From Kiritimatiellia bacterium (GTDB taxonomy: Bacteria; Verrucomicrobiota; Kiritimatiellia; RFP12; UBA1067): a DNA stretch of 64,000 nucleotides. Location of the stretch: contig JAQIBS010000018.1 in assembly GCA_027858965.1 (NCBI GenBank), forward strand, positions 18,550 through 82,549, read 5' to 3'. This document shows positions 1 to 64,000 of this stretch, in pieces; the stretch's first letter is position 1; every line of letters begins with the position of its first letter. The notes below the pieces were generated by a model. The model was not told the origin of the DNA and made no database searches. It worked only from the letters and a program-made list of their open reading frames with translations. The position numbers and the translations under genes were made by a program.

Positions 1-1250
1 CTAATGGGGGGCGTATAGGATTAAGCACCGGGAACCTCACACTGAATGGTCCTATTCGTCCACGTGAAGGCGTGACCCCAGCTCTGTTGGTATTTAATCC
101 TAGTAGCGGTACTATAACGATCAACAATACAGTTGATTCTGGTACGCGCAATACACTCTTTCACAGTGGAGGAACAGTTCTTCTTAACACTAACGGGCAT
201 AATTGGGGTGAGGCGCAGATTCAATACAGCAGCAAAGTGATGCTTGGCATTGATGATGCGATGGTTGTTTCCAAACGGGTGATCTTCGGCAATTCATCTG
301 GTGGCAATGGTACGATCAATATTAATGGTTTCAATCAGACCATTGGAGGGGTGTATATGTATGGGACAGCGGCATCCCTGCCGAACAACTTAATCAGGAA
401 TACAGATGCTACCAAGACCGGCACCTTTATAATAAAACATCTGACGGCTGTTGATCAGACCTTCAGTGGACGGATCATTGAAGCCGTTAATTTTGTCAAG
501 GATGGTGTTGCCGATTCTATTCTCACTTTGACTGGCACTAATACATTCACCGGTACTACCGAAGTGGATGGCGGCACGTTGATTCTGGGGAATGAGTGGG
601 CATTACAGAACAGCACCTTCAATGATACGACTTCCGAAGGTACACTGAGTTTCGGTAGCGGTTTTACAGAGTTTACCTTCGGTGGTCTGGCTGGTTCATC
701 TGATCTGGGATTAACCAATGCATCAGGTGTTGCCATTAATCTGATTGTCGGAAACAACAGCAGCGATACTATGTACAACGGTGTTCTCGCGGCTGGTGGC
801 AGCTTGACCAAGATCGGCACTGGCACACTGACATTGTCGGGTGAGAATACCTTCAGCGGCACAACAACAGTTACCAATGGCACTCTGGCTCTGGGTTGCG
901 ATAATGCATTGAGTGCTGGATCGCAGGTTGTTCTTAGTGGCGGTACGCTTGATGCGGGAGCTTTCGCGAACTCACTGGGTGTTCTCAGTGTGACAGGTGA
1001 TTCATCAATTGACCTGAGTGATGGTGCCGGCAGCCTTGCTTTTGCTGATAGCAGCAGTCAGACATGGAGCGGTGCTTTAAACATCGAGGGAAGCTGGCTG
1101 CCCTATACGTTGCGTGTCGGCACAAGTTCATCCGGTTTGACTAAGACACAGCTCAACAGCATTACGGTAGACAGTGAGAGTGTCTGGGTGCAGATTGATA
1201 ATGAGGGTTATCTCTGGAAAATGACCGGAACTCTCATTATCGTCAGGTAA
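1..1250 (+). CDS. 3'-portion of a large secreted surface protein with autotransporter-associated beta-strand (PATR-like) repeats. The reading frame is open back to base 3, so the gene starts upstream of the window. C-terminus is ...GTLIIVR.
   Basis: No stop between 3 and 72 in this frame. Repeated 'GTGTLTLSGENTFSGTTTVTNGTLALG'-type motifs. Ends with the heptapeptide shared by other proteins here. Confidence 0.6.
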   Translation, partial: NGGRIGLSTGNLTLNGPIRPREGVTPALLVFNPSSGTITINNTVDSGTRNTLFHSGGTVLLNTNGHNWGEAQIQYSSKVMLGIDDAMVVSKRVIFGNSSGGNGTININGFNQTIGGVYMYGTAASLPNNLIRNTDATKTGTFIIKHLTAVDQTFSGRIIEAVNFVKDGVADSILTLTGTNTFTGTTEVDGGTLILGNEWALQNSTFNDTTSEGTLSFGSGFTEFTFGGLAGSSDLGLTNASGVAINLIVGNNSSDTMYNGVLAAGGSLTKIGTGTLTLSGENTFSGTTTVTNGTLALGCDNALSAGSQVVLSGGTLDAGAFANSLGVLSVTGDSSIDLSDGAGSLAFADSSSQTWSGALNIEGSWLPYTLRVGTSSSGLTKTQLNSITVDSESVWVQIDNEGYLWKMTGTLIIVR

Positions 1251-1306
1251 AGTTTCACAGGCATCCCATCCGGATGCAGGAGTTCAGGTTTTCAGACAAT
1301 AGATTT

Positions 1307-4015
1307 TTAGTGGACCAGAATCAGGGTTCCGCCGATTATCTCCACGCGCACTTCGCCGGCGGCATTGTCATAAACGACGTGCCAGGGGGTAGTGTCGAAA
1401 TTTGTTGTGTCAAACTCACCTGTGAGAGTTCCCGGTGTGCAGGTTGCGATCACATAAGAGTTATCTGTTTTGAGCTCGGATAGATCCTGAATCTGAAGAG
1501 TTGAACCAGTCAGGTTGAGGGATCCCTGAACTTTGAGTAGATCGCATGTTCCGCTGACAGATGTGTCTGCCAATAAAGTTCCGGTCAGTGTTGTGGAGGT
1601 GGCGAGTGTCAGTGTGCCAATTACGGCGGTCTCTCCGGGCATGACCTTATTGCTGATAGCCAGAATCCCGTTAGTAACCACTCCATCTCCACTCAGTTCT
1701 GCCAGGGTTTGCGTGTTGCCACCCAGATCCAGCACACCATCTGATTTTACTGTGAATGCTGTATCCGTTGGTAGAGTGTCAACAAGGCCGCCGCCTGCCA
1801 GAGAGGTGACAAGCACCCGGTCGATCCATGTGGAGCGGTCAGTGCCTGTCATAACGCCCTCGAAGGTGAGTGTGTGCGAACCGGCGGATAGGTTGGCTAT
1901 TCCTGTATAGATGCTGCCTAAGACCTGGAACTCAGATGAGGCAAAGGTGAAGTTAGTGTTTCCGTCGATTAGGACATTAATAGCTGTGGCACCTGTGGTT
2001 GGTCGTTTGCCTGCCATGAAGGATATTACATACTCGCCATTCTCGGGCAGATTAAGGGTTGTGGTTGCTGTACCTAGCATAGTATTGGCTTGTATGAACG
2101 CAACATAAGATCCGTCTATTACGGCGTTGCTGCTCGCCCATGTGCTTCCGTGCTCAGCTATGCCACAAAAATAGAAATCCCAGAATGAATTTGCCGGGTT
2201 GCTGTCAAAGTATCCATAGGGTGGATGTTCAGTCAGAGGGTCATGCAGTTCAAAAGAGTTGTTGGTGACGACTATAGAGGCACTTAATTTTAATGTCCCT
2301 TCCTGAATCAGAGTATTACCTGAGTAGGTGTTAGTTCCGGTGAGTGTCAATATTCCATCGCCATCTTTTGTCAAGTTTCCAGCACCTGTAATGGAACCGA
2401 CGGTAAGAACTGTGCCAGGTCCATTGGCTGTATCAACTGTGATGGTTGCGTCCTGTTGTAATTCAATATTGTTGATTGTCTGCCAGGTTGTGTTTGTTAC
2501 ACCTCCGAAAGTCAACGACTCAGTTGCAGACGCACCGATAGTGTTGGCTTTGCTCATGATAAACTGTGATGCATCGTTAATATACGTAATATGTGTGTCT
2601 GCCGGAATAGATGGTCCTGATACTGACATTCCAGCAACGAGATCGGTTGTGCTACTACCACGTACGCATTTCGTGTATGTACTTTGACTGTCAACCGTGA
2701 AATCTCTGGTGACAGACGATGCAGTCGCAAGTCCTGTGACGGTGAAGTCACCTCCATTCAGAATGAGTTTGGAATTTCTGTTATAAAAATCGCTGACGAT
2801 ATTCTGTTCATTCCATTGAGAGGTCCGTTTATTAAAGTTAAGATTCAGAGTACCATCTGTAACTGTTGTCATACCGGAATAGGTTCCTCCCGAGAAGATC
2901 ATATTACCTGCTCCTTGTTTGGTCAGGCCTCCGGAGCCGCTCTTGTTAAACGACCCAATTGCTTCAATGTTTTTGTTGTTTGTATCGATAACTGCGCCGC
3001 CATCTTTCACAAAGTATGTGGTAACGTAGTTTTTTGTGGAATTTTCTGTGAGTAATGAATCGCTTTGAGCTTTCAGTAAACCACCGTTGTAATTGACGTT
3101 AAAAGCTCCTGAGCCTGTGGAGGTTGTGATGCGAGTGGTTGCAAGTGTTCCACTGTTGAGGTTGACTACGCCTGTATTGCCGTCCATATGTAAAATTCCA
3201 TTGGCTGTCAGGAGTCCTCCGTTTATATTAAGTGTTGCAGCGGAGTTCCAACCAAGTCTTATTTCACTTGTAGTTGTTACGACGGCTCCTGTGTTGACAT
3301 TAATCATGATATTCTGTTCACCTGAATGGCAGCCGATTCTTGCGGATGTTGTTAATTTGCCGTTGATGTTTAAGGTTACATCATCGCGCAGACGAACTCC
3401 GAAGGTGGCGTATATATTGATTGGAGGATATCCGGTTGTTGTAAATGATGCATTGGAGGGAATCGTGATCGTAGTTCCGGCAATGCCCCAATCGATGCCA
3501 TACCATGCTGTAGCAGAGTCCATGACATCAATCGAGTGAAAGGTGTTTGTTCCTGCAAATACGAATGAGCCGCCACCTGTGACATTAAGATCGCGCGTTG
3601 TATTGTTGCTGTTAATGAAATTAGTAACAGTTACATCGGAAGAGACCCACAGCAGCGGATTGATGATTCCGAAGTTGAGGGTGTTGCCATTGCCGTCGAG
3701 GGTGTAGCTGCCTGATCCCGGGGCATCGAACCTGAGATTGCCGACTGTAATATCGTCGCCAAGAGTGATTGTTCCTGCGGCATCTGATCCGACTCCGAAG
3801 ATGGTCTGGTCGGGCAGGGCGCTGTTGTTCCAGTTGGTGTTAACTTCCGTGCTGTGCCACCAGTTACTGTTGGATGTGTTCCAGGTGCCTGAACCGTCTT
3901 GAGCGTCGCTTGTGCTGATGTCAGCATCCCATGTGTTGGTGGTGGTCGCATAGACCATATTGAAAGAGACCCCGATACACATTGCTACGCATTCAATCAT
4001 CTTTTTACTCAACAT
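1307..4015 (-). CDS. Large secreted PATR-repeat surface protein (about 900 aa). Has an N-terminal signal peptide and a C-terminal beta-sandwich-like domain. C-terminus is ...GGTLILVH.
   Basis: The long minus ORF runs 1307..4099. The likely start is the internal Met (MLSKKMIECVAMCIGV...) at 4015, preceded by AAGGAG (revcomp of 'actcctt' at 4021-4027). Multiple 'G.GTLTLTGTNTYSGNT'-type repeats. Confidence 0.6.
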   Translation of the reverse strand: MLSKKMIECVAMCIGVSFNMVYATTTNTWDADISTSDAQDGSGTWNTSNSNWWHSTEVNTNWNNSALPDQTIFGVGSDAAGTITLGDDITVGNLRFDAPGSGSYTLDGNGNTLNFGIINPLLWVSSDVTVTNFINSNNTTRDLNVTGGGSFVFAGTNTFHSIDVMDSATAWYGIDWGIAGTTITIPSNASFTTTGYPPINIYATFGVRLRDDVTLNINGKLTTSARIGCHSGEQNIMINVNTGAVVTTTSEIRLGWNSAATLNINGGLLTANGILHMDGNTGVVNLNSGTLATTRITTSTGSGAFNVNYNGGLLKAQSDSLLTENSTKNYVTTYFVKDGGAVIDTNNKNIEAIGSFNKSGSGGLTKQGAGNMIFSGGTYSGMTTVTDGTLNLNFNKRTSQWNEQNIVSDFYNRNSKLILNGGDFTVTGLATASSVTRDFTVDSQSTYTKCVRGSSTTDLVAGMSVSGPSIPADTHITYINDASQFIMSKANTIGASATESLTFGGVTNTTWQTINNIELQQDATITVDTANGPGTVLTVGSITGAGNLTKDGDGILTLTGTNTYSGNTLIQEGTLKLSASIVVTNNSFELHDPLTEHPPYGYFDSNPANSFWDFYFCGIAEHGSTWASSNAVIDGSYVAFIQANTMLGTATTTLNLPENGEYVISFMAGKRPTTGATAINVLIDGNTNFTFASSEFQVLGSIYTGIANLSAGSHTLTFEGVMTGTDRSTWIDRVLVTSLAGGGLVDTLPTDTAFTVKSDGVLDLGGNTQTLAELSGDGVVTNGILAISNKVMPGETAVIGTLTLATSTTLTGTLLADTSVSGTCDLLKVQGSLNLTGSTLQIQDLSELKTDNSYVIATCTPGTLTGEFDTTNFDTTPWHVVYDNAAGEVRVEIIGGTLILVH

Positions 4016-4235
4016 ATCATACTCCTTATTACTAGTATCCCATAGCCACAACCGCAAAGGTCTCATAAATAGCCTGGCATAACCTAAATCACAAAACATA
4101 TTTAAATTACATTATGAAATACAATAATATGGTATTAGGGGATGGATAGTCAATATCTGATTTATATTAAGATACACAAGCAATTTCGTTCCGTTGAGGA
4201 TTCCCTGGCAAGTCGAATTAATGCAAAGGAAAGTA

Positions 4236-4285
4236 GTGCAAGCATCCTGCTTGCCTCAATAATTAGCCAAGCAGGATGCTTGGGT
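4236..4285. repeat. Hairpin repeat element, copy 1. Perfect 15-bp stems caagcatcctgcttg / caagcaggatgcttg with a 14-nt loop. It lies between divergent genes.
   Basis: The same element recurs at 20201-20244 and, inverted, at 45945-45988. Confidence 0.7.
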
Positions 4286-4374
4286 TACCTTCAACGCATT
4301 TACCATTTGACACTTTTCCTGATGTATCGGATACTCTTGAGTATCTTTATTAGTTTAATAACTGGGGGATTAAA

Positions 4375-6759
4375 ATGAAAATGAAGCGTATTTACATCGC
4401 TGCAATGGTTGTTGCGGCATTTATAGGAACTCTTTGCAGGGCCGAATCAAAAGTTGGGCCGATATTAGCTGACACTGCTCCTTTAACTGGGCAGAATGTT
4501 GTGCTTGCGTGCAAAGATGGATCATCAGTTCGTATTGATGTCCTGGGTGCGTCACTCTTTCGTGTACGTCACAGCAAAAATGCAGTATGGACAGAATCAG
4601 CATTGAACCGTTATGGCGTTTTTACATCTGAATTTCCGAAAACAGAGTTTAAGCAGATCGTGGCGAAAGATATTTGTACTCTGACCACGAGTCAGGCGGC
4701 GCTCGCTGTGAACATTGCTGATGGAAGCATTATACTCTCGACTGCCGATGGAAAGCAGTTGACCCGTCAAGCCAGACCGAAGTATGAAACCGGTGGCAGC
4801 AGCGAAATACGTTTCTCGCTGACAAAGGATGAACGGCTTTATGGACTGGGAGATGCAAGTCGCGAGAACATTATGCGGCGTGGTGGTAGCTATGAGATGT
4901 GGGTCCTGAATGTCAAATCATATATTCCTGTGCCGATGATGCTGAGCAGTCGCGGATGGGGTATGTTGTTGAATACCACCTGGCGTAATACATTTGATAT
5001 GGGTAAAACTGATCCTGATGCTATGATCTGCAGTGCACCTCGCAGTGATCCCGATTACTATATCTTTTGTGGGCCCGATTATCGCAGTTTGCTTAAAACC
5101 TATACCTCGTTCACCGGACGTCCCGCATTGTTGCCGATCTGGGGTTATGGATTCACCTATGTGTGTAATCAGAACATTGACGCCTACAATCTGGTCTATG
5201 AGGCCCTTGAATTCCGCAAGCAGAAGATGCCCTGTGATGTAATAGGTCTCGAACCTGGCTGGATGTCTAAAAACTATGATTTTACAACGGAGAAGAAGTG
5301 GCATCCGCAACGTTTTCCTTTTCCATATTGGGCACCCAAGGGACCACACACCTTCATAGGTGCACTGAAGAGGAAAGGCTTTAAGCTCAGTCTCTGGCTC
5401 TGCTGTGACTACGACCTTGGTGTATACGAAGAGCAATGCGTTACCGGACAGAACTCAGGAACAAAAACAACTGCCGTGAAATCCCCGAAGGGCACTACCG
5501 AACTCTGGCATGATGACCGTATTGAAAAAGGAAAAACTGACAAAAAGGGAAAAACCGATAAAAAAGAGGAATCCGCTCCGAAAGAGCCGGAGCCATGGTT
5601 TGAACATCTCAAGAAGTTTGTTGATCAGGGAGCAGCCTGTTTCAAGCTTGATGGATCAAAGCAGGTCACTGAACACCCGAACAGGAAATGGGGCAATGGC
5701 ATGAATGATGAGGAGATGCACAATCTCTTTCCGGTCATCTATGCCAAACAGATGTCAAAAGGATTTGAAGATCATACTAAACGCCGATCCATGGTCTATT
5801 CCGCAGGCGGCTATTCGGGCATTCAGCAATATGTCGCCACCTGGGCGGGTGACACAGGCGGAGGAGCAAAGCCTCTGGCCTCAATGCTGAATCTCGGTTT
5901 CTCCGGTCACTCAAACCACTCCTGCGACATGAATGCAAGAGATCCCGAAAGCATTCATTTCGGTTTCCTGCAGACGTGGGCACAGCAGAATAACTGGGAC
6001 TACTGGTATCAGCCCTGGCTTCTTGACGATGAAGACACAGCCGCATTCCGTGAATATGGTCAGCTGCGCTACAAGTTGTTGCCTTACATCTACTCGTCAG
6101 CAGCCGAAGCGGCTCAAACTGGTTATCCGGTCATGCGGGCCATGCCGCTGGTCTGCGCCGATGATCCGGCCTGGGACAGCTGCAAAACCCAATACATGCT
6201 GGGCGATTTTCTGCTGGTCTCGGTATTTACAAAAAGCGTCCGTCTGCCTGCCGGTACCTGGATTGACTTCTGGAGCGGTGTCGAGATAAAGGGGCCTGCC
6301 ACGCTGCCTGTCAAGGTAACTCCCTCGCGAGGGGGGGCACTCATGGTTAAAGCGGGAGCAATTATTCCGACCTGGCCTCCGTGCTCTCATGTCGAAAAGG
6401 GGTGGTCAGAAGAGGTTGGACTGTTGGTGTATCCTGCAAAAAGCAGCCATTTTACCCTGCATGAAGATGATGGAGTCAGCCTTGGTTATCGTTCCGGTAA
6501 ATTTGCACAGACCTCTATAACCTGTGAGAGTATTGATAAAGGTGTTTGTCTGACAATCGGTGCACGCAGGGGAAGTTATAAAGGAATGCCGGCATCGCGT
6601 AATTTTACGGCTCATATTCACATGTCAGCACCTCCACGTTCCATTACTCTGGACGGTAAAACAATAACCGACAGCAAGTGGGATGCTGCCACACATGTGG
6701 AGACAGTTAAAATACCTGATTGTGGAAACAAAGCACGTGTGCTTATGCTCAACAAATAA
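4375..6759 (+). CDS. Glycoside hydrolase family 31 (alpha-glucosidase / alpha-xylosidase-like), secreted.
   Basis: N-terminal signal peptide. 'YSAGGYSGIQQYVATWAGDTGGGAKPLASMLNLGFSGH' matches the GH31 '...WTGDN...ML..GLSG' region. 'KLDG' sits at the nucleophile-region position. Confidence 0.7.
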   Translation: MKMKRIYIAAMVVAAFIGTLCRAESKVGPILADTAPLTGQNVVLACKDGSSVRIDVLGASLFRVRHSKNAVWTESALNRYGVFTSEFPKTEFKQIVAKDICTLTTSQAALAVNIADGSIILSTADGKQLTRQARPKYETGGSSEIRFSLTKDERLYGLGDASRENIMRRGGSYEMWVLNVKSYIPVPMMLSSRGWGMLLNTTWRNTFDMGKTDPDAMICSAPRSDPDYYIFCGPDYRSLLKTYTSFTGRPALLPIWGYGFTYVCNQNIDAYNLVYEALEFRKQKMPCDVIGLEPGWMSKNYDFTTEKKWHPQRFPFPYWAPKGPHTFIGALKRKGFKLSLWLCCDYDLGVYEEQCVTGQNSGTKTTAVKSPKGTTELWHDDRIEKGKTDKKGKTDKKEESAPKEPEPWFEHLKKFVDQGAACFKLDGSKQVTEHPNRKWGNGMNDEEMHNLFPVIYAKQMSKGFEDHTKRRSMVYSAGGYSGIQQYVATWAGDTGGGAKPLASMLNLGFSGHSNHSCDMNARDPESIHFGFLQTWAQQNNWDYWYQPWLLDDEDTAAFREYGQLRYKLLPYIYSSAAEAAQTGYPVMRAMPLVCADDPAWDSCKTQYMLGDFLLVSVFTKSVRLPAGTWIDFWSGVEIKGPATLPVKVTPSRGGALMVKAGAIIPTWPPCSHVEKGWSEEVGLLVYPAKSSHFTLHEDDGVSLGYRSGKFAQTSITCESIDKGVCLTIGARRGSYKGMPASRNFTAHIHMSAPPRSITLDGKTITDSKWDAATHVETVKIPDCGNKARVLMLNK

Positions 6760-6776
6760 CTCTGGTGAATTGATAT

Positions 6777-7244
6777 ATGAATAAAGGAAAGATCATTAAA
6801 GCACTGCGTGCAAAGCTGGAAGAGGAGCTGGTTCGTCTGCGGGATGCTAATAAACGGGCCTCTGCCGGCGCAACCGACAGCGAGGCGCGTGCGGAGACCA
6901 AGTGGGATACGTGCAGTCTGGAAGCCTCCTATCTGGCGCGAGGTCACGCACAGCAATTTTCTCAAATTTCCTCCGATGTTCAGTCGCTGCAAGTTGCTGT
7001 TCTGCCTGATTGCCGCAACCGACCGATAGAAATGGGAGCCCTGGCTGAGGTTGATATAGGTTTTGGACCAAAATTCTTTTTTTTGCTGCACTGCGGTGGA
7101 GGTATGAAATTATCGGTAGAGGGGGATGATGTGACGGTCATCACCCCGGAATCACCGATTGGTGCAGCGTTGATCGGTAAAAAGAGGGGTGATTCTTTTT
7201 CCTTTCGTGAGGGAGCGATAGGTAAAATTCTGAATGTAGAGTAA
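6777..7244 (+). CDS. GreA/GreB-family protein (Rnk-like). N-terminal coiled coil plus a GreA C-terminal FKBP-like domain.
   Basis: The C-terminal 'VITPESPIGAALIGKKRGDSFSF' resembles the GreA 'SPIARALIGK..GD' motif. Size is 155 aa. Confidence 0.55.
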   Translation: MNKGKIIKALRAKLEEELVRLRDANKRASAGATDSEARAETKWDTCSLEASYLARGHAQQFSQISSDVQSLQVAVLPDCRNRPIEMGALAEVDIGFGPKFFFLLHCGGGMKLSVEGDDVTVITPESPIGAALIGKKRGDSFSFREGAIGKILNVE

Positions 7245-7268
7245 ACCTTTTAATATAAGCTGATATCA

Positions 7269-7946
7269 ATGCCAAGTATTATTCTATCTCATCAAGCACC
7301 TGCAATTTTCATCAAAACAGCATGGCCAAAGTGGTTTGATGGCGCGGCTCTCTGTATTGCCGCGACCGCCCCTGACTTTGAATTGGTGCTATATAGGCTT
7401 GCACGGTACTTCATGGATTCCGACAATCCATGGCACTGGGGAATAAGTCACAGCTTGGTGGGGGTGGTGGTTTATGTGATACCTGTGACTCTGGCGGGGA
7501 CCTTTTTGTTTTCAAGGTGGATCGGGCCTTGGTGTGCAAGCTTGGCTGTAGGAAAAGGGAGAGTTGCGTCATGGCTGATTTACTTCGGGGTTGATCAGTG
7601 GAGTTTATTCAAGAAAAAGCAATATACATTGCGTTGGTTTTTTGTGGCGTCCTATTCTGCTGTTGTCGGAGCGGCCACACATTTAATTCTGGATATCTTT
7701 ACTCATAAAGATATTCATCTTCTATTTCCTTTTAGATCCGTTGGTATGCCTGATTTTCTCAAAACAAGAGTTACTGATCTCGGTATGTTTGATATTGGAA
7801 TATTTCAATATGAGCTTTATCTGGATGTGGCCCGGATTTTCTGGCTTATCATAAGTCTGGTAACCGCAGGGGTATCGTTATGGGGATTGCGCTATATTAA
7901 AAAGAACCATCTTATTGAACAATGGTACTCTAACGATATTGTATGA
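7269..7946 (+). CDS. DUF4184-like predicted membrane metal-dependent hydrolase-fold protein.
   Basis: The 'MPSIILSHQAP...APDFELVL...' N-terminus is typical of DUF4184. Several His/Asp residues and hydrophobic segments. Overlaps the next gene by 4 bp (ATGA), so likely co-transcribed. Confidence 0.4.
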   Translation: MPSIILSHQAPAIFIKTAWPKWFDGAALCIAATAPDFELVLYRLARYFMDSDNPWHWGISHSLVGVVVYVIPVTLAGTFLFSRWIGPWCASLAVGKGRVASWLIYFGVDQWSLFKKKQYTLRWFFVASYSAVVGAATHLILDIFTHKDIHLLFPFRSVGMPDFLKTRVTDLGMFDIGIFQYELYLDVARIFWLIISLVTAGVSLWGLRYIKKNHLIEQWYSNDIV

Positions 7947-9151
7947 AATTAATTAAAAATATAGTTCCTTTGTTAATGGTTATTGTAGGCGGCTTCAATG
8001 TTTTTGCAGATGACTATATTTTCTGTACGGATTCATACAATACCTGTGTTATTGATGTGGTTACAGAGGGGGATGATCTGACAATTGAGTCCCTTCCTGA
8101 TGAAATGCAGTTTTATCCTGATTCCGGTACGCTGTTGTGGAATCCTGATATCAAAGCCATTGGTAATCACCATATTTGTTTAACATCGATAAATAATGGG
8201 ATCAAAGAAAAAACAGAAATCAATATAAAAGTAAAGGAACGGAAAAAAGTTCTTTGTGTTTTTGCTCATCAGGATGATGAATTCGGTATTATGGGGAAAA
8301 TCATTCAGCTGAAAGATGCAGGGACGGATGTTTATCTGGCTTGGACCCGTGCTGCCGATAATAATCGCAACAATGAGTCACGTAAGGCCATGCAGCGTAT
8401 TGGTATCTCGGAAGAAAAAATGCGGTTCTGGCATTTCGGGAGTATCACTTCGCCGGATGGCTTTCTTGTTTATGTGGAAAAACTGGGTGCCTTGATTTCA
8501 GAGCAGCAATTTGATCATATTTATGTGGTTGGTTATGAAGGTGGTCATATCGAGCATGATCTGACGCACATCGCAACTGTCATGGCCTGTCGTAAGGTTG
8601 GTTTTACCGGGCAGATATATGAATTTGGCCTCTATCATCTGGATCATCTGATGCCTCAGCTATTCTCTCTCTCTCCGGCACCCGCACCCACGATTCAGAT
8701 CTCTTTGGATGATAAGACGATGGAGTTAATGGAATCACTTGCCGGCCTATATGTCACTCAAAAACAGATGACCCTTGGATTCAAGCTGGCGCTAAATCAA
8801 AAGAAGATAGCTCATCCGTGTTATCGGCCCTTACCCCGCTGGGATTATCGGCGTCCTCCATCCCGTGGTTGGCTCTGGTATGAAGTCAATCTGAAACACC
8901 CTGCATCTTTTGAAAAACATCTGCGGCCTGTCATAAAAGCCTGCCTTAAAACCAGCTTGTTGTTGGGGGAGCAGAGTCTATATGCCCAGGATATGCCCGA
9001 AAGTACAGTTGGCTCGCTTGTGTTATCAGACAAGAAGGCGGGCGAGGTTATATCCATGCGTTTTCCTTACTCTGTTTATGTCTACTCAGGATTGGGCTTG
9101 ATATTTTTTATGGTAGGCTGGCTTTTGTATCAGTTGCTGAGGAAGAATTAA
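7943..9151 (+). CDS. PIG-L/LmbE family N-acetylglucosaminyl deacetylase-like protein. N-terminal signal/anchor and C-terminal TM helix.
   Basis: 'VLCVFAHQDDEFGIMG' matches the PIG-L 'AHPDDE' zinc-binding signature. Confidence 0.6.
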   Translation: MKLIKNIVPLLMVIVGGFNVFADDYIFCTDSYNTCVIDVVTEGDDLTIESLPDEMQFYPDSGTLLWNPDIKAIGNHHICLTSINNGIKEKTEINIKVKERKKVLCVFAHQDDEFGIMGKIIQLKDAGTDVYLAWTRAADNNRNNESRKAMQRIGISEEKMRFWHFGSITSPDGFLVYVEKLGALISEQQFDHIYVVGYEGGHIEHDLTHIATVMACRKVGFTGQIYEFGLYHLDHLMPQLFSLSPAPAPTIQISLDDKTMELMESLAGLYVTQKQMTLGFKLALNQKKIAHPCYRPLPRWDYRRPPSRGWLWYEVNLKHPASFEKHLRPVIKACLKTSLLLGEQSLYAQDMPESTVGSLVLSDKKAGEVISMRFPYSVYVYSGLGLIFFMVGWLLYQLLRKN

Positions 9152-9279
9152 AATCTCTCTTAATCTACTCCCAGAATATCTTGTTACGAGATAATCCTAT
9201 ACCATCACAACCGAGAAATACCTCCAAAGACTCCCAGAATACACGACATCCCGCGATCCGCAACGCCATATCTTACCCA
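9152..9279 (+). repeat. About 128-bp intergenic repeat, copy A. Copy B is at 60100-60228 in the same orientation, roughly 90% identical.
   Basis: Direct comparison of '...atcttgttacgagataatcctataccatcacaaccgagaaatacc...acacgacatcc.g.gatccgcaacgccatatctt.ccca' at both loci. Confidence 0.75.
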
Positions 9280-9430
9280 CACATTCTGCGGAGGATCCTT
9301 AAAATAGAACCTGCCTATTTATCCTTATTTGACTTTCATTTGACTGTCGTCACTCTGTTTAGTATTCTTATACAAGCTGACCCTCAGCGGGAATGTCGGC
9401 GTCGCGACGATCGGACGCACCCCCCGACTG

Positions 9431-10851
9431 CAACTCGTTGGTGAAGGTGACGGCGAGCTGAGTGGAGTGATCAGCGCAGGCATGCTCATTGCTAAGAGCG
9501 GTAACGGAACCTGGGCACTTTCCGGCGCGAATACCTATGTCGGTGCTACCAGCGTGTCAGTCGGCACTTTGCTGATTAACGGTTCGACTACTTTCGAAAG
9601 TACGGTTGCCGTCGGGGCAGCGGGAACTCTCGGTGGTACAGGTACTGTTCACGGTGTTGTCAGCGTGACAGCCGATGGAACGCTTGCACCTGGAGCCGGT
9701 GGTGTCGGCACACTGACGCTGGATAACGGCAGTGCCACTAACCTGACTCTCAATGGCAACACAATTAAGTGTGATCTTTGATGAAACAGGTTCAGCTTCT
9801 CCTGATATCAATATTACCGAGGTGGTTGAACCTTTCTCAGTATTGGTTAACTCTGATACTAACAATTATACAATTGGCGGAGCGGCTATTGCCGGGTCAA
9901 CTGGTCTGACAAAATCCGGTGACAGTGTGTTGACCCTGACAGGTCATAATACGTATGGTGGCTTGACCACTGTTAATGCGGGCACACTGGCACTGACTGG
10001 CGGTTCGCTCAGCAACTCCAGTGTTAATGTTGCAGTGGGTGCGAGCTTTACGGAAGATTCGCGGATGGGGAAATACAATTCTTAACAGCACTGCCAGTAT
10101 CGGTACTTCCTCGATTCAGCGGGATGATAAAGGGACAACCCTGATCAACTCAACCAATAATGTCTGGGGCGGCAGCAATGTGCTGGAGGGAACCCTTAAA
10201 CTCGGTGCTGATAATGTTCTGCCTGTAACAACTACGCTGTTAATAGGTAAGACAGGAAACAAGGCGGATGCGGTATTTGATCTTAATGGTAAGAGTCAGA
10301 GAGTTGCCAGTATATCCGATATACACAACACATCAGTGGGTGGGGGAACTCAAAAAATTCTGAGTTCGACTCCTGCCACACTGATTGTCAGCAATGATAC
10401 AGCTATTACATTCGGTCTGACCGGAAGCTCCATTGAAGGTGAGGTGACCCTTGTTAAGATGGGAGCCGAATCCTTGACTCTGACCTCTACAAACGCGACT
10501 TCGGGCAGCTTTATTGTGAGCAATGGTACGCTGGTTGTCAGCGCGCTAGGCAGTTTTGGCGAGAATAGCACGAACGTTACCGTGGTGGCAGGCACTCTGA
10601 TACTGCAGAGTTCAGTTTCTGTCTCAGACAGCGCTACGCTTACGATTGCTGACGGTGGTGCTAAGGTTAGCTTGGCTGCCGGTGTGAACGAGATTGTTGA
10701 TTATCTGATACTGGGCGACACACCTAAAAGAGCCACCACCTACGGGGTAACCGGCAGTGGTGCTTCTGTGACAGATGATGCTCATTTTGACGGCAGTGGT
10801 ATTCTGACAGTTCTGCGTGATAAATCGGGGACTGTTATTGTTATCAGATAA
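9431..10851 (+). pseudogene. Promoterless, 5'-truncated copy of the downstream PATR gene (11104..14469). Carries frameshifts and two internal deletions. Retains the C-terminus ...GTVIVIR.
   Basis: Three consecutive ORF fragments in different frames (9467-9781, 9753-10085, 10021-10851) each align to successive segments of 11104..14469. DNA identity is about 78% at the 5' segment, rising to about 88% at the 3' end. Deletion junctions coincide with 'tcttt' microhomology. No signal peptide region. Confidence 0.7.
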
Positions 10852-10865
10852 TAGATTGCCTGGAT

Positions 10866-10912
10866 GATTGAAAAAAAGACTGCGGGGGAGACCTCTCAGT
10901 CTTTTTTTTATG
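10866..10912 (+). terminator. Rho-independent terminator-like hairpin (bidirectional).
   Basis: 'aaaaaaagactg cgggggagacctct cagtcttttttttt': A-run, 12-bp stem, T-run. Confidence 0.55.
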
Positions 10913-11015
10913 TTTTTTGTTGGAGATTTTCACCGCAACTGACTTGCACCCAAGCAGTGGATGAATTGAAATCCGGTTTGACTATAGCTCTTCGAATGCT
11001 TATAATTATTGCTTT

Positions 11016-11045
11016 GTTGCAGTTGCAGTTGCAGTTGCAGTTGCA
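11016..11045. repeat. Hexanucleotide simple repeat (GTTGCA)5 in the promoter/leader of the PATR gene. It sits between a TATAAT-like box at about 10998 and the RBS.
   Basis: 'gctttgttgcagttgcagttgcagttgcagttgcaattag'. Confidence 0.8.
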
Positions 11046-11103
11046 ATTAGATTTTTTGTATACAAATTGAGTGTGCGAAAAAATGAAAACTGAGGATGGT
11101 ATT

Positions 11104-14100
11104 ATGAAATTAAAGCATATGATAGTTGCGGTAATGTTGTTTGTAATGACACTTGTTGTTTGTGCGGATACATTCACATGGGATGGTGGCGGCAGTGATG
11201 ACAACTGGCTGACAAATGTCAACTGGGATCCGGATGGAATTCCTGACAATGATGGCAGTGCTGTTTTAAATTTTTCCGGTAATACACGTAACGGGCCGAT
11301 TAATGATTTTGCTGCGAATACCGCATTTGCTGGGATCAATTTGTTCAATGATGGTTCGGCTGGCAAGACAGCGGCCTTCACTCTTTCGGGGAACACTCTC
11401 ACTCTGGGAGGCAACATCTCAACAACGGGATCGTCCTCTACTATTGCTGATGAGATCAATTTGAATATGGTTCTAAGTACAAACCGTACGATTACCGCTA
11501 ACAGTTTGCATGACCTAACGGTCAACGGTATTATCAGTGAATCCGGTGGATCACAGGGATTGAAAAAAGAAGGCGGCGGGAAGTTGTTTCTTAAAGGAGT
11601 AAATACCTATTCAGGAAAAACTGAGATCAACAGCGGTACCACATATTTCTACTCGCTTAAGAATATCGGTGAGGGGGGCAGTGCGCTGGGGGCACCGACC
11701 ACGGTTGCCGACGGCACGATTGATTTAAAAGCCACACTTGAATACAAAGGTGGGGAATCTACCTCTGATCGGAGTATCAATCTGACAGGGGGGCATAGTT
11801 TGCGGAATAATGGCAGCGGTACGCTCACTTTTACGAAAGGGGTTACAGGTGTGAATCGAGGTTTTTCTGTTCGGGGTAGCAGAAATATTACAATTAACGG
11901 ACTCGTTGATCTAGGTAGTGGTGGTATTGGCCGTACAGATCCTGGTACGTTGACGCTGGCTTGTCCTACAAACTCGTTCTCCGGCAGTATCTCCATATCT
12001 GCTGGGACTATCAGTGTTGAAACTATCTCCGATAGCGGCGTGATTTCGGCTCTAGGACAGGGAACAAGTATTAATATGGGACAAAACGGCTGGAATACAA
12101 TCGGAAAACTTCTGTTCAACGGTACCGCTGGCGGTTCATGTAATCGTGCGATATCCGTTGAGGGAACGGAGGGAAGCATCACCTCTGGTGGCATCATCGA
12201 AAACTCCGTGGCCGGTAAAATGCTGACTTTAAGCGGAAATGTCGCTGTCAAAACATCCGGGCGTACGCCCCGTCTGCAGCTTATTGGTGACGGTGACGGT
12301 GAAATGAGTGGAGTGATCAGCGCGGGTATGCTCATTACTAAAAGTGGTGCCGGAACCTGGACGCTTTCTGGTGCGAATACCTATGTCGGCACTACCAGGG
12401 TATCAACCGGAACTTTGCTGATCAACGGTTCAACGGCTTCCGGCAGCGCAATCGTTGTTGATGCAGGGGGAACCCTTGGTGGTACTGGTACTGTGCATGG
12501 TGTTATCAATGCTGTGTCAGGTGGAACTCTCACACCTGGAGTCGACGGTATCGGTACGCTTACGCTCGATAATGGCAGCGCTGCTGACCTTACACTTAAC
12601 AGCAATACGATTGAGTGTGATCTTTCAAATGTTGTCGGATCTTCCGATTTGATCGCTATCTCTGGAACACTGGTTGTAAATGGAGCCAATACAATAGAGA
12701 TTGATTTTCCTGATGGGCCAGCGCCTTACGGCACTTATACAGTAATGACCTATGATGCGAAGAGCGGGTCAGGCACCTTGGCTGTCGACCAGACCTACGA
12801 CAATGTCCTGGTAACTGTCGGAGCTACAAATGTGACCTTAACGATTGTTGATACCAGCACAGTAACCTGGCAGGGCGATGGCATTGCCAATGCTTGGGAT
12901 AAGAGCACAGCCAACTGGTCATCGGGTACTTATGTTGATAATGACACTGTGCTCTTTGATGATACCGGTTCAGCTTCGCCCGATATCAATATTGCCGAGG
13001 TGGTTGAACCTTTCTCTGTATCAGTTGACTCAGATACAAACAATTACACAATCGGCGGTGCGGCTATTGCCGGTTCAGCAGGCCTGATAAAGTCCGGTGA
13101 TAGTGTGCTTACTCTGACCGGTCATAACACCTACGGTGGCCTGACCACTGTCAATGCCGGCACACTGGCCCTGAATGGAGGCTCGCTCAGCAATTCCAGT
13201 GTTAATGTTGCGCCCGGTGCAACCTTTACCGAAGATGCTGATGGTGTTATCGCCGGTGCCGGTATTGGCTTTACAGCCCGGGGTTCGTCAATACTGGCGG
13301 GGTCGAATACGTATGATGGTGTAACTACAGTGGGTGTCATTGGTACTCCAAACATCATTTTGACAGTTAGAAACAATCAGGCTTTAGGTTCCACCCTGAA
13401 TGGAGTGACCCTTTACGGAGGGGACAACTCTACGGAAAGTAGGGTTAGAATTGATGTTGACGGCGTTGTGATAAAGGATGAGACGCTGACTTTTGCAGGG
13501 TCCGGAAAACGTGCTGGACTGCAGTATTATCGTAATAGCGGTGCTGGTACCTGGGATGGCAATCTTGTTTTGGCCGGTGCCCTTTGTTATTTGAATTCTG
13601 AGTTTTATGGAGGCACTTTAGTTATTGGCGGCACGTCCGATGATACGATTACGGGCTCCGGTGGCAGTATTTCATTGCGGGGATCGGGAACCATTGTTCT
13701 TAACAGCACTATCAATATTGGAAGTGATGGCTTACAAAGAGATGACGCTGGCACATGTGTAATTAATTCCACCAGTAATACTCTAGGTTATCTCAATGTC
13801 TTGCAGGGAACATTCAAGCTTGGTGTTGAGAATGCTCTGCCCTCCACAACAAGACTGACTATCGGTAAATCCGGAAATATCGCGCATGGCAAGTTCGATC
13901 TCAACGGCAAGAGTCAGACAATTGGAAACCTGGCAGAGTTGCATAACACATCAGTAGGCGGGGGAACACAGAAGATTCTCAGTTCAACTCCGGCTACACT
14001 GATTGTCAGCAACACTACGGCGAATACATTCGGTCTGACAGGAAGCTCCATTGAAGGTGAGGTTACCCTCGTTAAGATGGGAACAGAATCCCTGACTTTG

Positions 14101-14469
14101 ACAAGCACCAACACTACAGCCGGCAGTTTTATTGTGAGCAACGGTACGCTGGTTGTCAGCTCCACCGGCAGCTTTGGCGAGAATAGCACGAATGTTACCG
14201 TGGCGGCTGGAACTCTGACATTGCAGAGTTCAGTTTCTATATCAGACAGCGCTACACTTACTATCGCTGATGGCGGTGCCAAGGTCAGTCTGGATGCGGG
14301 TGTGAACGAGAGTGTTGATTACCTGATATTGGGGGATGCTCCTAAAAGCGCCACCACCTACGGCGCTACCGGTAGTGGTGCCGCGGTGATAGACGATACG
14401 CACTTTGCAGGCAGTGGAATACTGACCGTCCTGCGTGATACATCGGGAACAATGATTCTTGTCAGATAA
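11104..14469 (+). CDS. Large secreted PATR-repeat surface protein (about 1120 aa). C-terminus is ...GTMILVR.
   Basis: The ORF begins with GTG at 11071. The preferred start is ATG at 11104 (MKLKHMIVAVMLFVMTLVVCA signal peptide) after 'gagga'. Many 'LTLSGNTL..GG' / 'GTLTLSGANTYVGTT.VS.GTLLING' repeats. Confidence 0.65.
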   Translation: MKLKHMIVAVMLFVMTLVVCADTFTWDGGGSDDNWLTNVNWDPDGIPDNDGSAVLNFSGNTRNGPINDFAANTAFAGINLFNDGSAGKTAAFTLSGNTLTLGGNISTTGSSSTIADEINLNMVLSTNRTITANSLHDLTVNGIISESGGSQGLKKEGGGKLFLKGVNTYSGKTEINSGTTYFYSLKNIGEGGSALGAPTTVADGTIDLKATLEYKGGESTSDRSINLTGGHSLRNNGSGTLTFTKGVTGVNRGFSVRGSRNITINGLVDLGSGGIGRTDPGTLTLACPTNSFSGSISISAGTISVETISDSGVISALGQGTSINMGQNGWNTIGKLLFNGTAGGSCNRAISVEGTEGSITSGGIIENSVAGKMLTLSGNVAVKTSGRTPRLQLIGDGDGEMSGVISAGMLITKSGAGTWTLSGANTYVGTTRVSTGTLLINGSTASGSAIVVDAGGTLGGTGTVHGVINAVSGGTLTPGVDGIGTLTLDNGSAADLTLNSNTIECDLSNVVGSSDLIAISGTLVVNGANTIEIDFPDGPAPYGTYTVMTYDAKSGSGTLAVDQTYDNVLVTVGATNVTLTIVDTSTVTWQGDGIANAWDKSTANWSSGTYVDNDTVLFDDTGSASPDINIAEVVEPFSVSVDSDTNNYTIGGAAIAGSAGLIKSGDSVLTLTGHNTYGGLTTVNAGTLALNGGSLSNSSVNVAPGATFTEDADGVIAGAGIGFTARGSSILAGSNTYDGVTTVGVIGTPNIILTVRNNQALGSTLNGVTLYGGDNSTESRVRIDVDGVVIKDETLTFAGSGKRAGLQYYRNSGAGTWDGNLVLAGALCYLNSEFYGGTLVIGGTSDDTITGSGGSISLRGSGTIVLNSTINIGSDGLQRDDAGTCVINSTSNTLGYLNVLQGTFKLGVENALPSTTRLTIGKSGNIAHGKFDLNGKSQTIGNLAELHNTSVGGGTQKILSSTPATLIVSNTTANTFGLTGSSIEGEVTLVKMGTESLTLTSTNTTAGSFIVSNGTLVVSSTGSFGENSTNVTVAAGTLTLQSSVSISDSATLTIADGGAKVSLDAGVNESVDYLILGDAPKSATTYGATGSGAAVIDDTHFAGSGILTVLRDTSGTMILVR

Positions 14470-14748
14470 GTGGCCAGGTCCGCGCGTAGCGCGGAGGTGG
14501 GCTGCGCCTCCATTGATGAATGATTAATGATAAATGTTAAATGATAAATGTAGCGTCAGCAATGTCCGATTTCCAATCGGACATGTCCGGTTTGAAACCG
14601 GACCTGCGTTAGCGATAGATCAATAGACAACATTTGGGGGGAATAATTCACCGTGTAACGCCGGATATACGGTGCTGCTCAGTATGTCCGCCGTTACACG
14701 GTGGACGAAATAAGCATTTAGTTATAAAGTTAAGGATGACATTTAATA

Positions 14749-16127
14749 TGAATAACCGATCTTTTTATAAGATAGCTGCGGTTATGGCAGTTGTTTTTCT
14801 GGTTGGTATGCTCGGTTCATATGCTGAAGAGGAGAGCGTTGAACTTGCTAAGCCGACATCTGCACAAATGGCCTGGCATGATATGGAACTCGGAATGTTC
14901 TTTCATTTTGATATTCCTGTTTATCAGCAGGATTGGAAGTGGCGGTCATTTAAGGACTTTCCTGACCCCGACCTTTACCAGCCCGTGAAGCTGGATACCG
15001 ATCAGTGGATGGAAGCGGCTAAGGCTATGGGGGCCAAATATGCCATATTTGTTGCGAAGCACTGCAGCGGTTTTCTGCAATGGCAATCTGATCTTTATCC
15101 CTATGGAGTCAAACAGTCATCCTGGCGTGATGGTAAAGGCGATGTGGTGGCTGAGTTTGTTAAGTCCTGTCGGAAGTACGGCATCAAGCCCGGGCTTTAT
15201 GCGTCGGTCTCAGCTAATGGATATCTACAGGTTGATAATCCGGGGTTGGTTAATCGCGGTAAGGGTGGAGATCAAAAGGCGCAGGATGAATATAATCGTA
15301 TTTGTGAGGGCATGGCAGAGGAGTTATGGTCGCGTTATGGCGAGCTAGTTGAGATATGGTTTGATGGAGGGGCTATTCCTCCAGGCAAGGGCGGACCTGA
15401 TCTGGTGCCGCTGCTAAAAAAATACCAACCCAATGCGATTGCGTTTCAAGGACCTCTGGGGATTCCTAATCTGATTCGCTGGGTAGGTAATGAACGGGGT
15501 GTGGCACCCTATCCCTGCTGGAGCTCTGCCAATGAAGGGACCGCGGAAGGAGGCACCATTGAGAAAGTTTTTGGCGGTCGTCCTGATGGGACTTTGTGGG
15601 TTCCCGGGGAGTGTGATGTTCCTGTGCGTAACCACGACTGGTTTTGGAAGCCGGGTCATGAATCAAAATTATACTCGCTGGAACATCTGGTTGATATGTA
15701 TTACAACTCAGTTGGTCGCAACTGCAACCTGCTACTTAATGCCAATATCGATACGGGTGGGTTGGTTCCGCAGGCTGATTTCAAACGTTATGTGGAGTTT
15801 GGTAATGAGATCAAACGTCGTTTCAATAAGCCGTTGGCAAAGAGCTCCGGCTCTGGTAAAATTCTTGTTTTATCGTTGAAGGCGCCTGTAAAGGTGAACC
15901 ATGTTGCCATTATGGAGGCAACAGCTGAGGGAGAACGAGTGCGTTCGTATATTGTCGAGGGGCTTTTGCCGGATGGAGGCTGGGTCGAGTTGTGCGCTGG
16001 TCAGTCGGTTGGACACAAAAGGATTCAATTTTTTGACGCGCAGACAGTCAGCGCAGTTCGGTTGCGAATTATAGAATCGGTTGGACACCCGCGGATTCGC
16101 GAACTTGCTGTTTATTATGTGGAATAG
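14749..16127 (+). CDS. Alpha-L-fucosidase (GH29) with a C-terminal F5/8 type C (discoidin)-like domain, secreted.
   Basis: 'AKYAIFVAKHCSGFLQWQS...YGIKPGLYAS...WFDGG' is typical of GH29. Start chosen at ATG 14749 (MNNRSFYKIAAVMAVVFLVG) after AAGGA. Confidence 0.7.
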
Positions 16128-16144
16128 ATTAGGGGAGAGTATAG

Positions 16145-16798
16145 ATGTTTAAAAGATTATTGGTAGCAGTTGTTAGTGTAAACATGGCCTTGTTTGCATG
16201 GACACAGAATTATTCCATGTTCGGACATCATAACAAGCCATCACCCATCTATAAAGCTGGAGAAGAGATGGTTTTTACAGTAAAGCTTCTGGATGATGAT
16301 AAGCCGGTTGCAGGAAAAATTCTTAAATGGGTGCGAACAGGGGATGATGGAAAGAGTGTGTCGGGAGAGGGTCTTTCAACAAAGGTAAAATGCTACGATA
16401 TGAAGATTGCCTGCGCCGGTAACATGCCGGTTTCCGGTTATCAGTCGCTTTGTGCCGCTGGGCTTGATAAGGATGTGACCAGCTGTTATGCCTGGTCTCC
16501 CTGGTGCTGTGATTTTGGAAGAACAGAGAAAGGTCGGATTGTGGGAGGCTGGTATATTAAATATAGTCCTGCATTGAATTATTTTGATCCTGTTAATCTG
16601 GTTAAGCACGCTAATCCGAAATGTAATCTCTTTATTATCAGCAATCTTGGCGACTATGTGTGTCCTCCTTCAGGGGTATGGATTGCCTATAACAATTTTG
16701 CTGGTCCGAAAAAGATGGAGATCAGACAGGGATGTGAACATGGGTTTAGTATGAAAAAATATCCTACGTTTACGATCAGTTCAGATAACTCCGAATAA
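16145..16798 (+). CDS. Hypothetical secreted Cys-rich protein.
   Basis: Signal peptide MFKRLLVAVVSVNMALFA. No recognisable family. Confidence 0.35.
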   Translation: MFKRLLVAVVSVNMALFAWTQNYSMFGHHNKPSPIYKAGEEMVFTVKLLDDDKPVAGKILKWVRTGDDGKSVSGEGLSTKVKCYDMKIACAGNMPVSGYQSLCAAGLDKDVTSCYAWSPWCCDFGRTEKGRIVGGWYIKYSPALNYFDPVNLVKHANPKCNLFIISNLGDYVCPPSGVWIAYNNFAGPKKMEIRQGCEHGFSMKKYPTFTISSDNSE

Positions 16799-16899
16799 AT
16801 GTGCAGTATTAGATCTGTGCCTGAGTGTAGTATTTAAATTGCCGGGGTGTGGAAATGAGAGAAGATAAATCTCACTAATAATTATATAAAATAAACATT

Positions 16900-18828
16900 T
16901 TGTGTACTAAAGTATTTAATGATAGAATTAATATCGTGGATTTAGAAATAAATAAAGTAGCAGTTTTGCGTGCTGTAGAGAATAATCCTATTTCAGAGCC
17001 GTCCAAAGGTCCTGGTACGGGAATTTTATTTACGTGTGTTAAAAAGGCAGAGTGTCTGCATTGTAAAGCTGCTGTGCCGCTGCAAGATGAAATACCTCTT
17101 TCATGGGTGCAGTGTCCTGAGTGTAAAGGTAAGGTGTTGGTGCCTGGGCTGGTGGACGGTTTTCTTTTACATGAGCGCATCGGTGAAGGTGAGATGGGAA
17201 CCATCTATCGTGCAACTGATGAATCGCTACACCGTGAAGTTGCTATAAAGGTGGTTCGTGGATGTCATATTGATGATCCGAAATCACGGGAACGACTGCA
17301 GCGCGAAGCGTGTTCCGCTGGAAGTTTAAACCATCCCCGCGTCGCTCAGGTTTATGCGCTAAATTTTTCAAATAGACATCCCTATCTGGTCATGGAGCTT
17401 GTCACTGGGATGGATTTTTATAAGAAGCTTGAGGCCGAGGGCTATATAGATGAACCCACAGTTTTAAGGATGGCTTTGGATGTGGCCGACGGCCTGTCAG
17501 CCCTTAATCGTGAACACCTTTCACACGGGGATATCAAACCCGGTAATATTGTTCTCGATCGGGATGGAAATGCCAAATTAGTTGATTTCGGGCTCTCTGG
17601 AATAACGCGTTTTGAGGATGGGGCGCTTGTGGGCACTCCGAATTACATAGCTCCCGAGCTGCTTCGGGGCAGTGTCGACACCCATCGCAGTGATATTTAT
17701 AGTTTTGGTGCCACTCTCTATCATCTGCTCTCTGGAAAAATTCCTTTTGAAGGAGAGACGTCGGTTGATATTCTGAAGGCGCGGCTCTCTCAGAATCCAG
17801 TTCCGCTTGGTACGTATGCACCTCATGTGTCGGAGCTCACGCAGTCGCTGGTGATGAGCATGATCGAATTTAACCCTTGGAAGCGTCCTGTCAGCACGGA
17901 CAGTGTAGCCTCTGAAATTAAGAAGGCTTTGGCTCAATTGGAGGAAGTTACGGCGATTAAGCTAGAGACATTAGAGGATGTTCAAGACTTTATCAAACCT
18001 CGGCACGTTGATTCAATGCAACCAACGGTTATTCATTCCAGGCGTCCTGCTATTGTTCTTTGTATTCTTTGTCTTATTGCTCTCGTTGAGTTGTTTGTTG
18101 CGATAAAGGAACAATCCTTTGCTTATACATGGGAGTGGTTGCGTCATGATGTCGGTGGCAGTATAAAAGCGATGGCGTTAGCTGTTACTCATAATAAACT
18201 TGAGCCTGTTGAGCCTGACATGACTAGCGGAGCTTATCTTCACTGGCAAAGCACAAATCTGGGTGGTCGTATTCAACGAGGCAGTACCATGCGTAGTGGA
18301 GATGTGATGGTGATTCAGGCAACCGGTGCAGGTATGTGGCAGGGTCGTGATGATTGTCGGTTTGTCTGGACGCAGGCATCAAGTAATTATGTCTTTTCTT
18401 CTCGTATACAGGAAATTGCGGATGAAAAAGACTTTGATATAACAGGACTGTTAATAAAAGGAGACGATCCTGCCATTGGTCCTGCTCTGCTATTCGGATT
18501 CCTGGGGAATGGTAAATTATTTTTACAGATTCGTAATTTGGATATTTCGAATGAGATTATCAAATGTACTGAGCCACTTGCAGTGCTTCCTGCATACCTC
18601 AAGCTTATTCGCAATGGAAATATGTTTGAAGCCATGACCTCTGCTGACGGACAACGCTGGGAACATTTTGAGGAGGTTGAATTTGATTTGAGATTAATCA
18701 ATTCAGTTGGACTGGTTGTTTCATCTGAGGATCCAAAGAGTTTAGTCTCTGCCCGATTCAGCGATATTCATTTAAGTCCACTGATTGATCCCGGCACAGT
18801 GCAGACAAACACAGTTCCTGTTCAGTAG
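16900..18828 (+). CDS. Hanks-type serine/threonine protein kinase. N-terminal zinc ribbon, one TM helix, and an extracytoplasmic C-terminal domain.
   Basis: 'ERIGEGEMGTIYRA...VAIKVV', 'HGDIKPGNIVL', 'DFGLS', 'GTPNYIAPE'. CxxC...CxxC before the kinase domain. Hydrophobic segment 'AIVLCILCLIALVELFVAI'. Start is TTG at 16900 or GTG at 16936; there is no in-frame ATG before the zinc ribbon. Confidence 0.75.
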   Translation: MCTKVFNDRINIVDLEINKVAVLRAVENNPISEPSKGPGTGILFTCVKKAECLHCKAAVPLQDEIPLSWVQCPECKGKVLVPGLVDGFLLHERIGEGEMGTIYRATDESLHREVAIKVVRGCHIDDPKSRERLQREACSAGSLNHPRVAQVYALNFSNRHPYLVMELVTGMDFYKKLEAEGYIDEPTVLRMALDVADGLSALNREHLSHGDIKPGNIVLDRDGNAKLVDFGLSGITRFEDGALVGTPNYIAPELLRGSVDTHRSDIYSFGATLYHLLSGKIPFEGETSVDILKARLSQNPVPLGTYAPHVSELTQSLVMSMIEFNPWKRPVSTDSVASEIKKALAQLEEVTAIKLETLEDVQDFIKPRHVDSMQPTVIHSRRPAIVLCILCLIALVELFVAIKEQSFAYTWEWLRHDVGGSIKAMALAVTHNKLEPVEPDMTSGAYLHWQSTNLGGRIQRGSTMRSGDVMVIQATGAGMWQGRDDCRFVWTQASSNYVFSSRIQEIADEKDFDITGLLIKGDDPAIGPALLFGFLGNGKLFLQIRNLDISNEIIKCTEPLAVLPAYLKLIRNGNMFEAMTSADGQRWEHFEEVEFDLRLINSVGLVVSSEDPKSLVSARFSDIHLSPLIDPGTVQTNTVPVQ

Positions 18829-18961
18829 ACCCAGACACGGCGAAAAACGCGAATGACGCTATAATAATTACTACATATGTTATTATCCACAAAGAACACA
18901 TAGAACGCAAAGGAAGAGAGAGTGAGAGAAAGATGGATTGCTGGTTCAACTTCTTGTTTTC

Positions 18962-19024
18962 TTGACGGCCATAGCCGGAGGCGACGGCTGTTTGTTGCAG
19001 CTTCTGAGTTATAAGCAACTAACA
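18962..19024 (+). repeat. Short intergenic repeat 'ttgacggccat...ggcgacggctgtttgttgcagcttctgagYtataagcaactaaca', copy 1. Copy 2 is at 48433-48526.
   Basis: Direct sequence comparison. Copy 1 lies immediately upstream of the 19046 gene start. Confidence 0.7.
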
Positions 19025-19045
19025 ACCTATAAAATGAGGTAAAAT

Positions 19046-20101
19046 ATGAATAGTATGAAAATATCAATAGCGTTCGCGGTAGCTATAATGGTTGCAACGG
19101 TTCAGGCGGCTCCATGCGCTCCATACACGGTACAGGACTGTGAAGGCTATAACTCCTGGCCGATGATGCAGGCCGTCGGCCGACGGCTGGTGTGTACGTA
19201 CAGTCGTGGCACCGGACACAATATCAGCGAAGGCGTGCGAGGCGTCTTCGCGCGCACATCGGACGACAGCGGCAAAAGCTGGTCCCAGGAGGTCTGCGTG
19301 GCTGATGAATCGAATTACGGCGAAGTGACCATCGGCAAGGGACTGGATGAAGACGGTGCCATGCTGTTGTGGATACGCTGTTACGGTGGCCCTAGCAATC
19401 ATCATGATCTCTACCGCACTGTGGACGGAGTGAAATTTGAAAAAATATCCACGCCGTCACTGTCGCCACTGCCCATGCAGATAACCGATATTTTTCACGT
19501 CCCGGGCAGGGGTATGATGTCGCTTTGGTTTGCCGGTTCCTACGGCACCGCTTCCGATAAATCCTGGGGCACACTCGTCAGTGCGGACAACGGGTGCACC
19601 TGGACTCAGACGACTGTCGAGAAGGATCTCTCAAAGGCCGAGTGGCCCACCGAACAGTCCGCTGTGTATGTCGGCAACGGAAAGATACTGGGGCTTGCCC
19701 GTACGGAAATTTCAGGATCTTCCGGCGGTGTGCAGTTTCAGTTGACATCGACTGACAGTGGCTTGACCTGGAAGCGCGAGAGTACCAACATCTCCGATAT
19801 CATGTGTTCTACGCCGTCTCTGGTGTATGATGCGCAGAGCGGGCTTGTAAGCAACTATTATTTCGAGCGAGGCAAGGGACTGGTCAAGCGTCGTGTGAAC
19901 GCTTTGGCTGACATCTGGTCTGCACCGACCGCATGGGCGGACCCTGAAGTTGTAGGTGTTGGCAGTGAGCGACCGTGGGATACGGGCAACGTGAATGCCA
20001 CAGTGATAGGCCGTACACATTTTATCGCCTATTACTCAGGAACAAATCCCAACACCACTGTTTATGCGCTCCCGGTGCTTGCACCCGGACGGGGCAAGTG
20101 A
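19046..20101 (+). CDS. Secreted BNR/Asp-box repeat protein (sialidase-like beta-propeller).
   Basis: Asp-box motifs 'SDDSGKSW', 'SADNGCTW', 'STDSGLTW'. Signal peptide. Confidence 0.55.
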   Translation: MNSMKISIAFAVAIMVATVQAAPCAPYTVQDCEGYNSWPMMQAVGRRLVCTYSRGTGHNISEGVRGVFARTSDDSGKSWSQEVCVADESNYGEVTIGKGLDEDGAMLLWIRCYGGPSNHHDLYRTVDGVKFEKISTPSLSPLPMQITDIFHVPGRGMMSLWFAGSYGTASDKSWGTLVSADNGCTWTQTTVEKDLSKAEWPTEQSAVYVGNGKILGLARTEISGSSGGVQFQLTSTDSGLTWKRESTNISDIMCSTPSLVYDAQSGLVSNYYFERGKGLVKRRVNALADIWSAPTAWADPEVVGVGSERPWDTGNVNATVIGRTHFIAYYSGTNPNTTVYALPVLAPGRGK

Positions 20102-20178
20102 CCGCGCAGAAAATCAGCTTGTGGCGTGTAGCTTGTAGTTTGTAGTTTACTCCGCATTTTGCTACCCGCTACAGAGTA

Positions 20179-20255
20179 CAAGCATCCTGCAATAGTAAAG
20201 CAAGCATCCTGCTTGCCTCAATAATAAGCCAAGCAGGATGCTTGGGTTACTTTTT
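20179..20255 (+). repeat. Hairpin repeat element, copy 2, plus an upstream partial copy. Followed by a T-run, so it may act as a terminator here.
   Basis: 'caagcatcctgc aatagtaaag caagcatcctgcttg cctcaataataagc caagcaggatgcttg ggttacttttt'. Confidence 0.65.
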
Positions 20256-20543
20256 AATATACTCATTTTCATGCCATTATTGATGGGTGTCATCTATTAT
20301 GAGTCAACCACTGCATAATTGTTGCTTCTGTTTTCAACCTTCAACACATATTATCAGATACGAGCCCGACGAGGCTCTGTAACCCCAACGGTTTGGCCTC
20401 TTTTCTATTCTTAGGTTTGACCCTAAAATGCATACTCTGTCTGATACAGATTTCAGGTGCACTAAATCGCAAAATGCGCCCATGTGCGCTGTACCTTAAA
20501 GATTATCCTTGTAGGAGAGGTGGGTAATCGATAAATTCATAAT

Positions 20544-22895
20544 ATGAAAAAATGTTTCAAAGGTTTATTGTTTGTTTTCACTTTGGCTCTGATTTTAAAT
20601 GCAGCCGCTCAAGGTAGTCTTGTCGCAGATGGCGATTTTGAAAGAGCTGATCTGAAAATCGGGCGTAGTCAGGATAAGGGGGGCTGGTCTGCCTTCAGTC
20701 ATGGAGACTCTGACGCCTGTGTAGTCATTGCTGCGGGGGAGGGACGCAATGGATCTCAGGGTGTACGTTATAAGCGAACAACAGCAGGCACTGACAATTT
20801 TCATCTTGATCAGATATTTTCCGTTGCACGCAATACAACATATGAAATCAGCGCATGGGTACGTACAGATGGACGGCTTAATCCTGTCTTATCTGTGATG
20901 ACGATGAAGTGGCGTGTTCTTGCAGAGCTGCCTTCTAATGCCAGTTCTGAATGGACCCGCGTGACGTTTCTCTTTAACTCATCTGAAAATGACAGTGTTC
21001 GCTTTGAATGGTTTCCAGGCTCACAAGGTTCTCTTTATCAGGGGATGCCCGGCACGAGTTGGCTGGATGATGTCAGTGTAAGGCAACTGGAATCTGTTCC
21101 AGCGGCGGTTCAGCGGGCACTTGATCTGTCGCGTTCACATATTAATGATGAGAAGGACATTACAAAAGTCCATGCCGGCTGTGTTGGTGATCCTTTGCCT
21201 TTGCGTCCTATCAGCTGCCGTGATGGAGTTCTGCTTTATCCTGATGGGAGCGAAGTCGCACTCTGGGGAGTGAATTTCCAAACGGCCCTGAGCTGGGAGT
21301 ATAACGGTCGCCTTAAGAAATGTAATATCCCGCTTGATGCCGATACTCTCAAGGAAATTACTGATAGAAATCTTGATGAGCTGGTACGCATGCAGGTCCG
21401 CATGATCCGTATGCATCTGCTTCCATCAGATTTCAGCGATGCTGAAGGAAATGTCTGCGACAGCGTGTTTCTTGATGTGCTTGACTATACTATAGCAGGT
21501 TGTCGTAAACGGGGTATCTATGTTTATCTGACATTGATTAATGAAATGAACGGTGTGTATTTAAAGGATTCGTTCATGGCCGGGCGTGATCGCCGTGAGT
21601 GGATTACAGATCCGGCACTGGTGAATAAGACGGAGCGATATGTGCGCTCGTTTCTTGATCGTAAAAACCGGTATACAGATGTGTCTTACAGCGAAGAGGT
21701 CGCGATAGCACTTTTTGAGATATCCAACGAGCCCGGCTATGTTGATTATAAAGAGCTCAGTTCTGATCCGCTGTTTGATTCGTACAATAAGGAATTCAAA
21801 AGCTGGTGCGAAGCTGAAAAACTGAGCGGTAATTTTCATCTTCACTATCGTGTGTTCCGTTATGAAAGAGTGCTTGCCTATATAAACCGTATGTGTGCTG
21901 TGATTAGAAGTACCGGTTCAAGCAAGCCTGTGGCATGGAATCTTAACTGGCCCCGTTTTGTACAGGACCATCAGGATGTATATCAGGCAGCTGCTGACAG
22001 CAATGCAGATGCCGTTTCGTTTTGTCTATACCCCGGTCAAAGTGATGTAAAGAATCCGTACTGGAAAAATCCGGAGGATTTGAGTTCAAAGAACTATCTT
22101 CCATTTCTTGATAGGAATGCCGCTGAGTATCACCGTTTGCGCTGGACGTTGAGCAAACAGTTTGCCGGAAAGGCAAAACTTGTTTATGAATATGAGACTT
22201 TTTTTAATCAATCATCATATCTCTATCCGGCTATGGCGCGGCTATTTCGCTCTCTTGGGGTACAGGCTGCCAACATGTGGACCTATTCTCTGACACCGGC
22301 GGCGGAGCATATGAGCGGACCGCATCTTCTTAATCTTTACTGTACCCCTGAAAAGGCGGTCAGTTTTACGATTGCCGGCGAGTTGTTTGCGCATACTCAG
22401 CGTTGCTTGCCCTTTGGTTATGCCGGAGAAGATAATCGTATTTTTGAAAGCTGTGCTGTTTCGTTCACAAACAATGTCAGCCTGTTTCAAGCCGGGGATG
22501 TTTATATGCAGTCCCGTGCATCAAGTTGGTCTCCGTTTGCGCCTGATCTCAGTGCTCAGCATGTGATTGCCTGCGGAAGCTCACCGCAGGTCACCTATAC
22601 CGGCAGCGGTGCCTATTATGTTGATATCAACGATTCCGCTATTGAAATAGAGATCAATCCTGATTCTGAGTTTGTGCAGGCTCATTGGAATACCCGACGC
22701 AAGGGATACCCGGCAAAAGTCTGTCGGCTTGATTCAACAAAATCGCATCGTTTTGTTTTACATCATCCAGAGTGGCAGAGTGGTATCCGCATACTGCGTG
22801 TGGAAAAGGGTGTCTCGACGTCTGTTAATTTAATCAACGGTAAAGCAGAGTTTATTGCGCAACCTGGTCATTACAGGATTGAGAAGTTGAATTAG
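20544..22895 (+). CDS. Secreted glycoside hydrolase, clan GH-A TIM barrel (GH5-like), with an N-terminal CBM4/9-like beta-sandwich.
   Basis: 'LFEISNEPGY' resembles the GH5 acid/base 'NEP' strand. N-terminal signal peptide. Confidence 0.45.
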   Translation: MKKCFKGLLFVFTLALILNAAAQGSLVADGDFERADLKIGRSQDKGGWSAFSHGDSDACVVIAAGEGRNGSQGVRYKRTTAGTDNFHLDQIFSVARNTTYEISAWVRTDGRLNPVLSVMTMKWRVLAELPSNASSEWTRVTFLFNSSENDSVRFEWFPGSQGSLYQGMPGTSWLDDVSVRQLESVPAAVQRALDLSRSHINDEKDITKVHAGCVGDPLPLRPISCRDGVLLYPDGSEVALWGVNFQTALSWEYNGRLKKCNIPLDADTLKEITDRNLDELVRMQVRMIRMHLLPSDFSDAEGNVCDSVFLDVLDYTIAGCRKRGIYVYLTLINEMNGVYLKDSFMAGRDRREWITDPALVNKTERYVRSFLDRKNRYTDVSYSEEVAIALFEISNEPGYVDYKELSSDPLFDSYNKEFKSWCEAEKLSGNFHLHYRVFRYERVLAYINRMCAVIRSTGSSKPVAWNLNWPRFVQDHQDVYQAAADSNADAVSFCLYPGQSDVKNPYWKNPEDLSSKNYLPFLDRNAAEYHRLRWTLSKQFAGKAKLVYEYETFFNQSSYLYPAMARLFRSLGVQAANMWTYSLTPAAEHMSGPHLLNLYCTPEKAVSFTIAGELFAHTQRCLPFGYAGEDNRIFESCAVSFTNNVSLFQAGDVYMQSRASSWSPFAPDLSAQHVIACGSSPQVTYTGSGAYYVDINDSAIEIEINPDSEFVQAHWNTRRKGYPAKVCRLDSTKSHRFVLHHPEWQSGIRILRVEKGVSTSVNLINGKAEFIAQPGHYRIEKLN

Positions 22896-22902
22896 AAACA
22901 GG

Positions 22903-22940
22903 TATACTGCTTAGGCTGTTAGGCTGTTAGGCTGTTAGGC
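22903..22940. repeat. Octanucleotide tandem repeat (TTAGGCTG)x4 in the promoter region of the next gene.
   Basis: 'gcttaggctgttaggctgttaggctgttaggctaaatg'. Confidence 0.8.
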
Positions 22941-23003
22941 TAAATGCACATGATTTTATGTTTTAATAGGCAAAGGGGTATGCCGCAGCAATCAAGGGGG
23001 AGT

Positions 23004-25592
23004 ATGTTTATGAAATTTAAATTTGTTTTGTTAATAATGGTAGCTGCATTTATGCTGGGCTGTCACCTTGCTGTCGATAGCAATAAGCCTGTGGCAGTGC
23101 GAGTTCAGGATACTGCGGGTGGTCCCAGGATTCACGTTGATGGACAACCAATCCCTCCACGTTTTTTTGCCGGGTTTCTAGGTGGTTCACACCGGACAGA
23201 TAAAGAGTGGCGCGAGGTTTCGTTTGATTTTTCTCCGGCAGCAGTGGAGAAAATTCCGGGTGAGTATCGCATTCACATCCGTTTCAACGATGCCGCTGAT
23301 TTTCTGTTGAAAGACATTTGCGTGACAGATCTGACACACAGTAAAGAGTGTCTCGTGAAAAACAGTTTTAATGCTGAGAAGAGCTATACAAAGGTATGGT
23401 CTACATATCAGGCGAAAAAAACGAAAAAAGCAGAGCCGACTGTGATAACCAAGTGGACACCGGAGGGAGTGAGCGTCAGTGTTCAGGGAGAGGTCTCCGG
23501 ATGGTGGCCTACTTACCAGCTGCGTACGGATAAAGGAGCTCTCAAACTGGAGCATGGCTCCCGCTATCAGTGTCGGTTTAAGATCCGTTCCTCTAAACGA
23601 GCCCTGGTTAATGTGATGGCGCAACAGATGATCGGTGGACGCTGGCAGCAGATCGGGCCTCCCTCAAGCGATATTTTTGATACTCAGTTGAAGATGGCAC
23701 GTGAAGCTGGAATCCGGCTCTGCCATGTTCAGATGCCAACCTGTTTTGAACCTCCGGAGAAACCACAGAACTGGGAAGCGCTGGATCAGTATTTTCAGCA
23801 TGTAATATCAGTGGTTCCGGATGCCTTGATTGTTCCGCGTATTTCTGCTGATGTTCCCTCATGGTGGATCAAACGATATCCCGGGGAGGCAATGGTATAT
23901 GAAGACGGCAGCCGCAGTCATAAAGCAACAGTAAACAGTCCCAGGTATCGTCAGGATATGTGTGCGCATTTTGAAAAACTCTGTCGCCATCTATGCGAAA
24001 CATTTCCGAAGAACTTTGCCGGCATTCTGCCGTTAGGTCAGGGCACCTACGAGTGGTACTACGAAAAGTCATTGGCAACATTGGTCAGTGGGTTTGATCC
24101 GGCCACAGAGACTGCCTGGCATAAGTGGCTCAAAGCGCAGGGACGCAAGGATGCCTCATCCATACCTGTTCCCTCTGCAGCGTTGCGTCATGGGACACCT
24201 AATGGCATGCTGCGTGATCCAGGTTCCGAATCTGACTTGATTGATTTTGCCCGCTTCCGTCAGGAGCAGATGGCGGATATGGTCCTGGAACTGGCGGCAG
24301 CTTGTCGCCGCGGAACAGCCGGAAAGAAGATGGTTCTGTTTTTCTATGGTTATCTTTTTGAGATGGGTATGTGTAAAAATGGAGCTTATGATACTGGTCA
24401 TTATGCGCTCTCGCGTGTGCTGGCAAGTGATGATATTGATATTCTCTGTGCTCCCTTGAGTTACACCGGACGGGCATGGGGCAGTTCATCAGCCAGCATG
24501 ACGGCAACCGAGAGTGTTCTTGCGGCTGGCAAACTGTGGCTTAATGAGGATGATTGTCGCACGTATCTGGCCGGCACAAGTTCGCTGGGTGGAGTCGATA
24601 CTCTTGAGAAGTCTATTGATATTCTGCGTCGCAGTCGTGGTCAGGCTTTGATCCGGGGCTTTGCTGACTGGTGGCTGGATATTCGTGATATGGGCTGGCA
24701 TGATGATCCTGCGATGTGGAAAATCCAGCACCAGATAAATCCTGCTGAGAAAATCAGATTGGCCAGTCGAAATCCTTACAGTTCTGAGATTGCCATGATT
24801 GTTGATGAAGACAGCATGGTGCACCTCTCAGGAAAGTCGAAAGCTCTGGCCATGCCGCTTGTGTATAAGTCCCGTGATGCCTTTGGCTGCAGCGGAGCTC
24901 CTTATTCACAACTGTTACTTGATGATATTGCCTCAGGCCGTATGACCCCGCCATTGCAGTTTTTTCTGGCAGCCTGGTCATTAACTGATAAACAACGGGA
25001 TATGTTGCATAAGAATCGCGGAAAAGGTGTGACGCGTGTATGGTGTCATGCTCCGGGGTATATCCGTTCGGGCGGGTTTTCAACCGAAGGCATCAGGGAT
25101 GTGACAGGCTTTAAGGTTGAAGCCGTTGATCTAGCCTCTGCTGTGGTCACTCCTACAGATGCGGGTAAGGCATTGGGGCTTATAGAGCCATGGGGACCTG
25201 CAACACGTATAACTCCGCTTTTTAAAGTTATTCCTGAAGCTGGAGATCGTGTGCTGGCCACTTACAGTGATGGGGCGGCGGCAATGGTCGTGAGAAGTTC
25301 ATCGAAAGGAACAGATGTTTATCTTGCAACCCCATGTGTGACCTCACCTCTGATCCGTGCCCTGGCACGTATGAGCGGAGTGCACCTGTTTACAGATGTG
25401 AATGCAGGTGTGTGGGCGAAGGGAGATCTGGCCAGTATTCATGTTATGGCGGATGGACCTCTTAAAGTTCACATGAAGCGTGCTGGCAGGGTCTGCGATC
25501 TATACAGCGGTCGGGTGTTCGGTGATGGGCTGGTTGTTGAAATTCCCTCCAGAAAAGGGGAGACGCTGCTGCTGCGTGTATTGAATGATTGA
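23004..25592 (+). CDS. Predicted lipoprotein, putative glycoside hydrolase (TIM-barrel, beta-galactosidase/GH42-like). Family assignment uncertain.
   Basis: Start after GGGGGAG. Lipobox 'FMLGC'. Large secreted protein in a glycan-degradation context. Confidence 0.3.
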   Translation: MFMKFKFVLLIMVAAFMLGCHLAVDSNKPVAVRVQDTAGGPRIHVDGQPIPPRFFAGFLGGSHRTDKEWREVSFDFSPAAVEKIPGEYRIHIRFNDAADFLLKDICVTDLTHSKECLVKNSFNAEKSYTKVWSTYQAKKTKKAEPTVITKWTPEGVSVSVQGEVSGWWPTYQLRTDKGALKLEHGSRYQCRFKIRSSKRALVNVMAQQMIGGRWQQIGPPSSDIFDTQLKMAREAGIRLCHVQMPTCFEPPEKPQNWEALDQYFQHVISVVPDALIVPRISADVPSWWIKRYPGEAMVYEDGSRSHKATVNSPRYRQDMCAHFEKLCRHLCETFPKNFAGILPLGQGTYEWYYEKSLATLVSGFDPATETAWHKWLKAQGRKDASSIPVPSAALRHGTPNGMLRDPGSESDLIDFARFRQEQMADMVLELAAACRRGTAGKKMVLFFYGYLFEMGMCKNGAYDTGHYALSRVLASDDIDILCAPLSYTGRAWGSSSASMTATESVLAAGKLWLNEDDCRTYLAGTSSLGGVDTLEKSIDILRRSRGQALIRGFADWWLDIRDMGWHDDPAMWKIQHQINPAEKIRLASRNPYSSEIAMIVDEDSMVHLSGKSKALAMPLVYKSRDAFGCSGAPYSQLLLDDIASGRMTPPLQFFLAAWSLTDKQRDMLHKNRGKGVTRVWCHAPGYIRSGGFSTEGIRDVTGFKVEAVDLASAVVTPTDAGKALGLIEPWGPATRITPLFKVIPEAGDRVLATYSDGAAAMVVRSSSKGTDVYLATPCVTSPLIRALARMSGVHLFTDVNAGVWAKGDLASIHVMADGPLKVHMKRAGRVCDLYSGRVFGDGLVVEIPSRKGETLLLRVLND

Positions 25593-25693
25593 GCAAAACC
25601 CACGTTAGCCGCTATTCCCTCAACTTCTTGTTGTTTATGCACATCTATTCGCGGAGATTCGCGGTTAAAAAAATTAGTTGCGGTTCCGCTGCT

Positions 25694-26911
25694 TTAGGAC
25701 TTTACTCTGTAGGTTTTTCGGGCGTTACTCATTGTTTCATCAAAGGTTTTACGGACAAGTACGCTCAGGTGATTGCTGTTCGTAAATCCGCTGCGCTCGG
25801 CGATTTTCGCGAATGACAACTCTGTTTTAGTGACAAGATTGTAGATTGTTTTAGCTCTGACTCTGTGAATTTCTTTTACTGCAGATCTGCCAAGCTCCTG
25901 TGCAAAGCGTTTTTCCAGCCAGCGCTCTGATACCCCGACCTGTATAGCAACATCCGAGACTCGGATATTCAGTCCTGAGTTGATTCGTATGAATTCCAGA
26001 GCTTTGATGACAAGGCGGTCATTTACCTGTAATCGCTGTGAAGAGGCTCGGTGTATGATATTTTCCGGTTCATAGCGGACATGGGGTTCCTGCAGCTTTC
26101 CGCTATGCATTAGCTTATCAAGCATCTCTGCGGCCAAGTATCCGGCTTGCTCCATATTAACAGCAATGCTTGATAGCGGCGGCAGACTGGTTTCACAGAT
26201 AAGCACATCATTATTTACACCGAGTACCGCAATTTCATAAGGGACCGCTATATCAGCTGAAAGACATGCATTAAGCACCTGACGTCCACGAGAGTCGTTA
26301 GCCGCAAAAATCGCAATCGGTTTCGGAAGCTTCTTTAACCAGCAACACATCGCTCTTTTTTCTGATGACCAGTTTAAGATATCATCTATATCCGGCATTT
26401 CATAAACATCGCACGTAAAATTCCGCTCTGCCAGTTGTTTGATAAATGCCTGCTGACGCCAGCGTGACCAGTTGAACCCGTTCGGGTCGCCGACGTAACC
26501 GAAGTTTGTAAATCCCTGTGAGATCAGGTGGTTGACGGCCATAAGAGAAACAGCTTCTGAGTTACATTGAACACGCGGACATTTTGCCAGGGGGTGACTT
26601 TCGTCAAGATAACGGTTGAATGGATCAATCAGAATGGTGGGTAGTTTCGCCTGAATAATATCTTCAGCAGATTCAGAATTGGGAATGCGTGCAATAATGC
26701 CGTTACCTTTCCACTCTTTAATATCAGGCATGCGTTGGTCATTGGCTCCACCGGCAATCATATCCAGCGCCCATGGACCATAAACACGCACATATTCAAG
26801 AATGCCCCGCATCATCCCACGTGATATCCCGTGCGATGATTCCAGCAGAATAGCAACTTGCGGGATCTTTTTTCGCGTCTTTTTCTTTTTGACATTGTTT
26901 CTCTTTGCCAT
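25694..26911 (-). CDS. XylR-type transcriptional regulator: periplasmic-binding-protein-like sugar-sensor domain fused to a C-terminal AraC-family HTH.
   Basis: C-terminal 'ALEFIRINSGLNIRVSDVAIQVGVSERWLEKRF...FAKIAERSGFTNSNHLSVLVRKTF' is an AraC HTH. LacI/PBP-like N-terminal domain. Start taken at the internal Met MAKRNNVKKKK (26911). Confidence 0.65.
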   Translation of the reverse strand: MAKRNNVKKKKTRKKIPQVAILLESSHGISRGMMRGILEYVRVYGPWALDMIAGGANDQRMPDIKEWKGNGIIARIPNSESAEDIIQAKLPTILIDPFNRYLDESHPLAKCPRVQCNSEAVSLMAVNHLISQGFTNFGYVGDPNGFNWSRWRQQAFIKQLAERNFTCDVYEMPDIDDILNWSSEKRAMCCWLKKLPKPIAIFAANDSRGRQVLNACLSADIAVPYEIAVLGVNNDVLICETSLPPLSSIAVNMEQAGYLAAEMLDKLMHSGKLQEPHVRYEPENIIHRASSQRLQVNDRLVIKALEFIRINSGLNIRVSDVAIQVGVSERWLEKRFAQELGRSAVKEIHRVRAKTIYNLVTKTELSFAKIAERSGFTNSNHLSVLVRKTFDETMSNARKTYRVKS

Positions 26912-26928
26912 GTTGTTACTATAAAGCA

Positions 26929-26974
26929 TGTAGTTCGGAAAATCTAACATATAATTCGTAAAATAGAGAATGTG
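26929..26974. promoter_or_regulatory. Candidate operator: direct repeat TTCGGAAAAT-N11-TTCG(T/G)AAAAT. Same 46-bp element recurs at 29498-29543.
   Basis: 'tgtagttcggaaaatctaacatataattcgtaaaatagagaatgtg' versus 'tgtagttcggaaaatctaacatatagttcggaaaatagagaatgcg'. Confidence 0.5.
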
Positions 26975-27034
26975 AATTATTCGGTTATATGAAATGATTA
27001 AAAGGTTGAAGGTTGAAGGGGCATCGTTGAATTT

Positions 27035-27109
27035 GTTCGGTATCGCTATCGGTATCGGCATCGGTATCGAATTTAATTCGATGGTTGCTGTGTCCGATAG
27101 CGATACCGA
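27035..27109. promoter_or_regulatory. Perfect 17-bp inverted repeat (ttcggtatcgctatcgg ... ccgatagcgataccgaa) with internal cggtat hexamer repeats. It lies between the divergent regulator and the beta-helix gene.
   Basis: Seen directly in the sequence. The two arms are separated by 41 bp. Confidence 0.5.
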
Positions 27110-27168
27110 ATGTAATTAAGATCCATGTTATAGGGACAGATGCAATATTAGATAGGAATGAAATTGAT

Positions 27169-29289
27169 ATGAGAACATTGATGAGCATGGTATTTTCGTA
27201 TGTCTGTTTAGTGGCTGTAGTGGGCGCAAATACGACAGAACTATATGTGTCCCCAACCGGTTTAGACAATAATCCCGGATCGCGGGACAAGCCTTTTGCC
27301 ACATTATCAAGGGCGCGTGATGCTGTAAGGGCTATGAAGCGTGGCAAGGGGCTTCCGCAGGATGGCGTGACTGTATGGCTGCGTGGTGGCGAATATTTCT
27401 TCAGCGGACCGCTGGAACTGAACTCTGCTGATTCCGGTGAGCCGGATAAACCCGTGATATATTCTGCATACAAGGATGAAGTACCGGTTCTTTCGGGGGG
27501 CCGTTGTATCAAGGGTTTGCATCCGGTGGGTGGGGGAATATGGGAGGTCTCTGTTCCTGAGGCGAAAGGCGGCGCCTGGATTTTCCGTACTCTGTATGTT
27601 AATGGCAGTCGCTATACTCTGGCACGGTCACCAAATAATAGTTTTTATGAAATGGAGGGGGCTCTTCCCGATGAAAACTCTCCTAAGGATGGTGCGGAAG
27701 CAGGTAAATCAAAGTCAGGTTTTAAAGTTCTTCCCGCTGTGTTAGGGCAATGGCCTGATAACAGTGGAATCAATGTTAAGTTGTGGGGACGCTGGTGGAC
27801 ATCACTGTTGATGGTGCGTTCGGTTGATCCATCTGGCGGAGCTGTGAAACTTTGCGGGGCGGATAAACAATATCTGCCATATCGACATCGCAAGAAGACT
27901 CCGTTTATCATTGAAAACCATCCCGGAGCACTTGATGTCTCCGGTGAGTGGCAGCTGGATCGTAATACAGGTGTGTTGAAGATTATTCCGCGTGCGGGTG
28001 ATGATCTTAGCTCTATGGAAGTGATTGCACCTGTGGCGGAAAGGTTGCTGGTGTTGAAGGGGGATGCTGCGACAGGATCTTATGTGAATCACGTGGTTTT
28101 TCGAGGAATCAGCTTTCGCTATACAAACTGGACCCTGACCCCGGATTTTACAGGAATGCAGGCCGATGCGGATGTGAGTGCTGTAATTGAGTGTTATGGG
28201 AGTCGGAACTGTCTGTTTGAAGGGTGTGAAGTGAGCCAGACAGATACATCCGCAATCTGGCTGCGGCGTGGCACCCGTGAGTGTACGGTACGGCAATGTC
28301 ATTTTTATGATCTGGGCGCAGGCGGCGTGAAACTCGGTGAAACACAGGCATATGCGCAAAGTGATCCGCTCTGTACCGGTGGTAATACTGTTGAAAACTG
28401 CTATATACATAATGCGGGTCATGTGCATGGCTCCGGCGGTACCGGCATCTGGATTGGTGCAAGTTCTGATAATACCGTCACACATAATGAGATCTGTGAT
28501 CTTTGGTATACCGGTATAGCCGTGGGATGGAGATGGAGTGCGGATCTTAATGGTACGCGTAATAACCGTATAACATACAATTATATCCATCATATTATGC
28601 AGCGTCTCTCTGATGGAGGGGGAATTTATACTCTCGGTTTTCAACCTCAGACGGTATTGGCTAATAATATCATTCACGACAGCGGCCGGGATGGAGGTCC
28701 ATCGCATTGTCGAGGCATCTATATGGATGAAGGTTCTGTCGGATTTCTGGTTGAAAACAACCTTGTATATGATACGCAGGATGCTGCCCTGCGGATGCAG
28801 ATCGGGACGGGTTGCAACGTTTTCATCAATAATATCCTGGCATATGCCCGTGAATATGCGGTTGATATGGATGTAGCAAGAACTTGTGTTTTTATTAATA
28901 ACATTGTTTATCTGGATCAAGGTCGTCTGTTTAAATTTCAGAAGTGGCCGCATTACGAAAAATACATCTCAAAGAATCTCTATTGGCGGACTGATGGTCA
29001 GCCATTTACGGTCATGGGTCAGTCCTGGGATGAGTGGCGCAAGCAGACGCAGGCACCTATGTCCTATTTTAAAGGCCAGACCATGGATCAAGGCTCATTG
29101 GTAACTGATCCGCAGTTTGTTGATGCGGAAAAACGCGATTTTCGTTTGAAAGCCGGCTCGAAAGCATTTGCTATCGGGTTTAAGCCGCTGGATCTGGCTG
29201 CTCCTGGTTTGATTGGTGATGAAAATTGGACAGCTCTGCCTTCACGAGAGCGGACTTTAATTTCGTTCGAAGAGGGAGTAGCAAGGTAA
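27169..29289 (+). CDS. Secreted right-handed parallel beta-helix repeat protein (putative polysaccharide lyase/glycosidase).
   Basis: 'YVSPTGLDNNPGSRDKPFATLSRARDAV' N-terminus. Repeated 'NN.I.D....GI...' beta-helix rungs ('NCYIHNAGHVHGSGGTGIWIG', 'ENNLVYDT'). Confidence 0.55.
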   Translation: MRTLMSMVFSYVCLVAVVGANTTELYVSPTGLDNNPGSRDKPFATLSRARDAVRAMKRGKGLPQDGVTVWLRGGEYFFSGPLELNSADSGEPDKPVIYSAYKDEVPVLSGGRCIKGLHPVGGGIWEVSVPEAKGGAWIFRTLYVNGSRYTLARSPNNSFYEMEGALPDENSPKDGAEAGKSKSGFKVLPAVLGQWPDNSGINVKLWGRWWTSLLMVRSVDPSGGAVKLCGADKQYLPYRHRKKTPFIIENHPGALDVSGEWQLDRNTGVLKIIPRAGDDLSSMEVIAPVAERLLVLKGDAATGSYVNHVVFRGISFRYTNWTLTPDFTGMQADADVSAVIECYGSRNCLFEGCEVSQTDTSAIWLRRGTRECTVRQCHFYDLGAGGVKLGETQAYAQSDPLCTGGNTVENCYIHNAGHVHGSGGTGIWIGASSDNTVTHNEICDLWYTGIAVGWRWSADLNGTRNNRITYNYIHHIMQRLSDGGGIYTLGFQPQTVLANNIIHDSGRDGGPSHCRGIYMDEGSVGFLVENNLVYDTQDAALRMQIGTGCNVFINNILAYAREYAVDMDVARTCVFINNIVYLDQGRLFKFQKWPHYEKYISKNLYWRTDGQPFTVMGQSWDEWRKQTQAPMSYFKGQTMDQGSLVTDPQFVDAEKRDFRLKAGSKAFAIGFKPLDLAAPGLIGDENWTALPSRERTLISFEEGVAR

Positions 29290-29497
29290 GTCATGCCTTT
29301 GCAAACCGACGCAATTGACTAATGCGGGCTCTGCCCGCAACCCAATAAGAGAACTACGAAAGGCGCGAAAAACACGAAAATTGCTTTTGACGATAGGTCA
29401 TACGCAAAAAAAAGAATTCATTTTTTCGTGCTTTTCGTGTTTTTCGTAGTTAAAAAAACGTGCATAAATAACAAGAAGTTGATTTTATAGCAACTAA

Positions 29498-29543
29498 TGT
29501 AGTTCGGAAAATCTAACATATAGTTCGGAAAATAGAGAATGCG
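29498..29543. promoter_or_regulatory. Second copy of the TTCGGAAAAT direct-repeat element, about 75 bp upstream of gene 29618.
   Basis: See 26929-26974. Confidence 0.5.
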
Positions 29544-29617
29544 TCATTGGGTCTTTTCTGGGATAATAGAAACATATTCTAATTGTGTATTAGGAAAATA
29601 GAAAATGGAGCTATGTT

Positions 29618-30946
29618 ATGAAATTAAAAAACAAATTACTGGCTAATCTAGTGAAGGTCTCTTTCATTATGCTGGCTTTTGCAATGCAGGCAGCGCCTGT
29701 GCCTGTCACTGGCGTGTCAACCACACCTGGATTTGGCGGGGGTATCCCGCTCGGTAGCGGGCGGGTGTTGAATTATGTTGAGATTTCGAATGTTTGGTAC
29801 AATGTCAGAGGTGCCACATGTACTGAGTGTAATGCAGGATCAGCCGAAGGTGCGGTAAACGAAACTCAGCCAACCAGTCGTCTGGTTGCCCTGAGCGGGC
29901 TGAAAATTACGCAGTCTGTGCTCAATATCAAAAGCAGCGGCGCGAAGTTTGATCTGGGCATGACTGTTTCAAATAATACTACTCGGATTCTGTTCAGTGA
30001 AGTTGCGGCGAATACACAGTCAACAGGCGATTATATTACAATTTATCCGACCACTAACGGAGTTGTCGTCGGCTCCTGGAAGCTGGATATTGTGGCTGCA
30101 GATTATGCCGATACCGTTCTTGCATGGCAAGGTGTCACAGGCAGCTATCTATTCCGATCTTTTATAACATCATTCACTCTGAGTGATTTCTCGGGCGATA
30201 CAGGAACTCTGCTTTTCGATGGTTTTAAGATATCCGGTAATAATGATGTTGACCCCAACTTTGCCGCTATATTGCAAGAACCTGCGTCTGCTCCAATATC
30301 GAGTACGCCCATCCCGGCGACCGGAATTTTTTCGCCGGGCTTTGTTATTTCTCCTGAGACGAACCTTCAGACACTTGTTGGAATCGTCACCAGTAATGGA
30401 ACTTCCCGGCAGGTCAGCAGCCTTTCATGTGTAAGGGTGACAAACGGTGGTGCCTACCTGACTGATACTAATAATCCGCCTACAAAGCTTGAAGTTCTTT
30501 CAGAGTTGTCTTTCACAGAGGTCATTGCAAATGCATCCGGCATGGAATTTGAAATCGGGAGGACTGTTAATAGTGATGACGGAGTTCGTTTTTTTCTGAG
30601 TGAGTGTGATGTCAGGGACTCTGGGACAGATGATGTTGTTATTGTTTATCCGCTTTATGAGGGAGAGAGAATTGATAATTGGTGCCTCGAGTTCCAGTCA
30701 TCGGATTATGGTGAACCGACTCCGGATTGGAGTGCACAGCTGTTGGGAGGGGGCCATGAGCCGACCTTCTATGGTTCGCTGACAAGCTTTGCTCTGAGTG
30801 ATTTCACAAATGGACCACCCATTGCTCTGACTGGTGTCAACGGTTTTGAGGTCAAATGTCCCACTATCGACAATCTGACAGCCGATATCAGCGTTTTCGG
30901 CATGTATGAGATGCCACCTGAGGGCACGATTATTTTGGTACAATAA
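29618..30946 (+). CDS. Secreted hypothetical protein, paralog A of a tandem pair. Two internally repeated domains of about 200 aa. C-terminus is ...GTIILVQ.
   Basis: Signal peptide 'MLAFAMQAAPVPV'. 'CTECN'. Internal repeat pattern '...FDLG.TV.N...R.LFSE...GD.I.IYP...G..VG.W.LDI.A.DY...TSF.LSDF...'. GGAG RBS. Confidence 0.5.
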   Translation: MKLKNKLLANLVKVSFIMLAFAMQAAPVPVTGVSTTPGFGGGIPLGSGRVLNYVEISNVWYNVRGATCTECNAGSAEGAVNETQPTSRLVALSGLKITQSVLNIKSSGAKFDLGMTVSNNTTRILFSEVAANTQSTGDYITIYPTTNGVVVGSWKLDIVAADYADTVLAWQGVTGSYLFRSFITSFTLSDFSGDTGTLLFDGFKISGNNDVDPNFAAILQEPASAPISSTPIPATGIFSPGFVISPETNLQTLVGIVTSNGTSRQVSSLSCVRVTNGGAYLTDTNNPPTKLEVLSELSFTEVIANASGMEFEIGRTVNSDDGVRFFLSECDVRDSGTDDVVIVYPLYEGERIDNWCLEFQSSDYGEPTPDWSAQLLGGGHEPTFYGSLTSFALSDFTNGPPIALTGVNGFEVKCPTIDNLTADISVFGMYEMPPEGTIILVQ

Positions 30947-30963
30947 TTAAAATCAATCTACAT

Positions 30964-31034
30964 CCACGGTGTAACGGCGGATATACTGTATGGTTCGGTA
31001 TGTTCGCCGCTATGCGGCGGATGTATAAATAATC
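30964..31034. promoter_or_regulatory. Upstream element 'ccacggtgtaacggcggatatac...gtatgttcgccgc'. A related element sits at 14649-14704 upstream of the fucosidase gene.
   Basis: Sequence comparison. 14649-14704 forms a 16-bp inverted repeat caccgtgtaacgccgg / ccgccgttacacggtg. Confidence 0.4.
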
Positions 31035-31067
31035 ATGCTATGGATAAGTCCTGTCAAAGGAGAAATT

Positions 31068-32369
31068 ATGAAAATTAAATCCAGAAATATTATGATGGCA
31101 TCTTTTGCCATGATGGCATTTGCAATACAAGCGGCACCTATACCGGTCGATGCAATCTACTGTGATCCTGGTTTTGTGACTGGAGTTGCAGCCACAAATC
31201 GACAGAACCTCGTATATATTGCGGTTAGCAATGATGGGTATCAGGTGACAGGTGCCGTTTGTACTGAATGTACCTCTACCCGACGTGGAGGAACAACAAA
31301 CGACCTTCCTGCTTCTTCTTCTGCTGCTTTGAGCGGAGTTATATTAACTCATGTGGTTATCGATAGTTCCAACGGGGCCAAGTTCGATCTGGGTGTGACC
31401 ATTACAAATGATAATACGGGAATCGTTCTTGGTGAGATTGGCGCTTCTAATCAGACATCCGGAGACCCGATCAATGTCTACCCTCTGATAAATGGGATTC
31501 GTGTAGGAAACTGGGTGCGCCGGATCACAGCGGTAGATTACGGAATGTTTAATGCTAAGCCTTTCAGGGTGGATCGAAGTGATGGTATTCTGAATCAGAC
31601 ATTAATACCATTTTTGACTACCTTCCGACACAGTGATTTCACTAATGATACCGGTGCTCTATCATTCGATGGCATAGAAATCAATGATACCAGCAATTAT
31701 GATCCGAATATTGTCGCTGTATTTGGGGAAGCCTTAACACTCGTGACCAACAAACTGCCTGTAACCGCAATGACATTCTCTCCTGGATTTGATGAAAATC
31801 CGGAGCTGGATGGTCAGGTTCTGAAATCTATTACTACTGATGAGGGTACTTTTAGTAATATTGAGGGGTTGAGATGTGTAAGCGCCGGTGGTTCAAAATT
31901 CGGAGCTGTAAATGAAGGTGTGCCGGACCATGCCACCAATGCACTCAGTGAACTCCGATTCACCCAGGGCTCTGCCAATGTAGGCACTGCCGATTGGATT
32001 CTTGATGCGGTAGTTAATGGATCCGATTCTAATCTTCGCTTCTTTTTTGGAGAGATATCTGTATATACTTCCGTAAATCCGGATTCTGTTACAATAACTC
32101 CTTTTGTTGATGGGGTGCTTTTCAGCGATAAAACGCTTGTCATTGAATCGGGCGATTATGGAACTCCCAGCCCTGTTTGGGATAACACATACGTTAGTTT
32201 GTTTGTGGGCACTATGGTCTCATTTTCTCTTAATGATTTCCTTGACGGTGTGTTTGATGAGCCGCTTACCAACGTTACCGGTTTCCGGGTATATAGTTCA
32301 ACTGCTGATCCAAATATCTTCGGGACATATAAAATACCGTTTCCAGGAACAATCATAGTTGTTTATTAA
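31068..32369 (+). CDS. Secreted hypothetical protein, paralog B of the tandem pair. C-terminus is ...GTIIVVY.
   Basis: Start at ATG 31068 after AAGGAG. Signal peptide 'MMAFAIQAAPIPV'. 'CTECT'. Same two-domain architecture as 29618..30946. Confidence 0.5.
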   Translation: MKIKSRNIMMASFAMMAFAIQAAPIPVDAIYCDPGFVTGVAATNRQNLVYIAVSNDGYQVTGAVCTECTSTRRGGTTNDLPASSSAALSGVILTHVVIDSSNGAKFDLGVTITNDNTGIVLGEIGASNQTSGDPINVYPLINGIRVGNWVRRITAVDYGMFNAKPFRVDRSDGILNQTLIPFLTTFRHSDFTNDTGALSFDGIEINDTSNYDPNIVAVFGEALTLVTNKLPVTAMTFSPGFDENPELDGQVLKSITTDEGTFSNIEGLRCVSAGGSKFGAVNEGVPDHATNALSELRFTQGSANVGTADWILDAVVNGSDSNLRFFFGEISVYTSVNPDSVTITPFVDGVLFSDKTLVIESGDYGTPSPVWDNTYVSLFVGTMVSFSLNDFLDGVFDEPLTNVTGFRVYSSTADPNIFGTYKIPFPGTIIVVY

Positions 32370-32465
32370 TGATTTTTATATGAAGAAGTCAGAGTTGTAG
32401 GATGTGCCTTTCGAAGAGGGCGCGTATGTTGGATAACACTGTGTTTTGAAAAAAAGGAATGAATT

Positions 32466-33338
32466 ATGAAAATTGAAATGTTATTACCCGCGGTTTTACT
32501 TCCGCTTATGCTCCTCTGTTCATGCAGGACAGTTTGTAATGATTCTGCTCAGGATGGTTTGCCCAAAGGTAAAAAGTGGAAGCTGGTATGGAGTGATGAG
32601 TTTAACGGAACTGAGCTTGATAAAACCAAGTGGGGGTTCCGCCGTCATCTGATTCAGCAGAAGCATGATACCTTCTGCGGAGAAGAGGGCGTTCAGCTGG
32701 ATGGCAAGGGCTTTATCCATTTGAATCTGATTGAAAAAGATGGACAGTTCTACTCACCGCACATGCAGACCGGTGAGAATTTTCTGGATCGTCCGGGTGA
32801 TAAACCCTACAGCCGCTTCCTCTGGCCTGTTGCGGAGATGAAACCGGCTAAATTTACGCATAGCTACGGTTACTATGAAATTCGCTGCAAGCTGCAGAAA
32901 AAACCCGGCTGGTGGTCTGCATTCTGGTTGCAGTCGCCTATTATTGGGGCTTCACTTGATGCTGAGAAAACCGGTGTTGAAATTGATATTATGGAGAATT
33001 TCACCCGCGATGGAAAAGTATCTTCTAACATCCACTGGGGTGGATATGCCAAGAATCACGAACATAAGGGCTCTGGACATATACAGCTGGATTCACAGGA
33101 TGGTTTTCGTACCTATGGTCTTGACTGGTCAAAGGATGGTTACACCTTTTATATTGACGGAGAGGTCAGCTGGAAAGCCGATGGACCGGTCTCGGATGTT
33201 GAACAGTTTATTCTGATTTCAACGGAATGCATGGGGTATCGCCAGTCAAAGGATAAACCCTCGCCGAAGTTAAAGAAGGAAAATCTGCCGGATGCTTTTG
33301 TTGTCGATTACGTCCGCGTTTACGATGAAGTGGAATAG
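32466..33338 (+). CDS. Glycoside hydrolase family 16 (beta-glucanase/laminarinase-like) lipoprotein.
   Basis: 'WKLVWSDEFNG' and the catalytic 'EIDIME' motif. Lipobox 'LLCSC'. Confidence 0.8.
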   Translation: MKIEMLLPAVLLPLMLLCSCRTVCNDSAQDGLPKGKKWKLVWSDEFNGTELDKTKWGFRRHLIQQKHDTFCGEEGVQLDGKGFIHLNLIEKDGQFYSPHMQTGENFLDRPGDKPYSRFLWPVAEMKPAKFTHSYGYYEIRCKLQKKPGWWSAFWLQSPIIGASLDAEKTGVEIDIMENFTRDGKVSSNIHWGGYAKNHEHKGSGHIQLDSQDGFRTYGLDWSKDGYTFYIDGEVSWKADGPVSDVEQFILISTECMGYRQSKDKPSPKLKKENLPDAFVVDYVRVYDEVE

Positions 33339-33482
33339 TTGTTGAACGTCCACAACAGCCACCAAATTCGTTTTTTGACAGGATTACAGGATTAACAGGA
33401 TTGGACTCAATGGCTATTAATCATGTGAATCATGTAATCCTGTCCAGAAGTTTATATTATACAGTGCACTAGGGGGAATATT

Positions 33483-36122
33483 ATGAAGTTAATTGCGTTA
33501 ATAAATATGATTGCGGTTTTATCCGTATCTGCTTCGGTTCAATGGAGTTTTGAAAAAAAAGAAATTGAGCTTGGGGGTACGTTCGGTGTCGAATCCCGTG
33601 GCGAGCAACCGGTTTTTACAAATGAGGTTTTCAGTAAGCAGATCTTTGATGGTAGCACTTTTACCTCGCTGCAGGAAAATAATCAGCGTTCGCTTTACTT
33701 TAAGCCTACAGTAGTAACAGGGAGCGTTGCTCCTGCCGGTGGCGAACTGACAGTTGACGGCGCGAAGAAAGAGCTGCACCTTAAAACTCTGACTGTTGAA
33801 GCTTTTGTCCGGGTCGAAAAACAGCAGAAAATGTATGCTCTGATTGCCAGTAAGCGCAGGAGCAATGGTTGCACCTGGAGTATGTCGGTCACACCTGATG
33901 GTGTTTTCAGTGTCAGGCTGGATACGCAGCCAGGACCCTCCGGTCCTGGATTCAATTTCACTGTGTCTAGCGGCGCCCTTGTGAATGATGGTCTCTGGCA
34001 TCATGTCGCCATGGTCTTTAATCACGAGAACCAGCAATGCGCACTTTATGTTGATTACAAAGAGGCCAAGAGCACAACATTACAGGGGCCGCTTGTATAC
34101 GATAATGGAGTTTTTACCATTGGTCGCGGTCTTAACGGCTGGATAGATGAAGTCCGTATCAGCGATAAGCCGCTTCATCCCGAGCAGTTTCTGCGTAAAA
34201 CAAAGTTCTTTTCCGACTCTATATCCAAAAAGAAAAGCAGTTACCCTGATGTGATGGTCGACCTCACCCGCACCCGTGTGCAGAGCCCGGCAGTCCTGGA
34301 CTGGAAGAAGATCGGTACGCTCAAACCGAAAACAGTTGATGAGATACCCGGTGATTTCTGGTCGCTCGGCTGTGAGACTCTTGATCGTGATCTTGCTGAT
34401 TGGGATGCTTACAAAGGTTACCTTAAGTACCTCGGTATCAAACGTATTCGCCTGCAAGGCGGTTGGAACAAGACTGAAAAGGAAAAAGGCGTTTATGATT
34501 TTGAGTGGCTTGATCATATTGTGGATAGCGCCCATGATCTTGGAATCAAGGTCTGTCTGGAAACCTCTTATGGCAATAGACTCTATAATCCCCATGCCGG
34601 GCTCGGTCCCGGTGGATATCTTCCCGCCGGTGAGGAACTTGAGGCTTGGGATAAGTGGGTAACCGCCATGGTCAAACACTATCAGCCTAAGGGTGTTGAT
34701 GAGTGGATGATGTACAACGAGCCCAATCTGAAAAGCAAGTCCAACACTGTTGAAAGAATTGTGGCAAACAATGGACGCACAGCCGCCATTATCAAAAGCA
34801 TTGATCCTGATGCTAAGATCGGCGGTCTGGTCTGTGCTGGACTCAACACATCTCTCATAGAAAAGTGGGCTAAAGGGCTGAAAGAAAAAGATCAGCTTAA
34901 ATATTTTACATGGGTGATCTATCACGGTTATGCCGCTAACCCTGATGCGCTCAATACAGGTATGCGTAAAGCCAAGGCAATGTTGCATGAATACTCTCCA
35001 ACCTTGAAACTCTGGCAGGGAGAGGCCGGGTGCGCCTCTGAACCAGTGCAGTATGCTCTCTCAGGTGTTGAATGGACTGAGCTTTCGCACGCCAAGTGGA
35101 ATGCACGGCGCATGCTCTGTGATTTCGGCGTGGGAATTGAATCAACTGTGTTTACAATTTCCGATCTCGCCTACCATAAGAATTTCATCTCCCGTTATGG
35201 TCTGATCAAAACTAATCCTGATAACTCGATTATTAAAGTTAAAACCGTTTTCTATGTAGTCAATAACATCGTTTCAGTTTTTAATGATTCCGTTGCAATT
35301 AATAATGACTGTAAATTTGAGATAGAAGCTCAGGATAAGATCACGCGTTTTGCGTTTAAGGATAAAAAGAGCGGTTATGACTTGATAGCTTTCTGGGATG
35401 GATCCGATCTTCCTGAAAATACATGTGAGCTTGGTTCAGCTGTGGTTAAGGTAGAAAATCTGAAAATGGATACGCCGGTCTGGGTTGATATGTTGACCAG
35501 TAGGATCTATGAGATTCCTGCAGCGAACATCTCTAAGCAGGGCAGTGTTACCATTATCAAGGATGTTCCTTATCTCGACTCGCCTATTGCTCTGACAGAT
35601 CTCTCTGTGCTCACCTATGTTGAGGCGCGCAAGTCCAAGGGTGCCGCTGTACGCAAAAGAAAGAAGAAGAGTGCTGTTAAGGTGGCTGAGGTGCCGATGC
35701 GTAACTTTAAACTTTTCGGTTCGCAGAAACCGGCTCCGGCTGTTATTATTGTTGAAGGGTCTGGCGTAAATGCCAGCTGGGCTGATGCTGCAGCTGAGTG
35801 GCTGCGGGAAAATGAGATTCATGCCTTTGTATTGAGCGGTGAAAAAAACTCTCTTAAGGATGCCGTAAAGTATCTCAAATCAATGAGTATGGCATGGTCC
35901 GTTGATCCTAAACAGATTGGAGTTCTGGGCGCTTCCTCTCTTACAAAGAGCTATAAGGAAGCTGGTGCCAATTTTGTTGTAAATATTGATCAGCCTGCAA
36001 ATGCAGATAAAAAAAATACATTATTTGCAGTTGATGCAAATAATGATAAGTTTGATCTTAAAGCATTATGGCTTAAGGATCTTTTGAAATGGATTGAACC
36101 ACGTAAAACAAAGGTGTTTTAA
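33483..36122 (+). CDS. Multidomain secreted glycoside hydrolase: N-terminal LamG/concanavalin-like domain plus a clan GH-A TIM barrel.
   Basis: 'LWHHVAMVF...LYVDY' is LamG-like. 'MMYNEPNLKS' looks like a GH-A acid/base motif. Start after AGGGGGAA. Confidence 0.4.
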   Translation: MKLIALINMIAVLSVSASVQWSFEKKEIELGGTFGVESRGEQPVFTNEVFSKQIFDGSTFTSLQENNQRSLYFKPTVVTGSVAPAGGELTVDGAKKELHLKTLTVEAFVRVEKQQKMYALIASKRRSNGCTWSMSVTPDGVFSVRLDTQPGPSGPGFNFTVSSGALVNDGLWHHVAMVFNHENQQCALYVDYKEAKSTTLQGPLVYDNGVFTIGRGLNGWIDEVRISDKPLHPEQFLRKTKFFSDSISKKKSSYPDVMVDLTRTRVQSPAVLDWKKIGTLKPKTVDEIPGDFWSLGCETLDRDLADWDAYKGYLKYLGIKRIRLQGGWNKTEKEKGVYDFEWLDHIVDSAHDLGIKVCLETSYGNRLYNPHAGLGPGGYLPAGEELEAWDKWVTAMVKHYQPKGVDEWMMYNEPNLKSKSNTVERIVANNGRTAAIIKSIDPDAKIGGLVCAGLNTSLIEKWAKGLKEKDQLKYFTWVIYHGYAANPDALNTGMRKAKAMLHEYSPTLKLWQGEAGCASEPVQYALSGVEWTELSHAKWNARRMLCDFGVGIESTVFTISDLAYHKNFISRYGLIKTNPDNSIIKVKTVFYVVNNIVSVFNDSVAINNDCKFEIEAQDKITRFAFKDKKSGYDLIAFWDGSDLPENTCELGSAVVKVENLKMDTPVWVDMLTSRIYEIPAANISKQGSVTIIKDVPYLDSPIALTDLSVLTYVEARKSKGAAVRKRKKKSAVKVAEVPMRNFKLFGSQKPAPAVIIVEGSGVNASWADAAAEWLRENEIHAFVLSGEKNSLKDAVKYLKSMSMAWSVDPKQIGVLGASSLTKSYKEAGANFVVNIDQPANADKKNTLFAVDANNDKFDLKALWLKDLLKWIEPRKTKVF

Positions 36123-36901
36123 TGAATAATTTTAAAGGTAAGATTGTCTTGGTAACCGGTTCCAACCAGAATACAGGATTGGAAATTGCGGCGAGGTTTA
36201 TGGATGAGGGTGCACAGGTTATTATAACCGGTTCATCATCTGAAAAGACGGAAAAGGGGATATCCAAGCTGCGTGAACGCGGTTATTCAGATTTTACCGG
36301 GTGTCCGGCTGATATAAGATCACTCTCTGATGTCAAAGCTCTCTTTTCAATGATTAAAGAGAAATTCGGACGCCTAGATGTGTTGGTAAATAATGCCTGT
36401 AATCAGGGGATTGGAGCTTCTTTTATTGATATGGACCCTGATTTCTTTTTAAATGTTATCAAGACAAATCTGCTGGGAACCTTTCAGGTATCCCAGCAGG
36501 CTGTATGCATGATGCTGAAGCAGGAATCAAAAGGGGTTATTGTCAATCTGGGTTCCAATACTTCTACCCGTTCAATTAGAAATCGTACAGCCTATGTTGC
36601 GTCCAAGGGCGGACTTGATTCCCTGACCCGCTCCATGGCACTGGATCTGGCTCCAAAGGGTATCCGTGTTAATATGGTTGCACCTGGTTATATCTACACA
36701 GATCGCTGGGATGTACTTGATGAGGATATCAAGAAAAGACGGCGTACCAATATGCCTTGCGGAGTTGAATCAACCGGTAGAGATGTCGCCAATGCAGTGC
36801 TCTTTTTTGCATCGGATCAGGCCAAAACAATCTGCGGTGAGCGCATGGTGGTTGATTCCGGATGCACTATCCAGCTGGCGCCGGTTGATGTTGATATTTA
36901 A
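36122..36901 (+). CDS. Short-chain dehydrogenase/reductase (SDR).
   Basis: 'VLVTGSNQNTGLEIA', 'NNAC', 'YVASKGGLDSL', 'PGYIYTD'. Confidence 0.8.
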   Translation: MNNFKGKIVLVTGSNQNTGLEIAARFMDEGAQVIITGSSSEKTEKGISKLRERGYSDFTGCPADIRSLSDVKALFSMIKEKFGRLDVLVNNACNQGIGASFIDMDPDFFLNVIKTNLLGTFQVSQQAVCMMLKQESKGVIVNLGSNTSTRSIRNRTAYVASKGGLDSLTRSMALDLAPKGIRVNMVAPGYIYTDRWDVLDEDIKKRRRTNMPCGVESTGRDVANAVLFFASDQAKTICGERMVVDSGCTIQLAPVDVDI

Positions 36902-36974
36902 TTACTGCGCTCAATAGTCGCAGTTGATGAATGATAACTCTGGTAAGAGTGTTCAGCGTAGGTCCGGTATATTA

Positions 36975-37005
36975 CCGGACTGGCAATCGTAGGTCCGGTT
37001 TTTTA
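36975..37005 (+). terminator. Rho-independent terminator.
   Basis: 'ccggactggcaatcgtaggtccgg tttttt'. Confidence 0.6.
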
Positions 37006-37056
37006 CCTGACTCTACCGACGCAATCGGAATCTATAGCATCTTTTAAGGAAACTAA

Positions 37057-38355
37057 ATGGTCGAAAATCATAAATCCAAGTATAAATGGGAGCTGCTTGT
37101 GCTTCTCTCATTTGCATTTTTTACACATCAGGCCGGGCGTGCGGTTCTTGGTGTTGTATTGCCGCAGATTAAAGAGAGTCTCAATATTACCAGCAACAGC
37201 GACATGGGCCTTGTTTCCAGTGTTCTCTCGGTTGTGCTGGCTTTCATGATTCCTTTATCCGGCTTTATGGGGGACCGGTTGAGCCGTAAATGGATTATTA
37301 CATTTACTCTCATTATCGGTAGCGCTGCAACGGCTCTGGCCGGTGCGGCGGTCGGCCTGATAACGCTGATTCTATTTTACAGTGTAACATCTGCCAGTTG
37401 TGAAGCTCTTTATGCGCCGTCAGGATATTCACTTCTGGCATCCTTTCATAAGAATACACGTGCCATTGCCATGTCAATCCATCAGTCGGCACTCTATATC
37501 GGAGTGATGACTTGCGGAGTTCTCTCTGGTGTCATAGCTGAGGCATGGGGTTGGCGCTGGGCTTTCGCTGCCTTTGGCAGTTTCGGAGTGCTTCTGGGTT
37601 TCATCTGTATCTTTCGCCTTAAAGATGTGCCCCATGATATTGTTCATGGAGATAATGTTGCCAAACCGACAATATTAGAGTCGGTTAAAGTGCTTGTTAC
37701 AACACCAAGTGCAATTCTGCTGACGCTCGGGTTTACTTCCATTGTTTTTGTTAATAACACCTATTGCACCTGGGCACCGCTCTTTGTTCAGAATAAATTT
37801 GGTCTTTCTCTGGCAAAATCGGGAGCCTGTGTTTTTACCTACCACTATCTTGCTGCATTAATCACCATTATACTGGGTGGTTTGATAACAGATCGAATTG
37901 TCTCTAAAGATCCTTATTTCCGTTTGAAGCTGCAGACCTTTGCTCTCTTGATTGGCGCTCCTATGATCTACATGATCGGGGCATCCTCAAGTGTGACTGG
38001 CGTATGGATCTTTATGGCAGCCTATGGCGTATTCCGTGGCCTCTTTGAAGTGAACACCCATACATCACTTTTTGATGTTGTTGCCCCTCGTTACCGTGCC
38101 ACAGCTGTCGGCCTTATGACCATGACCGGTTTTCTGCTGGGTGGTACGGTTGGTCCACTGATGGTTGGCAAGCTGATGGATCACTATGGATCGGAACATG
38201 GCGTCGTTATCGGATTCCGTATTATGGCTCTGACATATGTACTGGGATCAATAGCAATGTTCATCTCATGGAAGTTTACTTTTAAACGCGACCGCATTGA
38301 AGAACCGACGGATATGACTGGTGATTTGTCTGCGGCTCAGGCAATACAGGATTAA
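37057..38355 (+). CDS. MFS transporter.
   Basis: 'GFMGDRLSRKW' matches the MFS G-x-L-x-D-R-x-G-R-K motif. Twelve hydrophobic segments. Confidence 0.75.
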   Translation: MVENHKSKYKWELLVLLSFAFFTHQAGRAVLGVVLPQIKESLNITSNSDMGLVSSVLSVVLAFMIPLSGFMGDRLSRKWIITFTLIIGSAATALAGAAVGLITLILFYSVTSASCEALYAPSGYSLLASFHKNTRAIAMSIHQSALYIGVMTCGVLSGVIAEAWGWRWAFAAFGSFGVLLGFICIFRLKDVPHDIVHGDNVAKPTILESVKVLVTTPSAILLTLGFTSIVFVNNTYCTWAPLFVQNKFGLSLAKSGACVFTYHYLAALITIILGGLITDRIVSKDPYFRLKLQTFALLIGAPMIYMIGASSSVTGVWIFMAAYGVFRGLFEVNTHTSLFDVVAPRYRATAVGLMTMTGFLLGGTVGPLMVGKLMDHYGSEHGVVIGFRIMALTYVLGSIAMFISWKFTFKRDRIEEPTDMTGDLSAAQAIQD

Positions 38356-38485
38356 CAGAATATTACTGCTCCAGGAATTAGCTCTCACGGAGTCGCAGAG
38401 AACACGGAGAGAAAACCACTAAAGATATTACTCTGTGAACTCTGGTTAAGCCAGCTGTGAGAGATAAAAAACGTACATAAAAAAC
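38347..38485. repeat. Left arm of an about 130-bp inverted repeat. Its partner is at 41507-41631. It overlaps the MFS stop codon and ends 14 bp before the dehydratase ATG.
   Basis: The reverse complement of 41507-41631 aligns at about 85% with two indels, e.g. 'aacacggagagaaaaccactaaagatattactctgtgaactctg' is identical. Confidence 0.8.
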
Positions 38486-38498
38486 ACGAGAATAAACT

Positions 38499-39668
38499 AT
38501 GAAAATTACCGGAATAAAAACTTTTGTCTGTAATGCCTACCGTACCAACTGGGTGTTTGTTAAGGTGCTTACCGATGAACCTGGACTCTTTGGCTGGGGT
38601 GAGGCAACCCTGGAATACAAAGAGGATACAATTGTCTCGGCCTGTCATGATCTTGAAAGAGATATGATCGGTAAAGACCCGAGAAATATCGAGGCCATCT
38701 GGCACAGCAACTATCGTGATGCCTACTGGCGTGGTGGTCCCGTACTGATGAGTGCCATCTCGGCCGTTGATATTGCTCTTTGGGATATCCTTGGTAAGAG
38801 TCTGAATGTGCCGGTCTGGCGTCTACTGGGCGGTAAAATGCGTGATAAGGTGCCCTGTTATGCCAATGGATGGTTTGCCGGGGCTGAAGAACCTGAAGAG
38901 TTTGGAGCAAAGGCCTTGGAGGCCGTTGAAAGTGCTGGTTGGAAGGGTCTCAAATGGGATCCGTTCGGATCTGCCTATCGGAATCTGGAACCAGCGGCAT
39001 TTCGTAAGGCTATGCGTTGCATTGATGAGGTCTGCAAAGCTGTTGATGGGCGTACTGAGATTTTGATTGAGGGACATGGACGTTTTGATCTGCCAACCGC
39101 CAAGCGTATTGCTCACGCGCTTGAGGATTATAATATTCTCTGGTTTGAAGAGCCTATTATTCCCGATACCATTGAGGCGATTGCCGATTTACGCAACAGT
39201 ACCAGCGTTCCACTCTCATTTGGCGAAAGGCTTTATGGTTCCTGGCAGTTCAGATCATTACTGGAAGCACGTGGCTCTGATTATGTTCAGCCGGATGTAT
39301 CGCATGCCGGGGGTATCACCGAGCTTCGTAAGATTGCTGCTGTTGCTGAAACACATCATATTCCGATCTGTCCTCATAATCCCAGTGGACCTGTTGCTAA
39401 CGCCGCCACTCTGCAGCTGGCGGCATCACAGCCAGGATTCTATCTGCTGGAGACAATGGCAACCGATGTGCCGTGGCGTGCGGAGATCTGTAATGAAGAG
39501 GTACGTTTTGATGATGGCTGTATGTATATCAATGATAAACCCGGCCTGGGGGTTGATATCAATGAAGAGGCGATAGCTAATTATCCTTATGAACCAATTT
39601 CTCTGCGGCACTATAAGGGTACTCTTACGCATATCCGTCCTGATAACGCCACCTCATATTTCAAGTAG
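38499..39668 (+). CDS. Enolase-superfamily sugar-acid dehydratase (D-galactonate / D-mannonate dehydratase-like).
   Basis: 'MKITGIKTFVCNAYRTNWVFVKVLTDEPGLFGWGEATLEYKE' N-terminus is typical of the DgoD/ManD group. Mandelate racemase/muconate lactonizing enzyme (MR/MLE) fold. Confidence 0.75.
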   Translation: MKITGIKTFVCNAYRTNWVFVKVLTDEPGLFGWGEATLEYKEDTIVSACHDLERDMIGKDPRNIEAIWHSNYRDAYWRGGPVLMSAISAVDIALWDILGKSLNVPVWRLLGGKMRDKVPCYANGWFAGAEEPEEFGAKALEAVESAGWKGLKWDPFGSAYRNLEPAAFRKAMRCIDEVCKAVDGRTEILIEGHGRFDLPTAKRIAHALEDYNILWFEEPIIPDTIEAIADLRNSTSVPLSFGERLYGSWQFRSLLEARGSDYVQPDVSHAGGITELRKIAAVAETHHIPICPHNPSGPVANAATLQLAASQPGFYLLETMATDVPWRAEICNEEVRFDDGCMYINDKPGLGVDINEEAIANYPYEPISLRHYKGTLTHIRPDNATSYFK

Positions 39669-39787
39669 TGTATTGATTTTTGCTCTTTTGAACGTTAAAA
39701 TAATGCCATTACATTGTTAAAAGTTGTTTTAGTTTAACGGAACTATGATCTGATGGCATGAGTTTTGAATAAGAAGGGGTAAAAATT

Positions 39788-41500
39788 ATGAAGAACGGTT
39801 TGTTTGTTAGTAATCTCGTAATCGGGGTGTTCATTCTGACGTTCTCTACTGTTACAGCTGAGGTCGATTACGGAGAACCGCCGGTGATTGCGCCTTTCCC
39901 GGCAAAGCTTGATTCGCATTGCATTAATAAATGGTGGAAGCACCTGCCCAAGCAAGGAACAAACAAACGCGGGCGTCCTTTTAAAATTGTGGATATCGAT
40001 GTGCCGCGTGATCAGGTGGTCTGCTTTGGTATGTATACGGTTCAGAAGGGCGTAATGAAAATGACCGCTCAGCTTTTTCCGCTCTATCCAAAAGAGAGCC
40101 GTACTGTGCGTCTGGAGCTCAAGCGGAATGACCAATGGAAAGAGGTCCAGACGCAGACTGTGAATGATATCGGTTGGTCGGCCCTTTTTAGAATCGAGAG
40201 CTGGGATCAATCTAAGGATGTACCCTATCGTTTACGCCACGGCAAAAATGCTATGTTTGAGGGGCTGATTCGTAAGGATCCTGTTGACAAGGATGAGATT
40301 GTGGTCGGTTCTCTGAATTGCAACTCAAATGCCAATCGCAAACCACGAACTGACATTGTTAATAATATTAAATATTTCAACCCGGATCTGCTCTACTTCG
40401 CAGGAGATCAGAGCTATGACCATATTCAGCATACCTCGGCCTGGTTGCTTTTCGGATTGCATTTCAGAGAGGTTTTTAAAGATAGGCCCTGTATTACAAT
40501 TCCTGATGATCATGATGTGGGCCATGGTAATCTCTGGGGTGAGGGCGGCAAGAAATCAACGACTCCAGCCGGACATGATGGTGGCTATTTTTATCACCAT
40601 GAGTATGTGAAGATGGTGGAACGCTGTCAGACATCTCATCTGCCTGACCCTGATGATCCAACACCTGTATTGCAGGGTATAGGTGTTTATTATACCAGTT
40701 TGACCCTTGGCGGTATCGATTTTGCCATTGTGGAGGATCGCAAGTTTAAAAGCGGACCATCTGGAAAGATTCCGCAGATGGGGCCGCGTCCTGATCATGT
40801 TCGTGATCCCAATTATGATCCAGCCAAGATAGATCTTCCGGGATTGAAACTGCTTGGTGACCGTCAGCTTCTGTTCCTGAAAGATTGGGGTCAGCAGTGG
40901 GATAATGTCAGTATGAAAGTTGTTCTTTCCCAGACCGGATTCTGCGGCGGCGCCCATCGTCATGGTAATTATGAAAATCTGCTGCATGCGGATCTGGACA
41001 GCAATGGCTGGCCACAGACAGGACGCAATAAAGCCCTGCAGGCAATTCAGGATGCAGGCGCTGTCCACCTGGCTGGTGATCAGCATATTACAACATTGAT
41101 ACGTCATGGCATTAAAGAGTTCGGAGATGGCCCTTTTGCTTTTGTTGCTCCGGCTATTGTTAATAATTATTATAAACGCTGGTGGGAGCCTGCAGATAAA
41201 AAACCCGGTGCTAATCGCGAGAAGAACAGCCCTCTGCCATATACCGGTGATTACCTGGATGGCTTTAATAATAAAATTACGATGTATGCATATGCCAATC
41301 CGGAAGAGAAGGTCCAGCGAGGAGGTTTCGGTCTGGTTCGTTTCAATAAAAAGGAGCGAACGATTACCTTTGAAAGCTGGGATCGTGAGATTGATGCAAC
41401 TCGCCCGGATGCTAAACCAATGTCTGGCTGGCCACGTACAATCAAAGAGGTCGGCAAAAAAGGCAAGGCTCCTATCTGGGATATCCTTCCATTACAGTAA
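39788..41500 (+). CDS. Secreted PhoD-like metallophosphoesterase.
   Basis: 'FAGDQSYDH', 'ITIPDDHDVGHGN', 'LAGDQH' metallophosphatase motifs. Signal peptide. Confidence 0.5.
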   Translation: MKNGLFVSNLVIGVFILTFSTVTAEVDYGEPPVIAPFPAKLDSHCINKWWKHLPKQGTNKRGRPFKIVDIDVPRDQVVCFGMYTVQKGVMKMTAQLFPLYPKESRTVRLELKRNDQWKEVQTQTVNDIGWSALFRIESWDQSKDVPYRLRHGKNAMFEGLIRKDPVDKDEIVVGSLNCNSNANRKPRTDIVNNIKYFNPDLLYFAGDQSYDHIQHTSAWLLFGLHFREVFKDRPCITIPDDHDVGHGNLWGEGGKKSTTPAGHDGGYFYHHEYVKMVERCQTSHLPDPDDPTPVLQGIGVYYTSLTLGGIDFAIVEDRKFKSGPSGKIPQMGPRPDHVRDPNYDPAKIDLPGLKLLGDRQLLFLKDWGQQWDNVSMKVVLSQTGFCGGAHRHGNYENLLHADLDSNGWPQTGRNKALQAIQDAGAVHLAGDQHITTLIRHGIKEFGDGPFAFVAPAIVNNYYKRWWEPADKKPGANREKNSPLPYTGDYLDGFNNKITMYAYANPEEKVQRGGFGLVRFNKKERTITFESWDREIDATRPDAKPMSGWPRTIKEVGKKGKAPIWDILPLQ

Positions 41501-41506
41501 TCATCT

Positions 41507-41631
41507 TGTTTTTAATGCACGTTTTTTGTCTCTCACAGAGGCACAGAGTTCACAGAGTAATATCTTTAGTGGTTTTCTCTCCGTGTTCTGTGAGAAATAA
41601 TTCTTGGAGCAGTAATATCCTGTTAATCCTG
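41507..41631. repeat. Right arm of the inverted repeat. It starts 7 bp after the stop of the 39788..41500 gene.
   Basis: See 38347-38485. Confidence 0.8.
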
Positions 41632-41717
41632 TCAGAAAATTTGGTTGCGGCTATGCTGCGCTACGAACTTCTTGGTAAGAAAATTGGGTAGAGGGCGGAG
41701 CCCGGGTTAGGTATATT

Positions 41718-42260
41718 TTGAAAAAGTTTGTGACAGCACTTTTGGTTATTGCAGTTCTGGCTATTCTCTACTGGATAGAAATCAGCAAGATCGAGCTGCG
41801 TGATGCCGGTCTGATGCCGACGCTTGACAACCTTGAAAACGACTCAAATGGAGCGCTGTGGGATCTGTTCTATCGGGTTCGGGTTACCATTATTGATGGC
41901 AGAAGAGCATCATTTAGTATACCCTCCCAGCTGAAATCTATGGACGGGGAACTCATTTCTATTCAGGGTGCCGTTGCTTTCAGGGGGGATGGCGCACGGA
42001 TATTTGATGATGAATATGTGGCCGTTTCTTTCTTTGATATTGTTCCGCTGACTGGTATGACCTATGGGTGTGATACAATGCCTGATGTCGAGATGCGCTG
42101 GACAATTGTGGCCAATTTGAGTAAAGAGTGGATACTCTCCCGTGAGGAGATGATTGATGCACGGGCCAAGGTGCAGGGGCGTTTTCGTATTGATACATCA
42201 CAACCCTATAATGCGGCCTTCTTTATTGATGAGGCCAAGGCCGAGCTGATTTCTGAGTAA
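41718..42260 (+). CDS. Hypothetical membrane-anchored protein (TTG start).
   Basis: N-terminal TM helix 'ALLVIAVLAILYWI'. No recognised family. Confidence 0.3.
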   Translation: MKKFVTALLVIAVLAILYWIEISKIELRDAGLMPTLDNLENDSNGALWDLFYRVRVTIIDGRRASFSIPSQLKSMDGELISIQGAVAFRGDGARIFDDEYVAVSFFDIVPLTGMTYGCDTMPDVEMRWTIVANLSKEWILSREEMIDARAKVQGRFRIDTSQPYNAAFFIDEAKAELISE

Positions 42261-42482
42261 TAGTAGCTGTTAACTTGGATATTGGAAGTTCCGTGTTGGA
42301 TATTGGATATTTAATTACTAGCGTCCTATTGGGACGTAGAGGCTTGAGGCTTTAGACTATAGGCTGTTGGGCGAAAAGCGCTTTGCAATTGTTTGAAATT
42401 ATCAAACGATCTTTAAAAAGGAAGTGTATGAAATTGTGATTTTCCTAAAGCCTAAAGCCTAACCACCTAAAGCCTAACGGAC

Positions 42483-42530
42483 TGCATCCTACTTGTCAGG
42501 GCGTAGCCTTGGCGAAGACTGATGGGATGC
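42483..42530 (+). repeat. About 48-bp repeat 'tgcatcctacttgtcagggcgtagccttggcgaagactgatgggatgc'. Second copy at 49806-49852.
   Basis: Sequence comparison, about 88% identity. Shares a 'gcatcct' core with the hairpin repeat family. Confidence 0.65.
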
Positions 42531-42565
42531 CTGTGGATTTCATTACGGAGGAAAGCAACTTTAGT

Positions 42566-43762
42566 ATGCTGAAAATTTTATTTAATACATTGCTGGAATC
42601 AGCGCCGTATATTGTGCTCGGTTTTCTCATTGCCGGTTCTGTCAGAACCTGGGTGCCGCACCTTACATTAAAACGACATCTGGGGGGAAGCGGTTTTCAG
42701 GCGCTTTTAAAATCTGTGGGCGTTGGTTGTGTGTTGCCAATTTGCTCGTGTGGAACCATTCCTCTCGGGTTGGGTCTCTATCGTTGCGGAGCTGCCACCG
42801 GTAATGTTCTGGCTTTCATGACATCTGCTCCCGTCTTATCTCCCATATTGGTGTTGCTCTCACTCCGATTGCTTGGGAGTAAAGTCACGTTGGTTCTTCT
42901 CCTCTCAGCACTGTTCAGCTCTTTTTTAATCGGCGTGCTGGGTAATCGTCTTTTTGGCATTAAAGCGGATATTGAAGAAGATAATCTCTCTTTATCCTGT
43001 GATGACTGTAATTGTATGGAGGATAGAACTTTTGGTGTTAGAGTTAAAGAGTGCGTCCGATGGTCCTTTTTTGATCTTGGTGCGGAGGTCAGTATTGACA
43101 TAGTGATAGGTCTGTGTGTTGCTTCATTACTGCTGGCTGTACTGCCGCTGGAGTGGATATCCACCTGGTTGGGGCAACAGGACCTTTCGACTCTGCTTTA
43201 CGTGGTTATTCTTGGCATACCTGTTTATGCCTGTAGTATACCATCCATACCTGTTGTGCAGGGATTGTTGCTGATGGGCGCCAGCCCCGGAGCCGGCGTT
43301 GCATATATGCTGGCCGGTCCTGCAACTAACCTCGGTGAGCTGAATGCGATCCGACATTTAATGGGTTGGAAAACAATGGCCTTTTATACATTGATGCTGG
43401 TGGTAATGGCGCTTGCGGCCGGGGTGATTACGGATCAGTTTATTTTTCCGGATTATCAGTATCATGCGTATAGACAACAGGGGAATCTGATTGTTAAACA
43501 GTGCTGTGTGCCTCTGATGTTCGGCGATACAATGGGGGATCAGATTATCGGCAATATTACATCACCTGTTTGGCACTGGCCGTTCGGAATTACACTGATT
43601 TTTGTGATCGGTTGCGGAGTTTTCAAAAAGTTGAAGTATTTCTTTTTAAATCCCTGTCTGGGGTGTACACGTCTTGAATTTATGGAAGGTAAATGCGGAG
43701 GAAAGTGTCATGTGAGGCGCAAATATGATTTACTGAGCTGGATATGGAAAAAGCCGCATTGA
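42566..43762 (+). CDS. DUF318/YraQ-type permease with a Cys-rich C-terminal tail.
   Basis: 'LPICSCGTIPLGLGL' is the permease CSC motif. Start ATG 42566 after GGAGGAAAG. C-terminal 'NPCLGCTRLEFMEGKCGGKCH'. Confidence 0.5.
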   Translation: MLKILFNTLLESAPYIVLGFLIAGSVRTWVPHLTLKRHLGGSGFQALLKSVGVGCVLPICSCGTIPLGLGLYRCGAATGNVLAFMTSAPVLSPILVLLSLRLLGSKVTLVLLLSALFSSFLIGVLGNRLFGIKADIEEDNLSLSCDDCNCMEDRTFGVRVKECVRWSFFDLGAEVSIDIVIGLCVASLLLAVLPLEWISTWLGQQDLSTLLYVVILGIPVYACSIPSIPVVQGLLLMGASPGAGVAYMLAGPATNLGELNAIRHLMGWKTMAFYTLMLVVMALAAGVITDQFIFPDYQYHAYRQQGNLIVKQCCVPLMFGDTMGDQIIGNITSPVWHWPFGITLIFVIGCGVFKKLKYFFLNPCLGCTRLEFMEGKCGGKCHVRRKYDLLSWIWKKPH

Positions 43763-44116
43763 TTGTCAGGCGTTGTATGGGCGCATCCTGCTTGTTTTGT
43801 TAAGCCCGAAGGGCTGATATTATTGTATACAAACAATTTTAATCCAGGTGGAACCCCGAAGGTGGTGACATTATAACAAGCGCTCAGAAATAATTTCACC
43901 CTTTCAGGGTTTATAGATGTTTAATATGGCAACTACAATAATTTCAACCCGTCGGGTTTATTTTATATAATAACTGCGCGCAACATAAGCTGACTTGCGC
44001 CCAGCGGCAGATTCATTAGGATATTCTTATGGTGAAATTTGGCTGAATCGGTTAAAGTTATTTTAAGTTAAGAAATCAGAAAACCTCTTTCACAGGGTTT
44101 GGTTATAAAAGGATAA

Positions 44117-44536
44117 ATGATGTTAAGATCAGAGAGAGATGCTTTAAAAACAGGAATACCTATAATTGACAAGCAGCATGATGAGTATGCTGACCTGGTT
44201 GATAGTTTCTTTAAAATGGCTGAACAGGGGAATGTTTCTAGAGCGGCTCTCGCTCTCGAGATGAATAAGGTGTTGAAGTATGCCATTGAGCACTTTGATA
44301 CAGAGGAGCAGTTTATGCGTTCATTGAATTATCCACATTACGAGGAGCATTATACCAAGCATAATATCTTTCGTGATAGAACTGACAGCTGTTGTGTTGA
44401 GATTGAGAGTGCTTGCGATATAGATGTCTGTGCCATCACGATGAGCAAGTGGTTGATTAACTGGTTCTGTGATCAGGTACAGACCGATGATATGAAGTTA
44501 GCTGAGTTTGTTAAGTCACAAAATTGGGTGATCTAG
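44117..44536 (+). CDS. Hemerythrin-like (bacteriohemerythrin) protein.
   Basis: 'IDKQHDEY...', 'HFDTEEQFM...YP.YEEHYTKH' HHE cation-binding pattern. Confidence 0.65.
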   Translation: MMLRSERDALKTGIPIIDKQHDEYADLVDSFFKMAEQGNVSRAALALEMNKVLKYAIEHFDTEEQFMRSLNYPHYEEHYTKHNIFRDRTDSCCVEIESACDIDVCAITMSKWLINWFCDQVQTDDMKLAEFVKSQNWVI

Positions 44537-44546
44537 GAATTTTCAT

Positions 44547-45905
44547 ATGCGATTTTTAATAGCAACTTTGTTTTTTTCTCTTTCATTATCTGGATTTGCA
44601 GTTGATTTTACAGGTCCTGGAGGATGGTCTCTTGTCAATACTAATGCCGTTAAAAACTGGCAGGAGAGTCATGCTGATAAAAGTACGCTGGCCTTGAGAG
44701 GCGTGGTTGCCGATAAAGCCAAACGTGAGGTGCGTCTGCTGGCTGAGGCCGTCGGACATTCAGGAGGCACGACTACCGAGTTTCTGATGGTCGGCCCGGG
44801 GAGTGATCGCGCTTATGAAGCGGCTGCCGTTACAGTTGCCTCGCCAGGGGATATTGTTAAAGCTGTGGAGTCTCTTGGAATAAAGCGGGGTGCGTGTGTT
44901 GACAGCACTCAGTTCAGATTCTGGTCATTTGGTGAACGTTTTCAGATCTATATTAGAAGAATGGATGTCGATGGGGCTGAAGAGCGTCTGTTCAGTTCAA
45001 TTCTTAAAGACAGTGAACCGGATAAATCATTCTTAGCCGATGGTTTTGTTTTTACAGGAGGCGATTGGGAAAGTGTGGATGAAAAATCTCGCTGTCTGAC
45101 CGATTCGGAAGCGCCCTGTTCCGTTGTCTCCCTTTATAATGAGAGCAGTTCTATCTTTGATCTACCGCAGCAGGTTGGTCAGAGTCAGGTTTATGGTCGA
45201 TTGACTCTAGTGGAAAAAATACCCTATGGAACCCTGTTGGAGGTGATTTTACGTCCGATGAATAGCGATTTAAAGGTGCTTCCTCTTGAAGTGAAAGCTA
45301 TGGCTGTGGATGGCGCCCTGCATTTGAATACAAAGTGTGAGCGAGCAGGAGTAGAGCGCAGTGAGGCTGTTGATAGTGCTATTGCATGGATGCGATCACA
45401 GACAGAAGCTGGTAAAGATATATTCGTTACACTTGAATTTGATATGAGCCTTAGCTTGAAACAGGCCCGTGATGCAGCTAATCTTTTTAAAATTCTTGAT
45501 GGTACCGGTTTGAAACTCTATGGCAGGGCAACCAAGGGTCTCTATTATCAGGCGTTATTGCCGCAGGAGAGTTGGCGCAAAAGAGAGGGGCGTAATCCAC
45601 AACCTTTTGAAGTCACTATTACCCGTGAAACATCGGGAGCTCTTAAGAAAAAACTGGTTTTTATTGAAGAGGACTGGAGTGGCGAGGGGCTTGACCCTAA
45701 GCTGACACCTAAGGAGTATCCTTTTGAAGATTGGTCTGAACTGGAACCTCTTGTGATTAAGGTCGGGGGGGCTGATAATAAGGTGGCTGTCCTGTTTTTC
45801 TTTGTGCCCTCCGATATGAAGCTTTCCGAGTTTATGCCCGGTGTAAATGCTTTGAGTAAACGTCTGCCTCTGGTTCATGTTTTTGCTGACCCTTCCATAC
45901 AGTAA
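44547..45905 (+). CDS. Hypothetical secreted protein.
   Basis: Signal peptide MRFLIATLFFSLSLSGFA. No recognised domain. Confidence 0.35.
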   Translation: MRFLIATLFFSLSLSGFAVDFTGPGGWSLVNTNAVKNWQESHADKSTLALRGVVADKAKREVRLLAEAVGHSGGTTTEFLMVGPGSDRAYEAAAVTVASPGDIVKAVESLGIKRGACVDSTQFRFWSFGERFQIYIRRMDVDGAEERLFSSILKDSEPDKSFLADGFVFTGGDWESVDEKSRCLTDSEAPCSVVSLYNESSSIFDLPQQVGQSQVYGRLTLVEKIPYGTLLEVILRPMNSDLKVLPLEVKAMAVDGALHLNTKCERAGVERSEAVDSAIAWMRSQTEAGKDIFVTLEFDMSLSLKQARDAANLFKILDGTGLKLYGRATKGLYYQALLPQESWRKREGRNPQPFEVTITRETSGALKKKLVFIEEDWSGEGLDPKLTPKEYPFEDWSELEPLVIKVGGADNKVAVLFFFVPSDMKLSEFMPGVNALSKRLPLVHVFADPSIQ

Positions 45906-45939
45906 GTGCTTGAATCGGTGCAATCAACATCATTAAAAG

Positions 45940-46000
45940 TAGCCCAAGCATCCTGCTTGGTTTATTATTAAGGCAAGCAGGATGCTTGCACTACTTTATT
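45940..46000 (-). repeat. Hairpin repeat element, copy 3, inverted relative to copies 1 and 2. Followed by 'tttatttt', so a possible terminator.
   Basis: 'caagcatcctgcttg gtttattattaagg caagcaggatgcttg'. The loop is the reverse complement of the loops in copies 1 and 2. Confidence 0.65.
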
Positions 46001-46133
46001 TTGCATTAATTCACTTGCGGGAGATTCAACGGAATTTGCGCTGGATTTTTTAGTACTTCTAATACTTGTGTTATCGTTGCAAGATTGATACTATGTACAA
46101 GTAAACAATAAAACAACTAAAGGAGATATAACT

Positions 46134-46712
46134 ATGGCTTCTATAAAAGGAACCCAGACTGAGAAGAATGTCTTAACTGCATTTGCCGGTGAGTCTGCAG
46201 CACGTAATCGTTATACATATTGGGCATCCAAGGCTACAAAAGATGGCTATGTTCAGATCTCAGCAATTTTTGAAGAGACCGCCGCTCAGGAAAAAGAGCA
46301 TGCTAAACGCCTTTTCAAGTTTCTTGAGGGTGGTGAAGTAGAGATTAATATCGGACTTCCTGCCGGTGTTATTGGTGACACACTTGATAATCTTAAAGAT
46401 GCGGCAACTGGTGAAGAGCATGAGTGGCAGCATATGTACCCTGACTTTGCAAAAGTCGCTCGTGAAGAGGGTTTTGGGGTGATTGCAAAAGCAATGGAGA
46501 GCATTGCTGTTGCCGAGAAATTCCATGGTGAACGCTATCGCGCTCTGGCTGCCAATATAGAGAATGGCGTTGTTTTTAAACGCGACTCAGAGCAGACCGT
46601 CTGGCGTTGCCGTAACTGTGGTTACCTTCACGTTGGTAGCGAAGCTATATCTGTATGTCCTGCATGTATACATCCTCAGGCTCATTTTGAGTTGCAGCCT
46701 ATCAACTGGTAG
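46134..46712 (+). CDS. Rubrerythrin.
   Basis: Ferritin-like diiron domain ('QEKEHAKRLFKFLEGG') plus C-terminal rubredoxin-like 'CRNCGY...CPAC'. Confidence 0.85.
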   Translation: MASIKGTQTEKNVLTAFAGESAARNRYTYWASKATKDGYVQISAIFEETAAQEKEHAKRLFKFLEGGEVEINIGLPAGVIGDTLDNLKDAATGEEHEWQHMYPDFAKVAREEGFGVIAKAMESIAVAEKFHGERYRALAANIENGVVFKRDSEQTVWRCRNCGYLHVGSEAISVCPACIHPQAHFELQPINW

Positions 46713-46751
46713 TTGAAAACGTTCAAGGCGTTGAAGTCGAGGGCGGAATGA

Positions 46752-46788
46752 TAAAAAAGAGCGAAGGAATAAACCTTCGCTCTTTTTA
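46752..46788 (+). terminator. Rho-independent terminator (bidirectional).
   Basis: 'aaaaaagagcgaagg aataaa ccttcgctcttttt'. Confidence 0.75.
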
Positions 46789-47131
46789 TGTTCAGAATTT
46801 GACTGACTTCGCGGAGCGCTACCTTTAATTCAATGTTGGACGTTCGAACTTGCGGGACATCAGCGTTAGGCCCTTCACCGAAGGGCAAGACAAACAAGTT
46901 GGTCGTTAAAAACATGTTGTCGGTGGGTTCATTTCGTTATGGGCATAGCGCATAGGGCAGAGCGCATAGCGTTGTTTGGCAACGCTGATTCTTCTCCATG
47001 CGCTATGCTCTCTGCGCTATGCCGTTCGTGCGTAGCACGGATATAGTAGCTATTCGCTCAACTACTGTTACAAAAAACAAGAAATTCGCGATAGTTAAAG
47101 TGGTTAAAATTGCATTGGTTAACATTCGGTT

Positions 47132-47809
47132 TTATTTTACGTTCCAGTGCTTTTTATCTACAAGAATCCAATGCCCATATCTTCTTCTGAAAGTAAGTGC
47201 CTCTCCTTTGCCACTCTTAATGTCATACTCTACCCCGGTTTTTATCCAGGCAGTTGTTCTGTTATAGAATTTAATATGTAAAATTCTTTTGTCTGTATAA
47301 ATATCAGTGTGTTCAATTATCTTAATGATAGAGTTGATTTCGTGTGCATTTTCTGGAAAGCGTTTTAGTATCTCTCTCTTGAAAAAAAGATTATGTTTGT
47401 GTGCAAATCTTTCAAGCGTACTCATATTGCCTTTTTTCATCAGCTTTGTCTGGGCAATTTGCTTTCTTAATTGATAACGCTCGTTCTTCAGGTGTTTGAA
47501 ATCACGTATTCTGTAATAGCCATTTTTGTTTTTGCCCTGCCTGGTTTGTTCAGCAGCTTCTTTCAGCATGATATTGATTTTTTTTGTTAGGTTATTTTGC
47601 TGTTCCTTCAGTTGTGTAAGCCTGTCGTCAATTGCCTGATTTGAATGAGGCCAATATGGCTGAATGCTTATAGGAGCTTTGCACCCGAAATCTATTTTTG
47701 CTAGCTGTTTGTTCAGAATAGCATTTTTGTATAAATAGATGCCTGTGCCAATAGATGCAATAAGAGAGAGTATGATCAGCGTCTTGAGCAGGGTTTTGTT
47801 TTTTGCCAT
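47132..47809 (-). CDS. Hypothetical membrane-anchored, Lys-rich protein in an AT-rich segment.
   Basis: N-terminal TM 'TLIILSLIASIGTGIYL'. Noticeably lower GC than the flanks. Confidence 0.4.
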   Translation of the reverse strand: MAKNKTLLKTLIILSLIASIGTGIYLYKNAILNKQLAKIDFGCKAPISIQPYWPHSNQAIDDRLTQLKEQQNNLTKKINIMLKEAAEQTRQGKNKNGYYRIRDFKHLKNERYQLRKQIAQTKLMKKGNMSTLERFAHKHNLFFKREILKRFPENAHEINSIIKIIEHTDIYTDKRILHIKFYNRTTAWIKTGVEYDIKSGKGEALTFRRRYGHWILVDKKHWNVK

Positions 47810-47974
47810 TTCTGTAACTTTCGTTTATCCAGAAAGCTAGTTTTGCAGGGTTGCCATATGACTAGTTGGATGCGTTTATTTTACTGTTATTGATCCTGTT
47901 TGTCAAATCAGATCCCCGGATGGATTATTGCATGCATCCCGTTATCGTTTTGTGTCTTTCCTTGTTGCCGAGGT

Positions 47975-48421
47975 TTATACCTCGACCAATCCCAAGGGTT
48001 TCGCCGTGCGCCATGCGCCGCGTGTGAAATCCGGCACCTCGACAGCGCTGCCGCCTTGCAACACCGAGCGTTCGGTTAACTCCACCAGTGAACTCCACGT
48101 CACGCCGTCATACACGTCCTGATCTAGAGGCAAGCCATTCAGCAGACAATGGCAAAGGCGGTACGTCATGACGTAGTCCATGCCGCCATGACCGCCATGG
48201 TTCTTGGCTAGCTCGCCAATCTTCCGCCACAGCGGATGGGTATATTTCGCCTTCAGCTCAGCCAGTGCTTGATCGTTCAGCCAAGCATGCGGCGCTGGTT
48301 CAAGAGCCACACGCAATGGATAAGAGCGAAGCGTACCTTTGGTTCCGGAGATTAGATTGATGCGATCATACGGGCGTGGGCTATAGCGACCGTACTGCAC
48401 CATGATTGTACGGCCCTTCAC
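47975..48421 (-). pseudogene. C-terminal fragment of a Gfo/Idh/MocA-family (GH109-like) oxidoreductase.
   Basis: 'GGHGGMDYVMTYRLCHCLLNGLPLDQDVYDGVTWSSLVELTERSV' matches the C-terminal region of GH109-type enzymes. No N-terminal Rossmann domain. GTG start only. Confidence 0.5.
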
Positions 48422-48432
48422 GGTCTTGATGA

Positions 48433-48526
48433 TTGACGGCCATTTTATCCCGCCTTAGCTTTAGCGGCGGCGGAAGCCGAAGGCGACGGCTGTTTGTTGC
48501 AGCTTCTGAGCTATAAGCAACTAACA
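48433..48526 (+). repeat. Copy 2 of the 18962-19024 repeat, with a 37-bp insertion. It overlaps the 3' end of cbiX.
   Basis: Sequence comparison. Confidence 0.7.
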
Positions 48527-48892
48527 GTGCATCGAGTTAACTATCTCTATTAGTAAACCCGCCATCAGGTCTGAATCTCCCAGGTGAGGAGCAATCTTGA
48601 TGGACACATCGGGGTGTTGTTTTGCAGCCTCTTTGACTATGTCGGGAATGTCAGAAACAACATGGCGGCCGGAGTTGAGAAAATAGGGAATCAGGGTGAT
48701 TGAGCTTGCTCCCTCTTTAATACACGCTACGATACCTTCTGGGATCGAGGGTTTAGCAACATCCAGAAAAGCCGTATGGACGATATCATAGTTGATAGAG
48801 TCATCTCTCTTGAGCTGATTTGCCAGTTCAAAAACCTCGTCGTTTGATTGTTGATGGCGGCTGCCGTGAGCGACTAATAATAATGCGTTCAA
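48521..48892 (-). CDS. cbiX: Small CbiX-type sirohydrochlorin chelatase (CbiX-S)-like protein.
   Basis: 'ALLLVAHGSR...' N-terminus and '...LIPYFLNSGRHVVSDIP' are typical of CbiX/SirB. 123 aa. Confidence 0.55.
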   Translation of the reverse strand: MNALLLVAHGSRHQQSNDEVFELANQLKRDDSINYDIVHTAFLDVAKPSIPEGIVACIKEGASSITLIPYFLNSGRHVVSDIPDIVKEAAKQHPDVSIKIAPHLGDSDLMAGLLIEIVNSMHC

Positions 48893-48936
48893 TTAATAAA
48901 CTCCCTTTCCTGCCTTGAATCTGCGAAGCAAAGACA

Positions 48937-49693
48937 ACTCTCGCATTCGCGCACTTCGTTTCTCTTCACACCTTGTATGGATGAATCCACGGTGTGCGGT
49001 ATTCCCGTTTCAGAAGTGTCGACGCTGATGGGTTGTTAACAATCTGTTCTTTTTCAGGGTTCCAGTTGACAACAGAATTGGTTTCATAGGCAATCATGGC
49101 AAGTTGGACTGTTGTTGTGGATTGGTAGCCCTGATCTATCTGGCAGCTTGAATTACCTTTCCGATTTTACCACTCGCTATAGCCTCTTTGACCTGTTGAT
49201 AGGCTGGGCTCTGTCGACGCTGGAATCCAATCTGGACAATACGGTCGGAGGCCTTGACGGCATCAACCATGGCGCGTCCTTCGCGAATGTCATAGGCCAG
49301 CGGTTTTTCGCAGTAGACATCAAGGTCTTTTTTAAGGCAGGCTATCAATTGCATTGCATGCCATTGCGGTGGGGTGCCAATAATAACAGCATCCATATTG
49401 CCAGCAGCAAGCATCTCTTTATATAGCTTGAACTCTGCTGGTCGTTTCCCTTGCAGCTTTTCCAGTTCAGCTGCACTTTTTTTCAGGTGTTCGCTATCTA
49501 TATCACAGATGGCTGTAATTTCAACGCTACCGGATTTCAGGGCCGCTTTGGCATCAACCATCCCATACCATCCAACACCGATGACTCCAATGCGGATTGT
49601 TTTTTTATTTGATTGAGCTAGTGCATTTGCGCTGGAGAGGGCAATCGTCCCTATAGCGGCTGATCCTAAAAAATTTCTGCGCGTGCTGTTCAT
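48937..49693 (-). pseudogene. Gfo/Idh/MocA-family oxidoreductase with a TAT signal. It is frameshifted and internally deleted: a Rossmann N-terminus joins directly to the extreme C-terminus.
   Basis: N-terminal 'RRNFLGSAAIG...IRIGVIGVGWYG' (49136-49693). After a stop near 49136 a different frame continues as '...LAMIAYETNSVVNWNPEKEQIVNNPSASTLLKREYRTPWIHPYKV*', the typical family C-terminus. The central domain of about 150 aa is absent. Confidence 0.5.
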
Positions 49694-49805
49694 TCAGTAA
49701 ATTCCTTTATGTTAGCCATATTATAGCAAATTATTAGGTCTTTATCATCTTGTTTTTGTGCAATTAAAGGAAAAGGGGCGCATCTGCGAATCGTCCTAAA
49801 CTCTT

Positions 49806-49852
49806 GCATTCTACGTGTCAGGGCGTAGGCTTGGCGGAGACTGATGGGATGC
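49806..49852 (+). repeat. Second copy of the 42483-42530 repeat.
   Basis: Sequence comparison. Confidence 0.65.
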
Positions 49853-50090
49853 TATTAAAAAAAATGATAATTATTAAGGTTTAGAGTGGCGCAAAGCGAA
49901 GGGTTTTGATATTATTTTTACCTTCTTGTCCCAGATAGGGGCATTTGCAGGGTGTGTTTCTTCCGGTCGGGTGACCGGTAAACTAAACGCTACCCTATTT
50001 TTATTAACACTTAAAACGTCTGAGTGAAGAGCGTTGATTTTATGCAAAATCAGCAATGGTTCTCTTTAACCAGATTGGAAACCCATTCAT

Positions 50091-51836
50091 ATGGCAATTC
50101 GTAAACCCCAAGCTGCAAAACCCAAAACCGGTCCAATGTACGAGGCAATGGAGGCAGCTCTGAGCGAGCAGATGAATCAGTTCGTTGCAAACTCAATCAT
50201 TAAGGGTAAAGTCAGTGGTATCAAAGGTAATGAAGTACTGATTGATATCGGCTATAAATCTGAAGGTATCATTAACGCTAACGAGTTTGAAGATATATCA
50301 ACTATAAACGTTGGTGATGTTGTTGATGTCCTGCTTGTAGAGCTTGAGAGCGACAACGGCATGGTTAACCTCAGCAAGGGACGCGCTGACGAGAAGCTAC
50401 GCTGGGATGCAGTATTAGAGAAGTATACAGAGGGTGGCGTTGTTACTGGTATTATCCGTAGTAAAGTGCGCGGTGGCCTGATCGTTGATGTAGATGGCGT
50501 TGATGCATTTCTGCCGGGTTCTCAGGTTGATGTGACACCTGTTTCAGATGTCGACGCATTCGTAGGTAAAAGTTTTGAATTTAAAGTTATCAAGATCAGC
50601 AATGAGCGCAGGAACATTATTGTCTCCCGTCGTGAGCTGGTTGAAGAGCGCATGGCTGATAAAAAACGCGAGCTGCTTGCTTCCATTGAAAAGGGACAGA
50701 CTCGTAATGGCCGCGTAAAGAATATCACCGACTTCGGTGCGTTTGTTGATCTGACAGGTCTGGATGGTCTGCTGCATATCACAGATATGAGCTGGGGCCG
50801 TATCAAGCATCCGTCTGAAATGCTTAAGGTTGGTCAGGAAATCGATGTGATGATCCTGGACGTTGATATGGATCGCGAACGCGTATCACTTGGCCTGAAA
50901 CAGGCTACACCTAATCCCTGGCAGGATATCGAAGGTAACTTCCCGATTGGCAGCCGCCTGCGTGGCAAGGTTGTTAACCTTGTGCCTTACGGTGCGTTTG
51001 TTGAAATTCAGCCTGGTATTGAAGGACTGGTTCACGTATCTGAGTTCTCCTGGACCAAACGTGTTGCCCGCGCCTCTGATGTATTGGCTTGTGGTGATGA
51101 GGTTGACGTGGTTGTTCTGAGCATTGATGCAGATAACCAGAAGATTGCTCTTGGTATCCGCCAGACAGAGGATAACCCTTGGGACACCGTGCAGGATCGT
51201 TATCCTGTTGGCAGCCGTATCAGCGGCAAGGTCCGCAACTTCACAACTTACGGTGCATTCGTTGAGTTGGAAGAGGGTATTGACGGTATGATTCACGTTT
51301 CCGATATGTCTTGGACACGTAAGATCAATCATCCTAGCGAGGTCCTGCAGAAGGGTCAGCAGGTAGATGCTGTTGTTCTTGAGGTTAACCCTGGTGATCA
51401 GCGTATCAGCCTTGGATTGAAACAGGCTAGCGATGATCCATGGAACACAATTACCACCCGTTTTGCAATCGGTCAGATTGTTAAGGGCAGTGTTTCCAAG
51501 ATCGCTTCATTCGGTGCATTCGTTGAGCTGGAAGATGGCGTTGATGGTCTGGTTCATATCTCACAGATTTCTGATCAGCACATTGAAAAGGTTAAAGATG
51601 CTCTTAAGGTCGGTGACGATGTTGAAGCCCGTATCGTTAAGATCGATAGTGAAGAACGTCGTATCGGTTTGAGTATCAAAGCTGTTAACATGGATGAGAC
51701 CGAGGTTGAAGAGTTGACCCGTGATCTGAATGTTATAGATCTGAAACCTGGTGAAAACCTGGTTGGTCTGGCTGCTGCATTCGATGATGCTTTCGCACAG
51801 AGCGAAAGCGAAGAGTGGCATCCTGGCGATCAGTAA
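50091..51836 (+). CDS. rpsA: 30S ribosomal protein S1 (six S1 domains).
   Basis: Repeated S1 domains ('GKVSGIKGNEVLIDIGYKSEGII', 'GRVKNITDFGAFVDL', ...). 581 aa. Long 5' leader. Confidence 0.9.
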   Translation: MAIRKPQAAKPKTGPMYEAMEAALSEQMNQFVANSIIKGKVSGIKGNEVLIDIGYKSEGIINANEFEDISTINVGDVVDVLLVELESDNGMVNLSKGRADEKLRWDAVLEKYTEGGVVTGIIRSKVRGGLIVDVDGVDAFLPGSQVDVTPVSDVDAFVGKSFEFKVIKISNERRNIIVSRRELVEERMADKKRELLASIEKGQTRNGRVKNITDFGAFVDLTGLDGLLHITDMSWGRIKHPSEMLKVGQEIDVMILDVDMDRERVSLGLKQATPNPWQDIEGNFPIGSRLRGKVVNLVPYGAFVEIQPGIEGLVHVSEFSWTKRVARASDVLACGDEVDVVVLSIDADNQKIALGIRQTEDNPWDTVQDRYPVGSRISGKVRNFTTYGAFVELEEGIDGMIHVSDMSWTRKINHPSEVLQKGQQVDAVVLEVNPGDQRISLGLKQASDDPWNTITTRFAIGQIVKGSVSKIASFGAFVELEDGVDGLVHISQISDQHIEKVKDALKVGDDVEARIVKIDSEERRIGLSIKAVNMDETEVEELTRDLNVIDLKPGENLVGLAAAFDDAFAQSESEEWHPGDQ

Positions 51837-51844
51837 TCGTTTCT

Positions 51845-51882
51845 GAAAAAAGGGCGTCTGGCAACAGACGCCCCTTTTTTTT
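51845..51882 (+). terminator. Rho-independent terminator.
   Basis: 'aaaaaagggcgtctg gcaa cagacgccc ctttttttt'. Confidence 0.8.
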
Positions 51883-51905
51883 GACTTATATTTTTTTATT
51901 GTAAC

Positions 51906-51932
51906 CACAAAGAACACAAAGAACACAAAGAA
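51906..51932. repeat. Tandem 9-bp repeat (CACAAAGAA)x3 ending 1 nt before the tyrS ATG.
   Basis: 'ccacaaagaacacaaagaacacaaagaaaATG'. Confidence 0.8.
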
Positions 51933-51933
51933 A

Positions 51934-53208
51934 ATGGCGAACGTATTACAAACTTTCAAGGACCGTTACCTTTTTGAAGATATGACCAGCCCTGACCTGG
52001 AAAAGCTGCTGGACAGCCCCACTACAGTTTATGCAGGATTCGATCCGACGGCCGAGAGTCTGCAGGCTGGTAATTTTGTAACGATTATGGCTTTGGCTCA
52101 CCTGCAGCGGCAGGGCCATAAGGTCATTGCTTTGGTTGGCGGTGCTACCGGCCTTATTGGCGACCCCTCCGGCAAGTCAAAGGAGCGTAATCTCCTGACT
52201 TCACTAACAGTGGAACGCAATCTTGAGGGCATCAAAGAGAATCTTTCCCGGTTTTTGAATTTTGATCCTGACTCCGGAAATCCCGCCATCATGGTAAATA
52301 ACTATGACTGGTTTAAGGATCTCTCTTTTGTTGATATCCTGCGCGATGTCGGTCGTTTCTTTCGCATGACCCAGATGCTCAGTAAGGAGAGTGTTAAGAA
52401 ACGCCTCGACTCAGACGAAGGTATGAGCTTTACCGAGTTCTGCTACCAGATTCTGCAGGGCTACGATTTCTATCATCTCTATAAAGAGTATGGATGTCGC
52501 ATGCAGATTGGTGGTACGGATCAGTGGGGTAATATCACTGCCGGAACTGATCTGGTTCGTAAGCTTGCCGGGGTAGAAGTTTATGGTATGACCTTTCCGC
52601 TGGTATGCGACAGCAATGGCAATAAATTTGGCAAAAGCGAAGGCAATGCGGTTTATCTCGATGCTGATAAAACCTCGTATTATGATTTCTATCAGTTCTT
52701 CATGCGTACGCTTGACTCTGATACGGTTCGCTATCTAAAGATATTTACATTCCTCTCGGATGAACGGATTGATGAGCTGGCCAAGTGCGTTGAGAGTGAA
52801 CCTGAACGCCGTGAAGCGCAGAAGGTGCTGGCGGAAGAGTTGACCCGCTGTGTGCATGGAGAGAAGGGATTTAACATTGCTTTGAAGGCAACTGAAGTTC
52901 TCTTCGGTGGTTCTCTTGAAGGACTCGGCGCTGAGGATCTGGAAAAGATTTTTTCCAATGTTCCCTCTGGAACTCTCAATTGCGATGAGGTGATTGGCAA
53001 ACCCGCATTCGAAGTGATCGCCGCTGCTAAAATGACTAACAGTAAGGGCGATGCCCGTCGCTTGGTTCAGCAGGGTGGCCTGAGTATCAATAATGTCAAG
53101 GCCGCTGGACTTGAGCGGAAAATCAGCACCGATGATCTGATAGAAAATCGCCTGATGGTTCTGCGAAGTGGTAAGAAAAAATTCTTCCTGCTTAAAGTAG
53201 AAGGTTGA
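51934..53208 (+). CDS. tyrS: Tyrosine--tRNA ligase.
   Basis: 'GFDPTAESLQAGN', 'KFGKSEGNAV' (KMSKS-type), C-terminal S4-like domain. Confidence 0.85.
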   Translation: MANVLQTFKDRYLFEDMTSPDLEKLLDSPTTVYAGFDPTAESLQAGNFVTIMALAHLQRQGHKVIALVGGATGLIGDPSGKSKERNLLTSLTVERNLEGIKENLSRFLNFDPDSGNPAIMVNNYDWFKDLSFVDILRDVGRFFRMTQMLSKESVKKRLDSDEGMSFTEFCYQILQGYDFYHLYKEYGCRMQIGGTDQWGNITAGTDLVRKLAGVEVYGMTFPLVCDSNGNKFGKSEGNAVYLDADKTSYYDFYQFFMRTLDSDTVRYLKIFTFLSDERIDELAKCVESEPERREAQKVLAEELTRCVHGEKGFNIALKATEVLFGGSLEGLGAEDLEKIFSNVPSGTLNCDEVIGKPAFEVIAAAKMTNSKGDARRLVQQGGLSINNVKAAGLERKISTDDLIENRLMVLRSGKKKFFLLKVEG

Positions 53209-53234
53209 AATAGTTTAAATGGTTGAATAAGTTA

Positions 53235-53268
53235 AAGGTCAGGCTTATGATTGTCTGACCTTATTTCA
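53235..53268 (+). terminator. Probable terminator hairpin.
   Basis: 'aaggtcag gcttatgattgt ctgacctt attt'. Confidence 0.45.
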
Positions 53269-53336
53269 ACCACTTTAACCTCTTCAACCACTTTAACCTC
53301 TTCAACCTCTTTAACCTTTTTAACCACTTTAACCTT
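53265..53336. repeat. Tandem 18-bp repeat x4 (ttcaaccactttaacctc and variants) in the leader of the Fe-S protein gene.
   Basis: Seen directly. It produces the artefactual TLTSSTTLTSS N-terminal extension in the ORF track. Confidence 0.8.
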
Positions 53337-53343
53337 TCTTACT

Positions 53344-54366
53344 ATGACAATCAACGGACAACAAGTAGAATTCATCGAAGGCGCAACTATCCTCTCAATT
53401 GCCACCGCTGCAGGCATTTACATACCTACGCTCTGTTATAAGGTGGGATTGCATCCCGCTGGTGGCTGCGGCGTTTGCGTAGTGGAAGATCTCGATACCG
53501 GTAAGATCATGCCCTCCTGCGCCACAGTGGCCATTGACTCGCTTAACCTCGACTCCAACTCGGATAAGGTAACCGCTATCCGCAACTCTGCTCTTGAACT
53601 TTTGCTCAGCGACCATCCTGCCGATTGCGAAGCTCCCTGCCGGATGGCCTGTCCATCAGGTTTGCCTGTTCAGAAGATGCTGGGACTTGTGGCAGAGCGC
53701 GATTGGGAAGATGCCAAAAACTTGGCACTGCAATATCCGTTTGTCTGTGGTGACTCTCTTTGTCAGACGCCCTGTGAAAAGGTATGTCGTCGTTCTAAGC
53801 TCGGTGGTCCTGTGGCTATCTGTGCAATTCATCGCATGCTCTGTGATGACGTAGCGGTTGATTCCGTGAAAAAGGAGCCGTCAACACATAAATTCCGCTC
53901 TCGTATGAAGGGTCTCTCTGATGAGCTTATGTTGGAGATGGCTGATGAAAAGGGATTGCGAATATATTCCTGCAGTACTCCGATTGATAAGGAACTCGCG
54001 GTGTATGAGGCCAGACGTTGTTTGCAGTGCGGCTGTGGCAGGCCGGATGATTGTGAACTGCGTGATCTCTGCGGTTCTCTGGGTGTGAAACAGGGCAATG
54101 CAACCGGAACAACGCGTGCCATTGTACGCGAGAGCGGAGCTTTTGGATTTAAGTTTAATAGTTCCCGTTGTATTCTTTGTGGACGCTGTGTACGAGAGAT
54201 GCAGCAGCACCCCAGCGACAAGATCGGCCCTGCCTATCATGGACGCGGTTTTGATGCCCGTATTGGACCACCGCTGGGTCGTACCTGGGATGATATGGAT
54301 CAGGAAACGGTGAACGCCTGTGTCGCAGTATGTCCCACCGGTGCAATGGTTGCTGAGAAGGGCTAA
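53344..54366 (+). CDS. Iron-sulfur protein with an N-terminal 2Fe-2S ferredoxin-like domain and 4Fe-4S / NuoG-type 'HPxDCxxPC' cluster motifs.
   Basis: 'MTINGQQVEF...GGCGVCVVED', 'SDHPADCEAPCRMACP', C-terminal 'CILCGRCV...CVAVCPTGA'. Start at ATG 53344, downstream of the tandem repeat. Confidence 0.55.
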   Translation: MTINGQQVEFIEGATILSIATAAGIYIPTLCYKVGLHPAGGCGVCVVEDLDTGKIMPSCATVAIDSLNLDSNSDKVTAIRNSALELLLSDHPADCEAPCRMACPSGLPVQKMLGLVAERDWEDAKNLALQYPFVCGDSLCQTPCEKVCRRSKLGGPVAICAIHRMLCDDVAVDSVKKEPSTHKFRSRMKGLSDELMLEMADEKGLRIYSCSTPIDKELAVYEARRCLQCGCGRPDDCELRDLCGSLGVKQGNATGTTRAIVRESGAFGFKFNSSRCILCGRCVREMQQHPSDKIGPAYHGRGFDARIGPPLGRTWDDMDQETVNACVAVCPTGAMVAEKG

Positions 54367-54525
54367 GATTGCCAGGACGAGCTTTTTGACCCGCTTCGCG
54401 GGCACGGCAATAGCCTCAAAAATCAAAGTCCTCGCAACCCAAACCCTCCTCCTTGTGGTTATGGGTTGAGGATATGCAGTTTAACCCCGCACACCTTGTT
54501 TTGTTGTTTAAGGAAAGACTATTAT

Positions 54526-56364
54526 ATGAAATTGATTAAGAATTTTTATTTAACGTATTTTTGTTTGGCTGTGGCTCTGGTTGTCGGAGGAGGGTGTATG
54601 CATGCATCCATACCTCTGACGGGACATTGGAAGATGACTGATGCCAAGGGGGCTGCGATTGTAACGGATAGTTCAGGGGAGGGGCATGATGCTGTTGTTG
54701 GTAAGGCTGTTGCCGTTGGGCTTGGTGCTAATAATAATGCGGTTGGGTTTTCAAATGACAAAGAGTCGTTTGCCTGCTTTGATTCTCCGTTTATGACCAA
54801 TCTGACCATTGCTGCCTGGGTAAAAGTCACAGGCATGGGGAATGTGGATAAACCTTATCCCCGGGTGATGGCGCTTCCCGGCTGTTATCTACATCTCGCT
54901 AAAGATCATGCGGGAAGGGTTACTTTGACATACGGTCATTCTCATCAAGGAAAAATGGGCTCATGGAGTGGATCAGGGGCTTTTTTCCTGACAAACAACT
55001 GGGCTCATGTGGCTGTAAGTTATGGAATAAACTCACCAGAAAAAAAACCGGTCTTTTATGTTAACGGTAAAATGCTGGATTTTGCAGCCGGAAAAAAGAC
55101 CGGGGCGTTTAAACCTATAAAGGAGGGAAAAGGTTTTATTGGAAATACATCCGCTGGAAACCGGCCTTTTTGTGGCTTGATGAGTGATGTGCGGCTCTAT
55201 GATGTTCTTCTTCCTGAAAAGGAGATTGCTGCGCTGGCTATGAAGACACCGGATAACAAAAAACCAATGGCATATAAAGAGTTGTTTAACGACCGTCTGC
55301 CGCTGGTGGATATTTCAGGGGATACGTACCGTCAGGTAGTGATTGCTGCTGGAACTCCTGAGATATATCAGGGACATCCTACTACCTTGCTGATGCCGGA
55401 TAAGAAGACGATGTTCTGTGTCTGGTGTATAAATCACGGAGGGCATGCCGGGCCGATGGCACGTAGCGATGATGGGGGTTTGACCTGGAAACGCTTGGAT
55501 GATACTCTCCCGTCCGAATTTATAAAACACCGCAATTGTCCCTCTATTTATCGAATTGTGGATAAGAAGGGAAAAGAGCGTCTGTGGATTTTCAGCAGCT
55601 CCCGTGGTATCGATCGCCTGATGAGTGAGGATGGTGGTAAAAGCTGGAAGGAGATGCCCCCGTTGGGATTTCCCTGCGGCATGCCCTTTACCGGTGTTGT
55701 TGCCCTTGCAGGGGGGCGTGCGGCCGCTTTCGGACAGATGCGTGCAGCAGCTGGTTCAAACGATCAGGGTGTGATGATGAGCATTACGGAGGATGGGGGG
55801 CTAACCTGGAGTAAGCCGCGGATTATTGCAAAGATGCCTGGCAAGAATCTTTGTGAACCCTTTGTTATTCGATCTCCAGATGGAAAAGAACTCTGCTGTC
55901 TGATTCGCGAGAATCACCATACAGCTAATAGCATGATGTGCTTTAGTCGAGATGAGGGAGAAACCTGGAGTGCTCCTGTGGATACATGCTGGGGTCTCTC
56001 CGGTGACCGCCATGTGGGGGTGCAGGCGCTGGATGGACGCTGGGTGATTGCGTTCAGGGACCGTGCTCTGGGTAGCTCAACCTACGGGCAGTTTGTTGCA
56101 TGGGTTGGTAGTTATGATGATATTCGTAATGCACGACCGGGCGATTTTAGAATCAGACTGCTAAACCACAGGGGTTCAGCGCGTGATGGATATGGCTGGG
56201 CTTATACAGATACCGGATATCCGGGAATGGAACTTTTGAAAGATGGAACAATTGTGGCGACAACCTATACTAAACACTGGGATGACAACCGTAAGCACTC
56301 GGTTGTCTGCACACGTTTTAAACTTGATGAGATTTCTAACAAAATAAAGAAGGAATACAAATAG
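54526..56364 (+). CDS. Exo-alpha-sialidase (GH33) lipoprotein with an N-terminal LamG-like domain.
   Basis: Asp-box repeats 'SDDGGLTW', 'SEDGGKSW', 'TEDGGLTW', 'SRDEGETW'. Lipobox 'VGGGC'. Start ATG 54526 after AAGGAAAGA. Confidence 0.7.
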   Translation: MKLIKNFYLTYFCLAVALVVGGGCMHASIPLTGHWKMTDAKGAAIVTDSSGEGHDAVVGKAVAVGLGANNNAVGFSNDKESFACFDSPFMTNLTIAAWVKVTGMGNVDKPYPRVMALPGCYLHLAKDHAGRVTLTYGHSHQGKMGSWSGSGAFFLTNNWAHVAVSYGINSPEKKPVFYVNGKMLDFAAGKKTGAFKPIKEGKGFIGNTSAGNRPFCGLMSDVRLYDVLLPEKEIAALAMKTPDNKKPMAYKELFNDRLPLVDISGDTYRQVVIAAGTPEIYQGHPTTLLMPDKKTMFCVWCINHGGHAGPMARSDDGGLTWKRLDDTLPSEFIKHRNCPSIYRIVDKKGKERLWIFSSSRGIDRLMSEDGGKSWKEMPPLGFPCGMPFTGVVALAGGRAAAFGQMRAAAGSNDQGVMMSITEDGGLTWSKPRIIAKMPGKNLCEPFVIRSPDGKELCCLIRENHHTANSMMCFSRDEGETWSAPVDTCWGLSGDRHVGVQALDGRWVIAFRDRALGSSTYGQFVAWVGSYDDIRNARPGDFRIRLLNHRGSARDGYGWAYTDTGYPGMELLKDGTIVATTYTKHWDDNRKHSVVCTRFKLDEISNKIKKEYK

Positions 56365-57288
56365 ATGAATGGTTTCAGATTAGAGGGGCTGGTGTCAGCT
56401 CCTTTCACACCGATGTTTGCAGATGGAACAGTTAACTATGAGACGATTGAGCAACAGGCAGCCTCATTGATTGCAAATGACATTACTGGTGCCTTTGTTT
56501 GCGGGACTACCGGTGAGAGTCTCTCGCTGACAGTTCCCGAACGGAATCTGATTGTTGAACGCTGGAAGGGATTTGTAGGAACCGAGCTGAAGCTGATTGC
56601 GCATGTGGGACATACCTCAGTTGAGGCTGCTAAAGAGCTGGCGGCACATGCTGAGGCTAATGGAGCGGATGCTATCGCCTGTATGGCACCCTGTTTTTTT
56701 AAGCCTTCAAAGGTTGAAGATCTGGTCGATTTCTGTGCAAAGGTGGCATCGGGTGCTCCCGCAACGCCTTTCTATTTTTACCAGATTCCTTGTATCACCG
56801 GTGTTGCGATTCCGATGTATGATTTTCTGACTTGCGCTTCAGATAAGATTCCTACTTTGACCGGAGTTAAGTTTACCTATGAGGATCTTATGGATTTTGC
56901 CCGATGCGTGCGTCTTGAAGATGGCCGTTATGATATGCTTTTTGGCCGCGATGAAATGATGCTTTCCGGTTTGGCAGTTGGGTCAAAAGGTGCAGTCGGT
57001 AGTACCTTTAATTATACCGCTCCTGTTTATCATATGATCAGAAAAGCCTATGACAGTGGTGATATGGCCCTGGCTCAGGAGTTGCAGGAGAAGGCCAATG
57101 CTATGATTGCCGTATTGATTAAACATGGTGGATCGCCTGCCACCGGTAAGGCTTTTATGAAGTATATCGGATTGGATTGCGGGGGCGTTCGTTCACCATT
57201 GCGATCGCTTACGGATGAACAATACCAGCAGCTGGCTGCCGACGCGGATGCTGTGGGATTGCGCGAATTCGCATCTCGACTTGCTTAG
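56365..57288 (+). CDS. DapA-family lyase, most likely N-acetylneuraminate lyase given the adjacent sialidase.
   Basis: 'AFVCGTTGESLSLT' DapA/NAL 'GTTGE' motif. Overlaps the sialidase stop, so co-transcribed. Confidence 0.6.
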   Translation: MNGFRLEGLVSAPFTPMFADGTVNYETIEQQAASLIANDITGAFVCGTTGESLSLTVPERNLIVERWKGFVGTELKLIAHVGHTSVEAAKELAAHAEANGADAIACMAPCFFKPSKVEDLVDFCAKVASGAPATPFYFYQIPCITGVAIPMYDFLTCASDKIPTLTGVKFTYEDLMDFARCVRLEDGRYDMLFGRDEMMLSGLAVGSKGAVGSTFNYTAPVYHMIRKAYDSGDMALAQELQEKANAMIAVLIKHGGSPATGKAFMKYIGLDCGGVRSPLRSLTDEQYQQLAADADAVGLREFASRLA

Positions 57289-57435
57289 CATCTTTCGCGT
57301 GGAATAAAGCAACTAAAGCTAAAATCGGAACAGCCGTCAACACTCGACCTTTTGAGGGCTGAAAATGATATAAGAACACGAAGAACACGGAATACACGAA
57401 GATATTAACCACAAAAAACACTAAAATCACGATAG

Positions 57436-57470
57436 CAAAGCCTGTGTTTTGAGCACAGGCTTGATTGTTA
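57436..57470. terminator. Bidirectional terminator hairpin between convergent genes.
   Basis: 'aagcctgtg ttttgag cacaggctt', T-rich on both strands. Confidence 0.5.
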
Positions 57471-57505
57471 TCGGTGGGTGGTTGTGTGCCGGGTTGTGAA
57501 TTAGT

Positions 57506-58450
57506 TTAGATATCGTCAGGTACTTCAATTCTGATAGTACGTCCTTTTATATTTTGTATCTCATCTTCATTATGATCAAGATCGCTACCGTGCAAGGTTC
57601 CTTTGTCAGAGAAGAACGGAACTTCAAATCCAACTCCACAGGATGGGCAATCAGATGATGATCCTGCCATATCGGTCGGTGCCTCAATCTCCTGTTTGCA
57701 GTTTTTGCAGAAAAAGGAGATCATGCGTTTAGGTTCGGTCTTTCTTTCCTCTTCAATTCCGAGTGATGCCAGATCAATTCGAATGGTCTGGTTTTTGCTG
57801 GAATCACTCTTTGGCGGTTCATCGCCATTAAGAGGTTTGTCGTTTTTTTCTTCCTGCGGAGCAAAGGGTGTGTTAAGTGAAGGTACGGTTTTTTTGGCAG
57901 CTTGCGGCATGCTTATAACTGATTTAGGCTCTTCTTTCGGTTTGGGTAGCGGTCCGCCATGCATGGTTCCAGGTTCAGATTTGTCTGGGATTATAATGAC
58001 TGTGTTACAAACCGGGCACTCCGACTTAACTCCCACAGCACCCATGGGGGCTTCAATTTCCTGGCCGCATTTTTTGCATCTGAAGGACACAGCCTTACTG
58101 AAATCATCATATATATCCGGTTCCTTTTTTTCGGAGGGAAGGTAGGTAATTAAATTTTTCTGAGGTGGGGTTACAGCATTTTTTGCTTTTTTAATAGGAC
58201 GTGTTCTTAGAGCATCATGCGCAGCAATGAGAATTTTTTCTCCCGTTTGAGGATTTCTCATTTTGCGTTCTTTACGCCTTATTACGTCCATTCTGCATAA
58301 TCCCGGTACTGTAAAACCTTTATTAGATGCTTCTCGATATGCAATAAACTGTAGTGCATCCAATACGAACCGAGATTTTTTTTGCGTTAAGCCAACAGTA
58401 AAGGCAATTTCCCGAACAAGATCTTGTTTAGTATAACTTTTTGTAATCAT
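57506..58450 (-). CDS. HU/IHF-like DNA-binding domain fused to two tandem zinc-ribbon modules, with a Pro/Lys-rich linker.
   Basis: 'FTVPGLCRMDVIRRKERKMRNPQTGEKILIAAHDALRTRPIKKAKNA' matches the HU/IHF arm. Two 'CKxCxQEIEAP...CPxC' modules. Start assumed at MITKSYTKQDLV (58450). Confidence 0.5.
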   Translation of the reverse strand: MITKSYTKQDLVREIAFTVGLTQKKSRFVLDALQFIAYREASNKGFTVPGLCRMDVIRRKERKMRNPQTGEKILIAAHDALRTRPIKKAKNAVTPPQKNLITYLPSEKKEPDIYDDFSKAVSFRCKKCGQEIEAPMGAVGVKSECPVCNTVIIIPDKSEPGTMHGGPLPKPKEEPKSVISMPQAAKKTVPSLNTPFAPQEEKNDKPLNGDEPPKSDSSKNQTIRIDLASLGIEEERKTEPKRMISFFCKNCKQEIEAPTDMAGSSSDCPSCGVGFEVPFFSDKGTLHGSDLDHNEDEIQNIKGRTIRIEVPDDI

Positions 58451-58612
58451 CAATAGCATCCCTGATTTGTTAATAAAATTATTTTTAAAGCAGGTTTCGT
58501 GCCATGGTATTTTTTCGGTGTAATAAAAGTGGCATGAATATTGCATAAATTGATGTTGTTTAAAACACATCTGATTCAATATTATTGTGAATAAAAATTT
58601 AAGGATAGTTTT

Positions 58613-59977
58613 ATGGCTGGAAAATTTTGGTTTGGAAAGAGAAAGATTGGGGATAACTCCAATCAATGCGTTAGTGAGGCGGATAAAAAATCTGTTGTCG
58701 GTAGTGCTGTGATTAACAATGCTGTTTTTCCAACGGGTTTGAATGGCGAAAATGATATCGCCGAAGATGCATCAGGTTCGAGTTTGAATGTAGTTAAGAA
58801 AAATGTTGAGTCTGTAAAGAAAAAGATAGTTGAAGAGAAAAAGATAGTTGAAGAGAATAAGATGGTTGAAAAAAGTATACCTTCGCCACAAATTCATGAT
58901 AAACTGGATCTGGATGAAAAGGAAATACCTGTGAATCTTTCAAAAAATAGTAATTTAAAATTTTCGACACGCTCAATTCCTGGAGTGATTGATGGTGGAA
59001 GATCGGATGGACATCCAGTCTTAACTCCAGTCCGTAAGTCAGCTTCAGCTGCTCCTGTAAAACTCAAAAGTGTTTCTGTAAGAAATAAAGAAAAAGAACA
59101 GAGTGTTAAAGTTCAAGCAATTAAACCAACTACTTCGGCATTAAAAGTGATCAATAAAGAGCATAAGCCGGTATCTAATGAAGATCAGCCCAAATTCGGA
59201 TTACATTTGCGCAACAAGGAGGCTCCTGAAACCATTAGTAATAAAGAAGAGCGTTCAGTTGCTTCGTTGGATTATATAAAACCAAAGAGTGATCAGAGAG
59301 TGCTTTATTACCAGCTGATGAACGGTCTGTATGATGCAGTGCTGGTTCTGGATGACCATGGTAATGTGGTTGATTGCAATGACAGGGTGCTTAAGGTTCT
59401 GGGGTACTCCCGTGAAGATGCATGGGACTTGCCGATTAATAAGGTTATCAAGGGAATGAACAGTCGGATGTTTGCTCATTTAAAGAGAAATCTGTCGGAG
59501 AGTAATCAAGTTTTGATTACGGCACGTTGCAATAAGAGAAGTGGAGATTCGTTTAAGGGGGAGATTGGCGTGAGCACACTTTCCCTGACCCGAGAGGATA
59601 ATGTTGTTTTTGCCATTAGAAATGTAGAGCAGAGAAAAAGTGTTATGGCGGAGTTACGTAAGTCTTCCTCTGCATTCGAAGTGGCTTTGGTACCGGCTTT
59701 TGCCTGTAATCTGGAGGGGTACTTCTCGGTTGTGAACCAGTCGTTAATTGACGCGTTTGGGATTCCTGATGACAAAGAGGCAAAAAAAGTGCGTATTATT
59801 GAAATTCTGCCTGATGCTGTCAGGGCGTTTGCAAAGTCTGTTACAGGCGAAAAGGTGCATGAAAAAATTGTTGTCTCCACCGCTGAAGGTCAACAGGTTC
59901 AGGCTGAAATTTCTTTTGCGCCTATTATGAATGGCAGAGAGATTACCGGAGTTGCCGGTTCTATACTGCAACTATAG
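58613..59977 (+). CDS. PAS-domain protein (two PAS-like domains) with no output domain. N-terminal low-complexity region.
   Basis: 'YYQLMNGLYDAVLVLDDHGNVVDCNDRVLKVLGYSREDAWDLP' is PAS-like. In-frame 21-bp tandem repeat encoding KKIVEE. Confidence 0.45.
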   Translation: MAGKFWFGKRKIGDNSNQCVSEADKKSVVGSAVINNAVFPTGLNGENDIAEDASGSSLNVVKKNVESVKKKIVEEKKIVEENKMVEKSIPSPQIHDKLDLDEKEIPVNLSKNSNLKFSTRSIPGVIDGGRSDGHPVLTPVRKSASAAPVKLKSVSVRNKEKEQSVKVQAIKPTTSALKVINKEHKPVSNEDQPKFGLHLRNKEAPETISNKEERSVASLDYIKPKSDQRVLYYQLMNGLYDAVLVLDDHGNVVDCNDRVLKVLGYSREDAWDLPINKVIKGMNSRMFAHLKRNLSESNQVLITARCNKRSGDSFKGEIGVSTLSLTREDNVVFAIRNVEQRKSVMAELRKSSSAFEVALVPAFACNLEGYFSVVNQSLIDAFGIPDDKEAKKVRIIEILPDAVRAFAKSVTGEKVHEKIVVSTAEGQQVQAEISFAPIMNGREITGVAGSILQL

Positions 59978-60099
59978 TTGCTGTTCCGTCAACTTCTGCT
60001 ACAAAAAAAAGGGTCTTCCGCAGAATCTGTGGGTCAGAAAGTATTCCTGTGCCCCTGATTATGCTGAGGAGATTTGCGTGTAAGAGTAGGTGTACACGC

Positions 60100-60228
60100 A
60101 AATATCTCTTAATCTACGCCCAAAATATCTTGTTACGAGATAATCCTATACCATCACAACCGAGAAATACCGACAAAGACTACCGGAACACACGACATCC
60201 TGTGATCCGCAACGCCATATCTTGCCCA
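60100..60228 (+). repeat. Copy B of the about 128-bp repeat (copy A at 9152-9279).
   Basis: See 9152-9279. Confidence 0.75.
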
Positions 60229-60421
60229 TAGATTTAGCGGAAGAGGCAAAAAAAATAAGAATGTAAGGAATCCGACAAGAGCTTGTAGCGTTATTTTTTC
60301 CATGAGGATGCCTTTTCGGGTGTCCTTTTTTATCTCTGTTTTGGACTCTTCTATATTGACAAGAGTAGGGCTTAAAAGAGACAATAAAACCCTATTTTTC
60401 AACTGTTTGTGGAGATTGAGG

Positions 60422-61741
60422 ATGTTAGACAGAATTAATGATTTTCTGAAGTTCAATGGTTTGGATGTTGCGGGGATTGACCGTGAAGAGTTGCTGCGTA
60501 CTTTTGATCAGGAGATGACAGCCGGTCTGAAGGGGGAAGCCTCATCTTTGGCGATGATTCCCTCTTTTATATCCATTGATAAAAAGGTCAGAATCAACCA
60601 GCCGGTTGTCGTGCTGGATGCTGGTGGAACGAATCTCCGTACAGCTGTGGTTGAAATGAATGAAAAGGGCGTATGTAATATTGGTGAGTTTAAAAAACGT
60701 TCCATGCCCGGTACGGAAGAGGAACTTAATAATGATGAGTTCTTTAAAGCTTTTGCCGACTTTGTTACGCCCAACCTGACTGTCTCTAATCCGACAGTAG
60801 GTTTCTGCTTCTCCTATGCCGCTGAAATTACCCCGGATTGCGATGCGAAATTGCTTTATTGGTCCAAACAGATTATGGCTCCGGGTATTGTCGGAGAGCT
60901 GGTTGGCAGGGGGTTGAGTAATGAACTGGAGAAAGAGAATATTTCGCGCAGGTTTATTATTTTGAATGATACGGTTGCTACGTTGCTTGCTGGTAAAAGT
61001 TCCGGGGTTTCGCATAGCTATTCCGCGTATGTTGGTTTTATCCTGGGAACCGGCACTAACACTGCTTATGTTGAGAGTAACGCCAATATAACTAAACGAT
61101 CTGATTTGCAAGTCGGTGGTTCTATGGTCATTAATGTGGAGTCCGGCGGCTTTAAAAACATTAAGCAGTGTCGCTTTGATACACTGCTTGATCAGCGCAC
61201 AAATGATCCTGGTTCGTACACATTTGAGAAGATGATATCGGGTGCCTATCTCGGTCTTCTAGGGAGCGTAGTGCTGATTGAATCTGCCAAGGCGGGACTT
61301 TTCTCGGCAGCGGCTGCTGAACGTATTCTCGGCTGGGATGGAGAGGGTGGTAATTGGCAGCCCGTTGCCAATGCCGACCTGGATGATTTCTGCGGTGATA
61401 AACCTGATGATGATAATCCTTTCCTGGACCCGTCGTTCAGCGATGCTGATCGCGAGATTGTTAAAGCTCTCTGTACTCCGGTTTATGAAAGGGCGGCTGT
61501 GCTTGCGGCTGTTAATATTGCCTCGGCCATTATTAAAACCGGTGCTGGAAAAGATCAGAAATCTCCGGTGTGCGTAAATGTTGATGGATCAACATATTAC
61601 AAAACTCTTGCCGCTGATTTTCAGCAGAGAGTGCAGAATGAGCTCAAGGATCTCCTGGAAAACCGAGACATTGCCTATGAACTTGTGCGTGTAGATGATT
61701 CTCCTGTTATAGGCGCAGCTGTTGCTGGTCTGATGGTATGA
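60422..61741 (+). CDS. Hexokinase-family sugar kinase.
   Basis: 'VVLDAGGTNLRTAVV' (hexokinase LDLGGTNFR signature) and 'GTGTNTAYVE'. Start ATG 60422. Confidence 0.7.
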   Translation: MLDRINDFLKFNGLDVAGIDREELLRTFDQEMTAGLKGEASSLAMIPSFISIDKKVRINQPVVVLDAGGTNLRTAVVEMNEKGVCNIGEFKKRSMPGTEEELNNDEFFKAFADFVTPNLTVSNPTVGFCFSYAAEITPDCDAKLLYWSKQIMAPGIVGELVGRGLSNELEKENISRRFIILNDTVATLLAGKSSGVSHSYSAYVGFILGTGTNTAYVESNANITKRSDLQVGGSMVINVESGGFKNIKQCRFDTLLDQRTNDPGSYTFEKMISGAYLGLLGSVVLIESAKAGLFSAAAAERILGWDGEGGNWQPVANADLDDFCGDKPDDDNPFLDPSFSDADREIVKALCTPVYERAAVLAAVNIASAIIKTGAGKDQKSPVCVNVDGSTYYKTLAADFQQRVQNELKDLLENRDIAYELVRVDDSPVIGAAVAGLMV

Positions 61742-62130
61742 TATATTTAAAAAATATTTTTGTCATGGTTGCTGCTTTGGGTGTGCTCTCTGCTTTGAGC
61801 TCTGCTGCGGACTCTGCTGTTTTAAAAGATTCAAAGGTGAAGCAACATCAGGATTATCGGAAATTTCAGCAGAATATCTTAAACTATGTTAGACAGGGGG
61901 TACCTCTTTTCTGGGCCTGTTTTGTTGGCAAGTACCCGGAAAATCCAGATCTTGGTATAAATGGAACTTTGGGGCATATACGTTTGGTTATTGGAATTAA
62001 TCAAAAATCAAAAGAGGTGATTTATTCAGATTCATGGGGGCCGCGTCATGCGTTGAAACGTATGCCGATGGATGATGCCTGGGCCATGACATTTGGGTTA
62101 ACTGTTTTGAAACCGCGTGATGTGCGTTAA
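61738..62130 (+). CDS. Hypothetical small secreted protein.
   Basis: Signal peptide 'MVAALGVLSALSSAADSA'. Overlaps the hexokinase stop by 4 bp. Confidence 0.35.
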   Translation: MIYLKNIFVMVAALGVLSALSSAADSAVLKDSKVKQHQDYRKFQQNILNYVRQGVPLFWACFVGKYPENPDLGINGTLGHIRLVIGINQKSKEVIYSDSWGPRHALKRMPMDDAWAMTFGLTVLKPRDVR

Positions 62131-62183
62131 TGAGGAAGGACGAACCTTCCTTTTTTAAGAAATAGAGAAAAAATTTATTAGGA

Positions 62184-63632
62184 GTGATGATAATGAGTGA
62201 TCAAAAAGTATCAATGGCTGATTTCGAGAACTTGCTGGATCAGCAGTTAACTAACTACCGTAATGGCTTTGACCCCGGAGAACGTGTTAAAGGGGTTGTC
62301 TCCGAGGTTAAAGGGGCATATGTAACTCTCGAGGTAAATGCCAAACGCGAAGGGCTGATTCCTGTTGAGGATATGTTGACCAGCGAAGGTGATGTTTGTG
62401 TGCAGATTGGAGATATCGTTGATGTGATTTTTGCCGGTATGCAGAATGGCGCATTTTTGTTTACCACCAAAATCAGTTCGAAATCAGTCGTAGAGCGGAC
62501 TTTAATGGATGCTTACGGCCGGCAGATGCCTGTTGATGGGAAGGTTGAAAAAGAGGTTAACGGAGGTTATGAGATCTCAGTGCATGGACAGCGTGCTTTC
62601 TGCCCTTATTCGCAGATTAATCTCTTCCGTCAGGATGATGCCGTCTATGTCGGTAAAAACTTTATGTTTATGATCTCTGAGTATGACCATGATGATCGCG
62701 GAACCAATGTGATTGTCAGTCGTCGTCAGCTGATGGAGAAAGAGCGCGAAGCGCAGCGTCTTGAGTTGATTGAGGATCTATTTGAGGGGATGATTGCTCC
62801 TGGTACCGTCACCCGTATCATGGATTTTGGTGTCTTTGTTGATCTTGGTGGAGCTGAGGGATTAATTCCGTTGAGAGAGATCTCCTGGTCGAGAGGGGCA
62901 AAAATTGAAGATATTATAAAACCTGGCGATAAAATTGAGGTGGCAATTAAATCTCTCGACTGGGATGCCAATCGGATTTCGCTGAGCTTGCGTGGAGCAC
63001 AGGGTGATCCATGGGATGATGTTGCTTCCAAATATCCAGTAGGGACTATTTGCAATGGTGTTATCACTAAAGTTGAACGCTTTGGTGCTTTTGCCGAGAT
63101 TGGTGATGGCGTGGAAGGTCTTATTCCTATTAGTAAGCTTGGTAATGGACGTCGTTTGATGTCCGCTCGTGAGGTTGTTAGCGAGGGACAGGAATTAGAA
63201 CTACAGGTGGATGAAATTGATCTGGAACGCCGTCGGATTAGTCTGAAGCCGGTTGATCGTCGTATTGAGGCTCTTGACCCCGGAAAACTTTCTGTTGGAA
63301 GTACGGTTGAGGGGCTTGTTGAGTCGATTCAACCCTTTGGTGTTTTTGTGCGCCTATCTGAAAGTAAAACAGGGCTTTTACATATCAGCGAATCCGGAGT
63401 TTCTAAAGGTGGGAATCCTGTGGCAAAGCTGGAACTGAGTTTTCCGCCATCAGATAAGATCAAGGTGGTGGTGAAGTCTGTCGAGGGAGACCGCATTTCG
63501 TTGACCACCCCTTCAATCTGGGAGAGCCGCGGTAGCGGTGATGATGAAGTTAAACTCTCTGATTGGAAGAAATCGCAGAGTGGTGGTTCGTTTGGCTCAC
63601 TCGGCGGTGCCTTCGATGGGTTGGGTCTTTAG
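62184..63632 (+). CDS. S1 RNA-binding domain protein (four S1 domains, Gly-rich C-terminus). RpsA paralog.
   Basis: Repeated S1 domains ('GERVKGVVSEVKGAYVTLEV', 'GTVTRIMDFGVFVDL', ...). AGGAG RBS. The start could be 62187 or 62193. Confidence 0.65.
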   Translation: MMIMSDQKVSMADFENLLDQQLTNYRNGFDPGERVKGVVSEVKGAYVTLEVNAKREGLIPVEDMLTSEGDVCVQIGDIVDVIFAGMQNGAFLFTTKISSKSVVERTLMDAYGRQMPVDGKVEKEVNGGYEISVHGQRAFCPYSQINLFRQDDAVYVGKNFMFMISEYDHDDRGTNVIVSRRQLMEKEREAQRLELIEDLFEGMIAPGTVTRIMDFGVFVDLGGAEGLIPLREISWSRGAKIEDIIKPGDKIEVAIKSLDWDANRISLSLRGAQGDPWDDVASKYPVGTICNGVITKVERFGAFAEIGDGVEGLIPISKLGNGRRLMSAREVVSEGQELELQVDEIDLERRRISLKPVDRRIEALDPGKLSVGSTVEGLVESIQPFGVFVRLSESKTGLLHISESGVSKGGNPVAKLELSFPPSDKIKVVVKSVEGDRISLTTPSIWESRGSGDDEVKLSDWKKSQSGGSFGSLGGAFDGLGL

Positions 63633-63716
63633 CTCAGTAGGGGTGCTTGCGCCCCGGATTTAGCTCAGTAGGGGTGCTTGCGCCCCGGATTTTGCTCAGT
63701 AGGGGTGCTTGCGCCC
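63633..63716 (+). repeat. Tandem 29-bp repeat x2.9 (agctcagtaggggtgcttgcgccccggattt), each unit a short hairpin.
   Basis: Seen directly. Confidence 0.8.
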
Positions 63717-63729
63717 TTAAATTTTACCC

Positions 63730-64000
63730 TTACATTTCAAAAAATGAGTCAATCAAATGCCGGGCGATACTAACCTTTGAGGGTATGCGAGGCAGCTCAT
63801 CTTTTGTGAACCATTGTGCCTCTGCAATCTCGTCACCGTCTGGTGTGATTTCGCCGGAGTCATACTCTGCGTAGAAGCCTACCATCAGGTTGTTAGGAAA
63901 GGGCCACTGCTGGCTGCTGATGTAACGAATGTTCCTGACCTTTAAACCGACCTCTTCAGTGATTTCCCGCTGCACAGCCTCTTCCAGAGGCTCTCCGGCT
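63730..64000 (-). CDS. NUDIX hydrolase (NudC-like), C-terminal part. The gene continues beyond the window end.
   Basis: Nudix box 'REITEEVGL'. The ORF is open to position 64000. Confidence 0.65.

What the first reader, a model, noticed from the sequence alone, without database searches (positions are those of the whole stretch)
1..32369. Conserved C-terminal heptapeptide G-T-x-I-x-V-[RHQY]-stop on six secreted proteins: candidate undescribed sorting signal
Six secreted proteins end with the same heptapeptide immediately before the stop codon. (1) The partial PATR protein at 1..1250 ends ...GTLIIVR. (2) The convergent PATR protein 1307..4015 ends ...GGTLILVH. (3) The silent copy at 9431..10851 ends ...GTVIVIR. 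(4) The PATR protein 11104..14469 ends ...GTMILVR. (5, 6) The non-PATR paralogs 29618..30946 and 31068..32369 end ...GTIILVQ and ...GTIIVVY. Each is preceded by a loosely conserved beta-strand-like segment of about 20 residues (e.g. 'GSGILTVLRD.SGT'). None of the glycoside hydrolases or housekeeping proteins in the window carries the motif. It is not PEP-CTERM (no PEP, TM helix or Arg tail), not LPXTG, and far shorter than a T9SS CTD. A short C-terminal strand shared by unrelated passenger architectures suggests a dedicated recognition tag. It could serve outer-membrane insertion, cell-surface retention or secretion, in the manner of a beta-strand complementation signal.
Basis: partly seen in the sequence, partly recalled or inferred. 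Interest (0 to 1): 0.7.

Follow-up and report, generated by a model that had tools for sequence, protein, structure and literature searches.

The report
Seven-residue C-terminal tag replacing PEP-CTERM
Secreted sugar-binding and adhesin-like proteins of this Kiritimatiellae bacterium and its relatives all end in the same free seven-residue tail (Gly-Thr-hydrophobic-Ile-x-hydrophobic-x), which sits exactly where related proteins carry the known PEP-CTERM surface-sorting signal, so it is probably an undescribed surface-sorting or anchoring tag.

Summary
Six ORFs in the window end in G-T-h-I-h-V-x-stop, and none of the other 684 six-frame ORFs does. One of the six is a frameshifted pseudogene and two pairs are paralogs, so there are about four independent lineages. 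The source is a Kiritimatiellae MAG.

Homologs extend the motif to G-T-[VLMI]-I-x-[VFIL]-x-COOH, always exactly seven residues. In the p5 family G, T and I are invariant at 38-67% identity. The motif is enriched several-hundred- to over-1000-fold at the extreme C-terminus compared with internal positions.

It occurs on at least seven architectures:
- PATR beta-helices
- tandem CBM32-like beta-sandwiches
- LamG
- GDPD+LamG
- ~1380-aa proteins with no Pfam match
- larger proteins with a p5-like C-terminal domain
- a 2300-aa PATR giant, which carries only a looser variant (GTLMTLL)

Every carrier with an intact N-terminus has a signal peptide.

In two unrelated passenger families, homologs end either in a PEP-CTERM or, at the same junction, in this tail. 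Eight sampled PEP-CTERM ends were confirmed by HMM. AlphaFold2 leaves the tail as low-confidence coil in both folds. Pfam, NCBIfam and the literature hold nothing on it.

Best reading: a non-tripartite C-terminal sorting or anchoring tag read as a free beta-strand. The receptor is unknown and the mechanism is inferred.

The parts
1..1250 (+). p1: 3' part of a large PATR beta-helix protein (at least 1207 aa in the sister contig L028). The heptapeptide GTLIIVR is encoded at 1227-1247 and the stop codon is at 1248-1250.
   Evidence: In the AF2 model the last strand is residues 403-406 of the 415-aa fragment and the final 9 residues are coil with pLDDT ~59.
1307..4015 (-). p2: 902-aa PATR protein with a signal peptide. 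The tail GTLILVH is encoded at 1310-1330 and the stop codon is at 1307-1309.
   Evidence: NCBI record MDA3923355.1.
9376..10851 (+). p3: pseudogene remnant of a p4 paralog, made of three segments in three reading frames with no N-terminus. It still ends in GTVIVIR (10828-10848).
   Evidence: blastn 76-84% identity to three separate parts of p4..
11104..14469 (+). p4: 1121-aa PATR protein with a signal peptide. The tail GTMILVR is encoded at 14446-14466.
   Evidence: NCBI record MDA3923363.1. Its ortholog in L006 ends GTVILVR.
29618..30946 (+). p5: 442-aa secreted protein made of tandem CBM32-like beta-sandwiches. The tail GTIILVQ (30923-30943) follows a Pro-containing linker (MPPE).
31068..32369 (+). 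p6: 433-aa paralog of p5. The tail GTIIVVY is encoded at 32346-32366.
   Evidence: The p5/p6 pair is conserved in L005 and L022.
25694..36122 (.). Conserved polysaccharide-utilisation context of p5/p6: AraC/XylR-type regulator (25694-27061, -), beta-helix protein (27085-29289), p5, p6, GH16 (32466-33338) and a LamG+GH protein (33438-36122). None of the enzymes carries the tail.
   Evidence: for Pfam assignments. for synteny in L003, L005, L013, L017 and L022.

Best explanation
The heptapeptide G-T-[VLMI]-I-x-[VFIL]-x-COOH is a modular C-terminal sorting or anchoring tag for Sec-exported, mostly non-catalytic surface proteins of Kiritimatiellae-type PVC bacteria. These are PATR adhesin-like beta-helices and CBM32-like or LamG glycan binders encoded in polysaccharide-utilisation loci. 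The tag does the job that PEP-CTERM does in homologous proteins of other lineages.

Shown:
- The tag is conserved at protein level.
- It lies at a fixed distance of seven residues from the carboxyl end.
- It is detached from the fold, often by a poly-Pro linker.
- It is restricted to signal-peptide proteins.
- It is shared by at least seven architectures (one carries only a looser variant).
- It is positionally interchangeable with PEP-CTERM.

Inferred:
- The tag has no membrane-spanning helix and no basic cluster, so it cannot be held in the inner membrane for an exosortase-type intramembrane enzyme.
- After export, the free C-terminal strand is instead read in the periplasm or at the outer membrane by beta-strand addition. 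The conserved face is T(-6), I(-4) and h(-2), plus h(-5). The partner would dock the protein or pass it to the cell surface.
- The core G-x-x-h-x-h fits the core of the Omp85/BAM beta-signal, and its seven residues match the span that BamA's lateral gate engages. An Omp85-family or other outer-membrane barrel is therefore the most likely receptor.
- The Pro-rich spacer suggests that the tail stays attached as the anchor, and is more than a transient export signal.
For: - Motif and statistics.
- p5 family: 27 homologs at 38-67% identity. All but two defective copies end ...FG[MT]YE-h-P(2-6)-x-GT-h-I-x-h-x. G, T and I are invariant while the linker length varies.
- The tail is kept from 46% to 66% GC.
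- PATR homologs of p1 share one C-terminal module, LRFGT..LT..QL..nGYL. They then end in PEP-CTERM (28 of 120) or in the tail (13 of 120).
- Profile search of the p5 domain against 1.84 billion representatives gave 82 hits. 51 end in PEP-CTERM 2-5 residues after the last strand '..DPxxVG'. 11 end in the tail 3-9 residues after the same strand.
- 8 of 8 sampled PEP-type ends pass TIGR02595 above its cut-off. Tail-type P0165 and P0166 do not.
- AF2 leaves the tail as coil in both p5 and p1, with pLDDT about 56-68 and about 59.
- Further architectures carry it: ~1380-aa no-Pfam proteins, 2xLamG, GDPD+LamG and 500-900-aa proteins; a 2300-aa PATR giant carries a looser variant.
- 37 of 42 full-length carriers have a signal peptide by heuristic.
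- Secreted glycoside hydrolases and putative lipoproteins of the same loci lack the tail.
- About 280 kb of loci from tail-bearing lineages hold 22 distinct tail ORFs and no genuine PEP-CTERM.
- The beta-signal consensus zeta-x-G-x-x-[aromatic/hydrophobic]-x-[aromatic/hydrophobic] and the seven-residue BamA contact are stated in PMC10945584.
Against: - No receptor, processing enzyme or localisation data exist, so the function is inferred purely from comparative anatomy.
- The beta-signal resemblance is loose. Bacterial beta-signals end on an aromatic residue, whereas here one variable residue always follows the last hydrophobic. The invariant Thr has no counterpart, and there is no barrel.
- No whole-genome census could be run, so restriction to secreted proteins rests on about 0.4 Mb of loci, most of them chosen through tail-bearing genes.
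- The 43-tail consensus was partly ascertained with a regex that fixes G and T. Only the p5-family alignment shows their invariance independently.
- Low pLDDT does not prove the tail is free in vivo.
- Most homologs come from metagenomes without taxonomy.
Confidence: 0.55

Rival explanations
1. Self-assembly strand rather than sorting tag. The free C-terminal strand of one subunit inserts into an open beta-sheet edge of another tail-bearing protein or of a PATR beta-helix. This would be donor-strand exchange, as in chaperone-usher or Bacteroidia type V pili, and would build surface fibres or hetero-oligomers such as p5-p6.
For: - The one-face hydrophobic pattern T-I-h is typical of donor strands.
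- p5 and p6 occur as conserved adjacent pairs.
- G-T-L-x-L resembles the core strand of the PATR repeat itself, for example the internal GGTLILG in p1.
- The tail is free in both AF2 models.
Against: - The same tail sits on at least seven unrelated folds, which would all need a compatible acceptor groove.
- Some loci have a single p5-type gene (L003, L013, L014).
- The exact exchangeability with PEP-CTERM, a sorting signal, argues for sorting.
- The AF2 models show no obvious open groove, but this was not analysed in detail.
Confidence: 0.15
2. Truncated derivative of PEP-CTERM. Either it is a decaying relic without function, or it is a minimal substrate still handled by an exosortase.
For: - It occupies the PEP-CTERM position.
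- Common PEP-CTERM variants read PEP-G-T-L-A-L..., which compares with PPxG-T-L-I-L-V-x-stop.
- PEP-CTERM PATR proteins exist in the same order, Kiritimatiellales (P0059, P0087, L021).
Against: - A relic would not keep G, T and I invariant, with an exact length of seven residues, across 38-67% identity and 46-66% GC. Nor would it recur on at least seven architectures.
- Most PATR-type tails have no Pro or Glu upstream.
- The tails lack the PEP motif, the transmembrane helix and the Arg cluster, and score nothing against TIGR02595 or PF07589.
- No PEP-CTERM protein was found in 280 kb of tail-lineage loci.
Confidence: 0.1
3. Integral last beta-strand or cap of each protein's own C-terminal domain, with no signalling role.
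For: - The sequence is beta-strand-like.
- In PATR proteins it resembles the repeat's own GTLxL strand.
Against: - AF2 ends both folds before the tail.
- Pro-rich linkers of 2-6 prolines and variable length separate the tail from the p5 domain.
- The same domain is complete without the tail in 51 PEP-CTERM homologs.
- The carrier folds are unrelated.
Confidence: 0.05
4. C-terminal recognition motif for a periplasmic tail-specific or PDZ protease (Prc/Ctp/DegP-type), acting as a turnover or quality-control tag.
For: - Short non-polar C-termini are what such PDZ domains read (established knowledge, not tested here).
- The fixed distance to the carboxylate fits.
Against: - The final residue is variable and mostly polar or basic (Q, R, H, Y, W, N, K). 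PDZ ligands need a hydrophobic last residue.
- A degron conserved on abundant surface-type proteins, and exchangeable with PEP-CTERM, is hard to rationalise.
Confidence: 0.05

Closest known systems
PEP-CTERM / exosortase sorting signal (TIGR02595, PF07589)
   Same: Both lie at the extreme C-terminus of Sec-exported surface-type proteins. Both sit at the identical junction after the same passenger domains, in PATR proteins and in the p5-type domain. Both have a small residue plus Ser/Thr followed by hydrophobics just after the junction (PEP-[SAG]-[ST]-h-h versus x-G-T-h-I). Both are many-to-one, with many cargo families carrying one motif.
   Different: The tail has no PEP, no ~20-residue transmembrane helix and no Arg/Lys cluster. 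It is 7 residues long, against about 24-30. It gives no HMM hit. It therefore cannot be retained in the inner membrane for an intramembrane exosortase. No cognate enzyme is known.
Omp85/BAM beta-signal of outer-membrane beta-barrel proteins (zeta-x-G-x-x-[aromatic/hydrophobic]-x-[aromatic/hydrophobic]; PMC10945584)
   Same: Both are C-terminal and beta-strand-like. The core G-x-x-h-x-h matches G(-7), I(-4) and h(-2). The seven-residue length equals the span bound at BamA's lateral gate.
   Different: The cargo is a soluble beta-helix or beta-sandwich, not a barrel. One extra variable residue always follows the last hydrophobic, instead of a terminal Phe, Tyr or Trp. The invariant Thr and the hydrophobic at -5 are not part of the beta-signal. 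The resemblance is a lead and has not been tested.
Other tripartite CTERM tags (GlyGly-CTERM/rhombosortase, MYXO-CTERM/myxosortase, PGF-CTERM/archaeosortase, LPXTG/sortase)
   Same: All are short signature motifs at the C-terminus of many unrelated secreted proteins within one lineage.
   Different: All of those have a signature motif, a transmembrane helix and a basic tail, and are processed by a membrane enzyme. The heptapeptide has only a signature-sized element. None of these models hits it.
T9SS C-terminal domain (Por_Secre_tail) and donor strands of chaperone-usher or type V pili
   Same: The T9SS CTD is a C-terminal element that directs outer-membrane passage and surface attachment of PUL-type proteins. 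Pilus donor strands are free terminal strands read by beta-strand addition.
   Different: The T9SS CTD is a folded beta-sandwich of about 80 residues, found in Bacteroidota. Pilus donor strands complement a groove in the same protein family. Here the carriers are heterogeneous and no acceptor is known.

Membership tests
PEP-CTERM (TIGR02595 / PF07589) | Pro-Glu-Pro signature motif | tested here: not met
   None of the 43 unique tails contains PEP at the junction. PATR-type tails have no Pro or Glu upstream.
PEP-CTERM (TIGR02595 / PF07589) | A hydrophobic transmembrane helix of about 20 residues, followed by an Arg/Lys cluster | tested here: not met
   Only 5 residues follow G-T, and the protein ends there.
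PEP-CTERM (TIGR02595 / PF07589) | Match to the family HMM above its cut-off | tested here: not met
   There is no hit for the six window proteins or for isolated tails at E<=10. There is none for P0165 or P0166. In the same call, 8 of 8 PEP-type homologs score 18.6-25.8 bits against a cut-off of 16.
PEP-CTERM (TIGR02595 / PF07589) | A cognate exosortase (EpsH family) in the same genome | not testable with these tools
   Only the 64-kb window and loci of 21 kb or less were available. No exosortase-like gene lies in them, but whole genomes could not be read.
Classical autotransporter (type Va) | C-terminal 12-strand beta-barrel translocator (PF03797) | tested here: not met
   p1-p4 have PATR repeats only and no barrel domain. 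The AF2 model of p1 is a beta-helix that ends in a free tail.
T9SS C-terminal domain (TIGR04183 Por_Secre_tail) | A folded CTD of about 70-100 residues that matches the HMM | tested here: not met
   No HMM hit. The shared element is 7 residues long.
LPXTG / GlyGly-CTERM / MYXO-CTERM type signals | Signature motif plus transmembrane helix plus basic tail, matching the HMM | tested here: not met
   The only hit is a sub-threshold internal Gram_pos_anchor match in p4 (E 0.17), which is not at the C-terminus. No NCBIfam hits.
Omp85/BAM beta-signal | Consensus zeta-x-G-x-x-[aromatic/hydrophobic]-x-[aromatic/hydrophobic] as the last strand of a beta-barrel, usually with a terminal aromatic residue | tested here: inconclusive
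   The core G-x-x-h-x-h is met in all tails (consensus). However, an extra terminal residue is always present, the polar residue is off by one position, and the cargo is not a barrel.
Omp85/BAM beta-signal | Binding to BamA, BamD or another Omp85 protein | not testable with these tools
   This needs peptide-binding or cross-linking assays, or complex prediction. Only single-chain prediction of window or database proteins was allowed.

The most novel reading that the evidence does not exclude
The heptapeptide marks a previously unrecognised protein-sorting system of Kiritimatiellia-type PVC bacteria. It would be the first 'CTERM' signal in diderm bacteria that is not tripartite. A dedicated, still unidentified periplasmic or outer-membrane receptor or transpeptidase would read it as a free C-terminal strand. 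In these lineages it has replaced PEP-CTERM/exosortase for displaying the glycan-binding and adhesin proteins of polysaccharide-utilisation loci.
Probability: 0.35. Interest if true: 0.85.

Novelty: new variant of a known kind. Interest (0 to 1): 0.66.

Why it matters
Kiritimatiellia are major degraders of sulfated and other recalcitrant marine polysaccharides. How they place binding proteins and adhesins on their surface is unknown. They lack the SusC/D lipoprotein logic and the T9SS of Bacteroidota.

A seven-residue tag would give three things:
- a simple sequence rule for predicting the surface proteome of these bacteria from genomes;
- a handle (peptide bait, phylogenetic profiling) for finding the missing sorting or anchoring machinery;
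- a natural experiment in which one sorting signal, PEP-CTERM, was replaced by a far shorter one on the same cargo.

The tag is too short for profile HMMs, which explains why curated libraries miss it. It also suggests that similar mini-tags may be overlooked elsewhere.

Tried and rejected
1. Known-domain explanation. Pfam and NCBIfam scans of the six proteins and of isolated tails at E<=10 gave nothing at the C-termini.

2. Candidate partner operon. A GreA-like / YdjM-DUF4184 / periplasmic PIG-L block (window 6777-9151) lies between tail-bearing PATR genes here and in L006 and L028. I searched PIG-L homologs and read five neighbourhoods.
- L023 (43% identity) has two tail genes within 10 kb.
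- L026/L027 (60% identity) and L024/L025 (40% identity) have none.
- Tail genes occur about once per 8-10 kb in these PUL regions, so proximity is uninformative. The lead is not supported, though it is not excluded.

3. Database-wide, family-independent survey with a 9-column tail profile.

4. Genome and metagenome scans with the p5 alignment returned only 2 and 8 loci. That is too few for a census or for phylogenetic profiling.

6. DNA-repeat artefact. Rejected, because codons and downstream sequences differ.

7. TonB-box resemblance (D/E-T-h-h-V-T-A). I considered this from memory only. No test was possible and there was no supporting context, so it is not pursued.

8. Literature. Eight full-text searches were run. 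The seven aimed at the tag or its biology (Kiritimatiell*/sorting signal, PEP-CTERM, exosortase, autotransporter-associated repeat, secretion and PULs, truncated PEP-CTERM, signal peptide/surface) found no description of it. The eighth only retrieved the beta-signal paper.
Full report
**Observation.**
- p1 ...KMTGTLIIVR
- p2 ...IIGGTLILVH
- p3 ...KSGTVIVIR
- p4 ...TSGTMILVR
- p5 ...PPEGTIILVQ
- p6 ...PFPGTIIVVY

Among all 690 stop-to-stop ORFs of at least 40 aa in the six frames of the window, only these six end in G-[TS] followed by four hydrophobic residues and one more residue. The six tails use different codons and are followed by unrelated DNA, so this is protein-level conservation and not a repeated DNA element.

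Two qualifications apply.
- p3 is a pseudogene. It consists of three pieces of a p4 paralog (76-84% nucleotide identity) lying in three different frames, with no N-terminus.
- p3/p4 and p5/p6 are paralog pairs. The window therefore offers about four independent lineages.

The '~20-residue conserved segment' is shared only by p3 and p4. Upstream of the heptapeptide the families share nothing.

**Source and context.** The proteins are exact matches to a Kiritimatiellae MAG (locus tag PF904_01575; MDA3923355.1 and MDA3923363.1; contig of 87.6 kb).

The left half of the window is a polysaccharide-utilisation region. It holds GH31, a GH29 fucosidase, AXE1, a BNR sialidase-like protein, a CBM4_9 protein, GH42-like proteins, an AraC/XylR-type regulator, a beta-helix protein, GH16, a LamG+GH protein, an SDR, an MFS transporter and an MR/MLE enzyme. 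The right half is housekeeping: S1 proteins, TyrRS, hexokinase and others.

Several of the glycoside hydrolases have signal peptides or lipoprotein-like signals but no tail. The tail therefore marks a subset of exported proteins and is not a feature of export as such.

**The motif in homologs.** Twenty-seven homologs of p5 (38-67% identity) end almost without exception in ...FG[MT]YE-h-P(2-6)-x-G-T-h-I-x-h-x. The two exceptions are truncated or frameshifted copies.
- In the 24-sequence alignment G436, T437 and I439 are invariant, while the Pro linker varies in length.
- The motif persists from 46% GC (this window) to 63-66% GC relatives.

Forty-three unique tails give the following consensus:
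- G(-7)
- T(-6)
- [V/L/M/I](-5)
- I(-4) in 36 of 43
- a variable residue at -3
- [V/F/I/L](-2)
- a variable residue at -1, mostly polar, basic or aromatic (Q, R, H, Y, W...)

G and T were partly fixed by the regex used to collect the tails. Their invariance is shown independently only by the p5 alignment.

The motif is concentrated at the extreme C-terminus.
- PATR set: internal rate 2.6e-4 per position, 0.03 C-terminal matches expected, 11 observed.
- p5 set: internal rate 1.8e-4 per position, 0.02 expected, 33 observed.

**Carriers.** The tail occurs on these architectures:
- PATR beta-helix proteins of several subfamilies
- the p5/p6 family
- ~1370-1390-aa proteins with no Pfam match (L006, L023)
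- a 2xLamG protein (L013)
- a GDPD+LamG protein (L023)
- a 2300-aa PATR giant with a looser tail, GTLMTLL (L017)
- 500-900-aa proteins with a p5-like C-terminal domain (P0165, P0166, P0176, P0227)

Thirty-seven of 42 full-length carriers pass a simple signal-peptide heuristic. The five failures have truncated or miscalled starts.

**The key result: the tail is exchangeable with PEP-CTERM.**

1. Homologs of p1 share the C-terminal module LRFGT..S.LT..QL..I..nGYL. Of the best 120, 28 then end in [VI]PEP-transmembrane helix-RRR and 13 end in the heptapeptide. Several of the PEP-type ends carry precomputed PF07589.

2. A profile of the p5 family searched against 1.84 billion representatives finds only 82 proteins.
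- 51 are mostly ~250-aa single-domain proteins in which the last strand '...DPxxVG' is followed after 2-5 residues by PEP-CTERM.
- In 11 the same strand is followed after 3-9 residues, often prolines, by the heptapeptide.
- Eight of eight sampled PEP-type ends pass TIGR02595 above its cut-off. The tail-type P0165 and P0166 do not.

Two unrelated passenger families thus show the same substitution at the same junction.

In about 280 kb of loci from tail-bearing lineages there are 22 distinct tail ORFs and no genuine PEP-CTERM. A Kiritimatiellales genome (GCA_037141075.1) does encode a PEP-CTERM PATR protein.

**Is the tail part of the fold?** AlphaFold2 says no in both families.
- p5 (mean pLDDT 85.9): the last strand is at residues 427-431, and residues 432-442 are coil with block pLDDT 68 falling to 56.
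- p1 fragment (mean pLDDT 92.9): the last strand is at 403-406, and the last 9 residues are coil at about 59.

The variable poly-Pro spacer points the same way.

**Mechanism (inferred).** The tail has neither a membrane-spanning helix nor a basic cluster. The route used by PEP-CTERM, GlyGly-CTERM and MYXO-CTERM signals, namely inner-membrane retention followed by cleavage by an intramembrane enzyme, is therefore not available.

The constant seven-residue distance to the carboxyl end implies that the free terminus is part of what is recognised. The conserved T-I-h face, plus the hydrophobic at -5, is what a strand added to the edge of a partner sheet would present.

The core G-x-x-h-x-h matches the core of the Omp85/BAM beta-signal. 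Seven residues is also the span that BamA's lateral gate contacts (PMC10945584). An outer-membrane barrel is therefore my preferred receptor. This is a resemblance and has not been tested. It differs in three ways: an extra terminal residue, an invariant Thr, and a cargo that is not a barrel.

The Pro-rich spacer is typical of stalks that precede anchors, so I favour retention at the surface over a transient export signal.

**Rivals.**
- A donor strand for self-assembly. This is plausible, but it needs acceptor grooves on many unrelated folds.
- A truncated PEP-CTERM relic or minimal exosortase substrate. The sequence similarity PEP-G-T-L-A-L versus PPxG-T-L-I-L hints at such an origin. A relic, however, would not keep the length and three residues invariant across families.
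- An integral last strand. This is contradicted by AF2, by the linkers and by the PEP-type homologs.
- A PDZ or tail-specific protease tag. The last residue is wrong for that.

**Known or new?** Neither Pfam nor NCBIfam (June 2026) has a model on the tail. Seven full-text searches aimed at the tag found no description of it; an eighth search only retrieved the beta-signal paper. A seven-residue motif is below what profile HMMs can capture, which may explain why it has been missed.

I class it as a new variant of a known kind. It is a C-terminal sorting tag without the tripartite architecture.

**Limits.**
- There was no whole-genome census, no partner, no localisation data, and mostly unclassified metagenomic homologs.
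- The only candidate partner found by synteny, a YdjM/DUF4184 plus periplasmic PIG-L operon, did not hold up. Tail genes are too dense in these regions for proximity to mean anything.

Noticed in passing
window 9376-10851: p3 is a mosaic pseudogene. Three non-contiguous pieces of a p4 paralog (76-84% nucleotide identity) lie in three different reading frames directly upstream of the intact p4. Only the last 276 codons stay open, and they still end in the tail.
   Followed up: yes
window 25694-41500; L005, L022, L003, L013, L017: A conserved utilisation locus recurs from 46% to 66% GC relatives: AraC/XylR-type regulator, one or two CBM32-like tail proteins, GH16, LamG+GH39/42-like, SDR, MFS, MR/MLE dehydratase-like, and a beta-helix protein. 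It is probably a dedicated beta-glycan or algal-glycan PUL without SusC/D.
   Followed up: partly
window 6777-9151; L006 14989-17453; L023 10001-12100; L028 335-2709: A small conserved operon holds a GreA-like 155-aa protein, a YdjM/DUF4184 membrane hydrolase (weak Zn-phospholipase-C similarity) and a PIG-L/LmbE-family deacetylase. The deacetylase has an N-terminal signal or anchor and a C-terminal transmembrane helix, so it is probably periplasm-facing, which is unusual for this family. The YdjM-PIG-L adjacency is kept at 43% identity. Function unknown.
   Followed up: partly
window 16900-18828: A 642-aa eukaryotic-type Ser/Thr protein kinase (Pkinase E 9e-46) is embedded among the glycoside hydrolase genes.
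   Followed up: no
L004 ~1700-2100 (MAG labelled uncultured Lentisphaeraceae): The p5-type gene carries an internal deletion or frameshift. The tail-coding end (…SSPDGTVILFY*) is still present in another frame. This is either a pseudogene or an assembly error.
   Followed up: partly
window 53265-53335, 63628-63716, 58818-58870, 11016-11045, 22911-22941: Short perfect or near-perfect tandem repeats lie in intergenic regions: 18 bp x3.9, 31 bp x2.9, 18 bp x2.9, GTTGCA x5 just upstream of p4, and an 8-bp unit x3.9. Their significance is unknown.
   Followed up: no
L021 1-3391 (Kiritimatiellales GCA_037141075.1): A PEP-CTERM PATR protein lies next to ExbD-TonB-ExbB, a TPR protein and a GT4 glycosyltransferase. 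The arrangement is reminiscent of exopolysaccharide/PEP-CTERM system loci. It shows that both kinds of C-terminal signal exist within the order.
   Followed up: no
window 47975-49693 (- strand): The GFO_IDH_MocA N-terminal domain (49136-49693) and the GH109 C-terminal domain (47975-48454) lie in separate ORFs about 700 bp apart. This may be a disrupted GH109-like gene.
   Followed up: no

Follow-up and report, generated by a model that had tools for sequence, protein, structure and literature searches.

The window, by which we mean the whole 64,000-nucleotide stretch of DNA that was analysed, contains a catabolic operon in which two adjacent genes, referred to here as A and B, lie between a beta-helix gene and a GH16 gene. 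The features of this locus are as follows.

25694..26910, minus strand: XylR-type AraC-family regulator (Pfam Peripla_BP_3, 7.8e-36; HTH_18, 5e-12)
26929..26975, plus strand: putative operator copy 1, two direct repeats (AGTTCGGAAAATCTAAC / AATTCGTAAAAT) with 21-bp spacing, between the regulator and the beta-helix gene
27169..29289, plus strand: secreted right-handed beta-helix protein, putative glycanase or lyase (Pfam Beta_helix, 1.4e-20; NosD)
29352..29451, plus strand: long inverted repeat between the beta-helix gene and the gene A promoter region
29497..29543, plus strand: putative operator copy 2 (ATGTAGTTCGGAAAATCTAAC ATATAGTTCGGAAAATAGAGAATG), about 75-120 bp upstream of gene A
29618..30946, plus strand: gene A, secreted two-domain protein of 442 aa
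29618-29692, plus strand: gene A, predicted signal peptide (aa 1-25)
29693-30283, plus strand: gene A, predicted jelly-roll domain 1 (aa 26-222)
30299-30910, plus strand: gene A, predicted jelly-roll domain 2 (aa 228-431)
30911-30943, plus strand: gene A, tail MPPEGTIILVQ (aa 432-442)
30959..31025, plus strand: intercistronic hairpin between A and B, an inverted repeat with no U-tract
31068..32369, plus strand: gene B, 433 aa, paralog of A with an architecture identical in plan
32466..33338, plus strand: GH16 endo-glycanase (Pfam Glyco_hydro_16, 2.7e-17)
33483..36122, plus strand: LamG (Laminin_G_3) plus clan-A TIM-barrel glycosidase, with weak GH39/GH42/GH44 similarity
36122-36901, plus strand: SDR
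37057-38355, plus strand: MFS transporter
38499-39668, plus strand: enolase-superfamily sugar-acid dehydratase, the last gene of the operon

The neighbours named in the first-pass annotation, namely a XylR/AraC-type regulator, a beta-helix protein, a GH16 enzyme and a LamG plus GH39/42-like protein, are all present, and its attribution of the DNA to the PVC group agrees with a 100% identical database entry from a 'Kiritimatiellae bacterium' MAG (locus PF904_01575). The regulator combines a periplasmic-binding-protein-like sensor domain with an AraC HTH and shares 85% identity with its ortholog in the homologous locus L001. Its orthologs are 401-403 aa long, and its true start is probably the ATG at about position 26910, though the listed ORF runs to 27061. 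In the beta-helix protein, a signal-peptide-like N terminus begins at an internal Met. The closest PDB relative of the GH16 enzyme is 6t2n (7.9e-15), an O-glycanase-type GH16, followed by laminarinases and kappa-carrageenases; PDB sequence matches of the LamG-glycosidase are only marginal. The best PDB match of the enolase-superfamily protein is 3rr1, a putative D-galactonate dehydratase (5.8e-67), and one homologous locus holds an alpha-galactosidase-type gene. On these three observations, laminarin, which had been proposed as a ligand on account of the adjacent GH16, is not specifically indicated.

Copy 2 of the upstream element consists of two 16-nt units arranged as a direct repeat with 21-bp spacing. 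The window contains two occurrences of the pattern TTCGNNAAATC-N10-TTCG, where 0.01 would be expected, and the beta-helix gene has a copy of its own. In the homologous loci L001, L002 and L004 the element is found immediately before the family gene, once per orthologous gene, and we regard it from this recurrence as a conserved operator. It provides a handle for defining the regulon of the XylR-type regulator.

The reading frame of A is as first annotated, but B comprises 433 aa rather than 434 aa. The ORF of B is open from 31035, and the ATG at 31068 is favoured because of a GGAG ribosome-binding site. A and B are paralogs, as had been claimed, with 38% identity over their full length (E 4e-85). 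Each consists of two homologous domains of about 200 aa: the N- and C-terminal halves share 29% identity in A (E 1e-16) and 23% in B (E 2e-5), and the two domains of A are joined by the linker EPASAP. Both proteins begin with a K-rich n-region, a hydrophobic core and ..A-x-A/APVPV, a pattern conserved across the family and indicative of a signal peptide of the signal-peptidase-I type (aa 1-22 in B). No lipobox cysteine is found at +1 of the AxA/APVPV cleavage region in A or B, which rules out a lipoprotein reading; a surface location of the two proteins is what we infer. The CTEC motif noted at first pass occurs in both, its first Cys being kept in at least 90% of the family and its second being absent from some members. 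Invariant within the family are the polar residues D190, D212, E247, Q251 and R324, as well as C271 of domain 2, the domain-1 counterpart of which, C68, is kept in at least 90% of members.

That the domain matches no known family was borne out by wider searches. When A, B and 61 domain sequences were scanned against Pfam and NCBIfam, the globular domain stayed unmatched and only the PEP-CTERM tails of relatives were recognized, a profile search of PDB sequences gave no match, and CBM profiles gave no sequence match. The domain can thus be regarded as an undescribed family, outside Pfam, NCBIfam and the sequences of the PDB. AF2 models of full-length A (pLDDT 86.2, pTM 0.74) and of its domain 2 (pLDDT 94.4, pTM 0.90) are all-beta, and both halves are confidently predicted to be jelly-roll beta-sandwich domains. 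In a Foldseek search of the PDB, the domain-2 model had no significant match (best E 6.5e-3, every TM-score <0.5); the matches of highest probability were F-type lectin (3lei/4gwi), CBM32 (2w1u), CBM8 (7t7y) and the SpGH29 accessory domain. With the two-domain model, for which the search is distorted by the orientation of the domains, a CBM32-alginate lyase, a CBM22 tandem and CBM51 came first, and the top match, 5xnr (a CBM32-alginate lyase protein), reached E 3.4e-5, but with an rmsd of 20 A and a TM-score of 0.17.

With CBM32, F-type lectin, CBM8, CBM22 and CBM51, all galactose-binding-domain-like, the A/B domain shares a general fold class (Foldseek probability 0.94-0.99) and its occurrence fused to or beside glycan-active domains. 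Unlike these modules of about 140 aa, it has about 200 aa, and the matches are not significant because their E values are 1.7e-2 or worse and their TM-scores 0.29-0.49. TNF/C1q-like and phage-fibre jelly-rolls score about as well as lectins and CBMs, and a search of the BFVD viral library returned nothing. The structural check proposed in the first-pass annotation therefore upheld a beta-sandwich for the half-domains but not a lectin or CBM match, so that the term lectin-like still draws on fold class and context. Since the predicted fold is without a close solved relative, the domain is not a well-characterized non-carbohydrate fold; such a fold would have told against the original proposal. 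Residues conserved across the superfamily are limited to F..SDF, one Gly, one Asp and the PEP proline. In larger relatives the domain is fused to DUF4886 (presumably an SGNH-type esterase-like domain), LamG_3, Ig-like and HYR modules, and also to an AbfB-like module, and thus behaves like an accessory binding module.

Distant relatives of the domain are single-domain PEP-CTERM proteins of about 250 aa (profile E down to 1e-40), and 36 of the 37 single-domain relatives match PF07589. A and B have in common with them the homologous globular domain and the N-terminal signal peptide, and their tail, PPxGT-h-I-h-V, aligns with PEP-x-T-h-h-L, with which the PEP-CTERM sorting signal begins. PPE in A, PFP in B and PPxG in the family consensus correspond column for column to the PEP of the relatives, but are degenerate, and the inter-domain linker (G)EPAP likewise aligns with PEP. 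The common GTII.V tail reported at first pass holds across the family: among 28 sequences G436 is invariant, and T437 and I439 are each kept in at least 90%; in B the tail reads PFPGTIIVVY. Unlike PEP-CTERM proteins, A and B carry the domain in tandem duplicate and match neither PF07589 nor TIGR02595 even at E <= 10. They also lack both the membrane helix of about 20 residues after the motif and the C-terminal basic (arginine) cluster. Instead, the proteins end five or six residues past the Thr, with only five or six hydrophobic residues ahead of the stop, which is at an identical position in all full-length family members; the C-terminal residue is one of Q, Y, H, R, W, N, K or M. The window ORFs scanned (64 kb) include no exosortase domain, and a literature search for Kiritimatiellae with PEP-CTERM, exosortase or autotransporter yielded nothing relevant. 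The tail is modelled as a low-confidence coil outside the sandwich, and to judge by its composition, 11 residues of which five are hydrophobic, it cannot span a membrane. The alignments indicate that the family goes back to a single-domain PEP-CTERM surface protein, through tandem duplication of the domain and loss of the membrane-helix/arginine anchor. Two other accounts of the tail were rejected: read-through of the stop codon to a full PEP-CTERM, because neither a hydrophobic nor an Arg segment is encoded in the downstream frame and all full-length members stop at the same position, and an outer-membrane beta-signal, because the hydrophobic residues are contiguous rather than alternating and no terminal aromatic rule is followed.

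The same tail ends four PATR-repeat proteins in the window, the bodies of which are unrelated to A and B.

72..1250, plus strand: PATR-repeat protein (Pfam PATR, 9e-14), ending ..WKMTGTLIIVR at the stop; N terminus cut by the window edge
1307..4099, minus strand: PATR-repeat protein of 930 aa, ending ..EIIGGTLILVH at the stop
10021..10851, plus strand: PATR-repeat protein, ending ..RDKSGTVIVIR at the stop
11071..14469, plus strand: PATR-repeat protein of 1132 aa, ending ..RDTSGTMILVR at the stop; tail kept in homologs

These PATR proteins of Kiritimatiellae (PF12951) share with A and B the C-terminal heptapeptide G-T-h-I-h-V-x and the genome neighbourhood; they differ in having a repeat body instead of a jelly-roll and no PP motif ahead of the tail. 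Within the window, A, B and the PATR proteins carry the tail, and none of the glycoside hydrolases does. About 30 of the 34 homolog clusters of the 11071..14469 protein end in a short -G-[TSLM]-hydrophobic run and then one last residue, mostly R, Q or K, with neither a membrane helix nor an Arg cluster. It is conceivable, if doubtful, that G-T-h-I-h-V-x is an undescribed minimal sorting or envelope-anchoring tag of Kiritimatiellae and relatives, derived from the opening residues of the PEP-CTERM signal and marking non-enzymatic surface proteins of unrelated folds, with A and B as surface-displayed glycan receptors of a PVC-type polysaccharide utilisation system. Such a tag would work without a membrane helix or basic cluster. 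The PEP-CTERM link and the short tail raise the question of whether a seven-residue remnant of a sorting signal can still direct or tether proteins in diderm bacteria. The PEP-CTERM ancestry of domain and tail, the sharing of the tail with PATR proteins and the conservation of the operator had no place in the first-pass annotation.

The two-domain family is rare, with 27 clusters among 5.8 billion, carried by MAGs labelled Kiritimatiellae, Verrucomicrobia and Lentisphaeraceae; a scan of GTDB species genomes gave only two loci. The homologs are not scattered away from CAZymes: of the nine informative loci, eight have a GH16 and/or LamG-GH39/42-like enzyme no more than two genes from the family gene, as the predicted association required. 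L001 and L004 have the gene order found here (regulator, family gene or genes, GH16, LamG-GH, SDR, MFS, enolase), L002 has the same order minus GH16, and the order of the downstream catabolic genes (SDR, MFS and enolase; 36122..39668) is kept in all three. In further loci the family gene adjoins GH16 or GH39-like/LamG genes. P0034, a distant PEP-CTERM relative, has a LamG-PEP-CTERM protein, a GH39/42-like gene and an AraC regulator as neighbours, and another such relative stands after a LacI regulator. Some relatives sit in loci without CAZymes. No SusC- or SusD-like gene is present in the locus or in the homologous loci, which have an MFS transporter instead. A and B share 62-64% identity with their L001 counterparts (64% for the B ortholog) vs 67-91% for the other operon genes, and 39-56% with L004 vs 65-93%. 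By these comparisons A and B are the operon's most divergent, fastest-evolving genes. The fastest evolution is typical of exposed binding proteins and unusual for core enzymes.

We tentatively propose, at a little under even odds, that A and B are non-catalytic, envelope-associated glycan-binding proteins. Exported by the Sec pathway, each would present two tandem jelly-roll beta-sandwich modules. As promoter-proximal genes of an operon under the divergent XylR-type AraC regulator, acting through the conserved operator of two direct repeats spaced 21 bp, they would be produced when the cognate sugar is sensed, along with GH16, the LamG-GH39/42-like glycosidase and the beta-helix enzyme, and the SDR, the MFS transporter and the galactonate-dehydratase-like enzyme would be induced with them. 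The short hydrophobic tail PPxGT-h-I-h-V-x may keep A and B at the cell envelope or on a partner, where they would bind the target polysaccharide and retain it for the enzymes encoded alongside. This polysaccharide is probably a glycan of algal or host origin that contains galactose. In favour of this reading we count the fold class, the CAZyme context, the operator, the module fusions, the evolutionary rate and the anchor-like tail; the lack of a significant CBM or lectin structural match, the lack of a CBM profile match and the relatives without CAZymes count against it. Of the original suggestion of surface glycan-binding, lectin-like candidates, the new family, the beta-sandwich and the CAZyme linkage were sustained, but a significant lectin or CBM match was not.

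A and B would fill the role of the SusE/SusF-type surface glycan-binding proteins of Bacteroidota, which we propose as a functional analogue: in both cases tandem beta-sandwich modules, non-catalytic (as proposed for A and B), are encoded in a substrate-induced glycan locus and diverge faster than the enzymes. Unlike SusE/SusF-type proteins, A and B have no lipoprotein signal, belong to another phylum, share no sequence or significant structural similarity with them and are encoded with an MFS transporter in place of a SusC/SusD pair. Kiritimatiellae, like other PVC bacteria, are important in the breakdown of complex and sulfated glycans from marine and host sources. To our knowledge, PVC bacteria do not have the SusC/SusD machinery of Bacteroidota, and their capture of polymers at the surface is poorly understood. 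Being conserved, fast-evolving, promoter-proximal and sugar-regulated, and built from a new beta-sandwich domain, A and B are concrete candidates for the missing binding component.

It is also possible, though unlikely, that A and B are docking or scaffold partners that tether the LamG-GH39/42-like enzyme, and perhaps GH16, to the envelope through the tail without binding glycan. No gene accompanies the family more constantly than the LamG-GH39/42-like one, a LamG-PEP-CTERM protein and a GH39/42-like gene also adjoin P0034, and the tail, absent from the window enzymes, is a conserved hydrophobic strand that is not packed and would suit strand addition to a partner. However, the family gene of L014 is accompanied by GH16 on a contig that stops one gene later, L013 has no recognisable LamG-GH on a contig that is likewise cut short, and docking is compatible with glycan binding, not exclusive of it. 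We likewise consider it improbable that A and B are structural envelope or matrix proteins, such as an adhesin or coat, whose regulation is tied to glycan use (serving particle attachment, for instance) without specific recognition of the operon's substrate. The PEP-CTERM/exosortase class is tied to exopolysaccharide and floc matrix, and the PF07589 matches of the single-domain relatives, weak sub-threshold matches to floc_PepA, the tail common to the PATR proteins, which we take to be adhesin-like, and the relatives outside CAZyme loci are in keeping with such a heritage. Against this, both the sugar-responsive operator and the arrangement of the genes alongside the catabolic enzymes are strictly kept across genomes diverged to 50-60% identity, and one would not expect a substrate-induced catabolic operon to begin with a general coat protein. 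Quite improbable is a new jelly-roll family of polysaccharide lyases or hydrolases acting on the polymer before GH16 and LamG-GH: the first position in the operon, the catalytic jelly-rolls of PL7, PL18 and GH16, the match to 5xnr, the invariant polar residues and the conserved cysteines would agree with it, but no GH or PL family resembles A and B in sequence or, significantly, in structure, the superfamily-conserved residues form no acid/base pair pattern, the domain occurs in relatives as a small PEP-CTERM protein or as an accessory module within a larger protein, all operon enzymes evolve more slowly, and the 5xnr alignment is poor in rmsd and TM-score.

Two further non-coding elements flank A. 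The 29352..29451 inverted repeat has 29-nt arms that are 86% complementary (fold -44.3 kcal/mol, z = -6.7) and is a probable transcript boundary. The 'repeated upstream elements' ascribed to A and B at first pass are both present but not alike, and were rejected as a single repeated element: 29497-29543 is the direct-repeat operator, whereas 30959-31025 is a hairpin-forming inverted repeat. Rfam has no match in the window, this hairpin included. The hairpin could serve as a stabiliser, a processing site or a partial terminator; its fold (-42.5 kcal/mol, z = -5.6) is kept in L001, where the differences preserve the stem.

Proteins A and B belong to an undescribed domain family within a conserved, regulated glycan operon, and this finding is real and not ordinary. 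Both ORFs described in the first-pass annotation are present: A spans 29618-30946 (442 aa), and the best start of gene B, 31068, gives 433 aa. The two are indeed paralogs (38% identity over the full length, E 4e-85), and internal duplication is the architecture of both, with halves that match each other at 29% identity in A (E 1e-16) and 23% in B (E 2e-5). As annotated, each carries a classical signal peptide, which ends A-x-A before APVPV and has no lipobox cysteine, and the C termini read ..GTIILVQ or ..GTIIVVY. An identical database entry to the query protein comes from a Kiritimatiellae MAG. A word-indexed search of 5.8 billion clusters returned just 27 relatives (38-67% identity), and none of them has an informative name or a Pfam domain. 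When 1.84 billion representatives were searched exhaustively with a profile, about five full-length clusters came up, and species-representative genomes hold only two loci, in MAGs labeled 'Verrucomicrobia bacterium' and 'Lentisphaeraceae'.

The neighborhood is as first described: a XylR-type AraC regulator on the opposite strand is followed by a beta-helix protein, and downstream of A and B lie a GH16 and a LamG plus GH39/42-like enzyme. Beyond the latter are an SDR, an MFS transporter and an enolase-superfamily dehydratase. The window and two other loci with relatives of A and B, L001 and L004, share the order regulator (-), family gene(s), GH16, LamG-GH, SDR, MFS and enolase; a third, L002, differs only in lacking the GH16. 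At L005 the family gene precedes GH39-like and LamG proteins, at another locus it precedes a GH16, and at yet another it lies in a cluster with two GH16 genes, a LamG protein, an alpha-galactosidase-type gene and a LamG-GH. The sole locus that shows no CAZyme ends early at a contig edge and has FGE-sulfatase-domain genes instead. The loci mostly carry CAZymes, and therefore the homologs are not scattered without a CAZyme link, the outcome that would have counted against the first-pass reading. L004 has two copies of the family gene, and L002 and L005 have one each. The A/B pair predates the species. In L001, the orthologs of A and B are 62% and 64% identical to them, respectively. Identities to the window are 62-64% for A and B versus 67-91% for the remaining operon genes in L001, and 39-56% versus 65-93% in L004; by this measure A and B are the operon's fastest-evolving genes.

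The operon also has a conserved direct-repeat element, present twice in the window.

Direct-repeat elements in the window
26929-26975: operator copy 1, a 47-nt near-duplicate of copy 2 that separates the regulator gene from the beta-helix gene
29497-29543: operator copy 2, two 16-nt direct repeats (AGTTCGGAAAATCTAAC) at 21-bp spacing

AraC-family activators typically act at direct repeats spaced 21 bp apart. We read the element as a putative operator, with gene A opening the regulated unit. The core TTCGNNAAATC-N10-TTCG has two occurrences in the window, where 0.01 would be expected, and exactly one each in L001 (9903-9927), L002 (9850-9874) and L004 (9886-9910), just upstream of the family gene; it is absent from family loci without the regulator. 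The conserved operator makes the regulon of the XylR-type regulator traceable. The regulator ORF as listed (25694-27061, -, 455 aa) overlaps the operator, and its orthologs have 401-403 aa. Because an operator copy sits at 26929-26975, the listed ORF is probably over-extended, with the true start at an ATG near 26910. The 'repeated upstream elements' reported for A and B are not of one kind: 29497-29543 is the direct repeat, and 30959-31025 is a strong hairpin (-42.5 kcal/mol, z = -5.6) without a U-tract, conserved in L001 and without a match in Rfam. An inverted repeat with 29-nt arms (CGAAAAACACGAAAA core; -44.3 kcal/mol, z = -6.7) lies at 29352-29451, after the beta-helix gene and ahead of gene A's promoter region. 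In the beta-helix gene leader (27036-27110), a GGTATC-like hexamer run (ggtatcgctatcggtatcggcatcggtatcg) faces its inverted copy (ccgatagcgataccga), which could be a 5'-UTR hairpin or a simple-repeat element.

The full-length structure model is confident (pLDDT 86.2, pTM 0.74) and has two all-beta domains, and a domain-2 model from a deeper alignment reached pLDDT 94.4 and pTM 0.90. In both, the last ~11 residues form a lower-confidence coil outside the sandwich strands. Residues that the family keeps invariant, or nearly so, include D190, D212, Y163, W154, E247, Q251, R324, C68 and C271. Foldseek against the PDB found nothing significant (best E 6.5e-3, all TM-scores <0.5), and the matches of highest probability are carbohydrate binders, namely an F-type lectin, CBM32, CBM8 and a GH29 accessory domain; jelly-rolls of TNF/C1q-like proteins and of phage tailspikes or fibres reach similar scores. 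Thus, the proposed lectin/CBM-like beta-sandwich is correct as a fold class, but the domain is not shown to belong to any established lectin or CBM family. Under the best-supported mechanism, to which we give slightly less than an even chance, A and B would be tandem jelly-roll proteins that stay with the envelope and capture glycan non-catalytically. Of the rival readings, a general coat or adhesin protein and an enzyme-docking scaffold are each improbable, and a new enzyme family is slightly more so.

Relatives outside the two-domain family point to the origin of A and B. Most of 82 profile matches are ~240-260-aa proteins, and 15 relatives read directly have one domain copy, a signal peptide and mostly a full PEP-CTERM signal. 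PF07589 matched 36 of 37 such single-domain proteins placed in the domain alignment, and one relative has IPTL-CTERM in place of PEP-CTERM. In a joint alignment, the family tail PPxGT-h-I-h-V-x (h, hydrophobic) falls on PEP-x-T-h-h-L..RRR, and so does the interdomain linker (GEPAP) on PEP. The simplest history suggested by these alignments is that a PEP-CTERM protein duplicated in tandem and then lost its membrane helix and arginine cluster. Whereas PEP-CTERM proteins have both, A and B have neither, and their domain is doubled. Filing them as PEP-CTERM members was rejected, as they fail the three features tested: helix, basic cluster and HMM match. In larger relatives, the domain stands beside DUF4886 (which we take to be SGNH-like), LamG_3, Ig-like, HYR and AbfB-like modules, and a LacI regulator precedes one PEP-CTERM relative. 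At L009 (8001-13417), on a 5.5-Mb contig, the distant single-domain PEP-CTERM relative P0034 is followed by an uncharacterised protein of 584 aa, a LamG-PEP-CTERM protein and a GH39/42-like gene that adjoins an AraC regulator; this arrangement may represent the same functional module in unfused form.

Despite family divergence to 38% identity, G436 of the tail is invariant, T437 and I439 are nearly so, and the stop codon position is identical across all full-length members. The same heptapeptide ends four other window proteins, unrelated to A and B.

PATR-repeat (PF12951) proteins with the tail GT-h-I-h-V-R/H
72-1250 (+)
1307-4099 (-)
10021-10851 (+)
11071-14469 (+)

These end ..GTLIIVR, ..GTLILVH, ..GTVIVIR and ..GTMILVR. 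Slightly relaxed so that Ser is accepted as well as Thr at position 2, a pattern from the family consensus is found 12 times in the 46,578 residues of all window ORFs of at least 60 aa; six of the 12 are exactly C-terminal, against ~0.09 expected from 334 ORF ends. About 30 of the 34 homolog clusters of one PATR protein have a short G-[TSLM]-hydrophobic run as their C terminus, mostly with a terminal R, Q or K and with no membrane helix or Arg cluster. The tail is on none of the window's glycoside hydrolases, which suggests that it marks a class of exported proteins that are not enzymes. The tail shared by PATR proteins, A and B may be a C-terminal tag specific to the lineage. That it is a minimal signal of a new kind, derived from PEP-CTERM and serving in sorting or anchoring, is possible but less likely than not.

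Regarding the substrate, the best solved relative of the GH16 is 6t2n (E 7.9e-15), from a study of endo-acting O-glycanases, with laminarinases and kappa-carrageenases close behind. For the enolase-superfamily enzyme, the nearest match is a putative D-galactonate dehydratase (E 5.8e-67), and one homologous locus has the alpha-galactosidase-type gene. A galactose-containing glycan would be at least as likely a substrate as laminarin. Judged from its gene content, the window region is a dense glycan-use island. Several further glycan-related genes lie at 4375-6759, 14634-16127, 19046-20101, 20544-25592 and 54466-57288: GH31, GH29 alpha-L-fucosidase, BNR/sialidase-like, CBM4_9 and GH42-like proteins, and a LamG-BNR protein with a DHDPS-family (sialate-lyase-like) gene after it. 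At 60302-61741 (+), one ORF holds both eukaryote-type hexokinase domains (PF00349, E 2e-20; PF03727, E 7e-44), whereas in most bacteria this role falls to ROK or glucokinase-type enzymes.
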